This document shows positions 1 through 64,000 of a stretch of DNA of 64,000 bases, piece after piece. Below the pieces are notes generated by a model. It worked only from the letters and a program-made list of their open reading frames with translations. It had not been told where the DNA came from and made no database searches. Position 1 is the first letter of the stretch; each line of letters opens with the position of its first letter. Location of the stretch: the NCBI RefSeq assembly GCF_004010195.1, contig NC_057717.1:102454849-102518848 (forward strand), in the 5' to 3' direction. This stretch comes from Chiloscyllium plagiosum. Its lineage: Eukaryota. A program made the position numbers and the translations under genes.

Positions 1-612
1 GGGTCAGGGTCTGGGTTGAGGTTGGGGTAAGGGTTAGTGTCATGGTCTGGGTCATAGTTAGGTTCAGGTTTAGGGTTTTGGTTAGGATTAGGGTTTGGTT
101 CAGCATTACAGGTTGGGGTAGGGTTTAGTGTCATGGTCTGGGTCAGAGTTAGGTTTAGGTTTAGGGTTAGAGTTAGGGTTAGAGTCAGGTTTATTTATTT
201 CCAGGATTGTCTTAATGGTTAAATTTGGAATACCGTTAAGGTCATGGTCAGGTTAAAATTGGCATTGGATTTAGGTTAAGTGATTAGGGATAAGGTTATG
301 GTTGGGGAATCAATGTGAAGGGTTACGGTTAAGGTTGAGATTATGGTGAGTGTCAGGGTTCGGGGTTAAGGTCGGGATAGGAGTTTGGTTGAGGGTTTAG
401 GATTGAGATTGGGGTTAGGGTGATAAATCCAATTTGTGGTTAGAGTCTGGATCAGGTTTCGGGGTTACATTTGGGTGAGGATTGGGATGAGTGATCAGTG
501 TTAACATTGGGATCAGAGTGAGTGATTAAAGTTAAGGTTAGGGTTAGGGTCTGAGTCAGGGTTAAATTTGGGGTGAAGCATTCAAATTAGTGTTTCCAAT
601 TAGGATTAGGGC
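1..612 (+). repeat. Degenerate telomere-like (TTAGGG/GGGTTA variant) G-rich array
   Basis: Recurrent ttaggg, ttagag, tcaggg and ttgggg hexamers; a 58-bp block at 20-77 recurs at 111-168. Confidence 0.75.
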
Positions 613-689
613 TCCTCTCAATTGAGAAAAAAGGCCTGCAATGGCTTTCCTGGTCAACTGTCCAATCACAAGAGCAGCTAAACTCAGAG

Positions 690-1612
690 CGAAAGATGAT
701 CATAGGAGGTATAGTTAGTAAGCTTGCAGGTGACACCAAAAGTGAAGGTGTAGTGGACAGTGAAAAAGGTAACCTCAGAGTGCAATGGGATCCTGAGGAT
801 TGACAGATGGAGTTTAATTTAGATAAATGTGAAGTGCTGCATTTTTAAAGTTTTCTTAGGGAAGGACTTAATGGGAGGGTCCTGGAGAGTTTTGCTGAAC
901 CAAGAGACCTAGGACCGCAGGTTCATAGTTCCTTGAAAATGGAGTCGCAGGTAGATAGGATAGTGAAGAAGGCGTTTGGTATGCTTTCCTTTATTGGTCA
1001 GAGTACTGAGTACAGGAGTTGGGAGGTCATGTTGTGGCTGTACGGGACATTGGTTAGGTCACTTTTGGAATACTGCGTGCAATTTTGGTCTCCCTGCTAT
1101 AGGAAGGATGTTGTGAAACTTGAAAGGGTTCAGAAAAGATTTACATTGATGTTGCCAGGGTTGGAGTGTTTGAGCTATGGGGAGAGATTGCCTAGGCTGG
1201 GGCTGTTTGCCCTGGAGCGTCAGAGGCTGAGTGGTGACCTTATAGAGGTTTATAAAATCATGAGGGGAATGGATAGGGTGAATAGTCAAGGTCTTTTCCC
1301 TGGGGGTGGGGTAGCCCAGAACTAGAGAGCATAGGTTTAAGGTGAGAGGGGAAAGATTTAAAAAGGACCTAAGAGGCAACTTTTTCATGCAGAGGGTGGT
1401 GCGTGTATAGAATGAACTGCCAGAGGAATTGGTGGAGGCTGGTACAGTTACAGCATTTAAAAGGCATCTGGATGGGTACAGGAATAAGAAGGGTTTAGAG
1501 GGATATGGGCCAAGTGCTGGCAAATGGGAGCAGATTAATTTGCGATATCTGGTCGGCATGGACGAGTTGGGCTGAAGGATCTGTTTCTGTGCTGTACATT
1601 TCTATGACTCAA
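690..1612 (+). mobile_element. CR1 (HER1-like) LINE, 5'-truncated
   Basis: ORF 933-1325 carries the CR1 ORF2 C-terminal motifs LEYCVQFWSP, LERVQKRFT and GDLIEVYKIM; 3' end with ctatgact-type tail. Confidence 0.95.
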
Positions 1613-2158
1613 TGACGTTTGGGTAAGATTGTGAAAGGTTAAATATACCTTCAGAGGAGCAGGAATTCTGATATTGGTATAGGAGAGAGGAATGTGGGCA
1701 GGGGGTAAATAAAACAAGCATATTAAATTGGATACAGTAGTCAGAACAATTAGAGGAATCTGATATCATTGATAAAATAATATTGTTCGGGGCCAATCAG
1801 CCAACTGGAGCAGGCAGGTAAGGGAGTGCCACACTGCTGTTCCTTCCAGCTAAGTCGAGCGGGTGTGAGTCAGCTGGAGACGTTAGTGTGAAACGACTCA
1901 TCCTGGAGGATTCCCACCAGGCAATCCCATATCTGACATGTAAAACGCTCGGTTTCATTCATTACATGCCCTGATTAACTGAGCCGTGGGGAAATAACTC
2001 CATTAAATGTAGTTTACACTTAGCAAACAAAAAGAAAGTCTTGCAAGAGGAGTCATGAATAGGCAGCTCCAGCATCAGACACAATGGGAACCCTGTTCTC
2101 TTGGAGCTGTGTCTGTGTGTGGTTGCATTGCTCTTAAAGCAGCACAGTGGCTCACTAG

Positions 2159-2482
2159 GGGAACAGCACGGTGGCTCAGTGGTTAGCACTGCTGCCTCAC
2201 AGCACCAGGGTCCCAAGTTTGATTCCAGCCTCGGGCGACTTTCTGTGTGGAGTTTGCCCATTCTCCCTGTGTCTGTGTGGGTTTCCTCCGGGTGCTCTGG
2301 TTTCCTCCCACTGTCCAAAGATGTGAGGGTCAGGGTGAATTGGCCATGGGAAACTGCCCATAGTGTTAGGGGCATTAGTCAAAGGGAAACGGGTCTGGGT
2401 GGGTTCCTTTTCGGACGGTTGGTGTGGACTTGTTGGGCCGAAGGGCCTGTTTCCACACTGTAGGGAATCTAATCTAATCTAA
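2159..2482 (+). mobile_element. HE1-type tRNA-derived SINE
   Basis: A box tggctcagtgg, B-box-like gtttgattcc, conserved body gtggagtttgc...ggtttcctccc, LINE-like 3' end, (aatct)n tail. Confidence 0.9.
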
Positions 2483-2517
2483 AGGGACTGGGCTGTGTGC
2501 CTGATGCAATGAAGGGA

Positions 2518-2707
2518 TGACGTGGAGGTGACGGTGTTGGACTGGGGTGCACAAAGTTAAAAATCACACAACGCCAGGTTATGGTCCAACAGGTTTATTT
2601 GGAAACACTAGCTTTCGGAGCAATGCTCCTCCACAACCACCTGATGAAGGAGTAAGTGCTTCCAAATACACTGGTTGGACTATAACCTGATGTTGTGTGA
2701 TATTTCA
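2518..2707. mobile_element. PLE family A mini fold-back element (decayed hammerheads)
   Basis: Inverted arms about 2563-2610 and 2655-2701; 11-bp TSD caatgaaggga at 2507-2517 and 2708-2718. Confidence 0.85.
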
Positions 2708-3609
2708 CAATGAAGGGAGCATCAGCGGCAATGGATTGGGACTGGTTGAGATGACTGTATAAGAGAGGGGAATAACTCATTAATAATACTCTGAAGTTAT
2801 TGGCTCTAAAACTCAATAACCACATTGCAAGGTATGTCATAGAAACTTGGAGAGTGGCCAGCACAATATTCATTTTCAAAAAGTGAGATTGAGTAATCAC
2901 AAGTTCATTTCACATTTAGGATATGGGGAAGAATGACATGTTTAATTAGAGATAGAATTACTAATTACCTGTAAAAAAAGGTGTTTTACAAAGGAACAAA
3001 GGGGAAATGTTTTGCACTTGCAGTATATTTTGATAACCCAAGGACACATTTAAAATAATTAGATAAAAGGTTTGGAAGAAATTCCACCAGAAGAATTTTC
3101 ATTTTATACCGTGTTCGGGAGAATGCACGACATTAAGTTTAAATTATGTATTTTGTTTTCTGTTTTTAAGAAGCTGGAGATGTTGTTTCAGTTTTATTCT
3201 TCGATTTGTTATTGTAGGCTTGGTGTTGAGATGTTTAGAAACCTCATTGTATAAATGCATTTTAAATGAGGAACTTTATAACCCTGGCCATGTGGAGCTG
3301 GGAATTAACAATTTAGTGCATTAAAAAAAATGCAGAGAACCCACACCGTCATCTGGAAACGGGGATCTGGGGAAACACAGAAAAAATCCAGAAGGGAGTC
3401 AGTCAGTGAGTGGACATGTATAGGTGTTAAACTCTCCAGGGTAAAAATGCTGCAAAACGGCTGGGCACTGAGTTTAAGGAACTCACGTTTGCGCCGAAGT
3501 TAAAGCAACAATGAACTTAGTCTGCAGTCCGGTCAAGGTGGATGGGCGAGAGATGGCTATTGAGAGAGAAATATCCAGTGGATGTGCAGATATTGAGAGG
3601 CATCAAGAT

Positions 3610-3895
3610 GTGGCACGGTGGTGTAGTGGTTAGCACAACGCCAGAGTCCTGGGGTCGAGCCCTTGGGCGACTACCCCTGTGGAGTTTGCACATTCCCCCG
3701 TGTCTGCGTGGGGTGCTCTGGTTTCCTCCCGCAGTCCAACAATGTGCGGGTTAGGTGGATTGACCATGCTAAATTCCCCATTGTGTTCAGGGACCTGCAG
3801 CTTAGGTGCATCGGTCTGGGTGGGTTACTCTTCGGAGGGTAGGTGTGGACTGGTTGGACCAAATGGCCTGTTTCCAGACTGTGGGGATTCTATGA
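3610..3895 (+). mobile_element. HE1-type SINE (diverged)
   Basis: Same head, body and tail as 2159-2482. Confidence 0.85.
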
Positions 3896-3934
3896 GATGG
3901 ACAGCATGGAAACAGACCCCTCAGTCCTGTCTTT

Positions 3935-4203
3935 TAAGCTGAGAGGAGAAAGATTTTAAAAATACATGAGGTGCAATTTTTTTGACACAGGAAGTGGTTC
4001 ATGTAAAGAATGAACTTCAGATGAAGTGGTGGATGTGGGTACAGTTACAATGTAAAAGACATTTGGATAAATTAGTGAAAAATAAATCTTTACAGGGAAA
4101 TGGGCCAGGAGCAGGCAGGTGCAACTAGTTTAGTTTGGGATTAAGTTCGGCCTGGACTGGTTGGGCTGAAGGATTTGTTTGTGTTGTATGTCTCTATGAC
4201 TCT
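3935..4203 (+). mobile_element. CR1 LINE 3' end
   Basis: ttttaagctgagaggagaaagatttt...ctatgactct, matching other CR1 3' ends in the window. Confidence 0.85.
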
Positions 4204-4738
4204 TGCTAATGAGCTGTGAGAGGTCTATTTGCATGAATAGCGTGCATTAACACCGCGTAATTATTTAACCATCCGTTCATTAAAATGTAGATTTCCACTC
4301 TCCCGGCCACCAGGTAGAAAGGCGATGGTGACTATTCCCCACCCGGACATCTGAGCAGGTAGCCGAGCAATCCAGCTCTCTGCTTGTTCCTTCAGACTCC
4401 ACACTAGAGATGTCTGGCAACAACAGCTCAGGGCACATGCCGTATATAGTGGCTGCACATGCCCCATATCCATAGACATTGGCATTTGAGATGTACCAGC
4501 CTCACCACAACATCGTGGCACATCACTGAGCCGCGTACCCTTCAACACTGCACTTTGGAGCTCACCAGCATTGTCCCTCACCATGCTGCTGCAAGGCCTC
4601 ACATACACACTCAGCCCATAGAGTCACATAGGGCAGAAGAGGTCCTTTGAGTCTGTATGGACAAAAAAAACTTTCAATTAACATTAATCCAACTTTCCAA
4701 CACTTGGTTCATAACCTTGAATGTTATGGCATTTCAAG

Positions 4739-6209
4739 ATGTGGAGGAGTGGTGTTGGACTGGGGTGGCAAAGTTAAAAATCACACCTTACCAGGTTATA
4801 CTCCAACAGGTTTATTTGGAAGAACTGGCTTTCGGATTTTGTACTCAAGCACTCAGGGAGATCCTCTCGGTCCAACCTTTTAAGGTGAGAGGAGAAAGAT
4901 TGAAAAAATATGTGAGGGCACAGACACACACACACACACACTCTCACAGGCATATATTCCAGCACACTCGCGCACACATGCACATACTATGTTAAGCAAG
5001 CACACACACACACGCACACGTACACACACATACTCTCCCAACCTTCATCCCCCCCACCCCACACATGCACACACTCTCTCCCTCACAAACAGACATTCTC
5101 TCACTCACTCACATGCACACACATATGCATGCACACACATATAAGATTATAAGACCCTACAACAGATAGTGAGGACGGCTGAGAGGATCATCGGGGTCTC
5201 TCTTCCCTCCATTACAGACATTTAAACCACACGCTGCATCCGAAAGGCTAAGAGCATTGTTGAAGACCCCTCACATCCCTCACTTAAACTCTTCTCCCTC
5301 CTGCCATCTGGCAGAAGGTACCGGAGCATTCAGTCTCTCACAGCCAGACTGTGCAACAGTTTCTTCCCCCGAGCCATCAGGCTCCTTAACACTGTATGAT
5401 TGGACTCTATTCCAACTGAAACTCTGTTGCCCAACTTTGAGTTGCTGCGAGAACATTGTTTTATTAATTATCATTCTATCATTACACTGTAATTTGTAAA
5501 CACTGTGCCTATTGGCTTGGTGTATCAGGAATTACTGTGCTGTCTTGTTTGCTTTGCACTTCTTATGCACTTTATGTCACCCTGTGTATGACTGTGTAGT
5601 TTGTGTTGTCCATGTAGCACATTGATCCTGGAGGAACGCTGTCTCGTTTTTACTGTATCTGTTGTATTTGGTAGAAATGTCAAATAAAGCTACTCTTGAA
5701 TTGACTCCTGACTATGGGGTGAATTTGCATATGCAGATTTGTATTGGCAGATACAATCTATTTTGTTCAAAAAGCACACAATCTGCAGGCAGTCAGTCCA
5801 TGTGACATTTTATAAATTCCTGCTTTGGAAATAGAACCAGTCTGACTCAAGATTGGAATATATACAGACTCTAACTTTATACCTTTAATACATTGTCTGA
5901 GCTGAGATATCACCTTTTTATATATATAAAACCTTCAGTTACCTCAGGAATGTGACTTGAACAAAGTTCTGGGATTTATATATTAATGAACCGGAGCCTG
6001 TATCCCCATTCGGAGTGATTAAAGACCGAACAGCAATCTAGGTTTGTTCAATATAGCGGATCAGTTGTATGATACTTTGACCTTTTACAATAAATTTGGT
6101 GTCCTACGGTCCTGCCCCACTAACTACCTGATAAAAGAGCAGCGCTCCGAAAGCTTGTACTTCCAAATAAACTTGTTGGACTACAACCCGGTGTTGTGTG
6201 ATTTTTAAC
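4739..6209 (+). mobile_element. PLE family A copy with inverted terminal arms and nested inserts
   Basis: Inverted arm 4739-4836, CA-rich tract, 3' region 5712-6209 homologous to 13180-13647; diverged TSD atgttatggcatttcaag (4721-4738) / atgttgacatttcagg (6210-6225). Confidence 0.85.
5150..5712 (+). mobile_element. Rex1/Babar LINE 3' end nested in PLE
   Basis: Translates as LQQIVRTAERIIG...DPSHP...LLPSGRRYRSI...RLCNSFFPRAIRLLN; aataaa then short ttgact-like tail. Confidence 0.85.
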
Positions 6210-6684
6210 ATGTTGACATTTCAGGTGCTCATCCACGTACTTTTAAAAGGTTGTGAGGATTCCTTCCCCCATGATCTTCCCAGGCCACGTAATGCAGATC
6301 CCCACCGCTCTCTGGGTGAAAATGTTTGGCCTCAAATTTCCTCTAAACTTCCTGGTTTTCACTTTAAAATTATGCCCCCTTGTTATTGCCTCTTCAGCTA
6401 AGGGGAACAGATGCTTCCTATCCATCCTGTCCATGGCCCTTATACTCGTACACACCTCAGGTCACCCCCAAAGAAGACAACTCGATCTTATCCAGCCTCT
6501 CTTCATTGCTGACATGCTCCATCCCAGGCAACATCCTGGTGAACCTCCTCTGCACCCCCTGCAGTGCAATCACATCCATCCTATAGTGTGGCCCAACAAA
6601 ACTGCACACAGTGCACCAGCTGTGGGCTGACCAAAGTTTATGTTGTAAACCAGTTATCGAGTTGTGTTAGCAAGTCAGAGAGGG

Positions 6685-6802
6685 AGTCATAGAGTCATAG
6701 AGATGTACAGCATGGAAACAGACCCTTCGGTCCAACCTGTCCATGCCGACCAGATATCCCAACCCAATCTAGTCCCACCTGCCAGCACCCAGCCCATATC
6801 CC
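6685..6802 (-). mobile_element. CR1 extreme 3' end
   Basis: gagtcatagagtcatagag tail plus conserved 3' UTR. Confidence 0.85.
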
Positions 6803-7127
6803 ACTGCTGAAGGACTGGGGAGGAAGAGATAGGGAGTATGGGATGAGGATTACTGCTCACCTGGAGGATAATGACCACCATAAATGTCATTTCTCTGCTG
6901 CCTTATTCATTGAAGACCTCATTATTTCTGTTCATTGGAATTTCACTGTTTCCAAAACAAACTGTGCTGGTTCAGGGTGTGCACTGGTTTGGAATCCAAA
7001 TGTCAAAAGAGACAACTGACTTCTCATGAATTCAGGGTGGAACACAATATGAAACGGAAGATTTGTAATATTGATAAAGTCAGGGCTGGGCATACCCAGG
7101 GTAAAACTCAAACTCGATTGACTAGGC

Positions 7128-7665
7128 TTGGCGACATGGTGGCTCAGTGGTTAGCACTGCTGCCTCACGGTCCCAGGTTCAATTCCAGCCCTGGGCGATT
7201 GTCTGTGTGGAATTTGCACATTCTCCCTGGGCCTGGGTGGGATTCCTCTGGGTGCTCCAGTTTCCTCCCAAAATCCAAAGATGTGCAGGCTAGGGTGGAT
7301 TAGAGTGGTGCTGGAAAAGCACAGCAGGTCAGGCAGCATCCAAGGTGCAGGAAAATTAACATCGCGGGCAAAAGCCCTTCATCAGCCATTCCTGATGAAG
7401 GGCTTTTGCCCGAAATGTCGATTTTCCTATTCCCCGGATGCTGCCTGACCTGCTGTGCTTTTCCAGCACCACTCTAATCCAGACTTGGGTTTCCAGCATC
7501 TGCAGTCCTCGTTTTTACCTCAGGTGGACTGGCCATGCTAAGTTGCTCCATAGTGTGAGGTGCATCAGTCAGAGTGAAATGGGTCTGGGTGGGTTACTCT
7601 TCAGAGGGTCGGTGTGGACTGGTTGGGCCGAAGGGCCTGTTTCCACACTGTAGGGAATCTAATGT
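7128..7665 (+). mobile_element. HE1-type SINE interrupted by PLE fold-back
   Basis: SINE head 7128-7299 resumes at 7521 (caggtggactggccatgcta). Confidence 0.9.
7296..7520. mobile_element. PLE family B mini fold-back element
   Basis: Arms 7296-7385 and 7392-7481 are reverse complements meeting at the two CTGATGA motifs; 39-nt unpaired tail; ggtgga on both flanks. Confidence 0.9.
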
Positions 7666-7679
7666 AAAATTAAAGTGGT

Positions 7680-8772
7680 ATGTGTCTGTATGTATGTGTG
7701 TATATGTGTCTGTCTATGTGTGTTTCCGTATGTGTGTGTGTGTATATGTGTCTGTCTGTCTGTGTGTGTCTGTATGTGTGCGCACGTGTGTATATATGTG
7801 TGTGTGTATATGTGTCTGTAAGTCTGTATGTGTGTGTATGTGTCTGTCTGTGTGTGTGTGTCTGTGTGTGTGTGTGTCTGTCTGGCTGTATGTGTGTGTG
7901 TGTCTGTGTGTGTNNNNNNNNNNNNNNNNNNNNNNNNNNNNNNNNNNNNNNNNNNNNNNNNNNNNNNNNNNNNNNNNNNNNNNNNNNNNNNNNNNNNNNN
8001 NNNNNNNNNNNNNNNNNNNNNNNNNNNNNNNNNNNNNNNNNNNNNNNNNNNNNNNNNNNNNNNNNNNNNNNNNNNNNNNNNNNNNNNNNNNNNNNNNNNN
8101 NNNNNNNNNNNNNNNNNNNNNNNNNNNNNNNNNNNNNNNNNNNNNNNNNNNNNNNNNNNNNNNNNNNNNNNNNNNNNNNNNNNNNNNNNNNNNNNNNNNN
8201 NNNNNNNNNNNNNNNNNNNNNNNNNNNNNNNNNNNNNNNNNNNNNNNNNNNNNNNNNNNNNNNNNNNNNNNNNNNNNNNNNNNNNNNNNNNNNNNNNNNN
8301 NNNNNNNNNNNNNNNNNNNNNNNNNNNNNNNNNNNNNNNNNNNNNNNNNNNNNNNNNNNNNNNNNNNNNNNNNNNNNNNNNNNNNNNNNNNNNNNNNNNN
8401 NNNNNNNNNNNNNNNNNNNNNNNNNNNNNNNNNNNNNNNNNNNNNNNNNNNNNNNNNNNNNNNNNNNNNNNNNNNNNNNNNNNNNNNNNNNNNNNNNNNN
8501 NNNNNNNNNNNNNNNNNNNNNNNNNNNNNNNNNNNNNNNNNNNNNNNNNNNNNNNNNNNNNNNNNNNNNNNNNNNNNNNNNNNNNNNNNNNNNNNNNNNN
8601 NNNNNNNNNNNNNNNNNNNNNNNNNNNNNNNNNNNNNNNNNNNNNNNNNNNNNNNNNNNNNNNNNNNNNGTCTGTCTGTATGTGTGTATGTGTGTGTGTG
8701 TGTATGTGTCTGTCTGTGTGTCTGTGTGTGGGTGTGTATGTGTCTGTATGTGTGTGTGTGTGTGAGTGTGTC
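7680..8772. repeat. Compound (TG)n/(TGTC)n/(TGTA)n microsatellite spanning assembly gap 7914-8669
   Basis: Directly visible on both sides of the N run. Confidence 0.95.
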
Positions 8773-9402
8773 TCACTGCACCGTCTTTGTTTATTGTTCT
8801 TTCACTCGATAAAGAAGCTTGTCCAAATCAGGTGGTTGCCCCAGACTAAGCTCTAACCTATGATTGGCTACGTAGCCTGCAGAAGGTAATATTCACAAGA
8901 CACCTGCCCAGAAAATGGACCATAATCCTGATAGCCACAGAATCCTGGGAATTGTGCCCAGGACCAGTTTATGTTGGGAAGTTAACATTTGCGTTGTAAA
9001 GAATCGATCAGTGGAAGCTGCTCAGAAGCTGCGATTAGCCTACAGATGATCTGTACCTATACCCGACACTCTATCAACCCATATACCTGAAACCCCGAGT
9101 CTCTGTGAACATTGGATGTACCTGGGGAGAAAAACGAAAACTACTCTTTCACAAAATAAACAAGCTGGCACATTGGCAGCTCCAAAACTTAGCTTCTGAA
9201 ATTTTGTTCGGTGGAACTTGTGCTTCTGTTCATGAGTGCAGGAGAACTGCATTCTACAAACCCAACTTTGACCCCCCACTGCCCCCAACAATAAGCAGAG
9301 TCAGTTTGGAGTCTGGCTAAATATTCTCTAGTTGTGACAAAGTTTATATCTAAAGAGTATTTAATAGAAGTAACAGAATAATTTCACCTTGCCTTACAGA
9401 GA

Positions 9403-9845
9403 GTAATAGAGTCATAGAGTTCTACAGCACTGGGATAGGCTCTTTGGCTCAAACTGGTCCATGCCAACCAAAATGTCCATCTACGCTAACCCCATTTCCC
9501 TGCACTTGACCCATATCTTTCTAATCCTTTCCTCTCCATGTAATTGCCCAAATGCCTTTTAAATGTTGTTAACGTACCCGCCTCAACCACTTCCACTGAC
9601 AGCTCATTCCATTTGCACACCACCCTCTGTGTAAAAAAAGTTACCCCTCAGGTTCCTTTTATTCTTTCCCCTCTAACCTTAAACTGATGTCCTCTAGTCC
9701 TCGATTCCCCAACCCTGGGAAAAAGACTGAGTGCATTCACCATATCCATGCCTCTCATGATCTTATACATCTCTGTAAGGTGCCCCCTCTGTCTCCTACG
9801 GTCTAAAGAAAAAGGTCCTAACTTGTCCAACCTCGCCCTTTGACT
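9403..9845 (-). mobile_element. CR1 LINE 3' fragment
   Basis: Minus ORF 9648-9893 with RGHLTEMYKIMRG and TRGHQFKVRG; gtcataga tail. Confidence 0.9.
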
Positions 9846-10609
9846 CAGCATGTTGTCGGGAGAGATTGGACAAGCTAGGATGTGCAGGGGCACAAAGCTC
9901 AGGAAGGCAAAAAGCAGAACCTGAGAATCCTCAAGCTATTCCCTATTAATAGTCCTCTGTATTGTGTGTCCTGTCCCAGAATTTAATTTTTCACTAAGCT
10001 GCGTCAAATTGACAGAGTGAAGGTGAAATGAGTATGTTTAACTGTGTGACAAAGACGGGAACTATTATGTTGCATTCCAAAGCCAATCAAGTTTATGTTT
10101 CACAAACCACTCCCTAACCCAGAAGAGAAAAACACACAGGAAACCTGATGAATGAGACACTGGGCCCGAGACAGAGACATTGTCCGGGGAACAGGGTGGG
10201 GTGTTGAAGTGGCAGGCAGCTGGAAGCCTACTGTCTTTTTTTGTGGACAGAACGCAGAAGCCGTTAATGTGGATTGGACAGATTGGCCATTCCAAATTGC
10301 CCATACTTTCCAGGGATGTGTGGGCTAGGCAGGATCAGCCATAGGAAATGCAGGGTTACAGGGATAGAATAGGGGGGTGGAGGGGTGGGTTTGGGTGGGA
10401 TGCTTTTTGGAGGGTCGGTGTGGACTCAATGGGCCGAATAATCTGCTTCCTGCACAGTAGAGACTCTATGTCGCACTCTCCTGCCATTTCTCTTTCCTCT
10501 TCAAGTAATTATCTGGTTCCCCTTCGATTGAATCCATTAACATCACACTCTCCAACACAGCTTGGCTGACCCTGACTCCTGGCTGCCTGCAGGTCTTAGC
10601 GAGTTTCCC

Positions 10610-10951
10610 ACTTTGACTGGGACAACACATCCATCCTAGGACAGGCCAAACAGAGACGTGCATGAGAATTCCTCGAAGCATGGCATTCCAACCAGAACTC
10701 TATCAACAAACACATCGAGTTTGACCCCATCTACCACCCCCTGAGAAAAAGAACAGGGAATGACATTACCGCAGGAAATGATGTCACCACAGGAAATGAC
10801 ATCACCAACCCAAAGCAACCCAGACATATAAACAGAAAGCAGGAATTATCAACAGTGCTTCACCCCGGAGGCCCACTGAAGATGTTACCTAGTAGGGCGA
10901 AGAAACGTCTGGAAATGAACCTCCCAGCTCAGTGAGCAAATCTACATCCAG
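10610..10951 (+). mobile_element. PLE family C 3' end (GIY-YIG C-terminus plus hammerhead)
   Basis: FDWDNTSILGQAKQRRA*EFLEAWHSNQNSINKHIEFDPIY; hammerhead 10873-10912 with weakened stem II; homologous to 40318-40610 and 55997-56142. Confidence 0.85.
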
Positions 10952-11119
10952 TGCCTGCAGATGGCAACTGAGTCTCTCCAGCGACTTCTGTTTGTGTTTC
11001 TGATATGAAGCATCCACAGTGGCTTTGTTTTATCAAAGTTATCCCCTACGACACCGCTGGCCTGCTGTTTTTGCTTAAATCCACTGATTCTCAACACCAC
11101 GCGCTAAGTGGAATGAGAG

Positions 11120-11224
11120 TTTATGCTCTAAACATCGACTGTCCTGCTGCTTGACCTGCTGTGTTTTTCCAGCGCCACACTCTTCGACTCTGATCTCCAG
11201 CATCTGGAATCCTCACCTTCTCCT
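11120..11224 (+). mobile_element. PLE family B terminal fragment
   Basis: tgacctgctgtgtttttccagc...ctccagcatctggaatcctcaccttctcct. Confidence 0.8.
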
Positions 11225-11324
11225 GGAAAGATAAACCAGCGATCACATTTCAATCGAAGGACACGTACTTGGCCTTATAAACCTTAACATGAAGCCCCAG
11301 TCCTTTCACTTCTGTGTATTAATT

Positions 11325-11665
11325 GAGGAGTGTATAAGATTACAAGGGGTATGGACAGGACAGCTGTTCCCATGGGTTGAGGGGTCAATCATGAGGTTTT
11401 AGGGGAAAGGGGCAGGAGTTTCAGAGGGCATTTGAGAGAAAAACAATTATCACTCCGAGGGTGGTGGGAATCTGGGATGTACTGCCTGGGAAGGTAGTGG
11501 AGGCTGGAAAACTTATAACCTGTCAAAAACATTTGAATGAGCCGTTGAAATATTGTACCATTCAAGGGTATGGGCTAAGTGCAGGAAACTGGGATTGGTG
11601 TGCCTTTAGTGTTGGTTAAGTCAGTGCAGACTCAATGGGCTGAAGGGCCTTTTTTGTGAATCTAT
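11325..11665 (+). mobile_element. CR1 3' fragment (old)
   Basis: gagggtggtgggaatctggga...gggctgaagggcct. Confidence 0.7.
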
Positions 11666-12127
11666 TCATTCACAGATCTGTCTAACGATTATGAATAAGA
11701 TCCTCCCTTGCCCCGGAAGCAACGCAGAATATTTGGTGAGATCCCAGCAATGTTTGGTTTGTGCAGCGAGTGAGCTGGAGGTCTATGTGACATTGGAAAC
11801 CACAAAATTACTCAAAGCACTTCAAATCCTGAGTAATGTTCCACATAATGAGAGCTGAAGTGCAAATCAAAGAAAGCTGCTTCAACTTGTAAATCTTAAT
11901 TAGCGACACAAAGGTCTTTAATTGAACTGATCACTGAATCAGATCCTGTGGTGCGTGTATTTTAATTCATTCTTGGGATGTTCGCATCAATTTATTGCCC
12001 TTCTCTACCTGCTCTTAGTTACAACTGAGTGGCTTTCTAGACTATTGAAGAGTCAATCACTTTTGTATTAGTCTGGAGTCCCATCTAGTTTAGCGGTTTT
12101 CACCCCAATAAAGACATTATTAAACCA

Positions 12128-12350
12128 AGTTAAAAGTCACACAACACCAGATTATAGTCCAACAGGTTTATTTAGAGGCACTAGCTTTTGAAGCGCTGCT
12201 CCTTCATCAGGTGATTGATGAAGGACAACTACCTGATGAAGGAGCAGTGCTCCGAAAGCTAGTGCTTCCAAATAAACCTGTTGGACTATAACCTGGTGTG
12301 GTGTGATTTTTAACTTTGTCCATCCCATTCCAACACCGGCATCTCCAAAT
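12128..12350. mobile_element. PLE family A mini fold-back element
   Basis: Arms about 12129-12213 and 12230-12314 plus about 36-nt tail; 13-bp TSD cattattaaacca at 12115-12127 and 12351-12363. Confidence 0.9.
12230..12264 (+). ncRNA. Minimal hammerhead ribozyme motif, family A
   Basis: tac-CTGATGA-a-ggagc-agt-gctcc-GAAA-gc-TA-gtg: 3-bp stem I, 5-bp stem II, palindromic AGCT in place of stem III. Confidence 0.8.
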
Positions 12351-12414
12351 CATTATTAAACCACGTTAAAAATCACACCACACCAGGTTATTGTCCAACA
12401 GGTTTATTTGGAAG

Positions 12415-12449
12415 CACTAGCTTTCGGAGTGCTGCTCCTTCATCAGGTG
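12415..12449 (-). ncRNA. Minimal hammerhead ribozyme motif, family A
   Basis: Minus strand cac-CTGATGA-a-ggag-cagca-ctcc-GAAA-gc-TA-gtg. Confidence 0.78.
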
Positions 12450-13561
12450 GCTGTGGAGTGTAAGATTGTAAGACACAGAATTTACGTGTACGTGGCAGAT
12501 ATTCATGTGACTCAGCCAATGTTGTCTGTCTGATATGCTGCAAGCAAGGGTGTCCTAAGGCATGGTACATTGGTAGGACCGAGCAGAGGCTACTCTGAAT
12601 GGACACCACACAACAATCAAGAGACAGGAGTGTTCCCTCCCAGTCAGAGAACACTTCAGCTGTCCGGGACATTCAACCGCAGACCTTTGGATGACCATCC
12701 TCCAAGGCGGACTTCAGGACAGGCAACAATGCAAAGTGGCCAAGCAGAGGCTGATAGGCAAGTTCAGTACTCATGGGGATGGCCTCAACCGGGACCTTGG
12801 GTTCATGTCACACTACAGGTGACCCCATTGCATTACACACACACACACAGACACAGACACGCATGGACAGACGCACACACACGGACACATACACACCGAC
12901 ACACACATACACACACACGGACACACACACACACTGACACACAGTCATTCCTATCCACACACACTCTTACACACACAAGCACTCCTACAGACACACAAAT
13001 TCCTACAGGCCTATACACTCAAGCAGACCCTCTCTCATACACAAGCTCTCATACGCTCACACATACACTCCCACACTCACATATGCACCCTTTCACAGAC
13101 TTATACCCCTTTACACTCACACTCACACACATACACACACTCTCTCACACACATACATGCACACACACACACACACACATATAAGTTTGTGGGATGAATT
13201 TGTACATTTGTACATTTTATTTTACTCAAAAACTGCATGAATCCATGTGAGATTCTGTAAATCTGTTCTTTAGATTAGAATCAGTCTGAACATTGGGGCA
13301 CAGACAGCCTCTCGCAGGACACCTCACACCTTCAATGCATCATCTGGGCCGACATGGCACCTATTGTTGAAGGTCACTTGAAAATGTAACCTTAATAAAG
13401 TTCTGGGATTTACAAATGAAAGAACTGGAACCAACATGGTCATTCTAAAAGATGAGAAACTTAACAAACAATCCAGGTCTTCGTCAATATATCAGGTCAG
13501 TTATATCACACTGTAAACTTTTGCTATAAATTCTGTGCCTTTTGATCTTATACTCCACGAC

Positions 13562-13596
13562 CATCTGATGAAGGAGCAGCGCTCCGAAAGCTAGTG
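13562..13596 (+). ncRNA. Minimal hammerhead ribozyme motif, family A
   Basis: cat-CTGATGA-a-ggagc-agc-gctcc-GAAA-gc-TA-gtg. Confidence 0.8.
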
Positions 13597-13724
13597 CTTC
13601 CAAATAAACCTGTTGGACTGTAACCTGCTGTTGTGTGATTTTTAACTATATTGCAGAAGGAAATTCTATCCATGCAGTGCACAAACAATTGCCCCATTTC
13701 CTGCCTCCTTTACAAAAATACAAA

Positions 13725-14500
13725 CCAACAGCTGAAGAGTGGCAAATGGAGTTTAATTTGGATAAGTGTGATGTGTTACATTTGGTATACAAACAAAGAC
13801 AGGACTAATACAATTAAACGTAGGGCCTTGGGTAGTATTATAGAACAGGGAGAGGTCCAGGAACATAATTCTTTGAAGTTTGCATCACATGTAGACAGGT
13901 TGGTTAAGAAGGGGTTTAGCCCACTTGCCTTCAGTGCTCAGACCTTTGAGTATAGGGATTGGGATGTTGTGTTGAGGTTGTACAGAGCATTGCTAAGGCT
14001 TCCATTGAAGTACTGTTCCCAGTTCTGGTTGCCCTGTTATAGAAAGGGGTTCAGAAGATATTTACCAGGATATTGCTGGGAATGAGGGGTTTGAGTTATG
14101 AGGAGAGGCTGGATTGGTTGGGACTTTGTTCACGGGATTTTAGGAGGCTGAGAGGTGACCGCATAGGGAATTATAAAATAATGAGTGGCATAGATAAGGT
14201 GAATGGCAGGTATCTTCTCCCTCAGGTAGAGGATGTTAAAACTAGGGGTATATTTTTAGAGAGGAGAAAATTTTTAAAAAGACATGAGAGTCAACTTTTT
14301 TACACAGGTGGTGGTACACGTGTGGAATAGATTTCCTGATGAAGTGGTGGATGTGAGTACAGTTACAATTTTTAAAAGACATTTGGATAAGTCCATGAAC
14401 AGGAAATGGGGGGTTTGGAGGGATACAGGCCAGGTGGGACTAGTTTAGTTTGGGATTATGTTCAGCACGGACTGGTTGGGCCGAAGGGTCTGTTTCTGAC
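13725..14500 (+). mobile_element. CR1 LINE 3' fragment
   Basis: LKYCSQFWLP, YEERLDWLGL and RRLRGD in ORFs 13651 and 14073. Confidence 0.9.
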
Positions 14501-14762
14501 TCCATGCATTTGTAGCTGCCCATTTTTACTGATTGTGGGATCTTGCTGTGTGCAAGCCAGCCACCCCAGTTGCTCGGAAGAGAGTGGTGATTTCTAAGCG
14601 TCAGTCTCTCGAAGAGCCGATATACAACCAGCCTGCGTGAGTTATTTTGCTAATTTACAGAGGGTTGTAACTCTGATGCGATTTTGCCACCATCAGGCCA
14701 GTCAAGAGGCTGCAGCTGCTTCTTATGTTGTACTGGCAAATATGTGCAGCGTGAGGCATTAT

Positions 14763-15072
14763 GGGGCAGCGCGGTGGCACAGTGGTTAGCACTGCTGCCT
14801 CAGAGCACCGGGGTCCCAGGTTCGATTCACAGCCTCGGGTGACTGTCTGTGTGGAGTTTGCACATTCTCCCCGTGTCTGCGTGAGTTTCCTCCCACAGTC
14901 CAAAGATGTGCAGGTCAGAATGAATTGGCCATGCTAAGTTGCCCACAGTGTTAGGTGCATTAGTCAGAGGGGAAAATGGGTCTGGGTGGGTTACTCTTCG
15001 GAGGGTCGGTGTGGACTAGTTGGGCTGAAAGGCTTGTTTCCACACCATAGGGAATCTAATCTAATCTAATCA
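14763..15072 (+). mobile_element. HE1-type SINE
   Basis: A and B boxes (tggcacagtgg, ggttcgattc), (aatct)n tail. Confidence 0.9.
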
Positions 15073-15420
15073 TCCTCCACTGGGTCAGTTGATAACCTTC
15101 ATCCAGTTGATTTCAACAGAGCTGAAAAGTGACTTCTTTTAAATGAGGATCACATTTAAGAGCAAGAAAAGAACATTAGTATCAGCCTGGAGCTGGAGTA
15201 GTATCATAGAGGTGTGACAGCACAGGAAAGGACCTTCAGCCCATTACATCAATGCTGGTCATCATCATTTATCGATCGTAACCCCCCAATAGCCAACAGC
15301 CTTGTGTGCTCTGGTGTTTCAAGTGCTTATATGAACACTTCATAAATATCTTGAGGGTTCCTACCATTCATCATTTCATGTCTGCTCCATCTTTCAATGA
15401 CATCAGCAGCAGCAGGCCAT

Positions 15421-15750
15421 TGGGGTGGCATAGTGGCTCACTGGTTGCAATGCTACTTCACAGCGCCAGGCACCTGGGTTCGATTCCAGCCTCGGGCGAC
15501 TGTCTGTGTTGGGGTTTTGCACATTCTCCCCGCGCCAGCGAGGGTTTCCTCTGGGTGCTCCGGTTTCCTCCCACAATCCAAAGATGTATAGGTTAGGTTG
15601 GATTGGCTGTGCTAAATTGTCCGTAGTATCCAGGGATATGCAAGCTGGGTGGGTTTGCCGTGGGAAACGCAGGGTTATAGTTCACACTAACACTCCAAAG
15701 AGGGTTGATGGGCTGAATGGCTTGCTTCCACATGGTAAGGATTCTATGAT
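15421..15750 (+). mobile_element. HE1-type SINE (older)
   Basis: ggttcgattcc B box, conserved body, ggattctatga end. Confidence 0.85.
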
Positions 15751-16089
15751 TCAGCCCCTTCATGTCTACGCCATCTTTCAATGAGATCCTGGTTGACCTT
15801 TCACTTTAACACCGTTCTTCTGCACTACTCCTGAATCTGTCAATGTCCATTCATATTGTCAGTTGATCATCGTCCAGTAGTCAGCGAGGTTTCCCAGATG
15901 GTCTTAGATGTATTTAGTTTTGGGTGTGGTTCGTCTTGATATCATTCCTGGCTTTTTTTCTGAACTCCACGGAGATGTCATGAAGTTTAACTAAAATCCT
16001 CCACCTAAAACCTCCCCAGTGATCAGGAGGTTTAAAAAATGCATTCAGAAAACCTTATGGTAATTTTGGTAGGTAATTTCACTCTTCCT

Positions 16090-16665
16090 CTCCCGTGGGA
16101 CACTAGAGAGCTTGAGATATAAAGAGAGGCTGGACAAGAAGAAGGGCTCATGCCCAAAACGTCGATTCTCCTGTTCCTTTGATGCTGCCTGACCTGCTGC
16201 GCTTTTCCAGCAACACATTTTCAGCTCTGATCTCCAGCATCTGCAGTCCTCACTTTCTCCTGGAAAGGCTGGGGCTTGTTTCACTGAAGTGTAGGAGGTT
16301 CAGGGGTTATAGAGGTTTATAAAATCCTGAGGGGGACAGATGAGTTGAATGGCAAGCGTCTTTTCCCCAGGATGGGGGGGTTTCAAAACGAGAGGGAATA
16401 TTTTTAAGGTGAGCGGGGAAAGATTTAAAAATGGCGAGGGGCAATTGTTTTACACATAGAGTGGTTCGTGTGTGGAATGAACTGCCAGAGGAAATGGTGG
16501 ATGTGCGTCCAATTACAATGTTTAAGAAACATTTGGATAAGGACATGAATTTGGAGGGATATGGGCCAGGAACAGGCAGGTGGGACTAGTTTAGTTTGGG
16601 ATTATGTTCGGCATGGACTGGTTGGACCGAAGGGTCTGTTTCCATGCTCAATTACTCTATGACTT
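16090..16665 (+). mobile_element. CR1 3' fragment carrying a PLE family B terminal insert (about 16138-16261)
   Basis: CR1 reads gagaggctggaca [insert] tggaaaggctggggcttg; the insert is a truncated hammerhead plus family B tail. Confidence 0.85.
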
Positions 16666-17289
16666 TACTTGCTGGAGCATGACACAGACAAAGTGAGTGT
16701 TTACCCGCTGGCTGGGTTTTCCAGACGTTGTTCACCAGGAGCTGTAGCTTACGGAGTGTCATTGCACATCACGTTTAGTTGAGTAGGATGCTCTCCATGT
16801 CAGCTGTGGGTGTATCGGAAGGATTCACTGCTTGTCCATGATATCAATGCACCTCCCTTGGTCACTTGATCCTGAGGTGGGACTCCTAGCTCAGTAGCAA
16901 GGACGCTACCCACTGCACCACAATACCTGATTTGGAACGCTGGTAACATCTTTTAAATATTACTTTGTCTTTTGCTGTGCCCTATTTCTCAATATAATTA
17001 AGACATTTCCAATAAATCTAGCCAATTCACTATGGTCAATTTAGCACGGCCAATCCACCCTAACCTGCACATCTTTGGATTGTGGGAGGAAACCGGAGAG
17101 TTTGAGAGTTTGGTATTTCCCCATTAAATTTGTAAAGTAGAAGATATTGGAACAGAAGGATGTCACTCAGTCCCTTGAGTCAGTTCCATTGGATCATGGC
17201 TCCACCTACATCTCCGATAGCACCAATGCTCACCGGATCTCTGCCATTGTGATCACCATCTGGATTACTCTGCCTGAAAGGAAGATGCC

Positions 17290-17945
17290 ATGTGGAGGTG
17301 CCGGTGTTGAATTGGGATGGACAAAGTTAAAGATCACCGGGTTATAGTCCAACAGGTTTATTCGGAGCACTACCCCTTTGTCAGGTAGCTAGTGGGACAG
17401 GATCATAGACACACAGAATTTATAGTAAAAGATTAAAGTGCCATACCACTGCTGCAATATATTGAACAAACCGAGATTGCTGTTCAGTCTTTAATCACTT
17501 AGAATGGGGATGTGGGTTTTGATTCATTAACATGTAAATCTCAGAACTTCTTTCAATTCACATTCCTGAGATAAATCAAGGTTTTATAAAAAAATGTGAC
17601 GTCTCAGCTCAGACAATGTGCTAAACGTGTGAGGTTAGAGTCTGTCTCTGACAGACACCATCTCTGACAGATTCTAACCTCACACCTCTAATGCATTGTC
17701 TGAGCTGGGATGTCACTTTTTATACAAAACCTTAAGTTATCTCAGGAATGTGACTTGAAAGAAGTTCTGAGATTTACATATTAATGGATCGAAACCAGCA
17801 TGCCCATTCTAAGTGATTAAAGACTTAGTGATTAAAGACTATGATCCTGTCCCACTAGCTATCTGATGAAGGAGCAGCGTTCCAAAAGCTTGTGATTTTA
17901 AATAAACCTGTTGGACTGTAATCTGGTGTTGTGTTTTTAACTTTG
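17290..17945. mobile_element. PLE family A large fold-back (about 650 bp)
   Basis: 17322-17646 is the reverse complement of 17666-17945 (one internal deletion); unpaired tail 17290-17321; both hammerheads decayed; possible diverged TSD tgaaaggaagatg / tgaaaggacaatg. Confidence 0.9.
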
Positions 17946-17999
17946 AAAGGACAATGGAACTCCTTTCAAGTGTAACTTTTAGAAGGATGAAATTTGTCA

Positions 18000-20470
18000 G
18001 GAAGGGAGGGTGGGTATTGGATTGGAAAGAGTTGGGAGTGGTATTGAGGATGATCGTGGAGGAGGTATTGTCGCCTATCCTTACTGATTGTAGTCTATGT
18101 TTCAGGAAGTCATGGATCCAGTTACAGAAATGTGGATAATAATATATCCCTCCCTGATGAACTCAATGCATTCTACATTTAAAAGAGTTGGGAGAGGGAG
18201 ATGGTGCATGATGACACCATCTCGTAAAGCACAGCACTTGACATAGTATACAACACAACAAACAGTCTTGAGAGAGAATACCCTGAGGCTTTGTTCATTG
18301 TAACTAGTGGCTTCAACCAGGCCAACCTTGAGAATGTGCTCCTAAAATACCATTAACACATCCCCTATCCCACCGGAGGCCCGAACATCCAGGACCATTG
18401 CTACACAGTCATCAAAGATGCCTACTGCTCCATTGCTAATCCACCTTTTAGAAAATCAGATCACAACGCTGTGCTCCCCCTCCTGGTTGACACGCAGAAA
18501 TTGAAAAGTGAGGACCCAGCGCCGAAGGTAACGCAGTGTTGGTCTGAGGCAGCGGAAGGTCTTCCGTTGGGACTGCTTAGAATGGGCAGACTGATCGCCA
18601 TTCAAGACCTCAGTGGCCAAGCTAAGTGAATGTGCCAGCACCGTTACAGACATCATTGGTAAGCATGTGCAAGACTGCGTGTTCCCCAACTAGAAACCGT
18701 GGATGAGCCGAAACATCCACTCTCTCCTGAAGTCCAGGACTGAGGCACACAAGTCAAGTAATCCTGACCTATCCAGGAAAATCAAGTATGACCTTTGTAA
18801 GGCCATCAGAGACACCAAGAAGCAATATTAAAGTAAGCTGAGACTCAAACTAACCATAGGGACACCCATTGTTTATGTCAAGGCTTACACAATGTAATGG
18901 GCTACAAAGCAAAGTAGAATAGAATTGTGGACAACAGTATATCCCTCCCTGATGAGCTCAATGTATTCTACACTTGCTTTGAACAGAAGGGCAGTGAAAT
19001 GATCAAACCTATCCCAACAGCCTCAGATGCACTTGTACCCACGATCACTGACGCTGACGTTAGAGCTGCTATCTTGAAAGTGAGCCCTCAGAAAGTGACC
19101 AGCCCAGATGGAGTCCCCAGCCGTACACTCAGATCATGTGTGAGCCAGTTGGCGGGAGTATTCGCACTTAGCTTTAACCTCTCCTTAATACGATCTGAAG
19201 TCCCCACCTGCTTCAAGAAGACAGCCACCATCCCTGTCCCAAAGAAAAACCATGCAGCGTGCCTCAATGGCTACCAGCAGGTGGCTCTGACCACCATCAT
19301 TATGAAGTTCTTCATGGCTCACATCATCTCTGGCCTCCCAGAATGCTATGATGCTTTGCAATTCGCCAATCAACACAACAGGTTCACAGCAGATACCATC
19401 ACCTTGGCCTTCCACTGATTCCAGGAACATCTTGGTAACAACAGTTTCACCTTCAACACCATAATTCCAAACCAACTCATCTCTAAACTCAGAGACCTAG
19501 GTCTCAGCTCCTCCCTCTGTAACTGGATCCATGACTTCCTGAAGGATAGACCATAATCAGTAAGGATAGGTGACAATGTCGCCTGCATGGTAATCCTCAA
19601 CACCAGTGTCCCGCAAGGCTGCGTCATCAGGCCCCTACTAATCTGTGTGGGCAGATTCTGCCCCAACTCCACTTACAAGTTTGCTGACTCTACCACCATT
19701 GTAGCTCAGATCTCAAATAACAACAGAATACAGGAATGGAATTGAGACCTTAGTGGCGTGGTGTAACTACAACAATCTCTCCATTAATGGCAGCAAAACG
19801 AGGGAGCAGAGTGGAGGGCACGCCCCTGCCTGCCTCAGTGGTGCTGAGGTGGAGATGGTCCAGAGCATCACATTCCTGGGAGCAACAATTACCACCAATC
19901 TGTCCGGGTCTACCCACATCGATGCAATGGTCAAGAAAGTACAGCAACACCTTTCCTTCCTTAGGAGGCTAAGGAAATTCAGCATGTCCACAGGGGCTCC
20001 TACTAATTTTTATAGATGCAACATAAAAAGCATTCTATTTGGATGCAGTGTGGTATAGTAACTGCTCCTCCCAGGACGGTAAGAAATTACAGAGAGTTGT
20101 GAACACAGCCTAGTCCATGAAACAAGCCAACTTCCCATCCACTGACTCCACCTCTAGTTCCCACTGCCTCAGGAAAGCAACCAACATCATCAAAGACCCC
20201 TCCCACCCCAGTTATACTCTCTTCCACCCTCTTCTGTCAGGGAGATGATATGAAAGTTTGAAAACACTTGCAAAAAGATTCAGAAACAGCTTCTTCCCCA
20301 CTGTTACCAGACTCTTGAACAGACCTCTCAAACCTTAATTCTGATTTCTCTGTGTCTGCATGTTCTCTGTGGATGTAGCACTCTGTTCCACTACCCTGAT
20401 GCACCCTTGTATAGCATGCAGAACAACGCTCTTCGCTGTATCTCGGTACATGTGACAACAATAACTCAAT
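18000..20470 (+). mobile_element. Rex1/Babar LINE, long decayed copy (APE endonuclease C-terminal half, RT, C-terminal domain)
   Basis: YPEALFIVTSGFNQANL...DHCYTVIKDAY...KSDH; PDELNVFY; PDGVP; VPTCFKKTATIPVPKK; PQGCV; KFAD; KDPSHP; many stops and frameshifts. Confidence 0.9.
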
Positions 20471-20499
20471 CCATCCATCAATCGGCCTTATATATACAA

Positions 20500-20725
20500 A
20501 CCTAATGTAATGCCTAGAGGACATGTTTGAAATCCCATTGCTGGAATTTATATTCAGTTAATAAAATCCTGAAATTAAAAACAAGGTACCAATGATTGAT
20601 TGTTGTCAAACCTAATTTGGCTCACTAATGTCCTGCAAGGATGGAAATCTGCTGTACTTACCTGGTCTGGCTGCAGGTATCTCCAGACCCACAGCAATGT
20701 GGTTGACTCCTAACTGACCTGTCAA
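20500..20725 (+). mobile_element. Second tRNA-type SINE family, partial
   Basis: Homologous to 34060-34425 (ctccagacccacagcaatgtggttgactc). Confidence 0.75.
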
Positions 20726-20749
20726 ACGATGTCACTTCCCTCTGGTCAG

Positions 20750-21670
20750 GTTCAGTTGGAGTTTGGAAGGCAAATGCAATTCTCATTCATTTCAGGAGGA
20801 CTGGAACCCAAGAGCAGGGACATACTGCTGAGGCTGTATAAGGCTCTGGTCAGACTGCATTGGGAATATTGTGAGCAATTTTAGGCCCCGTAGCTAAGGA
20901 AGGATGTGTTGGCCTTGGGGGGGAGGTGTGTCCAGAGGAGCTTTACTAGCCTGGTCCTGGGGATGAAGGGCTTGTCGTATGAGAAGTGGTTGAGGTCTCT
21001 GGGTCTGCATTCGCTGGAGTTTTGAAGGATGGGGTGAGGGGATATCTGGTTGATACTGAGGGGCCATGATAAAGAATATATTTCCACCAGTAGGAGAGAC
21101 TAGGACCCGGGACATAGCCTTTAGAGTCACCTCACATTTATCTGAATTAAACTGCATCTGCCACTTCTCTGCCCATTGGCCCATCTGGTCAAGATCCTGT
21201 TGTAACCTGAGCTAACCCTCTTTGCTATCCACTACACCTCCAATTTTGGTGTCATCTGCAAACTTACTAACTGTACCTCTTATGCTCGCATCCAAATCAT
21301 TTATGTAAATGACAAAAAGTAGAGGACCCAGCACCGATCCTTGTGGCACTCCACTGGGTCACAGACCTCCAGTCTGAAAAACAACCCTCCACCACCACCC
21401 TCTGTCTTCTACCTTTGAGCCAGTTCTGTATCCAAATGGCTAATTCTCCCTTTAGGACTGAGTTGAGGTGAAATTTCTTCAGCCAGAGGGTGGGGAATCT
21501 GTGAAACTCATTGCCATAGAGGGCTGTGGAGGTCCAGTCACTGAGTGAGTAAGGGGACAAGGGTTATGGGAGAATGAGGTTGAGAAACATCAGCCATGGT
21601 TGAATTGTGGAGCAGAGTTGATGGGCTGATTGGCCTAATTTTACTCCTATATCTTTGGTATTATGGTTTA
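20750..21670 (+). mobile_element. CR1 3' fragment containing an opposite-strand CR1 RT segment (about 21126-21450)
   Basis: Minus ORFs WIQNWLKGRRQRVVV and WAEKWQMQFNSDKCEV lie inside a plus-strand CR1 3' region. Confidence 0.85.
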
Positions 21671-22089
21671 ATTAGGGACAGACAATAAATATCTTGCCTT
21701 AGTCTCGTCAATATTTTTAAAGAGCTTGGCTTCTCTCTGTGCTATAAAGTGTACAAATCCTACGGCTATGCACTTAAATAAAATGAGCACAGACTCCATT
21801 CACTTGAGAGTTGCAACCTGTGGATTTCCCAGAGAAACCATCCTTCAGCCCTTTTACAGAATAAGGGGATAGGTGAAAGCTTCTGCAATTAAGTCTGTCC
21901 ATCGAATTGGGATGGGTCTGCCCGTGGAAAAGCACAGAGATTCCAAAGACAGCCAGCAGGTGGAGACATTGCACTAACCACTGGAAAAGCTATTGATTGA
22001 CCCAGTTCGGAAACTTGGAAGATGGATTCATCTCTGAATGAGACGTCGTGATGGCTTTATCCTGTAGCTCAATCATGCTCAGTCCCTAT

Positions 22090-22294
22090 TGAAGTAGCTC
22101 CTTTAGTTACTCATGGAAAGTCCTTGATGCTGATCCAGCTCCCTCAGAGCCAGCTCTCAGAGTGAACAGAACCTCTGACCCCTCCTGTTTATATCTGTCA
22201 GCCAGGGCTCCCTGATTGGACCAGGTCAACAGCCCCAATCAGGGAACTCAGATTCTTTGAGGTTCACCTGGCTGACCTCATTACAATCACTACC
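22090..22294 (-). mobile_element. Probable solo LTR (Gypsy-like), internally deleted
   Basis: TG start and near-CA end, 5-bp TSD-like cctat/tctat, inverted CCAAT pair (tccctgattgg / ccaatcaggga) followed on the minus strand by gatataaa. Confidence 0.5.
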
Positions 22295-22469
22295 TCTATA
22301 TATAAAGAATATTTTGGTCATATCTAATGTGAAGATCTCTCGATCTGGTTGGGATGGGGTGTTGGGGTGTCTGGTGGTGTTCAGTTCAGGGGGGAACGGT
22401 TTGGGTGTGTTGGCTTGTGGTGGTGCCGATTAGAATGACAGGTGACCTCGAAGGTCTCTTCCAAGGGTG

Positions 22470-22940
22470 GGTACTGAAAGGATGTTTCCCCCTCCGTGGG
22501 ACAGACCAGAATGGAGAGGACACATCTTCAAATCAAGATGTCTCCCCATCTCGGAGTGAGGCAAGGAGAACACTTTCCTCTGGCAGGGCCAAGATCTTTA
22601 TTGAAGCTCTCTCCCCTGGGAGGTTGGTGGGGAGTAGGGGTCAATGAGAGAGTTTTGACTGATGACGGAGTCACAGGGATATTAAGGCAAGGCAGGAAAG
22701 TGGATTTGAGGCTAGAATCAGCCATGATAGTACCAAATGGCACAGAGGACTTGAAGGGCTGACTGTGAGTCAATCAGGATTCCTGATGAAGGGCTTATGC
22801 TCGAAACGTTGACTCCCCTGCTCTTCGGATGCTGCCTGACCAGTTGTGTTTTTCCAGCGCCGCACGTTTTAACTCTGACCTCCAGCATCTGCAGTCCTCG
22901 CTTTCCCCCGGTTGAAGGGCTGAATGGCCTACCCTCACGA
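22470..22940 (+). mobile_element. Old CR1 3' end with PLE insert
   Basis: ggatgtttcccc...atcagccatgat...gaagggctgaatggcctac. Confidence 0.7.
22763..22911 (+). mobile_element. PLE family B solo terminus with hammerhead (22780-22813)
   Basis: CTGATGA-a-gggc-ttat-gctc-GAAA-cg-TT; perfect 12-bp TSD ttgaagggctga at 22751-22762 and 22912-22923. Confidence 0.9.
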
Positions 22941-23127
22941 CAGATTCACGTGTCTTGAAACAGCAGGCGTCTCTCAGATATTGGCAGCTCATGAAAACCC
23001 ACTAAAGGTCAACCCTTTGCTTCAGAAAGGTCAGCAGAAGGTTAGTAGTTTTATGGCAAGTGTGCGTTTCCTGTTCAACTGCAACACCTGATATTTGTCA
23101 CTCTGCAATTGAGGGTAAGGATTCCGT

Positions 23128-23472
23128 TATAGAGTCGTAGAGTTATAGAGATGTACAGCACAGAAACAGACCCTTCGGTCCACCTTGTCCATGCTGACCA
23201 GATATGCCAACCCAATCTAGTTCCACCTGCTGGCCCATATCCCTCCAAACCCTTCCTATTCATATACCCATCCAAATGCCTCTTAAATGTTGCAATTGTA
23301 CCAGCCTCCACCACTTCCTCTGGCAGCTCATTCCATACACGTACCACCCTCTGCGTGAAAAGGTTGCCCCTTAGGTCTCCTTTATATCTTTCTCCTCTCA
23401 CCTTAAACCTATGCCCTCTAGTTCAGGACTCCCCCACCCCAGGGAAAAGACTTTGTCTATTTATCCTATCCT
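23128..23472 (-). mobile_element. CR1 3' end (well preserved)
   Basis: Minus ORF 23075-23401: FTQRVVRVWNELPEEVVEA, FKRHLDGYM. Confidence 0.95.
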
Positions 23473-23691
23473 CGTTAAATCAGAACCCCCACATACCACT
23501 GTGGGTAATCAGCAAAGTGAGCCCTCTTTCTAAGGCCATGACCTGGATTTTTCTTCGAATCCTGTTCCCAGTGGAATTCTGGGTCTCAGTTCAGGAAAGA
23601 CTAGTGGCTGCACCGGAGAAACTCTACACGGGGCAGTTCCAGTTAAGTGCCCCACACGTAACTGGGGATGAGGACTTTAACTGGTACAAAA

Positions 23692-24006
23692 TGGGTGGCA
23701 CGGTGCCACAGTGGTTAGCAATGCTGCCTCACAGCACCAGAGGCTCGGGTTCAATTCCTGCCTCGGGCAAATGTCTGTGTGGTGGTTGCACATTCTCCCT
23801 GTGTCTGCGTGGGTTTCCTCCGGGTGCTCCGGTTTCCTCCCACAGTCCAAAGATGTGCAGGTCAGGTGAATTGGCCATGCTAAATTGCCCGTAGTGTTAG
23901 GTGAAGGGATAAAATGTAGGGGAATGGGTCTGGGTGGATTACTCTTTGGAGGTGGACTTGTTGGGCTAAAGGGCCTGTTTCCACACTGTAAGTAATCTAA
24001 ATCTAA
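23692..24006 (+). mobile_element. HE1-type SINE
   Basis: Head, body and aatcta tail. Confidence 0.9.
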
Positions 24007-24059
24007 AAAGTCTCAAAGGGTTAAAGTACTAAATAATCCATTGGAATTTCGAAGCATGA

Positions 24060-24700
24060 GGTGTAACCTGATTGAAATATAACAGATTCTTTGAGGAGTT
24101 GACAGAAGAGGTGTGGAGAGGGTGTTTGGGAGAGTCCAAGACCAGAATATTTTTCTTCCACTTATTCATCCAAGAATTATTGCCCAAAGGGCAGATCGGA
24201 GTTAACCACATTGCTGTGGGTCCTGAGTCACGTGAAGGCCAGGTCAGGTCAGTTCCCCAGGAGGACATTAGTGAACCAGATGGCCATCCTTAGACTCTCC
24301 ATGCCAGTGTTTTTTTGTTATAGAAATCGAATTCCAACATCCTAACACGGGGTTCCCAGAATCCTCCTGGGTCTTTGGACTGACGTTCCAACAATTATAC
24401 CACTAGACCATCGCCATCCTCTGACAACTTCAGAATAAGGGGGTGCCAACATAAGACAGACATGAGGAGGCATTTCCTCTCTCTGAGGGGAGTGAATCTG
24501 CTAAAGTTTTTACCGCAGAGGTCTGTCGAGGTTGGGTCATTTAGTACGCTCAAGGCTGACAAAGACAGGTATTTCATCAGTAATGGGAATCTAGGGTTAT
24601 ATGAAGAAGGCAGGGTAGTGGAGTTGAAGATTATCAGATCTCATTAAATGGCAAAGTAGATTTGATGGGCCTACTTCCCTCCTTTATGCTCTGGTCTTTG
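24060..24700 (+). mobile_element. CR1 3' fragment split by a minus-strand second-family SINE (about 24145-24420)
   Basis: gggagagtccaagaccaga [SINE] acaacttcagaataagggg. Confidence 0.7.
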
Positions 24701-25652
24701 GAGGTTACAGAGAGATAGAAAAAGAACAGGGCATCTCAAAACCTATTGGAGAGAAACGGCACTGAAAGTATTGGAGCGAGGCAATCAGAATGGCCCACTG
24801 GGACTTCCACAGGACAATCACCCAGGAGATAATTCGCAGAGAGGGATGGCAGCCTCTGCTGGCACCAGTGATTGGGGGACTCGGGCAGAGATTGTCTTTC
24901 GATATACAGAGTGAGTGTGAGCTCTTCCGGGAGCTAACTCTCAATTCATTTCTGGAAAAGGGCCATATTATCACCATGGAAACCTAGAGAGCTTGTTAAA
25001 GGTCAAGGGAAAGAGCAGACAGAATTGATTTCCGTCCAGTTGAAACACCTCATGGAGCCTGATCTATTATCTTGGATAATTCGAGATCTGCTGAGGCACT
25101 GAGCTCTGGGAGGATCCACTGTCACCTGCACAAGACACCAAGGAAAGCTTCACTTAAAACACGTTGCCCCATCCCCCCCATCTGCGACACTCTCCTCCTA
25201 ACTCTGTCGACACTCTAGGACCCACAGGCTGTGGTCACTTTACAGCGACCGGCTTCAGGGCTGTTCGACCTGAGGAGCATCACAATTGCATTGCCATCCA
25301 ACACAGCTGGCCCTTCCTATCACACAGGGTAGGGAGCAAGAATGCCAGCTGATTGGGTAGTGCAAGGGATGGCCAAGTGAAGTACCCTGCTCACTCATTC
25401 CAAGCTGAGAAGCCCTCAGCCATCCATCTGCGTACCTCAGTGAAAAGGAACAGTGTGTCATTGTCAGAGACTCTTAAATAGGAATTATGTCACTGACAAG
25501 AGAGCCACCTTTCTGATGTTGCTTGTGTGGCACTCATCAGGACAAAGCACAAGAAAGCCAAATTTAAAGTGATTACAAAAGCATTATGCCCAGGGTGCCA
25601 ATTGAGTGGCAAGTCAACCCTGATGGTTTAAGACAATACCACGCCAAAAGCA

Positions 25653-25709
25653 GTGTTGTGTGATTTTTAACCTTGTCCACCCCAGTCCAACACCGGCTCC
25701 TCCATATCA
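25653..25709 (+). mobile_element. PLE family A extreme 3' end
   Basis: gtgttgtgtgatttttaaccttgtccaccccagtccaacaccggc. Confidence 0.8.
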
Positions 25710-26869
25710 ACTCTAGAGATGGTGGACATGCTTTGGAATGGTTGGGGAGTGAGTGCTGAGTGAGGGAGAGCGTGTTTAATGGTGGTGTGGGGCAGTCTGG
25801 ATAGCCCCACGGGTGGTCTCCCACTCCTTATATCCTCAATTCATCCAAGCAAGCTGCTCCAAGTGTGTCAATGTATTGACAAAGGATACAGGTGTAAATA
25901 ACTCCGAGTGGGCTGTGAGAATGTTCGGAATGCGAGCGAATGGACGCTGCTGGCCCAGCTCAGTGAGACTGTCCGACTGGGTTCTGGCCTGGAGTTTTCT
26001 AGCCTGTAACCAGCAGGTTAAGGAGGTTACAAATTGTCACAGTAGCCCTGCCTTTAACCTCACTCACACAGCAGGAACATGGACTGCAGACCGAGAGGCG
26101 TTAAAGCCACAAACCGTATGGACGAAGCATCTCAATGTTTACCTTGCAAACAACTAATTCATTCTTGAAGACATTCAGTCGTTAAAGCTGATGCACTTGT
26201 TACCGTGGGGACCGACGGGGAGCCGGCATTGGCATCGCTGTAGTTTCAGATCCACTGTGGAAGTCTGAAGATCAATATCGGTCACTCTGACGATGGGAAA
26301 GCTCTTCAAATCATTAGTGTTTCAAATCAGGCGCTATGTCAAAGGTCAGAGCACACAATTTACTCCTGGATCCCAGTCGGACAAAGATAGCGTTGAGAAA
26401 GGATGTCCCCAGATAACCATTAGACCACTTTATTGGTATGACTACATCAGATGGGTAGCTCTCTTTGCACGATGATACATTGCAACGTGCTAACAGCTGC
26501 AAAATGCCTTGTTCGCTCTCCCTTCTGAGGTGTTACGCAGTGGAGGCAAGGAGTGAGGAGACATATTGGACAAATTCTCGAAAAACGGTAAGGCAAATGA
26601 CCATCCAAACTGTTGAAATATCGGTGGAATTGAAGAGCGAGGAAGCTCAGAATAAAAACAAATGAACTGGAAGAGGGCAGAGAGCTTGGAGTTCAGCTTT
26701 TTTACATCCACAGCGTGTGGGCGTGAGCCATAGACTGGGTCAGTAATTGTTACTCATCCTTCATTGTCCTGGAGAAGGCAGCAGTGAACTGAACTCCTGA
26801 ATGACTTTCAACTCAACCAAAGTCCACTCGCTGGGAGTTAAAACCAGACTTAGTCCAACTGACTGGGTT

Positions 26870-27130
26870 GAGGTGGCACAGTAACTCAATGGTTGGCACT
26901 GCTGCCTTACAACGCTGAGGATATGCGTTCGATTCCACCCTTAGGTGACTGTCTGCGTGGAGCTGGCACATTCTCCCCTGTGTCTGCGTGGGTTTCCTCC
27001 CACAGTCCAAAGATGTGCAGGTTAAGGTGGGTTAGCCATGGGCAATGGAGGGATGGGCTGGGGTGCTCTTCAGAGGGTTGGTGTGGACTTAATGAACCAA
27101 ATGGCCTGTTTCTACACTATAGCGATTCTA
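26870..27130 (+). mobile_element. HE1-type SINE (diverged)
   Basis: gttcgattcc and conserved body. Confidence 0.8.
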
Positions 27131-27503
27131 AAAAGATCCCCCCATTGGATCTAAGCTGGTAACAGATTAATTTGGGAAGGTTTAAACTCAACAGAAACCC
27201 AAGACACAGATCTTTCTGTAAGCTGCCATCCAAAGATGTGACTAGGAGGCTTCATGAATTAAAGTCCTGGTCATTTAATTGTAACTACTTTTCTAATGAG
27301 ATCAGCATACAATATTAAACAATGTATTAAAGACTCATCATCGCTAATGGATATAAGGTGATTAGTAGATGATTTAATGGAAATATAAGGAACAGCCTTT
27401 AACCTAGAAGGTAGTGGGTGTCTGGAATTCTCTGCCCAGTTTGGGAGTTGAGGTACAGAACCCTCAACTCATTGAAAAGGAGCCTGGATCTATTCCCTGG
27501 AGC

Positions 27504-28741
27504 ACTGCATTGGCGCCACCTCGTGCTCTCGTGAGGAGGTTGAGTAATTCATCAACTTCACCAACACATTCCATCCTGACCTTAAATTTACCTGGACCAT
27601 CTCTGACACCTCCCTCCCCTTCCTGGACCTCTCCATCTCCATTAGTGACGACCGACTTGACACTGACATTTTTTACAAACCCACCGACTCCCACAGCTAC
27701 CTGGATTACATGTCTTCCCACCCTATCTCCTGCAAAAATGCCATCCATATTCCCAATTCCTCCGCCTCCGCCGTATCTGCTCCCAGGAGGACCANNNNNN
27801 NNNNNNNNNNNNNNNNNNNNNNNNNNNNNNNNNNNNNNNNNNNNNNNNNNNNNNNNNNNNNNNNNNNNNNNNNNNNNNNNNNNNNNNNNNNNNNNNNNNN
27901 NNNNNNNNNNNNNNNNNNNNNNNNNNNNNNNNNNNNNNNNNNNNNNNNNNNNNNNNNNNNNNNNNNNNNNNNNNNNNNNNNNNNNNNNNNNNNNNNNNNN
28001 NNNNNNNNNNNNNNNNNNNNNNNNNNNNNNNNNNNNNNNNNNNNNNNNNNNNNNNNNNNNNNNNNNNNNNNNNNNNNNNNNNNNNNNNNNNNNNNNNNNN
28101 NNNNNNNNNNNNNNNNNNNNNNNNNNNNNNNNNNNNNNNNNNNNNNNNNNNNNNNNNNNNNNNNNNNNNNNNNNNNNNNNNNNNNNNNNNNNNNNNNNNN
28201 NNNNNNNNNNNNNNNNNNNNNNNNNNNNNNNNNNNNNNNNNNNNNNNNNNNNNNNNNNNNNNNNNNNNNNNNNNNNNNNNNNNNNNNNNNNNNNNNNNNN
28301 NNNNNNNNNNNNNNNNNNNNNNNNNNNNNNNNNNNNNNNNNNNNNNNNNNNNNNNNNNNNNNNNNNNNNNNNNNNNNNNNNNNNNNNNNNNNNNNNNNNN
28401 NNNNNNNNNNNNNNNNNNNNNNNNNNNNNNNNNNNNNNNNNNNNNNNNNNNNNNNNNNNNCTATCTTCTTTTCCACCTATCCACTCCACCCTCCTCCTTG
28501 ACCTATCACCTTCATCCCCTCCCCCACTCACCTATTGTACTCTATGCTACTTTCTCCCCACCTCCACCCTCCCCTAGCTTATCTCTCCACGCTTCAGGCT
28601 CTCTGCCTTTATTCCTGATGAAGGGCTTTTGCCCGAAACGTCGATTTCAAAGCTGCTCGGATGCTGCCTGAACTGCTGTGCTCTTCCAGCACCACTAATC
28701 CAGAATCTGGTTTCCAGCATCTGCAGTCATTGTTTTTACCT
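27504..28741 (+). mobile_element. PLE family B, 5'-truncated in reverse transcriptase, spanning gap 27795-28460
   Basis: CIGATSCSREEVE*FINFTNTFHPDLKFTWTISDTSLPFLDLSI...IFYKPTDSHSYLDY.SSHP is a PLE RT C-terminal/thumb signature; pyrimidine-rich 3' UTR, hammerhead and tail follow the gap. Confidence 0.9.
28612..28645 (+). ncRNA. Minimal hammerhead ribozyme motif, family B
   Basis: tc-CTGATGA-a-gggc-tttt-gccc-GAAA-cg-TC-ga; palindromic ACGT in place of stem III; GUC cleavage triplet. Confidence 0.82.
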
Positions 28742-29074
28742 GCAGGGTCACAGACCAGGGGCTGGGAGGTCGGTTTAGAATGCGCGGCTCCTTTATTCAG
28801 CCAGTGCAAATACTATGGGCTGCGCGGTCCCTCTTTGTCCTGTAAGTTTTCTAAGCTTCTACAAACCCATAAAACTGGAGATCTCAAAATGTACATTCCA
28901 TTGGTTTTAGGGAACTCACAAAAACAAATCATCCAATGTAAATTAGCACGGTACCAAATGTGATTGAGCACAGCGAGATGTGTGAAGGATAATGGTAAAA
29001 GAGAATATTTATTTAACTGTTTCATGAAAAGTGAGGTTTGGGATTTGGCTATTTCAGATACCTGTGCACAAAAT

Positions 29075-29360
29075 TCAGGCGTACGTTCCGAGTGCAGTAC
29101 TGAGGGAATGCTGCACTGCCTAGGGGGAGTCCTGACCTCTCAGTAGAGAAAAGCCAACTGCACTACTGGTTCACCCACCAGCAACCTCCCTGAACAGATT
29201 ATCTGGGTCATATCACATTGCCCTTTCTGGGGGCTTCCTGTATGCACATTGGCTGCAGCAACTCCTAGTTTGTAGCTGGAAGCCTACACTTTTAGTCCTA
29301 AGTGCCCATAAGGCACATTGAGTTGAGGTTGGGAAAGTGCAGGTCTTCTTATATTTATGT
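29075..29360 (+). mobile_element. Deu-domain SINE (SacSINE1-like) relic
   Basis: agtgcagtactgagggaatgctgcactg and cagattatctgggtcatatcacattg...ttggctgc, recognised from memory of the family. Confidence 0.65.
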
Positions 29361-29591
29361 CGAAGGATGGAATTGTTGCTGGGCAGTCATAACTTGACCT
29401 CCTGTTGACTGACATGGGTTTCTGGATGGAGAGAGAACCTTGAATGAGGTCAAATGCCCCTCAACTGGCCGCCTGGACCTTCACCTCAAGTCTCTTGGGA
29501 CTTTCACCCTCAAGCTTCAACTCAGAAGTAAGTGCCTGACATCTTCCTTTAGCCAATGCAGGGCTGTCAACAATGAGATAGGCCCTAATAA

Positions 29592-29807
29592 AGTCAAAAA
29601 GTATTGCGCTGGAAAAGCACAGCCGGTCAGGCAGCATCCGAGAAGCAGGAGAGTCAACGTTTCGGGCATAAGCCCTTTCCTGATGAGGAGCTTATGTCCG
29701 AAACATCGACTCTCCTGCTCCTCGGATGCCGCCTGACCTGCTGCGCTTTTCCAGCGCCACACTTTTTGACTCTGACTCTCCAACATCTGAAGTCCTCACT
29801 TTCTCCT
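29592..29807. mobile_element. PLE family B mini fold-back element
   Basis: Arms 29592-29677 and about 29686-29771, 36-nt tail; TSD-like cctaataaa / cctagtaaa. Confidence 0.9.
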
Positions 29808-30184
29808 AGTAAACCCATCCAGGATTCAGGGTGACCTCCTCACCCAGAGGATAGTGAGAGTGTGGAGCTCACTACCCCAGGAATTGGTAGCGTTGACTCT
29901 CTGAGATACATTTAAGAGGAAGCAACACGAGGGGGAATGAGAACAGGAGGAAATGTTGCTGGGATGAGATTAAGAAAGATAGGAGATATGCTCAAGCATA
30001 GATCAGTTGGACCGAATGGCCTGCTCCTCAGCTTCTCTTTAAACGTTCAGGAGGTCCAGGCTGCCAAGACTTAAATGCCCTTGAACTGAGTGCCTGGTTC
30101 AGAGGGCAATTAAGAGTCAGCCCCATTGCAGTGGGTCTGGAGTCACAAATAGACCAGGTAAGGACTGCAATTTCCTTCCGGAAT

Positions 30185-30508
30185 ATCAAGAGGGGCTTAG
30201 AGAAGGTGAATGGCAGGTGTCTTTCCCTGGGGTGGGGAATTTCAAGACTAGGGAACATACTTTTAAGGTGAGAGGAGAAAGATTTTAAAAAGGCATGAGG
30301 GACGATGTTTTTTACGCAGAGTGTGGTTCATGTGTGTGGAATGAACTTCCTGAGGAAGTGGTGCATGTGGGGACGGTTAAAATGTTTAAAAATACATGAA
30401 TAGGAAAGGTTTGAAGGGATATGGGTCAGGAGCAGGCAGGTGGGACTGTTTGGCATGGACTGGTTGGACCGAAGGGTCTGTTTCCATGCTGTATGACTCT
30501 ATGACTAA
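30185..30508 (+). mobile_element. CR1 3' end
   Basis: Conserved 3' region ending tatgactctatgact. Confidence 0.9.
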
Positions 30509-31768
30509 GGTAGATTAGACACGGTCTAACTGAGTGACAGAATAGGTTTAACAGACCAACGTCCAAATCTTTCTGCAGCTCAGCCCCAATGTGAAAGGTC
30601 AAGATTACATGCCAAGACCAGAGACGCTCAAGCCTTGAGCCTGAATAGGAGGCAAATGTGAGGTGATCTTAGAGCTTTACAAATTTCAAAACAGAACAGG
30701 AGAGGTTAATCTGTGACCTCAGTTGGATCTAAACTGCTAAAGAAAGGGAGACCCATTGTCAGTCAGTGGCAAAACTGACACTAGGTGGGCCCCTCGTACA
30801 AAATCTTTGAGGACAATAAATATTGGAGGAGCTACAGTTAAGTGTGGCTGGACACCTGCTGGGTGGGGAGAGACTTCATTGAAAAAAAAATCCCCAGAGA
30901 ATTTTGACCTTGTAGTCATTGTGTAACACGGCATAACTGAGATTCTTCTCGATGTTACCTGGGGCGAACAGAAAACAGGTGTGGAAGTTAATAAAACTGA
31001 GCTGCTCTTCGGCAATGATAGACAAGGCTAGCCACAAGTGGCCTGAACCCCAGAGAATGTTCCCCTTGGAAAAGCCCAGGCAGGCTCCTTCACTAGGAAA
31101 CCCTGCAGGCCCAAACATGTCACGTCAGCAGAACCGGCCGAGCAGTCACTTTCTGTTCAGCGAACCGCAATGATCTGAGAGCAGCCTGCTCTTTTGAAGG
31201 GAAGCAGGGAAAGAAGGCGCACATTTTAATTTGAGTTCTCCAGGGATGTTGAGAGACTGGGAAGCAGGACGGTTTGCCTCTTCAAACAGTGTCAACGTTG
31301 ACCCCTTCGGTTGAGGACCGTCAAAGTTCCATCTACACTGGTCCAAAGTGTGTCGAAGTGCCAACCACAGGAGAATCACCTCCACGCCGACCCCCCCGCA
31401 CCCGGGTTGCCAAACTGCCAAGGTCCTGAAGAGGTTTGATTTGTTTATGCCAATAGCGAAGGGTTTGGGCTGAAGACACACTTGACAAGGAGAAGACAAA
31501 GTCAGGAATTGTCTTCACATTCAAGTTTCGTTATAACAGGGATTCTATTTTCTGCACATTAAGATTAAATTCTATCATACGTGACACACAGATACATACT
31601 AGCCTCTGAACTTTGTAGACAGAGGCGATTCCCTAACCTCTACTGCCTCATGTTCAACAGTCTACTCTGCACTGTATAGTGTGTGCTTCCAGCCTTCACT
31701 AGACTAGACTTCTGGCTAGCTTTCCATGCGGTCCTCCATTAACTCTACACTGTGCTTTTAATGGCAGC

Positions 31769-32032
31769 ATCTCCAGCATCTGCAATCCTCACTTCCTCCT
31801 AGTTGATTTTAACCTTACTGCGAAGCCTTTTCCAAGGATGCCTATCTTGAAGAAGTTCTCCTCCTCTCTCAACAAGGACCTTTCTCGCTGCACCATCCCC
31901 CAGGCCATCTCTTCTGCCCTGAAGCTTTTCAGCTAAGTCATTCCTGATGAAGGGCTTATGCCCAAAACGTCGATTCTCCTGCTCCTCGGACGCTGCCTGA
32001 CCTGCTTTTCCAGCAGCACACTCTCGACACTG
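31769..32032 (+). mobile_element. PLE family B unit in permuted order (tail, short ORF, hammerhead, body)
   Basis: Starts atctccagcatctgc, ATG at 31838 (MPILKKFSSSL...KLFS*), CTGATGA at 31944, ends cacactctcgac. Confidence 0.8.
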
Positions 32033-32639
32033 TGCTATTTATGTCCAGTGAGGAGCAGCTCTTGGTCATCATCACAAGGTTGCTCCAGGGTCCTTTTAAA
32101 AATAAAATCTTATCCAAAAGGTTTGACGGAGTAGACACTAAGAATCTGGGAATCTAAAGCAGAGGGTCACAGCCTCAGGGTAAGGGGCTGGTCGTTTAGG
32201 ACTGGGATGAAGAGAAATCTTTATTCAGAGATTTGTGAATCTTTGGAATTCTCTGCTTTAGAGTGCTATCGATGATCCACCGTTTAGTATAGTTGAGGTT
32301 AGGAGAGACACATTTTGGCCACTCAGAAAATTAAGGGGCATGAGTGAACTGTAGCAAAACAGTCTTGTTATAATTATATTGATTGTAAAATAGATTTTGA
32401 CAAAGGTGCATTGTCTAAACCTTAGAACACCCTTTAGCACACAAGGAAATCATGATCTTGCCTTGTCAGCGGGGAATTGATAGGTTTCTAAGCTTCACTC
32501 GCATTAATCTAGAAGGGACCAGATGTCTGGTTGGGGTAGGGTGCAGTAAATGATGGAAAGTGCAGATGAATGCAGAATAATGTTAAATGATGCAGGTCAT
32601 CAAGTCGTGCAGTACAGAGACTGACCCTTCGGGCCAACT

Positions 32640-33561
32640 ATTCATGAGGGCTATTGCAGGCTGCTGCGTGACATAGACAGGATGCAGAGCTGGGCTGAGA
32701 AATGGCAAATGGAGTTCAACCTGGATAAATGCGAAGTGATGCATTTGTAAGGTCGAACTTGAATGCTGAATACAGGATTAAAGACGGGATTCTTAACAGT
32801 GTGGAGGATACAGGATTAAAGACGGGATTCTTAACAGTGTGGAGGAACAGAGAGATCTGGGTGTGCAGGTACATAGATCCCTCAAAGTTGCCACCCAAGT
32901 GGATAGGTTTGTTAAGAAAGCATATGGTGTTTTGGCTCTCATTAACAGGGGGATCGAGTTTAAGAGTTGCGAGGTTTTGCTACAGCTCTACAAGTCCCTG
33001 GTGAGACCGCACTTGGAATATTGTGTCCAATTCTGGTCGCCCTACTATAGGAAAGATACAGAGGCTTTGGAGAGGGCGCAAAGAAAGTTTACCAGGGTGC
33101 TGCCTGGACTGGAGGGTTTGTTTTATGAAGAGAGGTTGACTAAGCTCGGACTTTTCTCTCTGGAGAGAAGGAGGAAGAGAGGTGACCTGATCGAGGTGTA
33201 CAAAATAATGAGAGGCATGGATAGAGTCAATAACCAGAGACTTTTCCCCAGGATAGGATTGACTGGTACGAGGGGGTCATAGTTTTAAGATATTAGGAGG
33301 AAGGTATAGAGGAGATGTCAGAGGTAGGTTCTTTACGCAGAGAGTTGTGAGCGCGTGGACTGCGTTGCCAGTGGTGGTGGTGGAAGCAGAGTCATTGGGG
33401 ACTATTAAGCGACTGTTGCACATACACATGGACAGCAGTGAGTTGAGGGATGCGTAGGTAAGATTATTTTATTTTACATTAGGATTAATCCTTGGCACAA
33501 CATCGTGGGCCAAAGGGCCTGTCTGTGCTGTACTTTTCGATGTTCTATGTTCTATGTTCTA
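32640..33561 (+). mobile_element. CR1 LINE 3' fragment (well preserved)
   Basis: ORF 32839-33282: RDLGV, LVRPHLEYCVQFWSP, RGDLIEVYKIM; (gttctat)n tail. Confidence 0.95.
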
Positions 33562-33799
33562 AGAATGGAATCCCAAACCAAGCTAATCCCACCTAGCTGT
33601 GCTTGGCTAATGTCACTCCTTTCCTAATCATGGACTTATCCAATTGCCTTTTAAACATTGTGACTATACCCACATCCATCACTTCCTCTGACCATAACCT
33701 ATACTCATGTCCTTCCGAAATTGGGTTCCTTCCCATGCCTGGAAATGTTTTAAATAGGATCACAACACAAACAGCGTTTATAGGTGACAGGGACGAAAC

Positions 33800-34010
33800 A
33801 TTACACATAAAAGCAGGAGCCCATTCACTTCAGCTTCCACGTCAGGAATGTACAGGTTCAAACGCCACTCCAGAGGCAGGACTATCCAATCTCGGTTGCC
33901 TCCCCAGAGTGGTGTGAGGATCGTACTACATTGTTGTAAGTGCATCTTTCAGATGTGCCATGGAACAGTCTGCCCTGTCAAGTGGATATTGAGGGTCACA
34001 TTAGCAAGAT
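33800..34010 (+). mobile_element. Deu-domain SINE relic, 5' half
   Basis: ggttcaaacgccactccaga (B-box-like)...tctttcagatg...tctgccctgtcaagtggat. Confidence 0.5.
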
Positions 34011-34059
34011 TGGTTGTTGGGAATGAAGGGCAGGAGTGGTTCTGGCATTCTGGCATATG

Positions 34060-34425
34060 ATGAGGGAATGGCCTAGTGGTCATTAATCGAGATCTTTTAA
34101 TCCAGAGACACAGGCAATGCTCTGGGGAACTGGATTCAAATCCTGCCACAGCAAATGGTGGAATTTGAATTCAGTTAAAATCTGGAAATACTATTATGTG
34201 TGAAACTCTAATGGTGACTGCAATGATTGTCAGGAAAATCCCAGCTGACCCATTAATGCCCCTCTAGGGAAGGAAGCTGCCATCTTTATCTGGCCTGGCC
34301 TACATATGACTCCAGACCCACAGCAACGTGGTTGACTCTTAACTGCCCTCTGGGAATTAGGGATGGGTAATTAAATGCTGGCCTAGCCAGTGCTGCCCTC
34401 ATCTCGTAAATGAATTGTAAAAAAA
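34060..34425 (+). mobile_element. Second tRNA-type SINE family, near full length
   Basis: tggcctagtgg A box, gattcaaatcc B box, body, 3' end gggatgggtaattaaatgctggcc and A-rich tail; other copies near 11960-12120, 30060-30180, 37955-38235, 52930-53200, 53960-54340 and 58390-58775. Confidence 0.8.
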
Positions 34426-35319
34426 CTTCAAGCCAATTAATATCCCTCAACCAAAATTTTTTAAAAATCACTGGAAGATAAAGATGATCAAATTGGCTAT
34501 AGCTTTTTCCAACAGGAGGAGACTGCATTGGGATGGCTGAGTTTTAGAATGGTGCTACATAAATCCTTCCTCTGTGCAAAGTGGCTTCTGCTTGTGTGTG
34601 AAAACAGTGTATGGTTCCACTTTGGAAGAAAATGGTGGAAGTTGCTATACGAATGCAAATCTTACTTTTTTATTTTAAACTTGCTTTAATGCTGAAGCAA
34701 TATTGCTGGGTTACCTCTAATTTATCTCCGGCAGTGACTCCCGGCTGCTCCCTCCACACGGCCTGATCAATAGCCCAGTGCTTCACTCTGTTATATAGCT
34801 TTCTCCAGAGGGACTGAAGCCTGGCGTGACAGGATTCATCATTAACCTGCGAAATACATTTTCACAGCTTCCACAATCACCATTCCACATTATTTAGATC
34901 CCCGAAACAACCCTCTCTAATCCTGCGCAGAATATTTCGTGTCCTGATAAAAAAAATTGACTAAATATTTGTTCTTCCTCTCAATGCTAGACAGCCATCA
35001 AACTCATTTTATGAGCTGAGGAACTTGGAGCTGCTCGAAGTCACCAGTTTGTGGCTAAACGCTGCCTAATATAGAGTCCGTGCATTCATAACTCAATGTG
35101 CGGCCTGACATTTGCACATCACTTTGATTAAACTAACAGTGACTTATTCTGAAGAAGCTGTTCTCCTTTCTACCCAGAACACAGCACAAGAACAGATCAT
35201 TAACATTCCCCTCACTGTCAAATCAGTCGCAATCTGTACAGCAAAACACCTCACTGAATAGAATTTAACAAAACGCAGCATTACTGTTGGCCAAGGTTAA
35301 GGTCTTAGCAGGCCACAAG

Positions 35320-35502
35320 ACTGCTCTCTCATTGCAGAGAGACAACTGGTCGTGGGATTAACCTGAGGGTTACCACGCCTCAGGTAAGGGGAGAGGTTGA
35401 GAATGGCTACCTTCATGGTAACCTTAGACAGTGCAGGAATTGAACCCGCACTGTCATATCTCCTCAGCATCACAAGCCAACTGCCCAGTCAACTGAGCGA
35501 AA
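35320..35502 (-). mobile_element. Third tRNA-derived SINE type
   Basis: Minus strand gctcagttgactgg...gggttcaattcc head; internal hairpin cctgagg...cctcagg. Confidence 0.6.
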
Positions 35503-36130
35503 GGGCGCACTAGGCTACTGAAGGAAATGGAGGTAACGCTGTCAAAGGATGTCAAAGCTCAGGCCCATTCCACCTGAAGGACTGGCCACTGATGGTGCAG
35601 CCCTGAAAGTCAGGGGGCATAAGGCTGGAGAGAATGAGAGGATTACGGAGATGGGGAGGGGGATGCGAGGTCAAAACCAAGAGGGGAATCTTCAAACCAA
35701 GCCTTTGCCAGACAGGAGTCGATCAGATGGGACTGCCGATTGGAACTGGGGATGGGTTAGGAACTGATCAGAGGGGCTTTGGATAAGCTAAGCACTTCAC
35801 TGCACCTGCAGGCTTTGGTTCTGTTTGTGACGTTATTGTGTGGTTTGAGTTTGATTTATTCATGTCACATGTACTGAGATACAGTGAAGAGTGTTGTTTG
35901 GTGTGCTCGACAGGCAAATTGTATCATCCCTCAACCAGAGGCTGGGATTCCAACTGCAGTCCAACATTGCTATGGAACAGGTGTAGTGGACAAAGAAGAG
36001 GGTTACCTCAGATTACAACAGGATCTTGATCAGATGGGCCAATGGGCTGAGAAGTGGCAGATGGAGTTTAATTCAGATAAATGCGAGGTGCTGCATTTGG
36101 GAAAGCAAATCTTAGCGTTACTTATACACT

Positions 36131-36682
36131 AGGAGAAAGTGAGGACTGCAGATGCTGGAGATCAGAGCTTAAAAATGTATTGCTGGAAAAGCGCAGCAGG
36201 TCAGGCAGAATCAAAGGAGAAGGAAAATCGACGTTTCGGGCATAAGCCCTTCTTCAGGAATGAGGAGGGTGTGCCAAGCAGGCTAAGATAAAAGGTAGGG
36301 AGGAGGGACTTGGGGGAGGGGCATTGGGAATGCAATAGGTGGAAGGAGCTTAAGGTGAGGGTGATAGGCCAGAGAGGGGGTGGGGGCGGAGAGGTCATGA
36401 AGAAGATTGCAGGTCAAGAAGGCGGTGCTGAGTCTGAGGGCTGGGACTGGGAAAAGGTGGGGGGAGGGGAAATGAGGAAGCTGGAGAAATCCACATTCAT
36501 CCCCTGTGGCTGAAGGGTTCCTAGGCAGAAGATGAGTCGCTCTTCCTCCAGGCGTCGTGTTGCCATGGTCTGGCGATGGAGGAGGCCAAGGAACTGCATG
36601 TCCTTGGTGGAGTGGGAGGGGGAGTTAAAGTGTTCAGCCACGGGGCGGTTGGGTTGGTTGGTCCGGGTGTCCCAGAGGTGTC
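36131..36682 (-). mobile_element. PLE family B 3' end (GIY-YIG C-terminus, UTR, hammerhead, tail)
   Basis: Minus ORF HLWDTRTNQPNRPVAEHFNSPSH...RRLEEERLIFCLGTLQPQGMN. Confidence 0.9.
36227..36260 (-). ncRNA. Minimal hammerhead ribozyme motif, family B
   Basis: Minus strand tc-CTGAAGA-a-gggc-ttat-gccc-GAAA-cg-TC-ga. Confidence 0.82.
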
Positions 36683-36940
36683 CCGGGTTCGATTCCAGCT
36701 TCGGGCAACTGTCTGCATGGAGTTTGCACATTCTCCCCGTGTATGTGTGTGTACCCTCCGGGTGCTCTGGTTTCCTCCCACATTCCAAAGATGTGCAGGT
36801 CGGGTGGATTGATACATATTAGATTGCCCATAGTGTTAGGTGCATTAGTCAGACGGAAATGGGTCTGGGTGGGTTACTCTTCGGTGTGGACTGGTTGGGC
36901 CGAAGGGCCTGTTTCCACACTGTAGGGAATCTAACCTAAA
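36680..36940 (+). mobile_element. HE1-type SINE lacking its 5' end
   Basis: Begins cccgggttcgattcc, abutting the PLE. Confidence 0.85.
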
Positions 36941-36994
36941 CTTTGTCTGGAACCCCAATAACAGCGAGCTTCACATGGGGTCTGTTGCAGACTC

Positions 36995-37285
36995 TGCTAG
37001 CTGGAAGGACAAGGGCAACAAGATGCATGGGGACACCATCACCTGCACATTCCCCTCTGAGCCACTCACTAAACAGACTTGGAAATACATCACCGTTCCT
37101 TCACTGTCGTTGGGTCAAAATCCTGGAATACCCTCCCAAAGGGCATGATGGGTCAACCCACAACAGGTGGACTGCATCGGTTCAAGAAGGCAGCTCACCC
37201 CCACCTCCTCAAGGGGGAACTAGGGACGGGTAATAAATGCTGGGCCCAGCCAGCGACACTCGCACCCTGTCAAAGGATGCAAAGA
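36995..37285 (+). mobile_element. CR1/Jockey-group LINE 3' end
   Basis: SFTVVGSKSWNTLP...FKKAAHPHLLKG; same family as 49785-50770. Confidence 0.8.
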
Positions 37286-39409
37286 AGTAAGTTAGGACTC
37301 CTGGGAATGAATGGCTTTGATCCCATGAGAGCATCCAAGAACCAGGAGACAACTGGCCAACAAGTCCAAGGGGCAAGCCAAAGTAAAATTTCAGTGAAAA
37401 TTGGAGACCAAGAGGTAGGGACACAGGAAAAAGGAATAGATCATTTGGCCCTTCAATGTTGTTCCACCATTTGACATGATCAGGTTTGATCCTCCAACTC
37501 AAAGCCATAGCTAGATTTTCAAGACATTCACCTCAATTTTGGGGCACAATCAGAAAGTGCCTGGTTAGTGGAGAAAAGCCATGGCAAAATAATTACATTA
37601 ACAACACCACCTTTCACCCTCCAAGGACTCCCTCCTTGTTTAAAGTCAAGGTTATGCCGGGAAGCCATCCACATTTCCTTCAAACACAAGCTGAACATGA
37701 TTGAATCGGGAATGGATTAAGAAACAATGGCTTCGGTTAATTTTATCTTACGGGATCAAACTTCGAGCGATATTTTAAGCTGGAGCTGTATGACCTTGAA
37801 GAAAAGGAGACTGGGGGAGATCGGTAGAGTGGTACAAGATTGGAAAAACGAGATAAACAGAAACAGCTCCCATATCGCATCATACAAGGACTAGGCAAAT
37901 GGAGAGCATGCAAAGAAGGTCTGTTTTATTATTTAACATGTGGCAATGATCCAGGACCTTCATTCATAGGATGAGGGCATCATTGGCTAGGCCCTGCATT
38001 TCTTGGCCATCCTTGAATTTCCCAGAGTGCTGTTAAGATCTGGAGTCACATATCGGCCAGACCAGATAAGGATGGCAGCAAACGAGATGGACTTTCCCCC
38101 AACAGTTGACAATAAATTCATAGTAGACTCTTAATTCCAGGCCTTTATTGAAATCAGAACCCAGGTCCCCAGAACATTTCCTGGCTTTCTGGATTAACAG
38201 TCCAACAATAATACCACTAGGGCCATCGCCTCCTGCCTTGTGTCAAGATTTCAAAAGGATCTTGGACAGACACTTGAGGGGAATAAATCTACAGAATCAT
38301 GGGGAAATTGGGACCGAGTGAACTGCTGTACAGAAAGCCAGTCTGGACTGAATGGGCAGAATGGCATTTTTGACTCTATAACTCAAAGCCATGTAAGTGT
38401 CATTACCAGATTTAGACTTAGATATTATCGTCCCATGTACTCAAGTATAGGAGTACAGTGAAAGGCATTTAATGTCACCACATAGGGTGCCAACTTAAGT
38501 ACAAAGCTACCTCATTACAAAAAACTTAGGCTCAAAGTAGTAAAAGAAATGAAGTTTAAAACGTTAACCATTACATTAATAACAATAAATGTGCAGGATA
38601 TTCATGTAATGCTGGATGGCTTATCAGGCATTTGGTTCCAGAAGGTCAAGCGTTCACAGTTCAAGAACATTTCGTCTAAAGTGTTCTTCATTGTTTGGTT
38701 ATTAACATTGCCAACAAGTCACAATCCCTTTGCTTTTTAATTCTGTGCAGTATATTTAATGCTGCTGTGCAACCATGTACTGCAACTGAAGAGAGAACAC
38801 TTATTGCCACCCATACTTCCATATGCAACACAATTAGTTTCAAGCGTGGCTGTTGATTAGTTAAATCAAGCAACAAAAACCTATTGTTCCATGTCTTTCA
38901 CCCATTTTAAAAGTGTTTTCTGATATTGTTTACAGTCTGGTATTTGGAAAACATGCAGTAACTCAAAACGAGACCCTCTGTGACATTTCCCAGAGCTGCA
39001 AAACCACCAACGTCAATTAAATGAAGTTCAACATCACTAAACAAAGGAGGGGAACAGCTGATCCTGACTGTAAGACCATGTAGATGGGAAGATAAACACA
39101 CACCATAAATAAGATACTATGTACTTCTCCAACAATGATGCAGAAACCGTTATTTTTCCTAAACACACAATCTCTCGATGGCCTAGAAGGACGGCGGCAG
39201 TAGAGTTTATGGGAGTACCATCTCACCAAGATCCCCTCCAAGCCACTCACCATCCTGATGAAGAAATTTATCGCCATTCCTTTAATGTCACCAGATCGAA
39301 TCCTGGACCTCCCATCTTAATCCCCAACAACTTTAATTTATTCATTCAGGGGATGTTGTCATCACTGGCTGGGCCAACATTTGTTACCCATCCATAGTTA
39401 GACCATTAA

Positions 39410-41280
39410 GACCAAATGACTATAAGATATCGGAGTAGAATTAGGCCATTTGGCCCATCAAGGCTGCTCTCCCATTCGATCATGGCGGATATTTTTCTCA
39501 ACCCCATTCTCTTACCTTCTCCTTGTAACCCTTGATCCCCTTACCAATCAAGAATCTATCTATTTCTGTCTTAAAGAAATTCAATGACTTGGCCCCCACA
39601 GCCCTCTGTGGCAATCAATTCCCCAGATTCCTCACCCTCTGGCTGAAGAAATTCCACCCGATCTCAGTTCGAAAGGGTCGTCCCTTCACCCTGAGGCTGT
39701 GCCCTTGGGTCCTTGTCTCTCCTACTGGTGGAAACATCTTCTCCACGTCCACTCTATCCAGAACCGTCAGTATTCTATAAGTTCAATCAAATCCGACCCC
39801 CCCAACTTCATTCTTCTGAACTCCATCGAGTACAGACCCAACATTCTCAACTGCTCCTCATATGACAAGCTGTTCGTCACTGGGATCATTCTTGCACATC
39901 TCCTCTGGACCCTCTCCAATGCCAGTATATGCTTCCTTAGATACAGGACCAAAATTGCTCACAATATTCCAAATGCAGTCACACTAGCGCATTATACAAC
40001 CTCAGAGTAAATCTCTGGTCTTGTATTCTAACCCTCTTGAAATGAATACCAACATTACATTTGCCTTCCTAACTGCTAACTGAACCTGCATGTTAACCTT
40101 AAGAGAATCCTGAAATGGACTTACAAGTTCTTCTGTGCTTTAGATTTCCGAAGCCCTTCCCCATTCAGAAAACAGTCTATGCCTCTATTCTTCCCATCAA
40201 AGTGCAGAGCCTCACACTTTCCTATATTGTATTCCATCTGCCACTTCTTCATCTGTCATCTGCAAAATTAGCACCAATGCCCTCAGTTCCTCTGTCCAGC
40301 TTGTTAGTGCATTACAAGACACGCACGAGGATTCCTAGAAGCCTGACATTCCAACCGGAATTCTATCAACAAACACATCGAGTCAGACCCCATCTACCAC
40401 CCCCGAGAAAAAGAACAGGAAGTGACTTCACCGCAGGAAATTACATCACCATGGGAAATGACATCACCAACCCAAAGAAACCCAAACATATAAATAGAAA
40501 ACAGGAATTATTAGCAGTACTTCGCCTGAGGCCCACTGAAGATGTAATCTAGTAGGGTGACGAAACGTCTGGAAATGAACCTCCCAGCTCAGTGAGCAAA
40601 CCTACATCCGGAGCATAACGTGAATGGTTGTAGTCCCAACACTGACCCCTGGCAAACTCCACTAGTCACTGGCTGCCATCCTGAAAATAACCCCTTTATC
40701 CCTACTCTCTGCCTTCTGCCAGTCAGCCAATCCTCTATCCATGCCAGTACCTTGCCCCAAACACCATATGCTCTTACCTCCTGTGCGGAACCTTGTCAAA
40801 GGCCTTCTGAAAATCCAAATAGATCACGTCCACTGACTCTCCTAGTCTAACCTGCTCATTACTTCCTCAAACAATTCTAACAGATTTGTCAGGCATGACA
40901 CCCCTTGACAAAGCTATGCTGACTCAGCCTTATTTAAAATGCACTTCCAAGTGCTCCGCAACCTCATCCTTAATAATGGACTTTAAAATCTTACCAACAA
41001 CCAAGGTCAAGCTAACCAACCTATAGTTTCCTGTTTCTCGCCTTCCTCCCTTCTTAAACAGGGATGTTAAATCAACCACTCTCAAGTCCTCTCTCTGACT
41101 CCAGTCCTGAAAGATCACCACCAATGCCTCCACAATCTCAACTATCTGCTCAGGAATCCTGGGGTACAGTCCATCTGGTCCAGGTGACTTTTCCACCTTC
41201 AAACCTTTCAGCTTCCTCGGCATCTTCTCCTTAGCGATGGCCACCTCACTCACCTCTGCTCCTGACTCTATTGAAGAGTC
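39410..41280 (-). mobile_element. CR1 LINE, long decayed copy with internal deletions
   Basis: LKVEKSPGPDGLYPRI, GNYRLVSLTLVVGKIL, LERVQRR; 3' tail near 39410. Confidence 0.9.
40318..40610 (+). mobile_element. PLE family C 3' end inserted in CR1; hammerhead 40533-40572
   Basis: Homologous to 10665-10951; cca-CTGAAGA...GAAA-cg-TC-tgg. Confidence 0.85.
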
Positions 41281-42144
41281 GCTTTTGAGAATGTGGTGGT
41301 GAGCTGCCTTCTTGAACTGCTGACGACCGTGTGCTGTAAGTTGACCCTCAATGCTGTTGGGGAGGCAATTCCAGGATGTTGACTCAGCAACACTGAAGGA
41401 AAGGCGATGTATTTCCAAGTCAGGATGGTGAGTGGCTTAGAGGGAAAGGAGTTCATGAAGGCAGTTCATCACCACCTTCTCGAGAGCAGTTAGGATATGG
41501 CCCAGCCAATGAAGTTCAGATCTCATGAATATGAGTACAAAAAATAATATTGAGAATACATGACAGATACTAATGTGGATGCTGTATTGAAATCTGAAGC
41601 TCAAACCAAAGTCTGGCTAGTAGACAGGACAACAGCTTGCATTCACAACACCTTTAGCACTGGAATGTGCCCCATGGTGTATCACTGGAGGGTTTATCAG
41701 ACATGTTTTGACACCAGTGCCACCAAGGAAATATTTAAGTCGGTGACCAAATGGCTGGTCAAAGTGGCAGATTTGAAAGATTCACTTGCAAAAAGAAAGA
41801 ATGAGGTTTTCTGAAGAAATGTCAGATGTGGCGGCCTGGACCAACACACATTGGTAAATTCCAGTTTTTCTTTTGGGTGCTGGTAAGAGGAACATAAAAA
41901 CTAGGCACAGGCAGAGGCCATTCAGCCCTTCAAGCCTGCTCCATCATTGGATACGATCGTAGCTGATCTCCCCTGAGCCTCAACTCCACTTTTCTGCCTG
42001 CTCTCCATATTTGTTTCCATCACGAATTGAAAATCTGTCCATCTCATTCTTAATTCTGTGTCCTAGGGGAGTGTAGAGATCTTGGAGGGTTTTGGGCATT
42101 GAAGGAGTTTAGATTTTGGGAGGATGTTGATGGCTAGCCATTAT

Positions 42145-42478
42145 AGGCAGCATGGTGGCTCAGTGGCTAGCACTGCTGCCTCACAGCGCCAGGGACCCAG
42201 GTTCAATCCCAGCCTTTGACGACTGTCTGTGTGGAGTTTGCACATTCTCCTCTGTGTCTGCGTATGTTTCCTCCCACAATTCAAAGCTATGTAGGTTAGG
42301 GTGGATTGGCCATGCTAAATTGCCCCATAGTGTTCAGGGGTGTGTAGGTTAGGTGCATTAGTCGGGGAAACTGTAAATTTATCAGGAAGGGGAATGGGTT
42401 TGGGTGGGACACTCTTCAGAGGTTCAGTGTGGGCTTGTTGAGCCAATGGCCCATTTCCAAGCTATAGGATTCCATGAT
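42145..42478 (+). mobile_element. HE1-type SINE
   Basis: A and B boxes, body, tail. Confidence 0.9.
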
Positions 42479-43149
42479 AAAATTGCAATGCTAATTTTTG
42501 AACTACACATCAAACAAAAAGGGCCCATCTGTATAGCTCAATGCAGTGCTTAAAACTCAGCCTTTCCCACACTGAAGCTTTCCTTTAAAACAGTAGATTC
42601 TATTTAAAACAAACGTTATATGGCTCACAGCAGGACGAATTGTCAATTACTTCCATTGAAATTGGTTATTTAAATGCGAGTTTATAGTGGTCCGGGTCCA
42701 AATATTTTTAAACCAGTGTGGGTTTTCTGATTACAGAGAGAGGGTGTATGGAAATATCGCCAAGGGGCTGATAGCCAAATTCATCAACACGCAACACCCT
42801 TGTGCAGGCAATATGACCTCTCTCCAAGTCTTTTTTAGTTTTCATTAACATGTGGAATGATAGACTGGAGAATAAACCCAAGCTGCAATCCTTCATGGGT
42901 ATCTGACAAGGTGGATGTAACTATGTAGTTGCACTTGCCGAGAGAGTTTCAGCACAGAGACAAGGGCAGTCATGAGAGCTCAGCATGGGCAGCCCCTGTG
43001 GTTGTATTAAAACACTGACAATCTTAAATCGATGCTCTCACTAATGTTGTGAAATTTCCCAGCAATGCAACATGGAGGATTTCTGCAATTGAAATTGATG
43101 CCATTTCTGAAAGGTTTAAACGATAAAGATGACCCTGTTAACATTAAAG

Positions 43150-43410
43150 CGGAAGTGGGTACGACAGGTGCTGGAGACTGGAGTCAGGATTAGAGTGGGG
43201 TGCTGGAAAAGCACAGCAGGTCAGGCAGCATCTGAAAATCCATGTTTCGGGCAAAAGCCCTCATCAAGAATGAGTCTGGGAATCTCGGAGATGGAGAGAT
43301 AAATGGGAGGGGGTGGGGCTGAGGGGAAGGTAGCTGAGAGTGCAATAGGTGGATGGAGGTGGGGGGTAAAGGTGGTTGGTCGGAGAGGAGGGTGGAGAGG
43401 ATAGATGGCC
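43150..43410 (-). mobile_element. PLE family B 3' end, decayed hammerhead
   Basis: gctggaaaagcacagcaggtcaggcagcatc...tttcgggcaaaagccctcatca plus purine-rich UTR complement. Confidence 0.85.
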
Positions 43411-43449
43411 ATCTGTTAACATTTTTTAGCTCAAACCGTTCTAATCCTG

Positions 43450-43640
43450 GCCACATCATGTAAGTCTTATCTGAAACCGTTCACTTTTCCCAACATCCTT
43501 CCTACAGCAGGGAGACCAGAACTGCACACAGTATTCCAAAAGTGGCCTAACCAATACCCTGTACAGCTGCAACATGACCTCCCACCTCCTATACTCAATG
43601 CTCTGACCACTGAAGGTAAGCATACCAAACATCTTGTAAA
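43450..43640 (-). mobile_element. CR1 internal fragment
   Basis: LVRPLLEYCVQFWSP. Confidence 0.9.
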
Positions 43641-44329
43641 CGGCCAACTCTTTATTCTGAGACCAGGACTATGTTTCAATGAGGTTACGTCTAGGGAATA
43701 TAGGTGAGTCTATTCTTTTTAAAGCCTACTAGCAGGTAAATCTTACAAAAGAGGAAACCTTACTACAGATGAGCAACTTGAACAAGTTTTGCTGAAGCTT
43801 CCATTTTGGAAAATAAAAGTCGAGAGCAAACTTTTTAAATTTGAAAATCGTTTTGCAATCAAATAACATTCGAGAGCTCACTGCTGTCTCTGAATTATTC
43901 TAGTTGTTCTTTGAAAAGTAACAAGAACATTTAAAAACAACCATATGCGCTGAGACATAAACAGGTTAATATTAAAGGATCATCGATAGCTTCTCTCCCT
44001 TAAACTGACTCTGGAGAATCCTGTTTAACTAGGTTCCAGATGGTGCCAGGCTTTACAAAGAGGAACCATTACCATTGGGACCAATCTGAAATCGACCATA
44101 ATGCTCTTGAGTATTTTTAATTTCCTTTCCACTTGTTTTGAATCCATTGCTGATAACCTTCTGAACGTTATATTTACTACCAGAAAGGCAAGTCAGGGGA
44201 AAGTAGATGGATGGAATTATATGCTCAACTATTATCAAGTGCATCAGTAAATATTAGTCATTCAGTAAGCTCTGCAGTATATACATTTTCTTTAAGTTTC
44301 TTCTCTTTTTCTGGCATGTCGTGCATCTC

Positions 44330-44500
44330 CCATTTTTATCACTCCACCATTGGTAGCCCTGTCTTCAGCTGCTTAGACCCTAAGCTCTGGAACTCTCACC
44401 TGAAAGCTATCTCCAACTCCCTATCTCATCAAAGAAGGTGCTTAAGACTTATATCTTCTCCCAAGCCTTTAGTCACCAGCCCTAATGCCACCTTTCCTGG
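44330..44500 (+). mobile_element. L2-type LINE ORF2 C-terminus relic
   Basis: STIGSPVFSCLDPKLWNS...LKTYIFSQAF resembles the L2 pattern GxRAFS..P.LWNSLP...LKT.LF..AF. Confidence 0.65.
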
Positions 44501-45431
44501 GTCATGTTATTCTCTCCCTTGTTCCTGTTACCTTAAAATCGACTGAGAAAAGGCAGGATAGTGGATGTGAGGAATGTTGGATCAGCCATAATCCTACGAA
44601 ATGGGGGGACACGTTGGGTGGCCAACTCCTGTTTCATATACTCCTATGGTCCTGTATTCCGGGGAAGTCTGTTGGGAGGATTTACTTTGCTGAAGGGCTG
44701 TATGAATGCAGGTTGCTATTGGTTGATCCCTGCATACGAATGGCAATGGTGCAAAATGCAGTAAGGAAGGAGGGGGGTGGGCATTGGTCAGTGCCACTGA
44801 GCGATAGCCAGGGTGGGGGAATCCAAACCAGCAGGAGCTTGAGATGAGCCACTTGCAGTATTGGATAGGGATCATCCTCCCCACCTTTCTGTTTCGTTTG
44901 GTTTGCCCCCCACCCTGGGCCACTGCACTATAACAAAAAAATACCAAGAATAGAGGGACCAAAGCCAGAAATTAGCCTGAGATTTGCCAAGCCACAACAG
45001 CTGTGACAGTTAGCTCTACACAAGTGTCTGCAAGTTACCTAAAGTCTTAAAAACTCCACATGCACGAAAAAAGCCTTGCATTTATTTTGGCTTTCCTGAA
45101 AGGATCAGTTCTAAGGAATTTACTCAAGCGCTTACAAATGGAGAAAGTCCAATTGGCAAGGTACAACGCGGTAGCGTCGTGAACTTGTGAAATTTGTATC
45201 TGGCTCAAGTCCACTTTGGATTGCTTGCCTGCAGCCTCTGCACTCCTGCCTGAGATGAAATAGCTGGGAATCCTGTGAAGTGTCTGGAATGGTTGCTGGA
45301 TAACCTAAGCCCCACCCACATTCTGCCAAACCAGCCGACTGGGGAAGGGTCAAACTAACATTTGCGTCACATCAACAGAGGATCCCTCCCCCACAAACCG
45401 AACTGCTAACGTGAAATCCGATTATCAAAAT

Positions 45432-45772
45432 TGGGGGCGGCACGGTGCCTCAGTGGTTAGCACTGCTGCCTCATAGTGCCAGGGACCCGGTTTCAATTCC
45501 AGCCTTGGACGACTGTCTGTGTGGAGTCTGCACATTCTCCCTGTGTCTGAGTGAGTTTGCTCCAGTTTCCTCCCACAGTCCAAAGATGTGCAGGTTAGGG
45601 TGGATTGGCCGTGCTAAATGGTCCATAATGTTCAGAGATAGATTAGGTGAATTAGTCAGGGGGTAAATGTAGAGTAAGAGGGGAATGGGTCTGGGTGGGT
45701 TACTCCTCGGAGGGTTAATGAGGACTTGTTGAGCCGAAGGGCCTGTTTCTGTAGGGATTCGAAGATTCTATG
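45432..45772 (+). mobile_element. HE1-type SINE
   Basis: Head, body, tail. Confidence 0.9.
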
Positions 45773-46019
45773 AAAATTGACACCAAACATATACGGAGAG
45801 GCAAGCCCGTTGGAATTTCCAGTGTCCTGAAAAGAATTTCGGAAGGCAATTTGGAAAGCGCACCATATAAGAAGGGAAGGAGGGAGACAGTCAGAAAGCT
45901 CGGTGACAATTGAAAGATTACAAATCTGCTAACAGACAAATGTAGCAAATTAATCAAGTTATCAGACCAAAGATTCAGCTTAAGAATTATTCGAGTGCGT
46001 TGACGCGTTAGCAAAAAGC

Positions 46020-46870
46020 TCCCCATTTGCAGTAGTGTCCAAGTTATGAAGAGGATGTAAAGAATCTGTCAGGGGATACGGACAGGTTACATGAGTAGCC
46101 AAATTATTGGCAGATGAAGAATGGACTGGGGAAGTGTGAATTTCCTCTGCTTGGCAAGGACAGCTGCATATTAGTGAAGTAGGGAGAGATCTCAGAACTT
46201 TACTTTTCAAAGGAGGCCTGGCACAGGAAGCAGAAAATGTTCGTGTAAAGGCACAGCAAGTGATTCGGAACACAGGTTTATTAGAAGAGAAATGAAAAAT
46301 AAAAATAGGCAAGTTATTCTGTAGGTGTACAGGACTTTGAGGAGACCACATCTGAATTATTGTCTGTAGCTTTGGTCTCCTTATTTAAGAAAGGATATAA
46401 TTACATTTGACTCAACCGTCTCCTGGGATGAAAGGTTGATCCAATGAGGAAAGGTTGGACTGGTTTGTCCTGTAGCCATTGGAAGAATAAAAGATGATCT
46501 TAATGAAACCTAAACAGTATTAACATGATGGATGTTGAAGGGATGTTTCCTCTGGTGGGAGAGTATCAAACTAGGGCAGGCTGTGTAAAAGCAATGACGT
46601 CCCATTTAGGACACAGAAGAGAAGAATGGTTTTTTGTCAAAGGACCATTAGCCTGTGGAATTCTCTTCATCAGAGAGCTGGGGAGATGGGACCTTGCAAA
46701 GTTTTAAGCCAAAGTCGGATCAATTCTTGACCAACAAGGAAGTGAGTGGGGGTTGGAGGTAGATGGGAAAGTAGGGGCGAGACTACAATCAGATCACAAT
46801 CAGATCAGCCATGACCTTATTGAATGGCAGGATAGTGTGGAAGGGCTGAATGGTCTACTTCTACTGGAAC
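46020..46870 (+). mobile_element. Old CR1 3' fragment
   Basis: gagaccacatctgaattattgt (RPHLNYC), gatgttgaagggatgtttcc, atcagccatga...gaagggctgaatgg. Confidence 0.75.
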
Positions 46871-47610
46871 CCTACTGAGCCATGGATGTAACTCCTTTCC
46901 CAAACACAAGGCACTCTCCTCATTACAACTATGGACCCATCCATCTCCCTACTGGATGTTCCCTGGATTTTACTTGATTATTTACTGCCCTCTTGCTTAG
47001 ATGCATTGACTGAAACGTGTCCACAGTTCTAGTTGGGCCATCCTCCCTTCCATGCCTGGCTCTTCTTTTATGCCACTGGCTCTTCCACACATGAGTGAGC
47101 GCCAACAAGATATTCAATTGTGTGGGGCATCACAGCCAAAGGCAGTTCTGTCTTCCGGCAGCAGCAGGGAATCTCTACCTGGCTTTCCTGATCCCTGGGC
47201 ATTGAGAATCTAAACCGTGCCATCTGCCCTGAGACTAACTATTGCTGCACGCTAAAGTCAAGCTTGTGGCTTTGGGGATGTTTGGAAAACTAAGCAGTGT
47301 GGGCAAATGGGCCAAGAGGGAGGTAAGAGGATCTAGTTACTTAGATCAATGCTCATTCCACGATAGCCGTTGTGTAACCTGCTTCCCCAATTCAGGGCAG
47401 ATCAGGATACACAGCCAAACTTAGGAAGAATATGATAAAATTCTAACCAACACTGCTTTGGAAATTAGAATGGCCTTAATAGAATAGAATAACCTTTATT
47501 GTCATGTCCACCTGAATGAGCACAGTGAAAAGTTTGTTATGGCGCCTCTTGAGTACACGGTACCCAGGTACTGATACTTTAAGCATTGTTTCACAATTGA
47601 AGTGGGAAAA

Positions 47611-47798
47611 AAAAATCACACGACATCAGGTTATAGTCCAACAGGTTTATTTGGAAGCACTATCTTTCGGAGCACTGCTCCTTCATCAGGTGTTTGTGGA
47701 GAATAAGAGTGTAGGACACAGAATTTATAGCAATGGTTTACAGTGTGATGTAACTGGAATTATATATTGAAAAATACCTGAATTGTTTGTTAAGTCTT
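47611..47798 (-). mobile_element. PLE family A 3' end; hammerhead 47658-47692
   Basis: Reverse complement of 13450-13647; core CTGATGA...GAAA-ga-TA (AGCT palindrome mutated). Confidence 0.85.
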
Positions 47799-48199
47799 AA
47801 CAACACAAGGCCTCACTACTGAGGCACACTCCAGTTAATTATCATGATGTGCCTCCAACAGGATATATGATCAACATTGAGGTGTGCTGAGGTTGTCGCT
47901 ATGCTGTGGAAATGCAAATTCTCTCTTCTGCCTTTGAGCAGAAGCAATTTCAATGCAAGCAAAATCAAATGCGATCAGGCTGATGAAGCTGAGGGAAGGT
48001 TCACTTAATGTACAAAATCAGTTAATGCTTGTTAAAGTCACAGAGACATACAGCACGGAAACAGACTTTTCAGTCTAACCAGTCCATGCCAAACATAATC
48101 CCAAACTAATGTTGCTTACATTATCTTCCCATTAACACAAGTAACTGGATTTGGATATTGTGGTATTGAAAGATGAAACAGATGTTTGTTCCAGCTGGC

Positions 48200-48650
48200 C
48201 ATTATATGTAAACATTACATTCCACAGGCACATAAGTGTCTGGGTTAACATTGAGCTATCCTACTGTAGCAGAGAGCAGCTTGATTCCAGTAGCATATCA
48301 TGTTTCAAGTGAACCTGGGCTAAGGTGGAGTCTGAGACCTCTATATCCTTCAGGCCACATACTATGATATTGAGATGATGTAATGAGTATGTTTCTTTCA
48401 GAAACATTCTCACTGGGGGATATAACACAACACGTGGTTCTCCATAAGGAGATATTTTTTGGACCTCTCTGTCTCTGTATCTGACGATTTTTTCAACCTT
48501 TCTCATTAAAAAACTGGAATAGGAACCACAAGTTTTGTCAGACGTTCACCCCTATACTGCGGAATTTACTGAAAGTCTCAACAGCTTTTCTTAACTTGTT
48601 CCTTGAGTGTTCTTATTTTGAAGAAGTGATATTTTTAAATCATGTCAGAG
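48200..48650 (-). mobile_element. Ancient L2-like ORF2 relic
   Basis: Frameshifted FFNEK/VEKIVR and EVSDSTL...SSCSL resemble the L2 linker FF..KI..IR and VS...L......SSC.LD. Confidence 0.45.
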
Positions 48651-48819
48651 GACTGAAAAGCATTATGCTAAGTTTGGGTATGCATCATGGGCAAAATTTC
48701 CAGTTTTAGTGAATCCGATAAATAATTTAGCCTGTAAACGACTGTTGAGAATTGGTCTAAACTAATTATTACTGCCAGAAGTAATAACAATTATTACTGC
48801 CAGAAGTAATAGCAATAAT

Positions 48820-49306
48820 CTTGTTAATAAGCTGGAAAGGGTTTAGAAGAGATTCGCTAGGATGGTTACCGGGACTAGAGGGTTTGAGAGATAAGGAGTG
48901 GCTGGATAGACTGGGATTTCTTCACTGAAGCATAGGAAGCTTATAGAGGTTTATAAAGTCATGAGGGTTATAGATAAAATGAATGGCAGCTGTCTTTTCC
49001 CTAGAGAGGCAGATTTCAAGACTAGGGGACATATTTTTAAGGTGAGAGGAGAAAGATTAAAAAAACACGAGAGGCAACTTTTTTACACAGTGAGTGATTC
49101 GTGTGTGGAATGAGCTTCCAGAGAATGTGACAGATGTGGGGACAGTTGCAATGTTTAAAAGACATTTGGATAAGGACATGAATAGGAAAGGTTTGGAGGG
49201 ATATGGACCAGGAGCAGGCAGGTGGGACTAATTTAATTTGGGATTATGTTTGGCATGGACTGGTTAGACTGAAAAGTCTGTTTCCGTGCTGTATGTCTCT
49301 GTGACT
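48820..49306 (+). mobile_element. CR1 3' fragment
   Basis: Conserved 3' region ending gtctctgtgact. Confidence 0.9.
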
Positions 49307-49496
49307 TTAACAAGCATTAACTGATTTTGCACATTAAGTGAACCGTCCCTCAGCTTCATCAGCCTGATCGCATTTGATTTTGCTTGCATTGAAATTGCTT
49401 CTGCTCGAAGGCAGAAGAGAGAATTTGCATTTCCACAGCGTAGCGACAACCTCAGCACACCCTGCATCTCCTCACTGGGAAAGGCATTGCTGACAA

Positions 49497-49610
49497 AATT
49501 CTGATGAAAGATTCTTGACCTGCAGCATTAACTCTCTTTCCCTCTGCACAGATACTGCCTGACCTTCACATGCTTTCCACGTTCTTTCTGTGGATGTTTT
49601 ATTTCAAATT
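49497..49610 (+). mobile_element. Older PLE-like terminus (family D), decayed hammerhead; second copy 59862-59957
   Basis: ttctgatgaaag...cattaactct...cagatactgcctgacct versus ttctgcagaagggtc...gaaacattaactct...aatgctgccagacct. Confidence 0.55.
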
Positions 49611-49619
49611 ATGTAGAGT

Positions 49620-49780
49620 TGCTGAAACAATCTAGGCAACCTGCACAGCAATTTCCCACAAGCAGCCTTGATCAGATAATCTGGGTTTTCTTTCCCTTAG
49701 TGATGTTGGATTGAGGGTAAGAATTAACGAGGGGTGTCAAGAGACTTTATTCGTTCTCCTTATAAATAACGATACCATTA
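49620..49780 (-). mobile_element. Deu-domain SINE relic
   Basis: Minus strand cagattatctgatca...ttgtgggaaattgctgtgca, homologous to 29195-29260. Confidence 0.55.
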
Positions 49781-49784
49781 TGAT

Positions 49785-50770
49785 CAACATCCTGGGGATT
49801 ACTATTCATCAGAAACTGAATTGGACTCTTCATGTAAGTGCAAGAGCAGGTCAGAGCTTAGGAATACTACAGTGAGCAACTCCACTCCTGACTCTCCAAA
49901 GCCTGTCCACCATTGACAAGGCACAAGTCAGGAGGGTAATGGAATACTCCCCACTGGCCTGGATGGGGGCAGCCCCAACAACACTCAAGAAGCTCAACAC
50001 CATCCGGGACAAAGCAGCCCCCGCTTGATTGGCACCACACCTACAAGCATCTGTCCCCTCCACCACTCAGTAGCAGCAGTGTGTACCATCTACAAGACGC
50101 ACTGCAGCAATTCACCAAAGATCCTCAGACAGCACCTTCCAAACCCATGACTGCTTCCATCTCAAAGGACAAGGGCAGCAGATACATGGGAACACCTGCC
50201 CTGCAAGTTCCCCTCCAAGTCACTCATCATCCTGACTTAGACCATAAGATATAAGAGCATAATCAAGCCATTCAGCCCATCAAGACTGCTCCATCATTCA
50301 ATCATGTCAAATGTGTTTCTCAACCCCATTCTTCTGCCTTCTCCCTGTAACCCTTGACACCCTTCCCGATCAAGTACCTATCTATCTCTCTCTTATATAC
50401 ACTCAATGACTTGGCCTCCTCAGCCCTCAGTGGCAGTGAGTTCCACAGATTCCCCACCCTCTGGCTGAAGAAATTCCTCCTCATCTCCATTCTGAAGGGT
50501 TGTCCCTTCACTCTGAGACTATGTCTTCACATCCCAGTCTCTCCTATGAATGGAAACATCTTCTCCACATCCACCCTTATGTTGCTGTTCGTTTGCTGTC
50601 ACTGGATCAAAAAGCCCTTTCTAAAGCATTGTGGGTCCACTTACAGCACATGGACTACAGTGAGTTCAAGGAGGCAGCTCACCACCACTTTCTCAAGAAC
50701 AATCAAGGATGGGTAATAAACGTTGGCCCGGCCAGCGATGCCCTCATCTTGTGAATGAATTGAAAAAAAA
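49785..50770 (+). mobile_element. CR1/Jockey-group LINE 3' fragment interrupted by a minus-strand CR1 (50240-50577)
   Basis: ILGITIHQKLNW...KAQVRRVMEYSPLAWMGAAPTTLKKLNTIRDKA; resumes at about 50578 and runs to an A-rich tail. Confidence 0.85.
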
Positions 50771-51319
50771 AACTGCTGTGGGACCTTCTCCACTCACTTG
50801 TGGCTTACCCCGTCTCAGTATCTCCTTGCTTACCTCAATGTCACATTCTGTCTCGTAATATTCCTATCATTTCTCTCTTCTGGTAATCCCACCTCCAAGC
50901 TCCTTCAACCCCAATTACATTCATTCCACCTCTTGCCACGAAACACTGCCTCCCACACAGTCTCTAGTCCCAGATAGACTGGAGAGTGACTGCACAACCC
51001 TTCCCTCAGGGTTCACCCTCCTCCACACCCCTCACCTCTTGTAGGAGCCTGTGATGCCTTGCTGCATAACTTGGGGAGGGGCAAGGAAATTCCAGTGGTG
51101 ACCAGTCTTCTGCCCGGCTGTCTGCCCACAGCACACTACCTTGGCACCTCAAATGGTCTCTCACTATCCACCTCAGCAATAGGTAACAAACCATTGTATC
51201 ACCTGCCCTGACCACACATCCATACTGCCTGCATCTAGAGCAACAGGTTTCCTCAAGAATATCCATTCAATGGAGAATTGTGGTTCCTTTTCCCCCCATC
51301 CAGGAGAAATTAGAGTGCT

Positions 51320-51620
51320 CATAGAATCCCTACAGTGCAGAAAGAGGCCGTTCAGCCCATTGAGTCGTTGCTAACCCTCTGATGAGCATCCCACCCAAGC
51401 CCAATTCCCCAATCTATCCCCATAACCCCACATTATCCCACTTACCTTGCACATCCCTGGCCAATCCACCCCCAAGCATCTTTGGAGTGTGGGAGGAAAC
51501 CCATGCAGATATAGAGGGAATGTGCAAACTCCACACAGACAGTTGTCTGAGGCTGGAATCAAACTTGGATCCCTGGTGCGGTGAAGCAGCAGTGCTAACC
51601 ACTGAGCCACCGTACTGCTC
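51320..51620 (-). mobile_element. HE1-type SINE
   Basis: Reverse-complement head gcagcagtgctaaccactgagccaccgt. Confidence 0.9.
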
Positions 51621-52589
51621 CAGTTGACAGTAAAAGGATAGGATCTCAGATTTACCTGGCTGGAGTGCTTCACTCAAGAAAAAAAAAATCACTTAGATTC
51701 CATTCGGAAGAATGTCCACCTGAAATAAAGGAATGAGCTCCCACTCCCATCCAGAACTGTTCATAGGGTTCGGAAGATCAGAACAAGAGTTAGCAATTTG
51801 GACTTGCTCTAACTTGCTCTGTCATTTCACATAATCACAGCTGATCTGATTTGATGTGACCCACAACTCAAGGTGCAAGGCAGGAACAGTGGAATGGCCT
51901 TGTCTTTGTGCAGCGAAATTCAACGATGCAATGTTTGCGATTTCAGGTTGACAGGCACTGTCTGATTTATGTAATATTTATAAGCTCCTGTCTCCTACGT
52001 TTGAACACTGGAGTGGTTCAGTCAGGAAATAGGATAAACAGAGCAAAGTAGTGACGCAGAGTGGATTAGCTTAATTGTGCCATCCTGGTTTGGTTGAGGA
52101 GGTGGGAGCAGTTGGAGAACGGGATAAAATCAGAACCTGTTCAGGATGAGCACTCAAACGTGTGTGATCATAGTGAGCTGTGCCCATTTCCTTCCTTAAA
52201 ATATCCTTCAGCAGGATTGAATGTAGTTTTGTAAGCAGCTGAATATGGCTGTTCTTTCACTGAGTCAGAAACAATTGTCAACTGTACAAAGATTTGCACC
52301 CAAATATCAGCGAATACAGTGGGAGCTAAAATTACATCGAGGTGCTGTTAATGAATTCTGGATGACCTTATGAAACCATCTTGGAGAAAGGCTATCCAAT
52401 AAACACACACCAAGGACCAGGACTCCTGATAATTCAGTCGGGGAAATCCCACATTATTGGTTGAAATCTATAACTCAGTCCCCTCTGAACTTTAAAAGTC
52501 CCCCACTGGAATGTAGCCCTCCATTCAATAAAATCTTTCTAAAACCTTCGGTCTGTCATACTCAAAGTCTCTGACATGACAGACATGAA

Positions 52590-52928
52590 ATGGCATGGTG
52601 GCTCAGTGAGTAGCACCGCTGCCTCACAGTACCAGAGACCTGGGTTTGATTCCACTATCGGGTGACCGTGTGGAGTTTGCACATTGCGTGTGTGTGTGTT
52701 CTCCGGGTTTCCTCCCAAGGTCAATAGATGTGCAGGTTGGGTGAATTGGCCATGCTAAATTGGCCATGCTAAATTGCCCAAAGCATCAGTTAGGTGCATT
52801 GGCCATGGGATTGCAGGGTTATACAGTAAGGGGACGGACCTTGGTGGGATACTCTTCGGAGGGTTGGTGTGGACTTATTGGGCTGAATGGCCTGGTTCCA
52901 CATTGTAGGGGTTCTATGGTATTCTATG
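52590..52928 (+). mobile_element. HE1-type SINE with internal 14-bp duplication
   Basis: attggccatgctaa x2 at about 52745-52772. Confidence 0.85.
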
Positions 52929-54364
52929 CATTAGGCTCAAATTCCAAAGACCAGCATGGATGATCCAGAGGTATAACTTCCAATCCAACAGTGGAAAACT
53001 TATATTCAGTTAATCTACTAAATCTAGAATTAAAATGTGGGTTTCAGTCATGGTGAAACAATTGAATTGTTGATTAAAAAGAAGGCAATTGGTTCACAAA
53101 TACTTTGGAAAGGAAATCTGCCATTTTCACAAGGTTTGATCTCCACTCAAATCCAGAACCACAAAAATGTGGCTTCCTCTGAAATGGCCAATCATGACCC
53201 TGTTGGAAATAATATAAAGTAGCTCACTATCAATCGTTGTCAATGGTAATAAGGAATGGGTCCTTATGGTATCTGTTCCCTGTCCTATCCTCTCAACAGC
53301 CCATCCCTGGCCAACACTCCACAGTATTCATCAATACAGTCAACAAAAGTCTTCTTGCAATAAGGCTTTCCTACAGTTGAAGACAGCCTGAGAAACAGCT
53401 GGGAAAAATGCACAGATTAAATGGACAGTCTCATCCACCCAATCTTCAGTCATAAAGTTTGTGTTTCATAATTGATGGGGCACATCAGTCATCCATCAAG
53501 GAATCTCCATTATCTTTATTCTGTTTACATATTTATTCAACACTTAATCTTCAGGGCTTACAGTATTGAGTTGAATGATAAATTGACAACTGTGCACCCT
53601 CGTGTGAACTCCATGCATTCCAACTTCAAATAAGAGATTACTTGTTCCTCTGATTTGTTACTTTTCAAATGCATCTTGGGAGGAGGGCATGGTCAGTTTT
53701 CTTTCTATTAACTCTTCGAAGGGCTTTTGTTCCAATTTGAGCTGCCAATTATTTTCATTTTCACAGTAGTGCACATAAAAAAAGGAACATGATTAACTGT
53801 GGCATTTAAATGGTGCATCTCCTGTCAAAGTTTCTCTAAGGCGTTATTAATAGTGACAGCAGCATCCATGTTGCATTAACAAACCCAGAAGCAGCCACAC
53901 TATCTATGTCAGCTTGACTTTTAATATGGGGCTGGAATGAAGGATGAGGACTCCTTGTGGTTTAGATGTTTTTAAAAACAAATTCATGGGGCTGTGAGTA
54001 TTACAATCTCAGTCCATATTTATTGCACATCCTTTATTATCACTGACAAAGGCTGTTAGTGAGCCACTTTACATTATTTCCAATGGTGTCTTGCTTGGTC
54101 ATTTCAGAGAAGACCACTTTTTGGTGGCTCTGGAGTCATGTATGGATCAGATCAGGTGAAAATGGCAGATTTCCTTCCCTAAGTATTCGTGAACCAGTTG
54201 CCTTCTTTTTGACCAACAATGCAATCATTTCACCATTACTGAAACCCGCATTTTAATTCCAGCTTTATTAGATTAAATGAATACAAATTTTGCACAGTTA
54301 TCATGTTGGATTGGAAGTTACCTGTTTGGATCATTGGTCCAGATCTTTGGAGTATGAAATTAAG

Positions 54365-54710
54365 GCACACACATGTGCGCATGCACACAAACACACATGT
54401 ATACACACACATACACAAACACATACACACATGCACAAGTACTCTCTCTCTCTTTCTCTTGCACAGTCTCTCAGGCTCACTCCCACACGCATTCATAGGT
54501 TTCACACACACACTTATACACTGACACAGTCACACACAGTCTCCCATTGTCTCATACACAGACATTGACAATCCCATACAGTCACAGAGACACACACTCA
54601 CACACACGTGCTCGCACATACACAGGTGCATGCATACATGTGAATATACACACACAGACACACACACACACACATGCACACACCTCACACCCCTGCCCCA
54701 CCAATCCACC
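54365..54710. repeat. CA-rich low-complexity tract
   Basis: Degenerate (CA)n/(CT)n. Confidence 0.9.
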
Positions 54711-55996
54711 CACCAGTAAGTTACACAGTTTAAGGACAAAACTAGACAAACTTTTTTAGTGTTCAATAAGTGTTGAAGATATGCAGGTCGCGTACATTTG
54801 GAAATTGGATGATTTTCAGCCTGAAATTGAGAGACATTTGAGATTTGCTTCAATGGTGTTTCAATAGCTGAACGACAAATTGGGGTTCCAATTCACACGG
54901 ATGGAAAGAGATTGGCAGAAGGTGGCCCATTCGCTCTTCCTGGTCATTCAGCATCTCTACTGAGGAAACATATTTTAAAACGCAAAACATGGGTAGCTGG
55001 CTTGTCCCTCTCTAATTGACCAGTTACCCAAATATGGTCACAGCTAATGGATGTGTGGTTGCAACTTGATCTGATTATGGCTTGAGTGAATTCCTTTCTC
55101 AGCTAGAATTTGTTGTCGGAGGTGCGTATGTCTAACGTGTAGTCCCCAACCGAGAGAGTGCGCCATATTCCTCCTGAACAGAATGCCCCTCCGTCATAAA
55201 GACTGCAGTGATACAAGAAATTGGCTTCTCCCCATCACCTTCTCAGGGCAATTAGGGATGGGTAATAAATGGTGACTTAACCCTCGCCATCCACATCCCA
55301 GATTGCAGACTGTGAATAATAACTAAAAGAGAACCCCTGTATGTCCACCACGGGGAGGGGGTCAAATTGCTCATTTTCATCTGACCTGCAACATCTTAAA
55401 CAGGAAACAGTTCTTCTTAACACAGGGGTGGTTGGGGAGGTTAAAGTTAATTCCATTTGTACAAAACTGTTCATTAATGAGTTAGAAATTGGACTGAAAT
55501 AATAATGTCTGAGTTGTTATGTATATGCATATTTGCGTATGTTATATATATATATATATATAATATGCCCGTTTTCTCAAGGGGCTCAGCCCAACTCTCT
55601 CCACTAAGTTGTTTCATGGTTCCAGATGAAATTAGTAATGGCTAAATGGCCATACTTAGTCAACTGAATATTAAAGGGAAAGTGTGCCTTAATTATATGC
55701 CAGCCCACCAAGTTCCACCAAGATAAATGCACCAAGAATTACTAAAGTAATCAAACTGTGTTGCCCCACCAATGTAAGAAGTGGGACATGCTTTGACTAC
55801 ACCCATCTATAACCCTCCTCCTCCTCTGGCAAGCGATGTGTAACACTGGGTTGACCACATTTAGAAAGAATAAAGACCACATCAAGGCATCGATCACAGG
55901 GAGACAACTTCCTCACTGACTTGCTGCTGATTTTAGCATCTTCCAGTTTCAGCAATGCTAAAATTACTGAGGTGCCTGAGGAAGAAGAGGCGTTCT

Positions 55997-56142
55997 GCAT
56001 GTAGGTTTGCTCGCTGAGCTGGAAGGGTCATTTCCAGACGTTTCGTCACCCTACTAGGTAACATCTTCAGTGAGACTCCGGATGAAGCACTGGTGGTGTA
56101 GCCTGCTTTCTATTTATGTGTTTGGGTTTCCGTGGGTTGGTG
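55997..56142 (-). mobile_element. PLE family C terminus inserted in Rex1/Babar
   Basis: 9-bp TSD agaggcgtt at 55986-55994 and 56143-56151. Confidence 0.9.
56034..56073 (-). ncRNA. Minimal hammerhead ribozyme motif, family C
   Basis: Minus strand tca-CTGAAGA-t-gttacc-tagtag-ggtgac-GAAA-cg-TC-tgg: 6-bp stem II, 3-bp stem I. Confidence 0.82.
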
Positions 56143-57574
56143 AGAGGCGTTGTTGTGCCTTCTTGATTGTTGCATGTAAGTGGGAAGCCCAGGACAAGTA
56201 ATTGTCTCTCCCATCCACCTCTGCTCCATTGATGTAGAAGGGGCTGTGTTCTCCTCCTTTCTTTCTGAAGTGAATGATTAGATCTTTAGTCTTGCTGATA
56301 TTGAGAAAGAGATTAATATCATTGCACCATGACATCAAACCATCTATCGCCTTCCTATAATCTGACTCATCGTTGTTAGATATCCATCCTACTAGGGGCT
56401 GGCGTCATCAGCAAACTTGGAGATGCCACTCATTCAGAATTTGGGTACACACAGGTGGGTATACAGGGGAGTACAGTAAGGAGCTGAGAACACATCCTTG
56501 GTGGTGGGGCCAGGTTGGGGGGGGGGGGGGGTTGGTGGTTTTTCCAGTGCTGAGTGTTATTGTGGCGGAGGTGCAGTTACCAATCCTCACTGATTACAGT
56601 CTGTGGGTCAGGAAGGTGGGGATCCAGTTGTAGAGGGTGGAGCTGAGACCAAGGTCATGGAGTTTTGAGGTCAGTCTGGACAGGATAGTGGTGTTGAAGG
56701 TGGAGCTGTAGTCGATGAGCAGGAGTCCGACGTAGGTGACCTTGTTGTCCAGATGTTCCAGGGATAAGTGCAGGGCTAGGGAACCTGTTCCATTGGTAGG
56801 CAAAATCGAGGGGATAGCGGCTGGGTGGGAGACTGGAGTTGATGTGGGCCATGACCAGCCTCTCAAAGCACTTCCTGATTATAGAGGTCAGAGCCTTTGG
56901 GCGGTAGTCATTAAGGCACGTTGCATGTGCTCATTGGGGTGATGGTGGTCTCCTTGAAGCAGATGGGGACTTTGGCTTGTAGGAAAGAGAGGATGAAGAT
57001 GTTGGTGAATCCCTCCACCCACTGTTCCACACAGGAGGTGAGGGTTAGTGTTTGTTGAGCACTACTTTAATGCCACATCGCCTTGCTGATGTCCACCTTC
57101 CAGACACACCAAGTAGGTTCAATGTTGAGAAAGCCCGACATGGAAACCATAGCAGGAACCTGGCGGATCAGCTCACACTGTGATCCAAGTGACCTCCACA
57201 TTTCATTCCATCAGACTGCAACTCAGGGCACCACCTGCACACACCCCTCATCCATGGACACTGGCATCTGGCATTTGCCATCCCCTCGCCACCATCATGG
57301 TACCCCTCCAATGCAGGGTAGGGCCGTTTGCATGGAGGAGCAGCTGGCATGAAAAGGCAGGGGCTGGTACTCAGCTCAGGACCAGAGCATTCTCTGGACT
57401 CCTCGCTTGCTCTCGTAGCGCCTACCTGTTTGCTCCCAACATCCATGCCTTGAATTGCTTTGCAGTGTTTGTTAGTACATTGGCAGTTCAGCCAGAGACA
57501 AGAGTTCTCCGGACTACTGTGGTGATGTGCTGTTTAGCGCAGACACATGGACACACTGTTCACCAGTTTGCTAT

Positions 57575-57703
57575 TGCTAATGAAAGGGCTTATGCCCGAA
57601 ACATCGATTGTCCCACTCCTCGGAAGCTGCCTGACCTGCTGTGCTTTTCCAGTGCCACACTTTTTGACGCTGATCTCCAGCATCTGCAGTCCTCACTTTG
57701 TCC
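57575..57703 (+). mobile_element. PLE family B solo terminus, decayed hammerhead
   Basis: ctaatgaaagggcttatgcccgaaacatcg...cctcactttgtcc. Confidence 0.85.
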
Positions 57704-58039
57704 AGTTGGCCAATAAGGCTCTTTCCAGTGAGGCTGGATATGTTGCTGTATGGCGCACGGAGACATCAATACCAACTGTCTGGGTGGAAACACATGGCAT
57801 GTTCATCCAACCAGGGGGCCATGTCAGAAATAGGTTGGGGGGGGGGCAGTCCTTAGTCCAGTCAATGGGTTCCTGGCACCATCAGCCACAGGTACAGTCC
57901 ACACACAACCCAGGACTTGGCCTTACTCAGGCTTCCACCTGCTGTCTTCTGCAAGTACAGTATCTCCTTCATTACCCAGTCAAAATGCCTCTTCTTGTAA
58001 ATAATCAGCAATTATATCTCTTAATTAAAGATTTCAATC

Positions 58040-58380
58040 CTCCCTCTTATCCTATAAGTTCAATTAGCTTGTGATTGCCCATGTTTGCCCTGTCTCACTC
58101 TTTGAAAATGAATATTGCGCTGGCCACTCTCCAGGTTTCTATGATATGCCTTGAGATGTGGTTATTGAGTTTTACGACCAATAGTTTCAGAGTTTTATTA
58201 GTGAGTTATTCTCCTCTCTTAAACAGTCACCTCAACCATCCCATTCCATTGCGGCTAATACTCCCTTCATTGTGTCAGGCTCGCTGCCCAGTCCCCTTAA
58301 GAGCAGTGTAACCACACACACAGAAACAGCTCCAAGAGAACATTGGTCCCAGTGTGTCTGATCCTGGAACTGCCTTTTCA
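58040..58380 (-). mobile_element. Uninterrupted copy of the old repeat at 2056-2903
   Basis: ORF 58075 (+) and ORF 2595 (-) give alignable translations; DNA is colinear. Confidence 0.75.
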
Positions 58381-59009
58381 ATGCTCCCCTCTAACATTGT
58401 GCTGGGTTTGTACTCGAGAAACCCAGGCTACAATCCCTGAAGGGTGTCAGTTCAAATCCAATCATGACAACTAGAGGTGGAATTTGAACTAATGCATTTT
58501 ATTAAACTAGTGAATCTGAAATTAAGGTAGTCTCAGTAACGGTGCAACGAAACTGCTACCAATTGTAGTAACAACCTCACTGGTTCTCTGGTGACCTCTT
58601 AGAGGGGTGAGGAAGGAAAAGCTCCATCCTTACAATCTGGCACGTGATTCGAATCCAATAGCAACGCGGTTGACTTTTAAATTACCCCCGGCAAGGCACT
58701 CAGTTCAAGGGCAATTAGGGATGAGCAATCAATGCTGACCTTGCCATCCATGTCCAGTGACCCCAAAAGGAAAAAGCACGGATTACCATTGACCCTGCCC
58801 GGAGACCCAGTGCAACTGCTGGGAAGGTGCGTTTAGTCTGGGGCCCTCTCCTCCCAGACTCAAATGAAGGACGGGGACCAGGAGTCAAGTTCATTTCTAG
58901 AGAGGGTGCCAGTAAGGATTTGGCACCCACAGGCTGACAAGGCAATAAAAGAAGGAAGATGTTTTCCATTCCTCATTGCTATCCAATGATATCCCTCTCA
59001 ACATGAAGT

Positions 59010-59818
59010 GATAGAGCTATCCAGCATGGAGACCCTTCAGTCCAACTCGTCCATGCCACCAAGATATTCTGAGTTGATCGAATCTCACTTTTCAGCATTT
59101 GGCCTCTAAACCGTTCCTATCCATGTACCCATCCAGGTACCTTTTAAATGTTGTAATTGTACCAGCCTCCACCACTTCCTCTGGCAGCTCATTCCATACA
59201 CGCACCACCCTCTGTGCGAAAAAGTTACCCCTTAGGTCCCTTTTAAATCTTTCCCCTCTCACCTTAAACCTATGCCCTCTAGTTTTGGACTCCCCTACCC
59301 CAGGGAAAATACCTTGTCTATTCACCCTATCCATGCCCCTCATAATTTTATAAACTTCCATAATGACCCCCTCATCCTCCAATCCTCCAGGTAAAACAGC
59401 CCTAGCCTATTCAGCCTCTTCCTGTAGCTCAAAATGTCTAACCCAAGCAACATCCTTGTAAATCTTTCCTGACCCTTTCAAGTTTCACAACATCCTTCCT
59501 ATAGCAAGGAGACCAGAATTGCATGCAATATATCAAAAGTGGCCTGACCAATGTCCAGTTCGGCCGCAACATGACCTCCCATTTCCTATACTCAATGTAA
59601 TGACCAATAAAGGCAAGCATACCAAATGCCTTCTTCACTACCCTGTGACTCCACCTTCAAGGAGCTGTGCACCCACACCCCTCGGACTCTTTGGTCAGTA
59701 AACCTTACTTTTAACCGTATAAGCCCTGACCTGATTTGTCGTATGCAAATGCAGCACCTCACATTTTTCTAAATTAAACTCCAGCCGCCCTTCCTCAGCC
59801 CATTGGCCCATCTGATCA
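59010..59818 (-). mobile_element. CR1 LINE 3' fragment
   Basis: Minus ORFs 59092-59382 and 59438-59638 with CR1 motifs. Confidence 0.95.
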
Positions 59819-60194
59819 ATATATAGTACATGTGTCTCATGAAACGCTTAAACACACTCTTACTGTTCTGCAGAAGGGTCACTCAATCTGAAACATTAAC
59901 TCTGATGTCTCTCCACAAATGCTGCCAGACCTTTTCCAGCCATTTCTGTTTTTGTCTCTTACCATGCTATAGTTTCTGCTTTGGGTGTAAACAGAAAATT
60001 ATGTTCATATGATGATTAAAGTTGCTCTGACTGAGCTTAAGTATGCCTGTGTATAGTTTCCCAACCATAAGTAATCTGACTTCAAAATCACTTGAAAAAA
60101 AAAACAGATTAAATCATGTATTCGTTTAATTTGGAACCAGTTTCTTAGGTAACAAAGTTTTTTGGATAAAAAGGCTTAACTCTTCCTGGATTGA

Positions 60195-60652
60195 CATAAG
60201 GATATTATTAAGCTGGAGAGGGTTCAGAAGAGATTTACCAGGATGTTGCCAGGTATGGAAGGCTTGTGTTATAAAGAAAGGCTGGATAGGCTGGGACTCT
60301 TTTCACTGGAGTGTAGGAGGTTGAGAAGTCACCTTATCAAAGTTTATAAATTATGACAGGTATAGATAGAGTTAATGGCAGTTGTCTTTTCTCTAGGATG
60401 GGGGTTTTTCAAGACTAGAAGGCACATTTTTAAGGTAAGAGGAGAGAGATTTAAAAAAGACATGTGGGGGTCAATTTCTTTTACACAGAGGCTGGTTCAG
60501 TGGAGGTGGTGGATGCGGGCACAGTTCCAACATTTAAAGGACATTTGGTTAGATACACAAATAGGAATGGTTTGGAGGGATATGGGTCAGGAGCAGGCAG
60601 GTGGGACTCGTTTAGTTTGGGATTATGGTCAGGTTGGACCGAAGGGTCTTAT
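60195..60652 (+). mobile_element. CR1 3' fragment
   Basis: KDIIKLERVQKRFTRMLPG. Confidence 0.9.
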
Positions 60653-60657
60653 GATTT

Positions 60658-60950
60658 TAGATTAGATTCACTACAGTATGGAAACAGGCCCTTCAGCCCA
60701 ACAAGTCTACGCCGACCCTTCAAAGAGTAACCCACCCAGAGCCATTCCTCTTCCTTATATTTGCCCCTGACTTGGCAACTTAGCACAGCCCGCCCACCTA
60801 AGCTGCAGGTCTTTGAACTCTGGGAAGAAACCCTCACAGACACGAGGAGAATGTACAAACTCACACAGACACTCGCCCAAGGCTGGAATTGAACCTGGGT
60901 CCCTAATGCTGTAAGGCAGTAGTACTAACCACTGAGCCACTATGCCGCCC
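60658..60950 (-). mobile_element. HE1-type SINE
   Basis: (agatt)n tail complement and reverse head. Confidence 0.9.
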
Positions 60951-62399
60951 CATGGCTCTGGAAACACCTATGACCGGGGTGGTGTTGTAGGTGTGGCACG
61001 CTGCAAAACAAATGAAACATTATATGGCAAATTGAAAATTCCCAGCTTTAGTTCTGGTTCAGTCAATCCCACTTGGACTGTGTGGTTGTGACTAACATCC
61101 ACAAACTGGATTGTATCTGTGTCACAGGCAGTTCATGGGCAGCTGGAATTTTCACCTTGTAAAGGGAACCTTCCTCAAGATAGATTGATCTGGTGCTGGA
61201 ATTCCTTGAGGAATTAAAATTCCCTTCATCTCCAGGACTCTGAAGTAATCACATACAGCAGAGCACCACAGGACACCTCAGTCCCCGGCTCAAGTCCTGT
61301 CTCTGTCAATGAAATGCCTGAGAAAATCGATTGTGACTTGCCTGTGGTTTGTGTAGGTTTGAGGCTTTCATTTGGCCTTCATTCGATCCAAACACGACCA
61401 AGTCTGGGAATGCCGCGAGAGACAACTATCGAGTGTTGTATACATGTTCTGTGGTTTCACAGTCCTCCCCGCTCTTGAGAATCCTAATTCCCATGGCAAG
61501 CTGCCCTCGTTCAGACCCACTGGAAATTCCTTCTGGTTCAGAAACAGAATAAGCAAAATTCTGCTGATTCATTCCTGGGTTTGACTTTTTTTTTCCACTC
61601 ATGAGTTTCAACATGAATAAACATTCAACCCACAAGAGTCACAAAAGGAAAGGAAAAGGTAGGGTGTGGACTTAAAGTAACGTGCAAATGGAGCAAAGGA
61701 TGAGACGAGAAAGAATCCTTTTCACACAGCAAGTTGTGAGGGTCATGGAATGCAGTCAGAAATGTAGTGGAGGCAGGATCAATTGAAGCCTCCAATAGGG
61801 TTTTGGATGGTTATTTGTATAGGGTGCAGGAAAATGGGGAACAGACTCTGAGGAATAGAATTTGTGCAGGCTCGATGGGCCTCCTACAAAATTCAGTGAT
61901 TCCGTGAGACTTTAAATGCAGGATTGGGAAGACAATTGGAAATTTTGAAAAGCCCTTGAATCCACCTGTTGAGTCAGCTCTTGCTGCAGATCTGTTATAT
62001 ACCTTTAAGGGTCATGCTCCTGACATCATCGCTGTGTCATGGCATGTGGTCCAATGGCATAAAACTCTCATACTCCATCTCACTGAGCTTTGTCCCCTTG
62101 GAGCATGTCACACTGAGGGAAGGATGATGTAGGATATCTGAATGACTTCTGTCTAGCTCAGACATACAAGAACCTTGTGATTGTAATGTAGGTATGTAGA
62201 TATCAGGTGCTGTAATAAAATATGGTTGCATTTTTCAATATGACATGACCTACATCTCCTCTCTATGGACCTAACATTAGTATTATAGCGTGATAGTGGG
62301 CTAACATCAATATACCTCAATACCTCATTGCAACACAACTTTTGAGCCCCAATTCAGTTCCTTGTTCAACACCAGCTATTACAATTAGAAGGTAGAACA

Positions 62400-63010
62400 T
62401 AGAAACTTTATAAGACTTTGGTTAGGTCACACTTAGAGTATTGTGTTTTATTCTGGTCACCACATTACAGGGAAGGATGTGGGGAGGCTTTGGAGAGGGT
62501 GCAGAAGAAGTTTACCAGGATGCTGCCTGGATTAGAGGGTATAAGCTATAAGGAGAGGCTAGAAAAACTCGACTTGTTTTCTCTGGAGTGGTGGAGGCTG
62601 AGGGGAGACTTAATAGACATACGTAGATAGGTTTGACAGTCAGGATCTTTTTCCCAGAGTTGAAATGTCTAATACTGGAGGTGGGGGGGGGGGGGCATGC
62701 ATTCAAGGTGAGAGGGGGAAAGTTCAAAGGGGATGAAAGGGGAAAAGTTCAAAGGGGATGCGAGGGGCAGGTTTTTTACACAGAGAGGGGTGGGAGTGTG
62801 GAATGTGCTGCCAGAGTTGGTGGTGGAGGCAAATACAATAAGGACTTTTAAGGATCCTTTAGTTAAGCACATGAAAATGCAAGGAATGGAGGGATATGGA
62901 CCAAGGGTGGATGGAAGGGATTCGTTTAATTTGATGTCATGTTCGGCACAACATATTGAGCTGAAGGGCCTATTCCTCTGCTGTGCTGTTCTATGATCTA
63001 TATTCTATGT
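62400..63010 (+). mobile_element. CR1 3' fragment
   Basis: VRSHLEYCVLFWSP, LERVQKKFTRMLPG; (ttctatg)-like tail. Confidence 0.95.
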
Positions 63011-63519
63011 ACAATTCATACAAATTCAATGATTGAAATGACTCCCAATATTTACTTTCTTATCATGTCGAACATGTGGTAAAATAAATATTGGGAATGG
63101 GCTGTGGATCAGGAATTGCTGATCAAGCTCCAACTACACAGATAATCAGCCTGGGATCCCCTTCAAACCATGACCTGGAATTGAAAGTCTATCGTCTGGA
63201 TGGAAAACATTCCTGATCTCAGACAATAAACAATTCAAGACAAAGGCTGTTGTTTTGTGGTTATCAAGGGAATGAATCGATTTGGGAATAGTTGGGCAGC
63301 TGGATTTTAAGTTAGAAGTTCACTCGTGAGTATAGAACATTGTAGAACAGGTTTGAAGGGCTGAATGGTCTACACTTGCTTTTAGTTCTTCATTCCTTCA
63401 ATTTCTCTTCACTCCAAATATCCGCCAGGTGAGGAAATGTTGGATGGGCAGTCAATGGATGAATAAATAAATAAATACAAAAAAAAACAAGTGAAGAAAG
63501 GTAATCTCCAAAAATCAAA

Positions 63520-63770
63520 CAGGAGCCACACCACCTACATGTTCCCTTCAAGTTCTACACCAGCTCAATTTGAAAGAGTATCACTGGTCCTTCATTGTCA
63601 CTGGGATTGCAGAATCCCCTCCTTAGCATCGCTTTGGTTCTACCGATACCACATGGTCTGCAGGAGCTTGAGAAGATAGTACAGCACTACTATCACCACT
63701 GCAACTGGAGATGGATGACAAATGCTGCCCTGACTGAAGACACTTCCATCTTACAAATGACTGAAAAGGA
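63520..63770 (+). mobile_element. Old CR1/Jockey-group LINE 3' end
   Basis: Diverged match to 37035-37285. Confidence 0.55.
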
Positions 63771-64000
63771 CAAGAGATGAAGAAAGGAAGGGCATCATTG
63801 ATGGTGTTCCACCCGGGTCTCTGTATACATCACAGTTTGGATTTTAACACGTGGATCATTTGAACGCGCAAAGTAACACAAGGCAAGATGGAATTAGAAT
63901 TGAGCTCAAAACTGTTACACATACAAACCAAACGGTGCAGGAGAGATTTAATCTACTTTTTTGTCTGTAAATTGCTCAGATGATCCTCTGCATTACAGAT

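Follow-up and report, generated by a model that had tools for sequence, protein, structure and literature searches.

The 64-kb stretch of the Chiloscyllium plagiosum genome analyzed here (the window) contains three families of repeats (A, B, and C) whose conserved motifs are almost certainly the minimal type I hammerhead ribozymes (min-HHRs) of Penelope-like elements (PLEs). Motifs of this kind are already known (Cervera and de la Pena, 2014), and those presented here are notable mainly for their very high copy number. The repeats themselves are supported as 3′-terminal (pseudo-LTR) pieces of at least three divergent endonuclease-bearing PLE lineages, and the whole explanation, a PLE min-HHR with 3′-terminal placement and dimer-type cleavage in the source elements, seems to us the probable one.

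Hammerhead Motifs and Their Architecture

Using the three unrelated repeat tails as BLAST queries, we recovered 27 copies or pieces in the window, 11 of family A, 13 of family B, and three of family C, which makes the earlier figure of about 20 motifs a fair one; some pieces fall outside the range previously described, at 2555–7520 and 57572–57703. Both catalytic boxes are kept in 12 of them. A search with the boxes alone (CTGANGA-N8..26-GAAA) gave 17 matches in the window, compared to 4.99 ± 2.33 in 100 shuffles (maximum 10). Twelve of these matches belong to family A (12233+, 12422−, 13565+, and 47665−), B (7392+, 22783+, 28615+, 29680+, and 36234−), or C (10876+, 40536+, and 56041−), and the other five look like chance occurrences. 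The full descriptor begins with a stem I of ≥2 bp, CUGANGA, zero or one extra base, and a stem II of ≥4 bp, and continues with GAAA, any self-complementary dinucleotide, U, H, and finally the strand that closes stem I. Seven of the 27 pieces match it (12233+, 12446−, 13565+, 22783+, 28615+, 36257−, and 56070−), with no match in any of 200 dinucleotide shuffles. All the sites named in a preliminary description of this DNA are where it had placed them, and every core it called intact is among these seven; its location of the motifs at the repeat termini has to be corrected, as they lie ~75–130 nt upstream of the repeat 3′ end. Rfam hammerhead models gave no match in the window, whether at gathering thresholds or with the limit relaxed to E ≤ 10, a result without bearing on min-HHR membership because the published min-HHRs came from RNAmotif descriptors (PMC4209133).

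The motifs of the three families share the CUGANGA and GAAA boxes, followed by U16.1 and H17, and an open helix I (type I topology) of 2 bp in B and 3 bp in A and C. Helix II is shortest in B (4 bp), longer in A (5 bp), and longest in C (6–7 bp), with one unpaired base between A9 and 10.1 (A in families A and B, U in family C) and a G10.1-C11.1 pair in all three. The stems differ between families yet pair in each, and helix III is reduced to a palindrome (AGCU in A, ACGU in B and C), both as first proposed; decayed copies have UG or CA at the helix III CpG. Tail sequences match between families over 6–8 nt at most, which is chance level, and the GIY-YIG proteins are only 31–36% identical. A relative of family B found at another locus (B′, L049), with a tail identical to B at 35 of 45 positions, has the same core and a 4-bp stem II that carries two double changes, G-C to A-U and C-G to U-A, the 10.1-11.1 pair being A-U. 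Its helix III has UA in place of CG, so that the palindrome is kept (AUAU), and its helix I reaches 4 bp; only three exact B′ copies exist genome-wide.

This architecture resembles the metazoan PLE min-HHRs (PMC4209133) in the two boxes, the unpaired nucleotide between A9 and 10.1, the G10.1-C11.1 pair, the palindromic helix III (15.2–16.2), and the short open helix I. As in the published genomes, there are several consensus families per genome and motifs on both strands, mostly single and in truncated elements, sometimes with motifs of opposite orientation close together. Helix II differs, at 4 bp in family B versus the published “larger than usual” 7–8 bp, and helix I has 2–3 bp instead of the 4–5 bp of most published families (PMC4209133). 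Helix I is weak, below the length of most published families.

Family Copies and Their Penelope-Like Coding Remnants

Family A is best represented by a long 5′-truncated copy (12487..13650, plus strand) that comprises a GIY-YIG remnant, an (AC)n-rich stretch (about 12830–13190), and an intact motif at 13562–13596 matching the descriptor. The remnant (12464/12487–12819, plus strand) has a frameshift at 12595, matches a family B GIY-YIG ORF (BLASTP, E 1e-5), and is colinear with the motif at 13565, an arrangement that recurs in three other loci (L006, L001, and L041). A 361-nt stretch of this copy is a high-copy repeat with 6577 first-look candidates. Head-to-head with it lies a short copy (12365..12456, minus strand) with an intact motif at 12415–12446. 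A head-to-head pair at 12128..12315, found as a self-inverted match, has a minus arm with a broken core (12128–12213) and a plus arm (12225–12315) with an intact motif at 12230–12264. The copy at 47611..47699 (minus strand) keeps both boxes, has a broken helix III palindrome (AGAU), and is not recovered by the full descriptor, and both cores are broken in a further head-to-head pair (2555..2711) outside the range of the preliminary description.

The long copy of family B (27417..28745, plus strand) runs from an RT-side coding remnant (27524–27786) through a run of N (27795–28460) and a post-endonuclease region (28461–28613) to an intact motif (28612–28644) and the tail. The coding remnant matches residues 433–520 of a 792-aa RVT_1 + GIY-YIG protein, P0002 (tblastn, E 4e-15), with RVT_1 at residues 299–432 and GIY-YIG at 692–747. 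In the copy at 36125..36755 (minus strand), which extends to −431 relative to the motif, a GIY-YIG remnant (36179–36755; E 7e-32 to the GIY-YIG ORF of L070) stands upstream of an intact motif (36228–36257), followed by the tail. A short copy (22779..22908, plus strand) begins 4 nt before CUGA and matches the descriptor with one G-U pair and GUU as the cleavage triplet, and another one (57572..57703, plus strand), again beyond the range first described, has a broken core. Of two head-to-head pairs, that at 7296..7520 (axis ~7386) has a plus arm with both boxes and an AUGU helix III attributable to CpG decay, and that at 29596..29810 (axis 29677) has a plus arm with the boxes and with stem and helix III changed. 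The hairpin at 7296..7520 also gave a sub-threshold miRNA-like Rfam match.

Family C has a copy at 10609..10951 (plus strand) with a C-terminal GIY-YIG ORF remnant (10609–10950, E 4e-42 to the GIY-YIG ORF of L050, which has a Pfam GIY-YIG match at 1.8e-6) and a motif at 10873–10912, a second one at 40314..40609 (plus strand; motif 40533–40572), and a third at 55995..56143 (minus strand) whose intact motif (56034–56073) matches the descriptor. The first two had been called weaker and indeed carry two stem II changes apiece, in the second case both in the 5′ strand.

Each family is tied to PLE coding remnants, as had been claimed, GIY-YIG in A and C and RT-side plus GIY-YIG in B. Searching the whole genome with Pfam PF01541 yielded 14,403 first-look candidates; of the 150 that received a score, 47 reached E ≤ 0.01, each of them above the cut-off. 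Pfam GIY-YIG matches were obtained on genomic ORFs of four loci (L061, L050, L051, and L047) and on none of the ORFs of the window itself. The L061 ORF aligns with residues 503–791 of the 792-aa protein. For family B, tblastn with P0002 gave colinear matches to residues 177–772 in L069, 237–791 in L044, and 251–772 in L065, and the RT and GIY-YIG regions are colinear in other loci too. Pfam RVT_1 matched 0 of 72 upstream ORFs, and neither family A nor family C showed an RT region. In seven of 30 loci a B- or C-type motif follows the GIY-YIG match on the same strand, 245–590 nt downstream.

The insertions have the signatures of PLEs as well. Their 3′ ends, downstream of the motif, are sharp and form two classes ~35–50 nt apart (+82–85 and +120–125 in A, about +80 and +115–133 in B, and +75 and +107 in C), 5′ truncation varies among copies, and head-to-head pairs are common. 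The available text of Craig et al. (2021, PMC8557442) likewise describes high 5′ truncation, an adjacent inverted 5′-truncated copy, an optional 30–40 bp tail, and a hammerhead near the 3′ end. A difference is that direct partial tandems, the pseudo-LTRs that flank the ORF in that account, were not observed in the window. In Anolis carolinensis, the Poseidon element PAc (Frangieh et al., 2024, PMC11167929) also has its hammerhead upstream of two internal reverse-transcription start sites, the spacing of which gives the PLE “tail” according to the portion of that work available. The PAc ORF, however, begins inside the motif, and here the motif comes after the GIY-YIG stop codon. The reading frame that starts at the AUG of CUGAUGA is short, with 17 codons in family B (from 28618) and eight in family A, and one B subfamily has CUGAAGA and so lacks the AUG.

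Pairing, Conservation, and Abundance in the Genome

A check of covariation, as suggested in the preliminary description, gave a mixed picture. Between families, the stems differ yet pair, and B′ differs from B by double changes. Within family B, pairing-preserving double variants were observed 158 times against 74 expected (2.1×), and control doubles at unpaired positions 170 times against 92 expected (1.9×); since the paired doubles are no more enriched than the unpaired control, the copies show no selection for pairing. Comparison between families supports the proposed fold. Among 75 family B copies selected by their tails, the tail block +45..+76, which lies inside the selecting BLAST query, is better conserved than the motif. 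Minimum-energy folds retain stem II and not the hammerhead fold (stem I is only 2–3 bp), with folding z-scores of −0.65 to −1.6, and the dimer was not obtained by cofolding.

Genome-wide, the generic box pattern has 229,314 matches, equally distributed on both strands, versus 1,076 for the reversed control, and exact family B cores alone number 48,069. The suspected high-density seeding of both strands is borne out for the motifs as sequence. This is far above the about 4,000 motifs given for coelacanth and the about 9,000 for Xenopus (PMC4209133), although our pattern is different and looser. No cartilaginous fish is named in the available text of Cervera and de la Pena (2014).

Proposed Self-Cleavage in Source Elements and Alternative Explanations

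By analogy with published PLE biology, each window copy would be a dead product of target-primed reverse transcription. Synthesis of cDNA would begin at one of two sites ~75–130 nt downstream of the motif, and these two start sites would give sharp 3′ ends in two classes; the cDNA would reach variable distances in the 5′ direction, a second inverted copy often being added head-to-head, and the insertion would then decay neutrally, fastest at the two CpGs within the motif. The motif would have been shaped in active source elements and not in the window copies. Its likeliest action there may be a weak self-cleavage that depends on Mg2+ and falls after GUC in B and C and after CUA in A. This would take place only when the 4-nt palindromes of two sense copies, carried by one tandem or longer-than-unit transcript, pair with each other to form an intermolecular helix III. 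A catalytic role in the life cycle of the element is, in our opinion, somewhat favored, and the 3′-proximal motif copy evidently stayed uncut in those RNAs that were reverse-transcribed. In vitro, min-HHR activity is low even as dimers (PMC4209133). In a poly-A single-cell RNA run, of which ~2% was read, 1,325 reads cover the stretch examined in both orientations, with no pile-up of read starts or ends. PAc is similar, the available part of Frangieh et al. reporting no RNA-seq reads that end at the cut site (PMC11167929).

The 5′ ends of the insertions bear on a second explanation, doubtful in our view but deserving attention, namely that something other than self-cleavage accounts for the retention of the hammerhead-shaped motif, which could be an RNA structure located at the 5′ end of the template or terminal repeat or close to it, a landmark for the protein of the element or for template switching, or a mere passenger on PLEs. 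Only one of 74 tail-selected B copies begins at the predicted cut site, with no pile-up there, versus 24 of 74 within −6..+3 of the first C of CUGANGA and, in a second B sample, 37 of 72 within −5..+3. At least eight head-to-head pairs have their axis at this same 5′ edge of the motif, where 5 of 12 family A copies and 2 of 15 family C copies also begin. Such clustering is not mentioned in the available text of Craig et al. (2021, PMC8557442), who suggest that HHRs may “simply parasitize PLEs”, and in the Anolis element catalytic mutants had no effect on in vitro insertion, as far as the accessible portion of that study goes (PMC11167929). However, the BLAST and alignment end points behind the 5′ hot spot are precise only to a few bases, and 12 sampled loci had been selected for holding an intact motif. 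The boxes, relevant only to the chemistry of cleavage, are conserved across unrelated families in which the stems vary freely, and efficient monomeric hammerheads are found in PLEs of fungi, plants, and protists (PMC4209133). Cleavage in the source elements remains our preferred reading.

A retrozyme- or SINE-type origin of the many short copies, as a separate non-autonomous element mobilized in trans by PLE proteins and not by truncation of long elements, is improbable. Such an element would be a unit of about 85–135 nt, from 4 nt before CUGA to either 3′ site, and the discrete 5′ and 3′ ends do suggest a fixed length. Animal non-LTR retrozymes resemble the motifs described here in their type I hammerheads with weak helix III (PMC7229834; 10.64898/2026.07.22.740005), and a 2026 preprint, in the part available, proposes their origin from PLE terminal repeats (10.64898/2026.07.22.740005). 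They are, however, described in these sources as tandem arrays expressing circular RNAs (PMC7229834; 10.64898/2026.07.22.740005), and the window holds no motif-bearing array (TRF found microsatellites and short repeats only) nor retrozyme-type head-to-tail units, the sense copies being at least 1 kb apart and not unit repeats. The short copies also share their sequence with the 3′ ends of long copies with coding remnants, their 5′ ends are found at many other positions too, and inverted adjacent truncated copies have already been described for PLE insertions in the available text of Craig et al. (PMC8557442).

Chance look-alikes devoid of hammerhead ancestry, to which the silent Rfam models and the unremarkable thermodynamic folding might point, are extremely unlikely, being contradicted by the shuffle controls (seven descriptor sites versus none), by the genome-wide excess over the reversed pattern, and by the presence of one architecture in three unrelated tails, in the same place relative to the GIY-YIG ORF.

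Hammerhead motifs and Penelope-like coding remnants

The window contains 17 matches to the box pattern CUGANGA-N8..26-GAAA, where shuffled sequences gave 4.99 ± 2.33, and 12 of the 17 sort into three groups, each with its own flanks: family A (12233+, 12422-, 13565+, and 47665-), family B (7392+, 22783+, 28615+, 29680+, and 36234-), and family C (10876+, 40536+, and 56041-). We also searched with a full descriptor, which ran from a stem I of ≥2 bp through CUGANGA, at most one extra base, a stem II of ≥4 bp, the GAAA box, a self-complementary dinucleotide, U, and H to the strand that closes stem I. This yielded seven window sites and none in 200 dinucleotide shuffles. The observation made in the preliminary description was correct; the seven include every core it had called intact, with the addition of 22783+, and the parsed motif anatomy agrees with the one it gave. 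BLAST with the tails recovered 27 family pieces in the window (11 of A, 13 of B, and 3 of C), some beyond the range first described and most with broken cores. Rfam models detected no hammerhead in the window, either at their gathering thresholds or with the cutoff relaxed to E ≤ 10.

A genome search with Pfam GIY-YIG produced 14,403 first-look candidates, of which 150 were scored, 47 of these with E ≤ 0.01 (a 1407-aa open frame was rejected, being an N run read as X). The GIY-YIG ORFs recovered belong to a single large family and show the typical GIY-YIG landmarks; at 7 of 30 loci, the GIY-YIG match is followed 245–590 nt later on the same strand by a motif of B or C type. One of them, a 403-aa ORF (locus L061), led to a single longer relative, a 792-aa protein with RVT_1 (residues 299–432) and GIY-YIG (692–747), to which it aligns over residues 503–791. 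Pfam, RVT_1 included, matched none of 72 ORFs that precede GIY-YIG at the genomic loci; tblastn with the 792-aa protein found reverse-transcriptase and endonuclease regions colinear in loci L069, L044, L065, and others.

Within the window, a family B remnant at 27524–27786(+) corresponds to residues 433–520 of this protein (E 4e-15) and is followed by an N run, the region past the endonuclease, and then the 28615 motif, while a family B GIY-YIG remnant at 36179–36755(-) lies upstream of the motif at 36257. For family C, the remnant at 10609–10950(+) matches the GIY-YIG ORF of locus L050, and family A has a frameshifted GIY-YIG remnant at 12464–12819(+), colinear with the tail of that family both here and at loci L006, L001, and L041; the AC-rich tract between this remnant and the tail is expanded in the window copy. 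Neither RVT nor GIY-YIG was found by Pfam among the 101 window ORFs of at least 90 aa, the only match being ALKBH8_N, and neither half of the family A remnant matched Pfam when searched separately. The proposed tie between these repeats and coding remnants of Penelope-like elements (PLEs) is thus upheld, through GIY-YIG for A, B, and C and through the reverse-transcriptase side for B, and with it the reading of the repeats as PLE hammerhead families, since the remnants are colinear with the motif tails. The endonucleases of A, B, and C are only 31–36% identical and the tails are unrelated, from which three divergent lineages can be recognized. A Cx4CxxC linker present in the family B ORFs hints at a Neptune affinity.

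The AUG within CUGAUGA opens 17 codons in B (28618) and 8 in A (13568), and therefore the ORF start must lie outside the motif in both, unlike the Anolis Poseidon element, for which passages of Frangieh et al. (2024; PMC11167929) describe an ORF starting in the motif. One B subfamily reads CUGAAGA and not CUGAUGA.

Motif load of the genome and constraint on the fold

Exact cores in the 3.56-Gb assembly amount to 3,374 for A, 48,069 for B, and 185 for C, with 0 for each of the reversed-pattern controls. The generic pattern CTGANGANG-N7..19-CGAAANNTH has 229,314 matches, divided between the strands as 114,803 and 114,511, against 1,076 for the reversed pattern, which bears out, for the motifs as such, the very high density on both strands that had been anticipated. 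Box-intact motifs occur about once per 15.5 kb on both strands, and the 11 window sites that fit the generic pattern, by inspection of the box-hit sequences, represent ~2.7x the genome mean. At least three PLE lineages contribute to this load, which is far above the coelacanth and Xenopus counts published by Cervera and de la Peña (2014; PMC4209133). Further diversity was visible among the first 100 genome-wide matches listed, namely another C-like family (stem II GUCACC...GGGGAC) and several B subfamilies whose differences lie mostly in loop II and at position N7. Yet another motif family, with stem II GGGUC/GACCU, is found at L005:743-768(-). The 31-mers of the 28461–28760 stretch are present in sequencing runs under four organism labels, a hint that family B is common to relatives.

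The association of PLEs with minimal hammerheads is of a known kind (portions of PMC4209133), so the general understanding is unchanged, and only the very high copy number and a 5′-end hot spot at the motif edge (see below) go beyond the textbook picture. Our literature search on hammerhead motifs of shark PLEs found no paper; a 2026 retrozyme preprint (bioRxiv 10.64898/2026.07.22.740005) samples one Chondrichthyes species. The present counts add an exceptionally large minimal-hammerhead load for a cartilaginous-fish-type genome. Many of these motifs must lie in transcribed DNA and may therefore, on rare occasions, give rise to RNA cleavage.

The boxes, the extra base, G10.1-C11.1 (the first stem II pair), and a palindromic helix III are kept across lineages, and comparison of A, B, and C confirmed that their stems are unlike one another and nevertheless paired in each; a MAFFT alignment of A, B, and C did not reflect their structure. 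A relative of B at locus L049 (B′), with only three exact copies genome-wide, has a tail identical to B at 35 of 45 positions and differs at two stem II pairs, in which both bases have changed, and in helix III, where CG has become UA. Within family B, the 10.1-11.1 pair is G-C in 48,069 copies, G.U in 4,922, A.C in 724, and A-U in 158. The compensated A-U class exceeds its expectation 2.1x (158 versus 74), but a control double at unpaired positions (10.1 A with 15.2 C-to-U) shows a like excess of 1.9x (170 versus 92), so the signal is explained by age heterogeneity of the copies and not by pairing; covariation within family B could not be distinguished from this unpaired control. The fastest decay in the family B motif is at its two CpGs. 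The copies look neutral, as dead copies should, which has no bearing on selection in the source elements.

Insertion boundaries and the role of the motif

Alignment of the window copies with 8–12 genomic copies per family showed sharp 3′ and variable 5′ boundaries, as expected of 5′-truncated retroposed copies. Downstream of the motif, the 3′ ends fall into a shorter and a longer class in every family, at +82–85 and +120–125 in A, about +80 and +115–133 in B, and about +75 and +107 in C. The two classes resemble the optional PLE 'tail' described in parts of Craig et al. (2021; PMC8557442), traced in portions of PMC11167929 to two internal reverse-transcription start sites. The family B tail block at +45..+76 after the motif start (window 28660–28691) is 95–100% conserved in 75 copies, above the motif itself, in a sample whose selection was biased toward this block; it terminates in an AC-rich stretch, the site of the shorter 3′-end class, and may be a reverse-transcription start region.

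Head-to-head arrangement is common among the copies, another PLE feature reported in the same parts of PMC8557442. A tandem-repeat search found no tandem array with the motif in the window. At least eight family B pairs have their axis at the motif's 5′ edge. Those at 7343–7434 and 29633–29731 fold into long, near-perfect hairpins; such pairs may give rise to long hairpins and, if transcribed, could feed small-RNA pathways. The B fold-back pairs gave sub-threshold Rfam matches to miRNA precursors (MIR6024, 36 bits; mir-680, 33 bits).

Between a third and half of the family B copies begin at the motif's 5′ edge, give or take a few bases, and many of these belong to head-to-head pairs. When copies were picked by tail alone, 5′ ends fell within -6..+3 of the motif's first base in 24 of 74 and at the predicted cut in one of 74, and in a second sample they fell within -5..+3 in 37 of 72. 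The ends cluster at -4 relative to CUGANGA (for example, window 22779, 7388, 29677, and 31940).

Stem I is only 2–3 bp long, and minimum-energy folds and cofolds did not produce the hammerhead, folding being uninformative here. A poly-A single-cell RNA run contributed 1,325 reads on 28461–28760, in about equal orientations, with a depth that rises stepwise at the motif's 5′ edge in parallel with genomic copy number; in the ~2% of this one run that was read, there was no pile-up of read starts or ends on the stretch. Low activity even of minimal hammerhead dimers is reported in the consulted portions of PMC4209133, and in vitro insertion was unaffected by catalytic mutants according to those of PMC11167929.

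One rather unlikely reading of this insertion archive is that the hammerhead serves in PLE reverse transcription to mark an end and not to cut. The template RNA would begin just upstream of the motif, where the terminal repeat has a transcription start or a processing site. Very short 'solo' insertions would then result from initiation at the upstream one of two start sites, and inverted pairs from template switching at this end of the RNA, while copying of the element would require the 3′-proximal motif to remain uncut. Such a reading, if true, would assign the motif a specific and testable function in PLEs. The ~229,000 insertions amount to a natural record of what PLE reverse transcription has produced, and the distribution of their 5′ ends offers an inexpensive genomic approach to motif function.

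Other features of the window

Two N runs interrupt the window, at 7914–8669, with (TG)n tracts on both sides, and at 27795–28460, inside a family B element at the expected endonuclease region. N runs adjoin PLE copies in many loci, and assembly gaps in repeats may be one source of them. Sub-threshold Rfam matches of mir-297 or snoRNA-like type (54372–54683, 7686–7834, and 4965–5029) are (TG)n-type microsatellites and not RNA genes; the miRNA-like ones are explained by such tracts together with the family B fold-back pairs.

ALKBH8_N, the sole Pfam match, lies at 19705–20058(+) (E 3e-8). Fish LINE-type proteins often end in this domain, and the stretch is probably a remnant of another retroelement. 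No tRNA-like heads were detected by ARAGORN. At least two further abundant interspersed repeat families, of ~300–550 bp, occupy much of the window, with one set at 957–1616, 16266–16664, 23134–23471, 48940–49309, 59103–59644, and 60205–60627, and a second at 2164–2482, 14767–15069, 23698–24006, 36676–36940, 42146–42451, 45436–45749, and 52592–52898.
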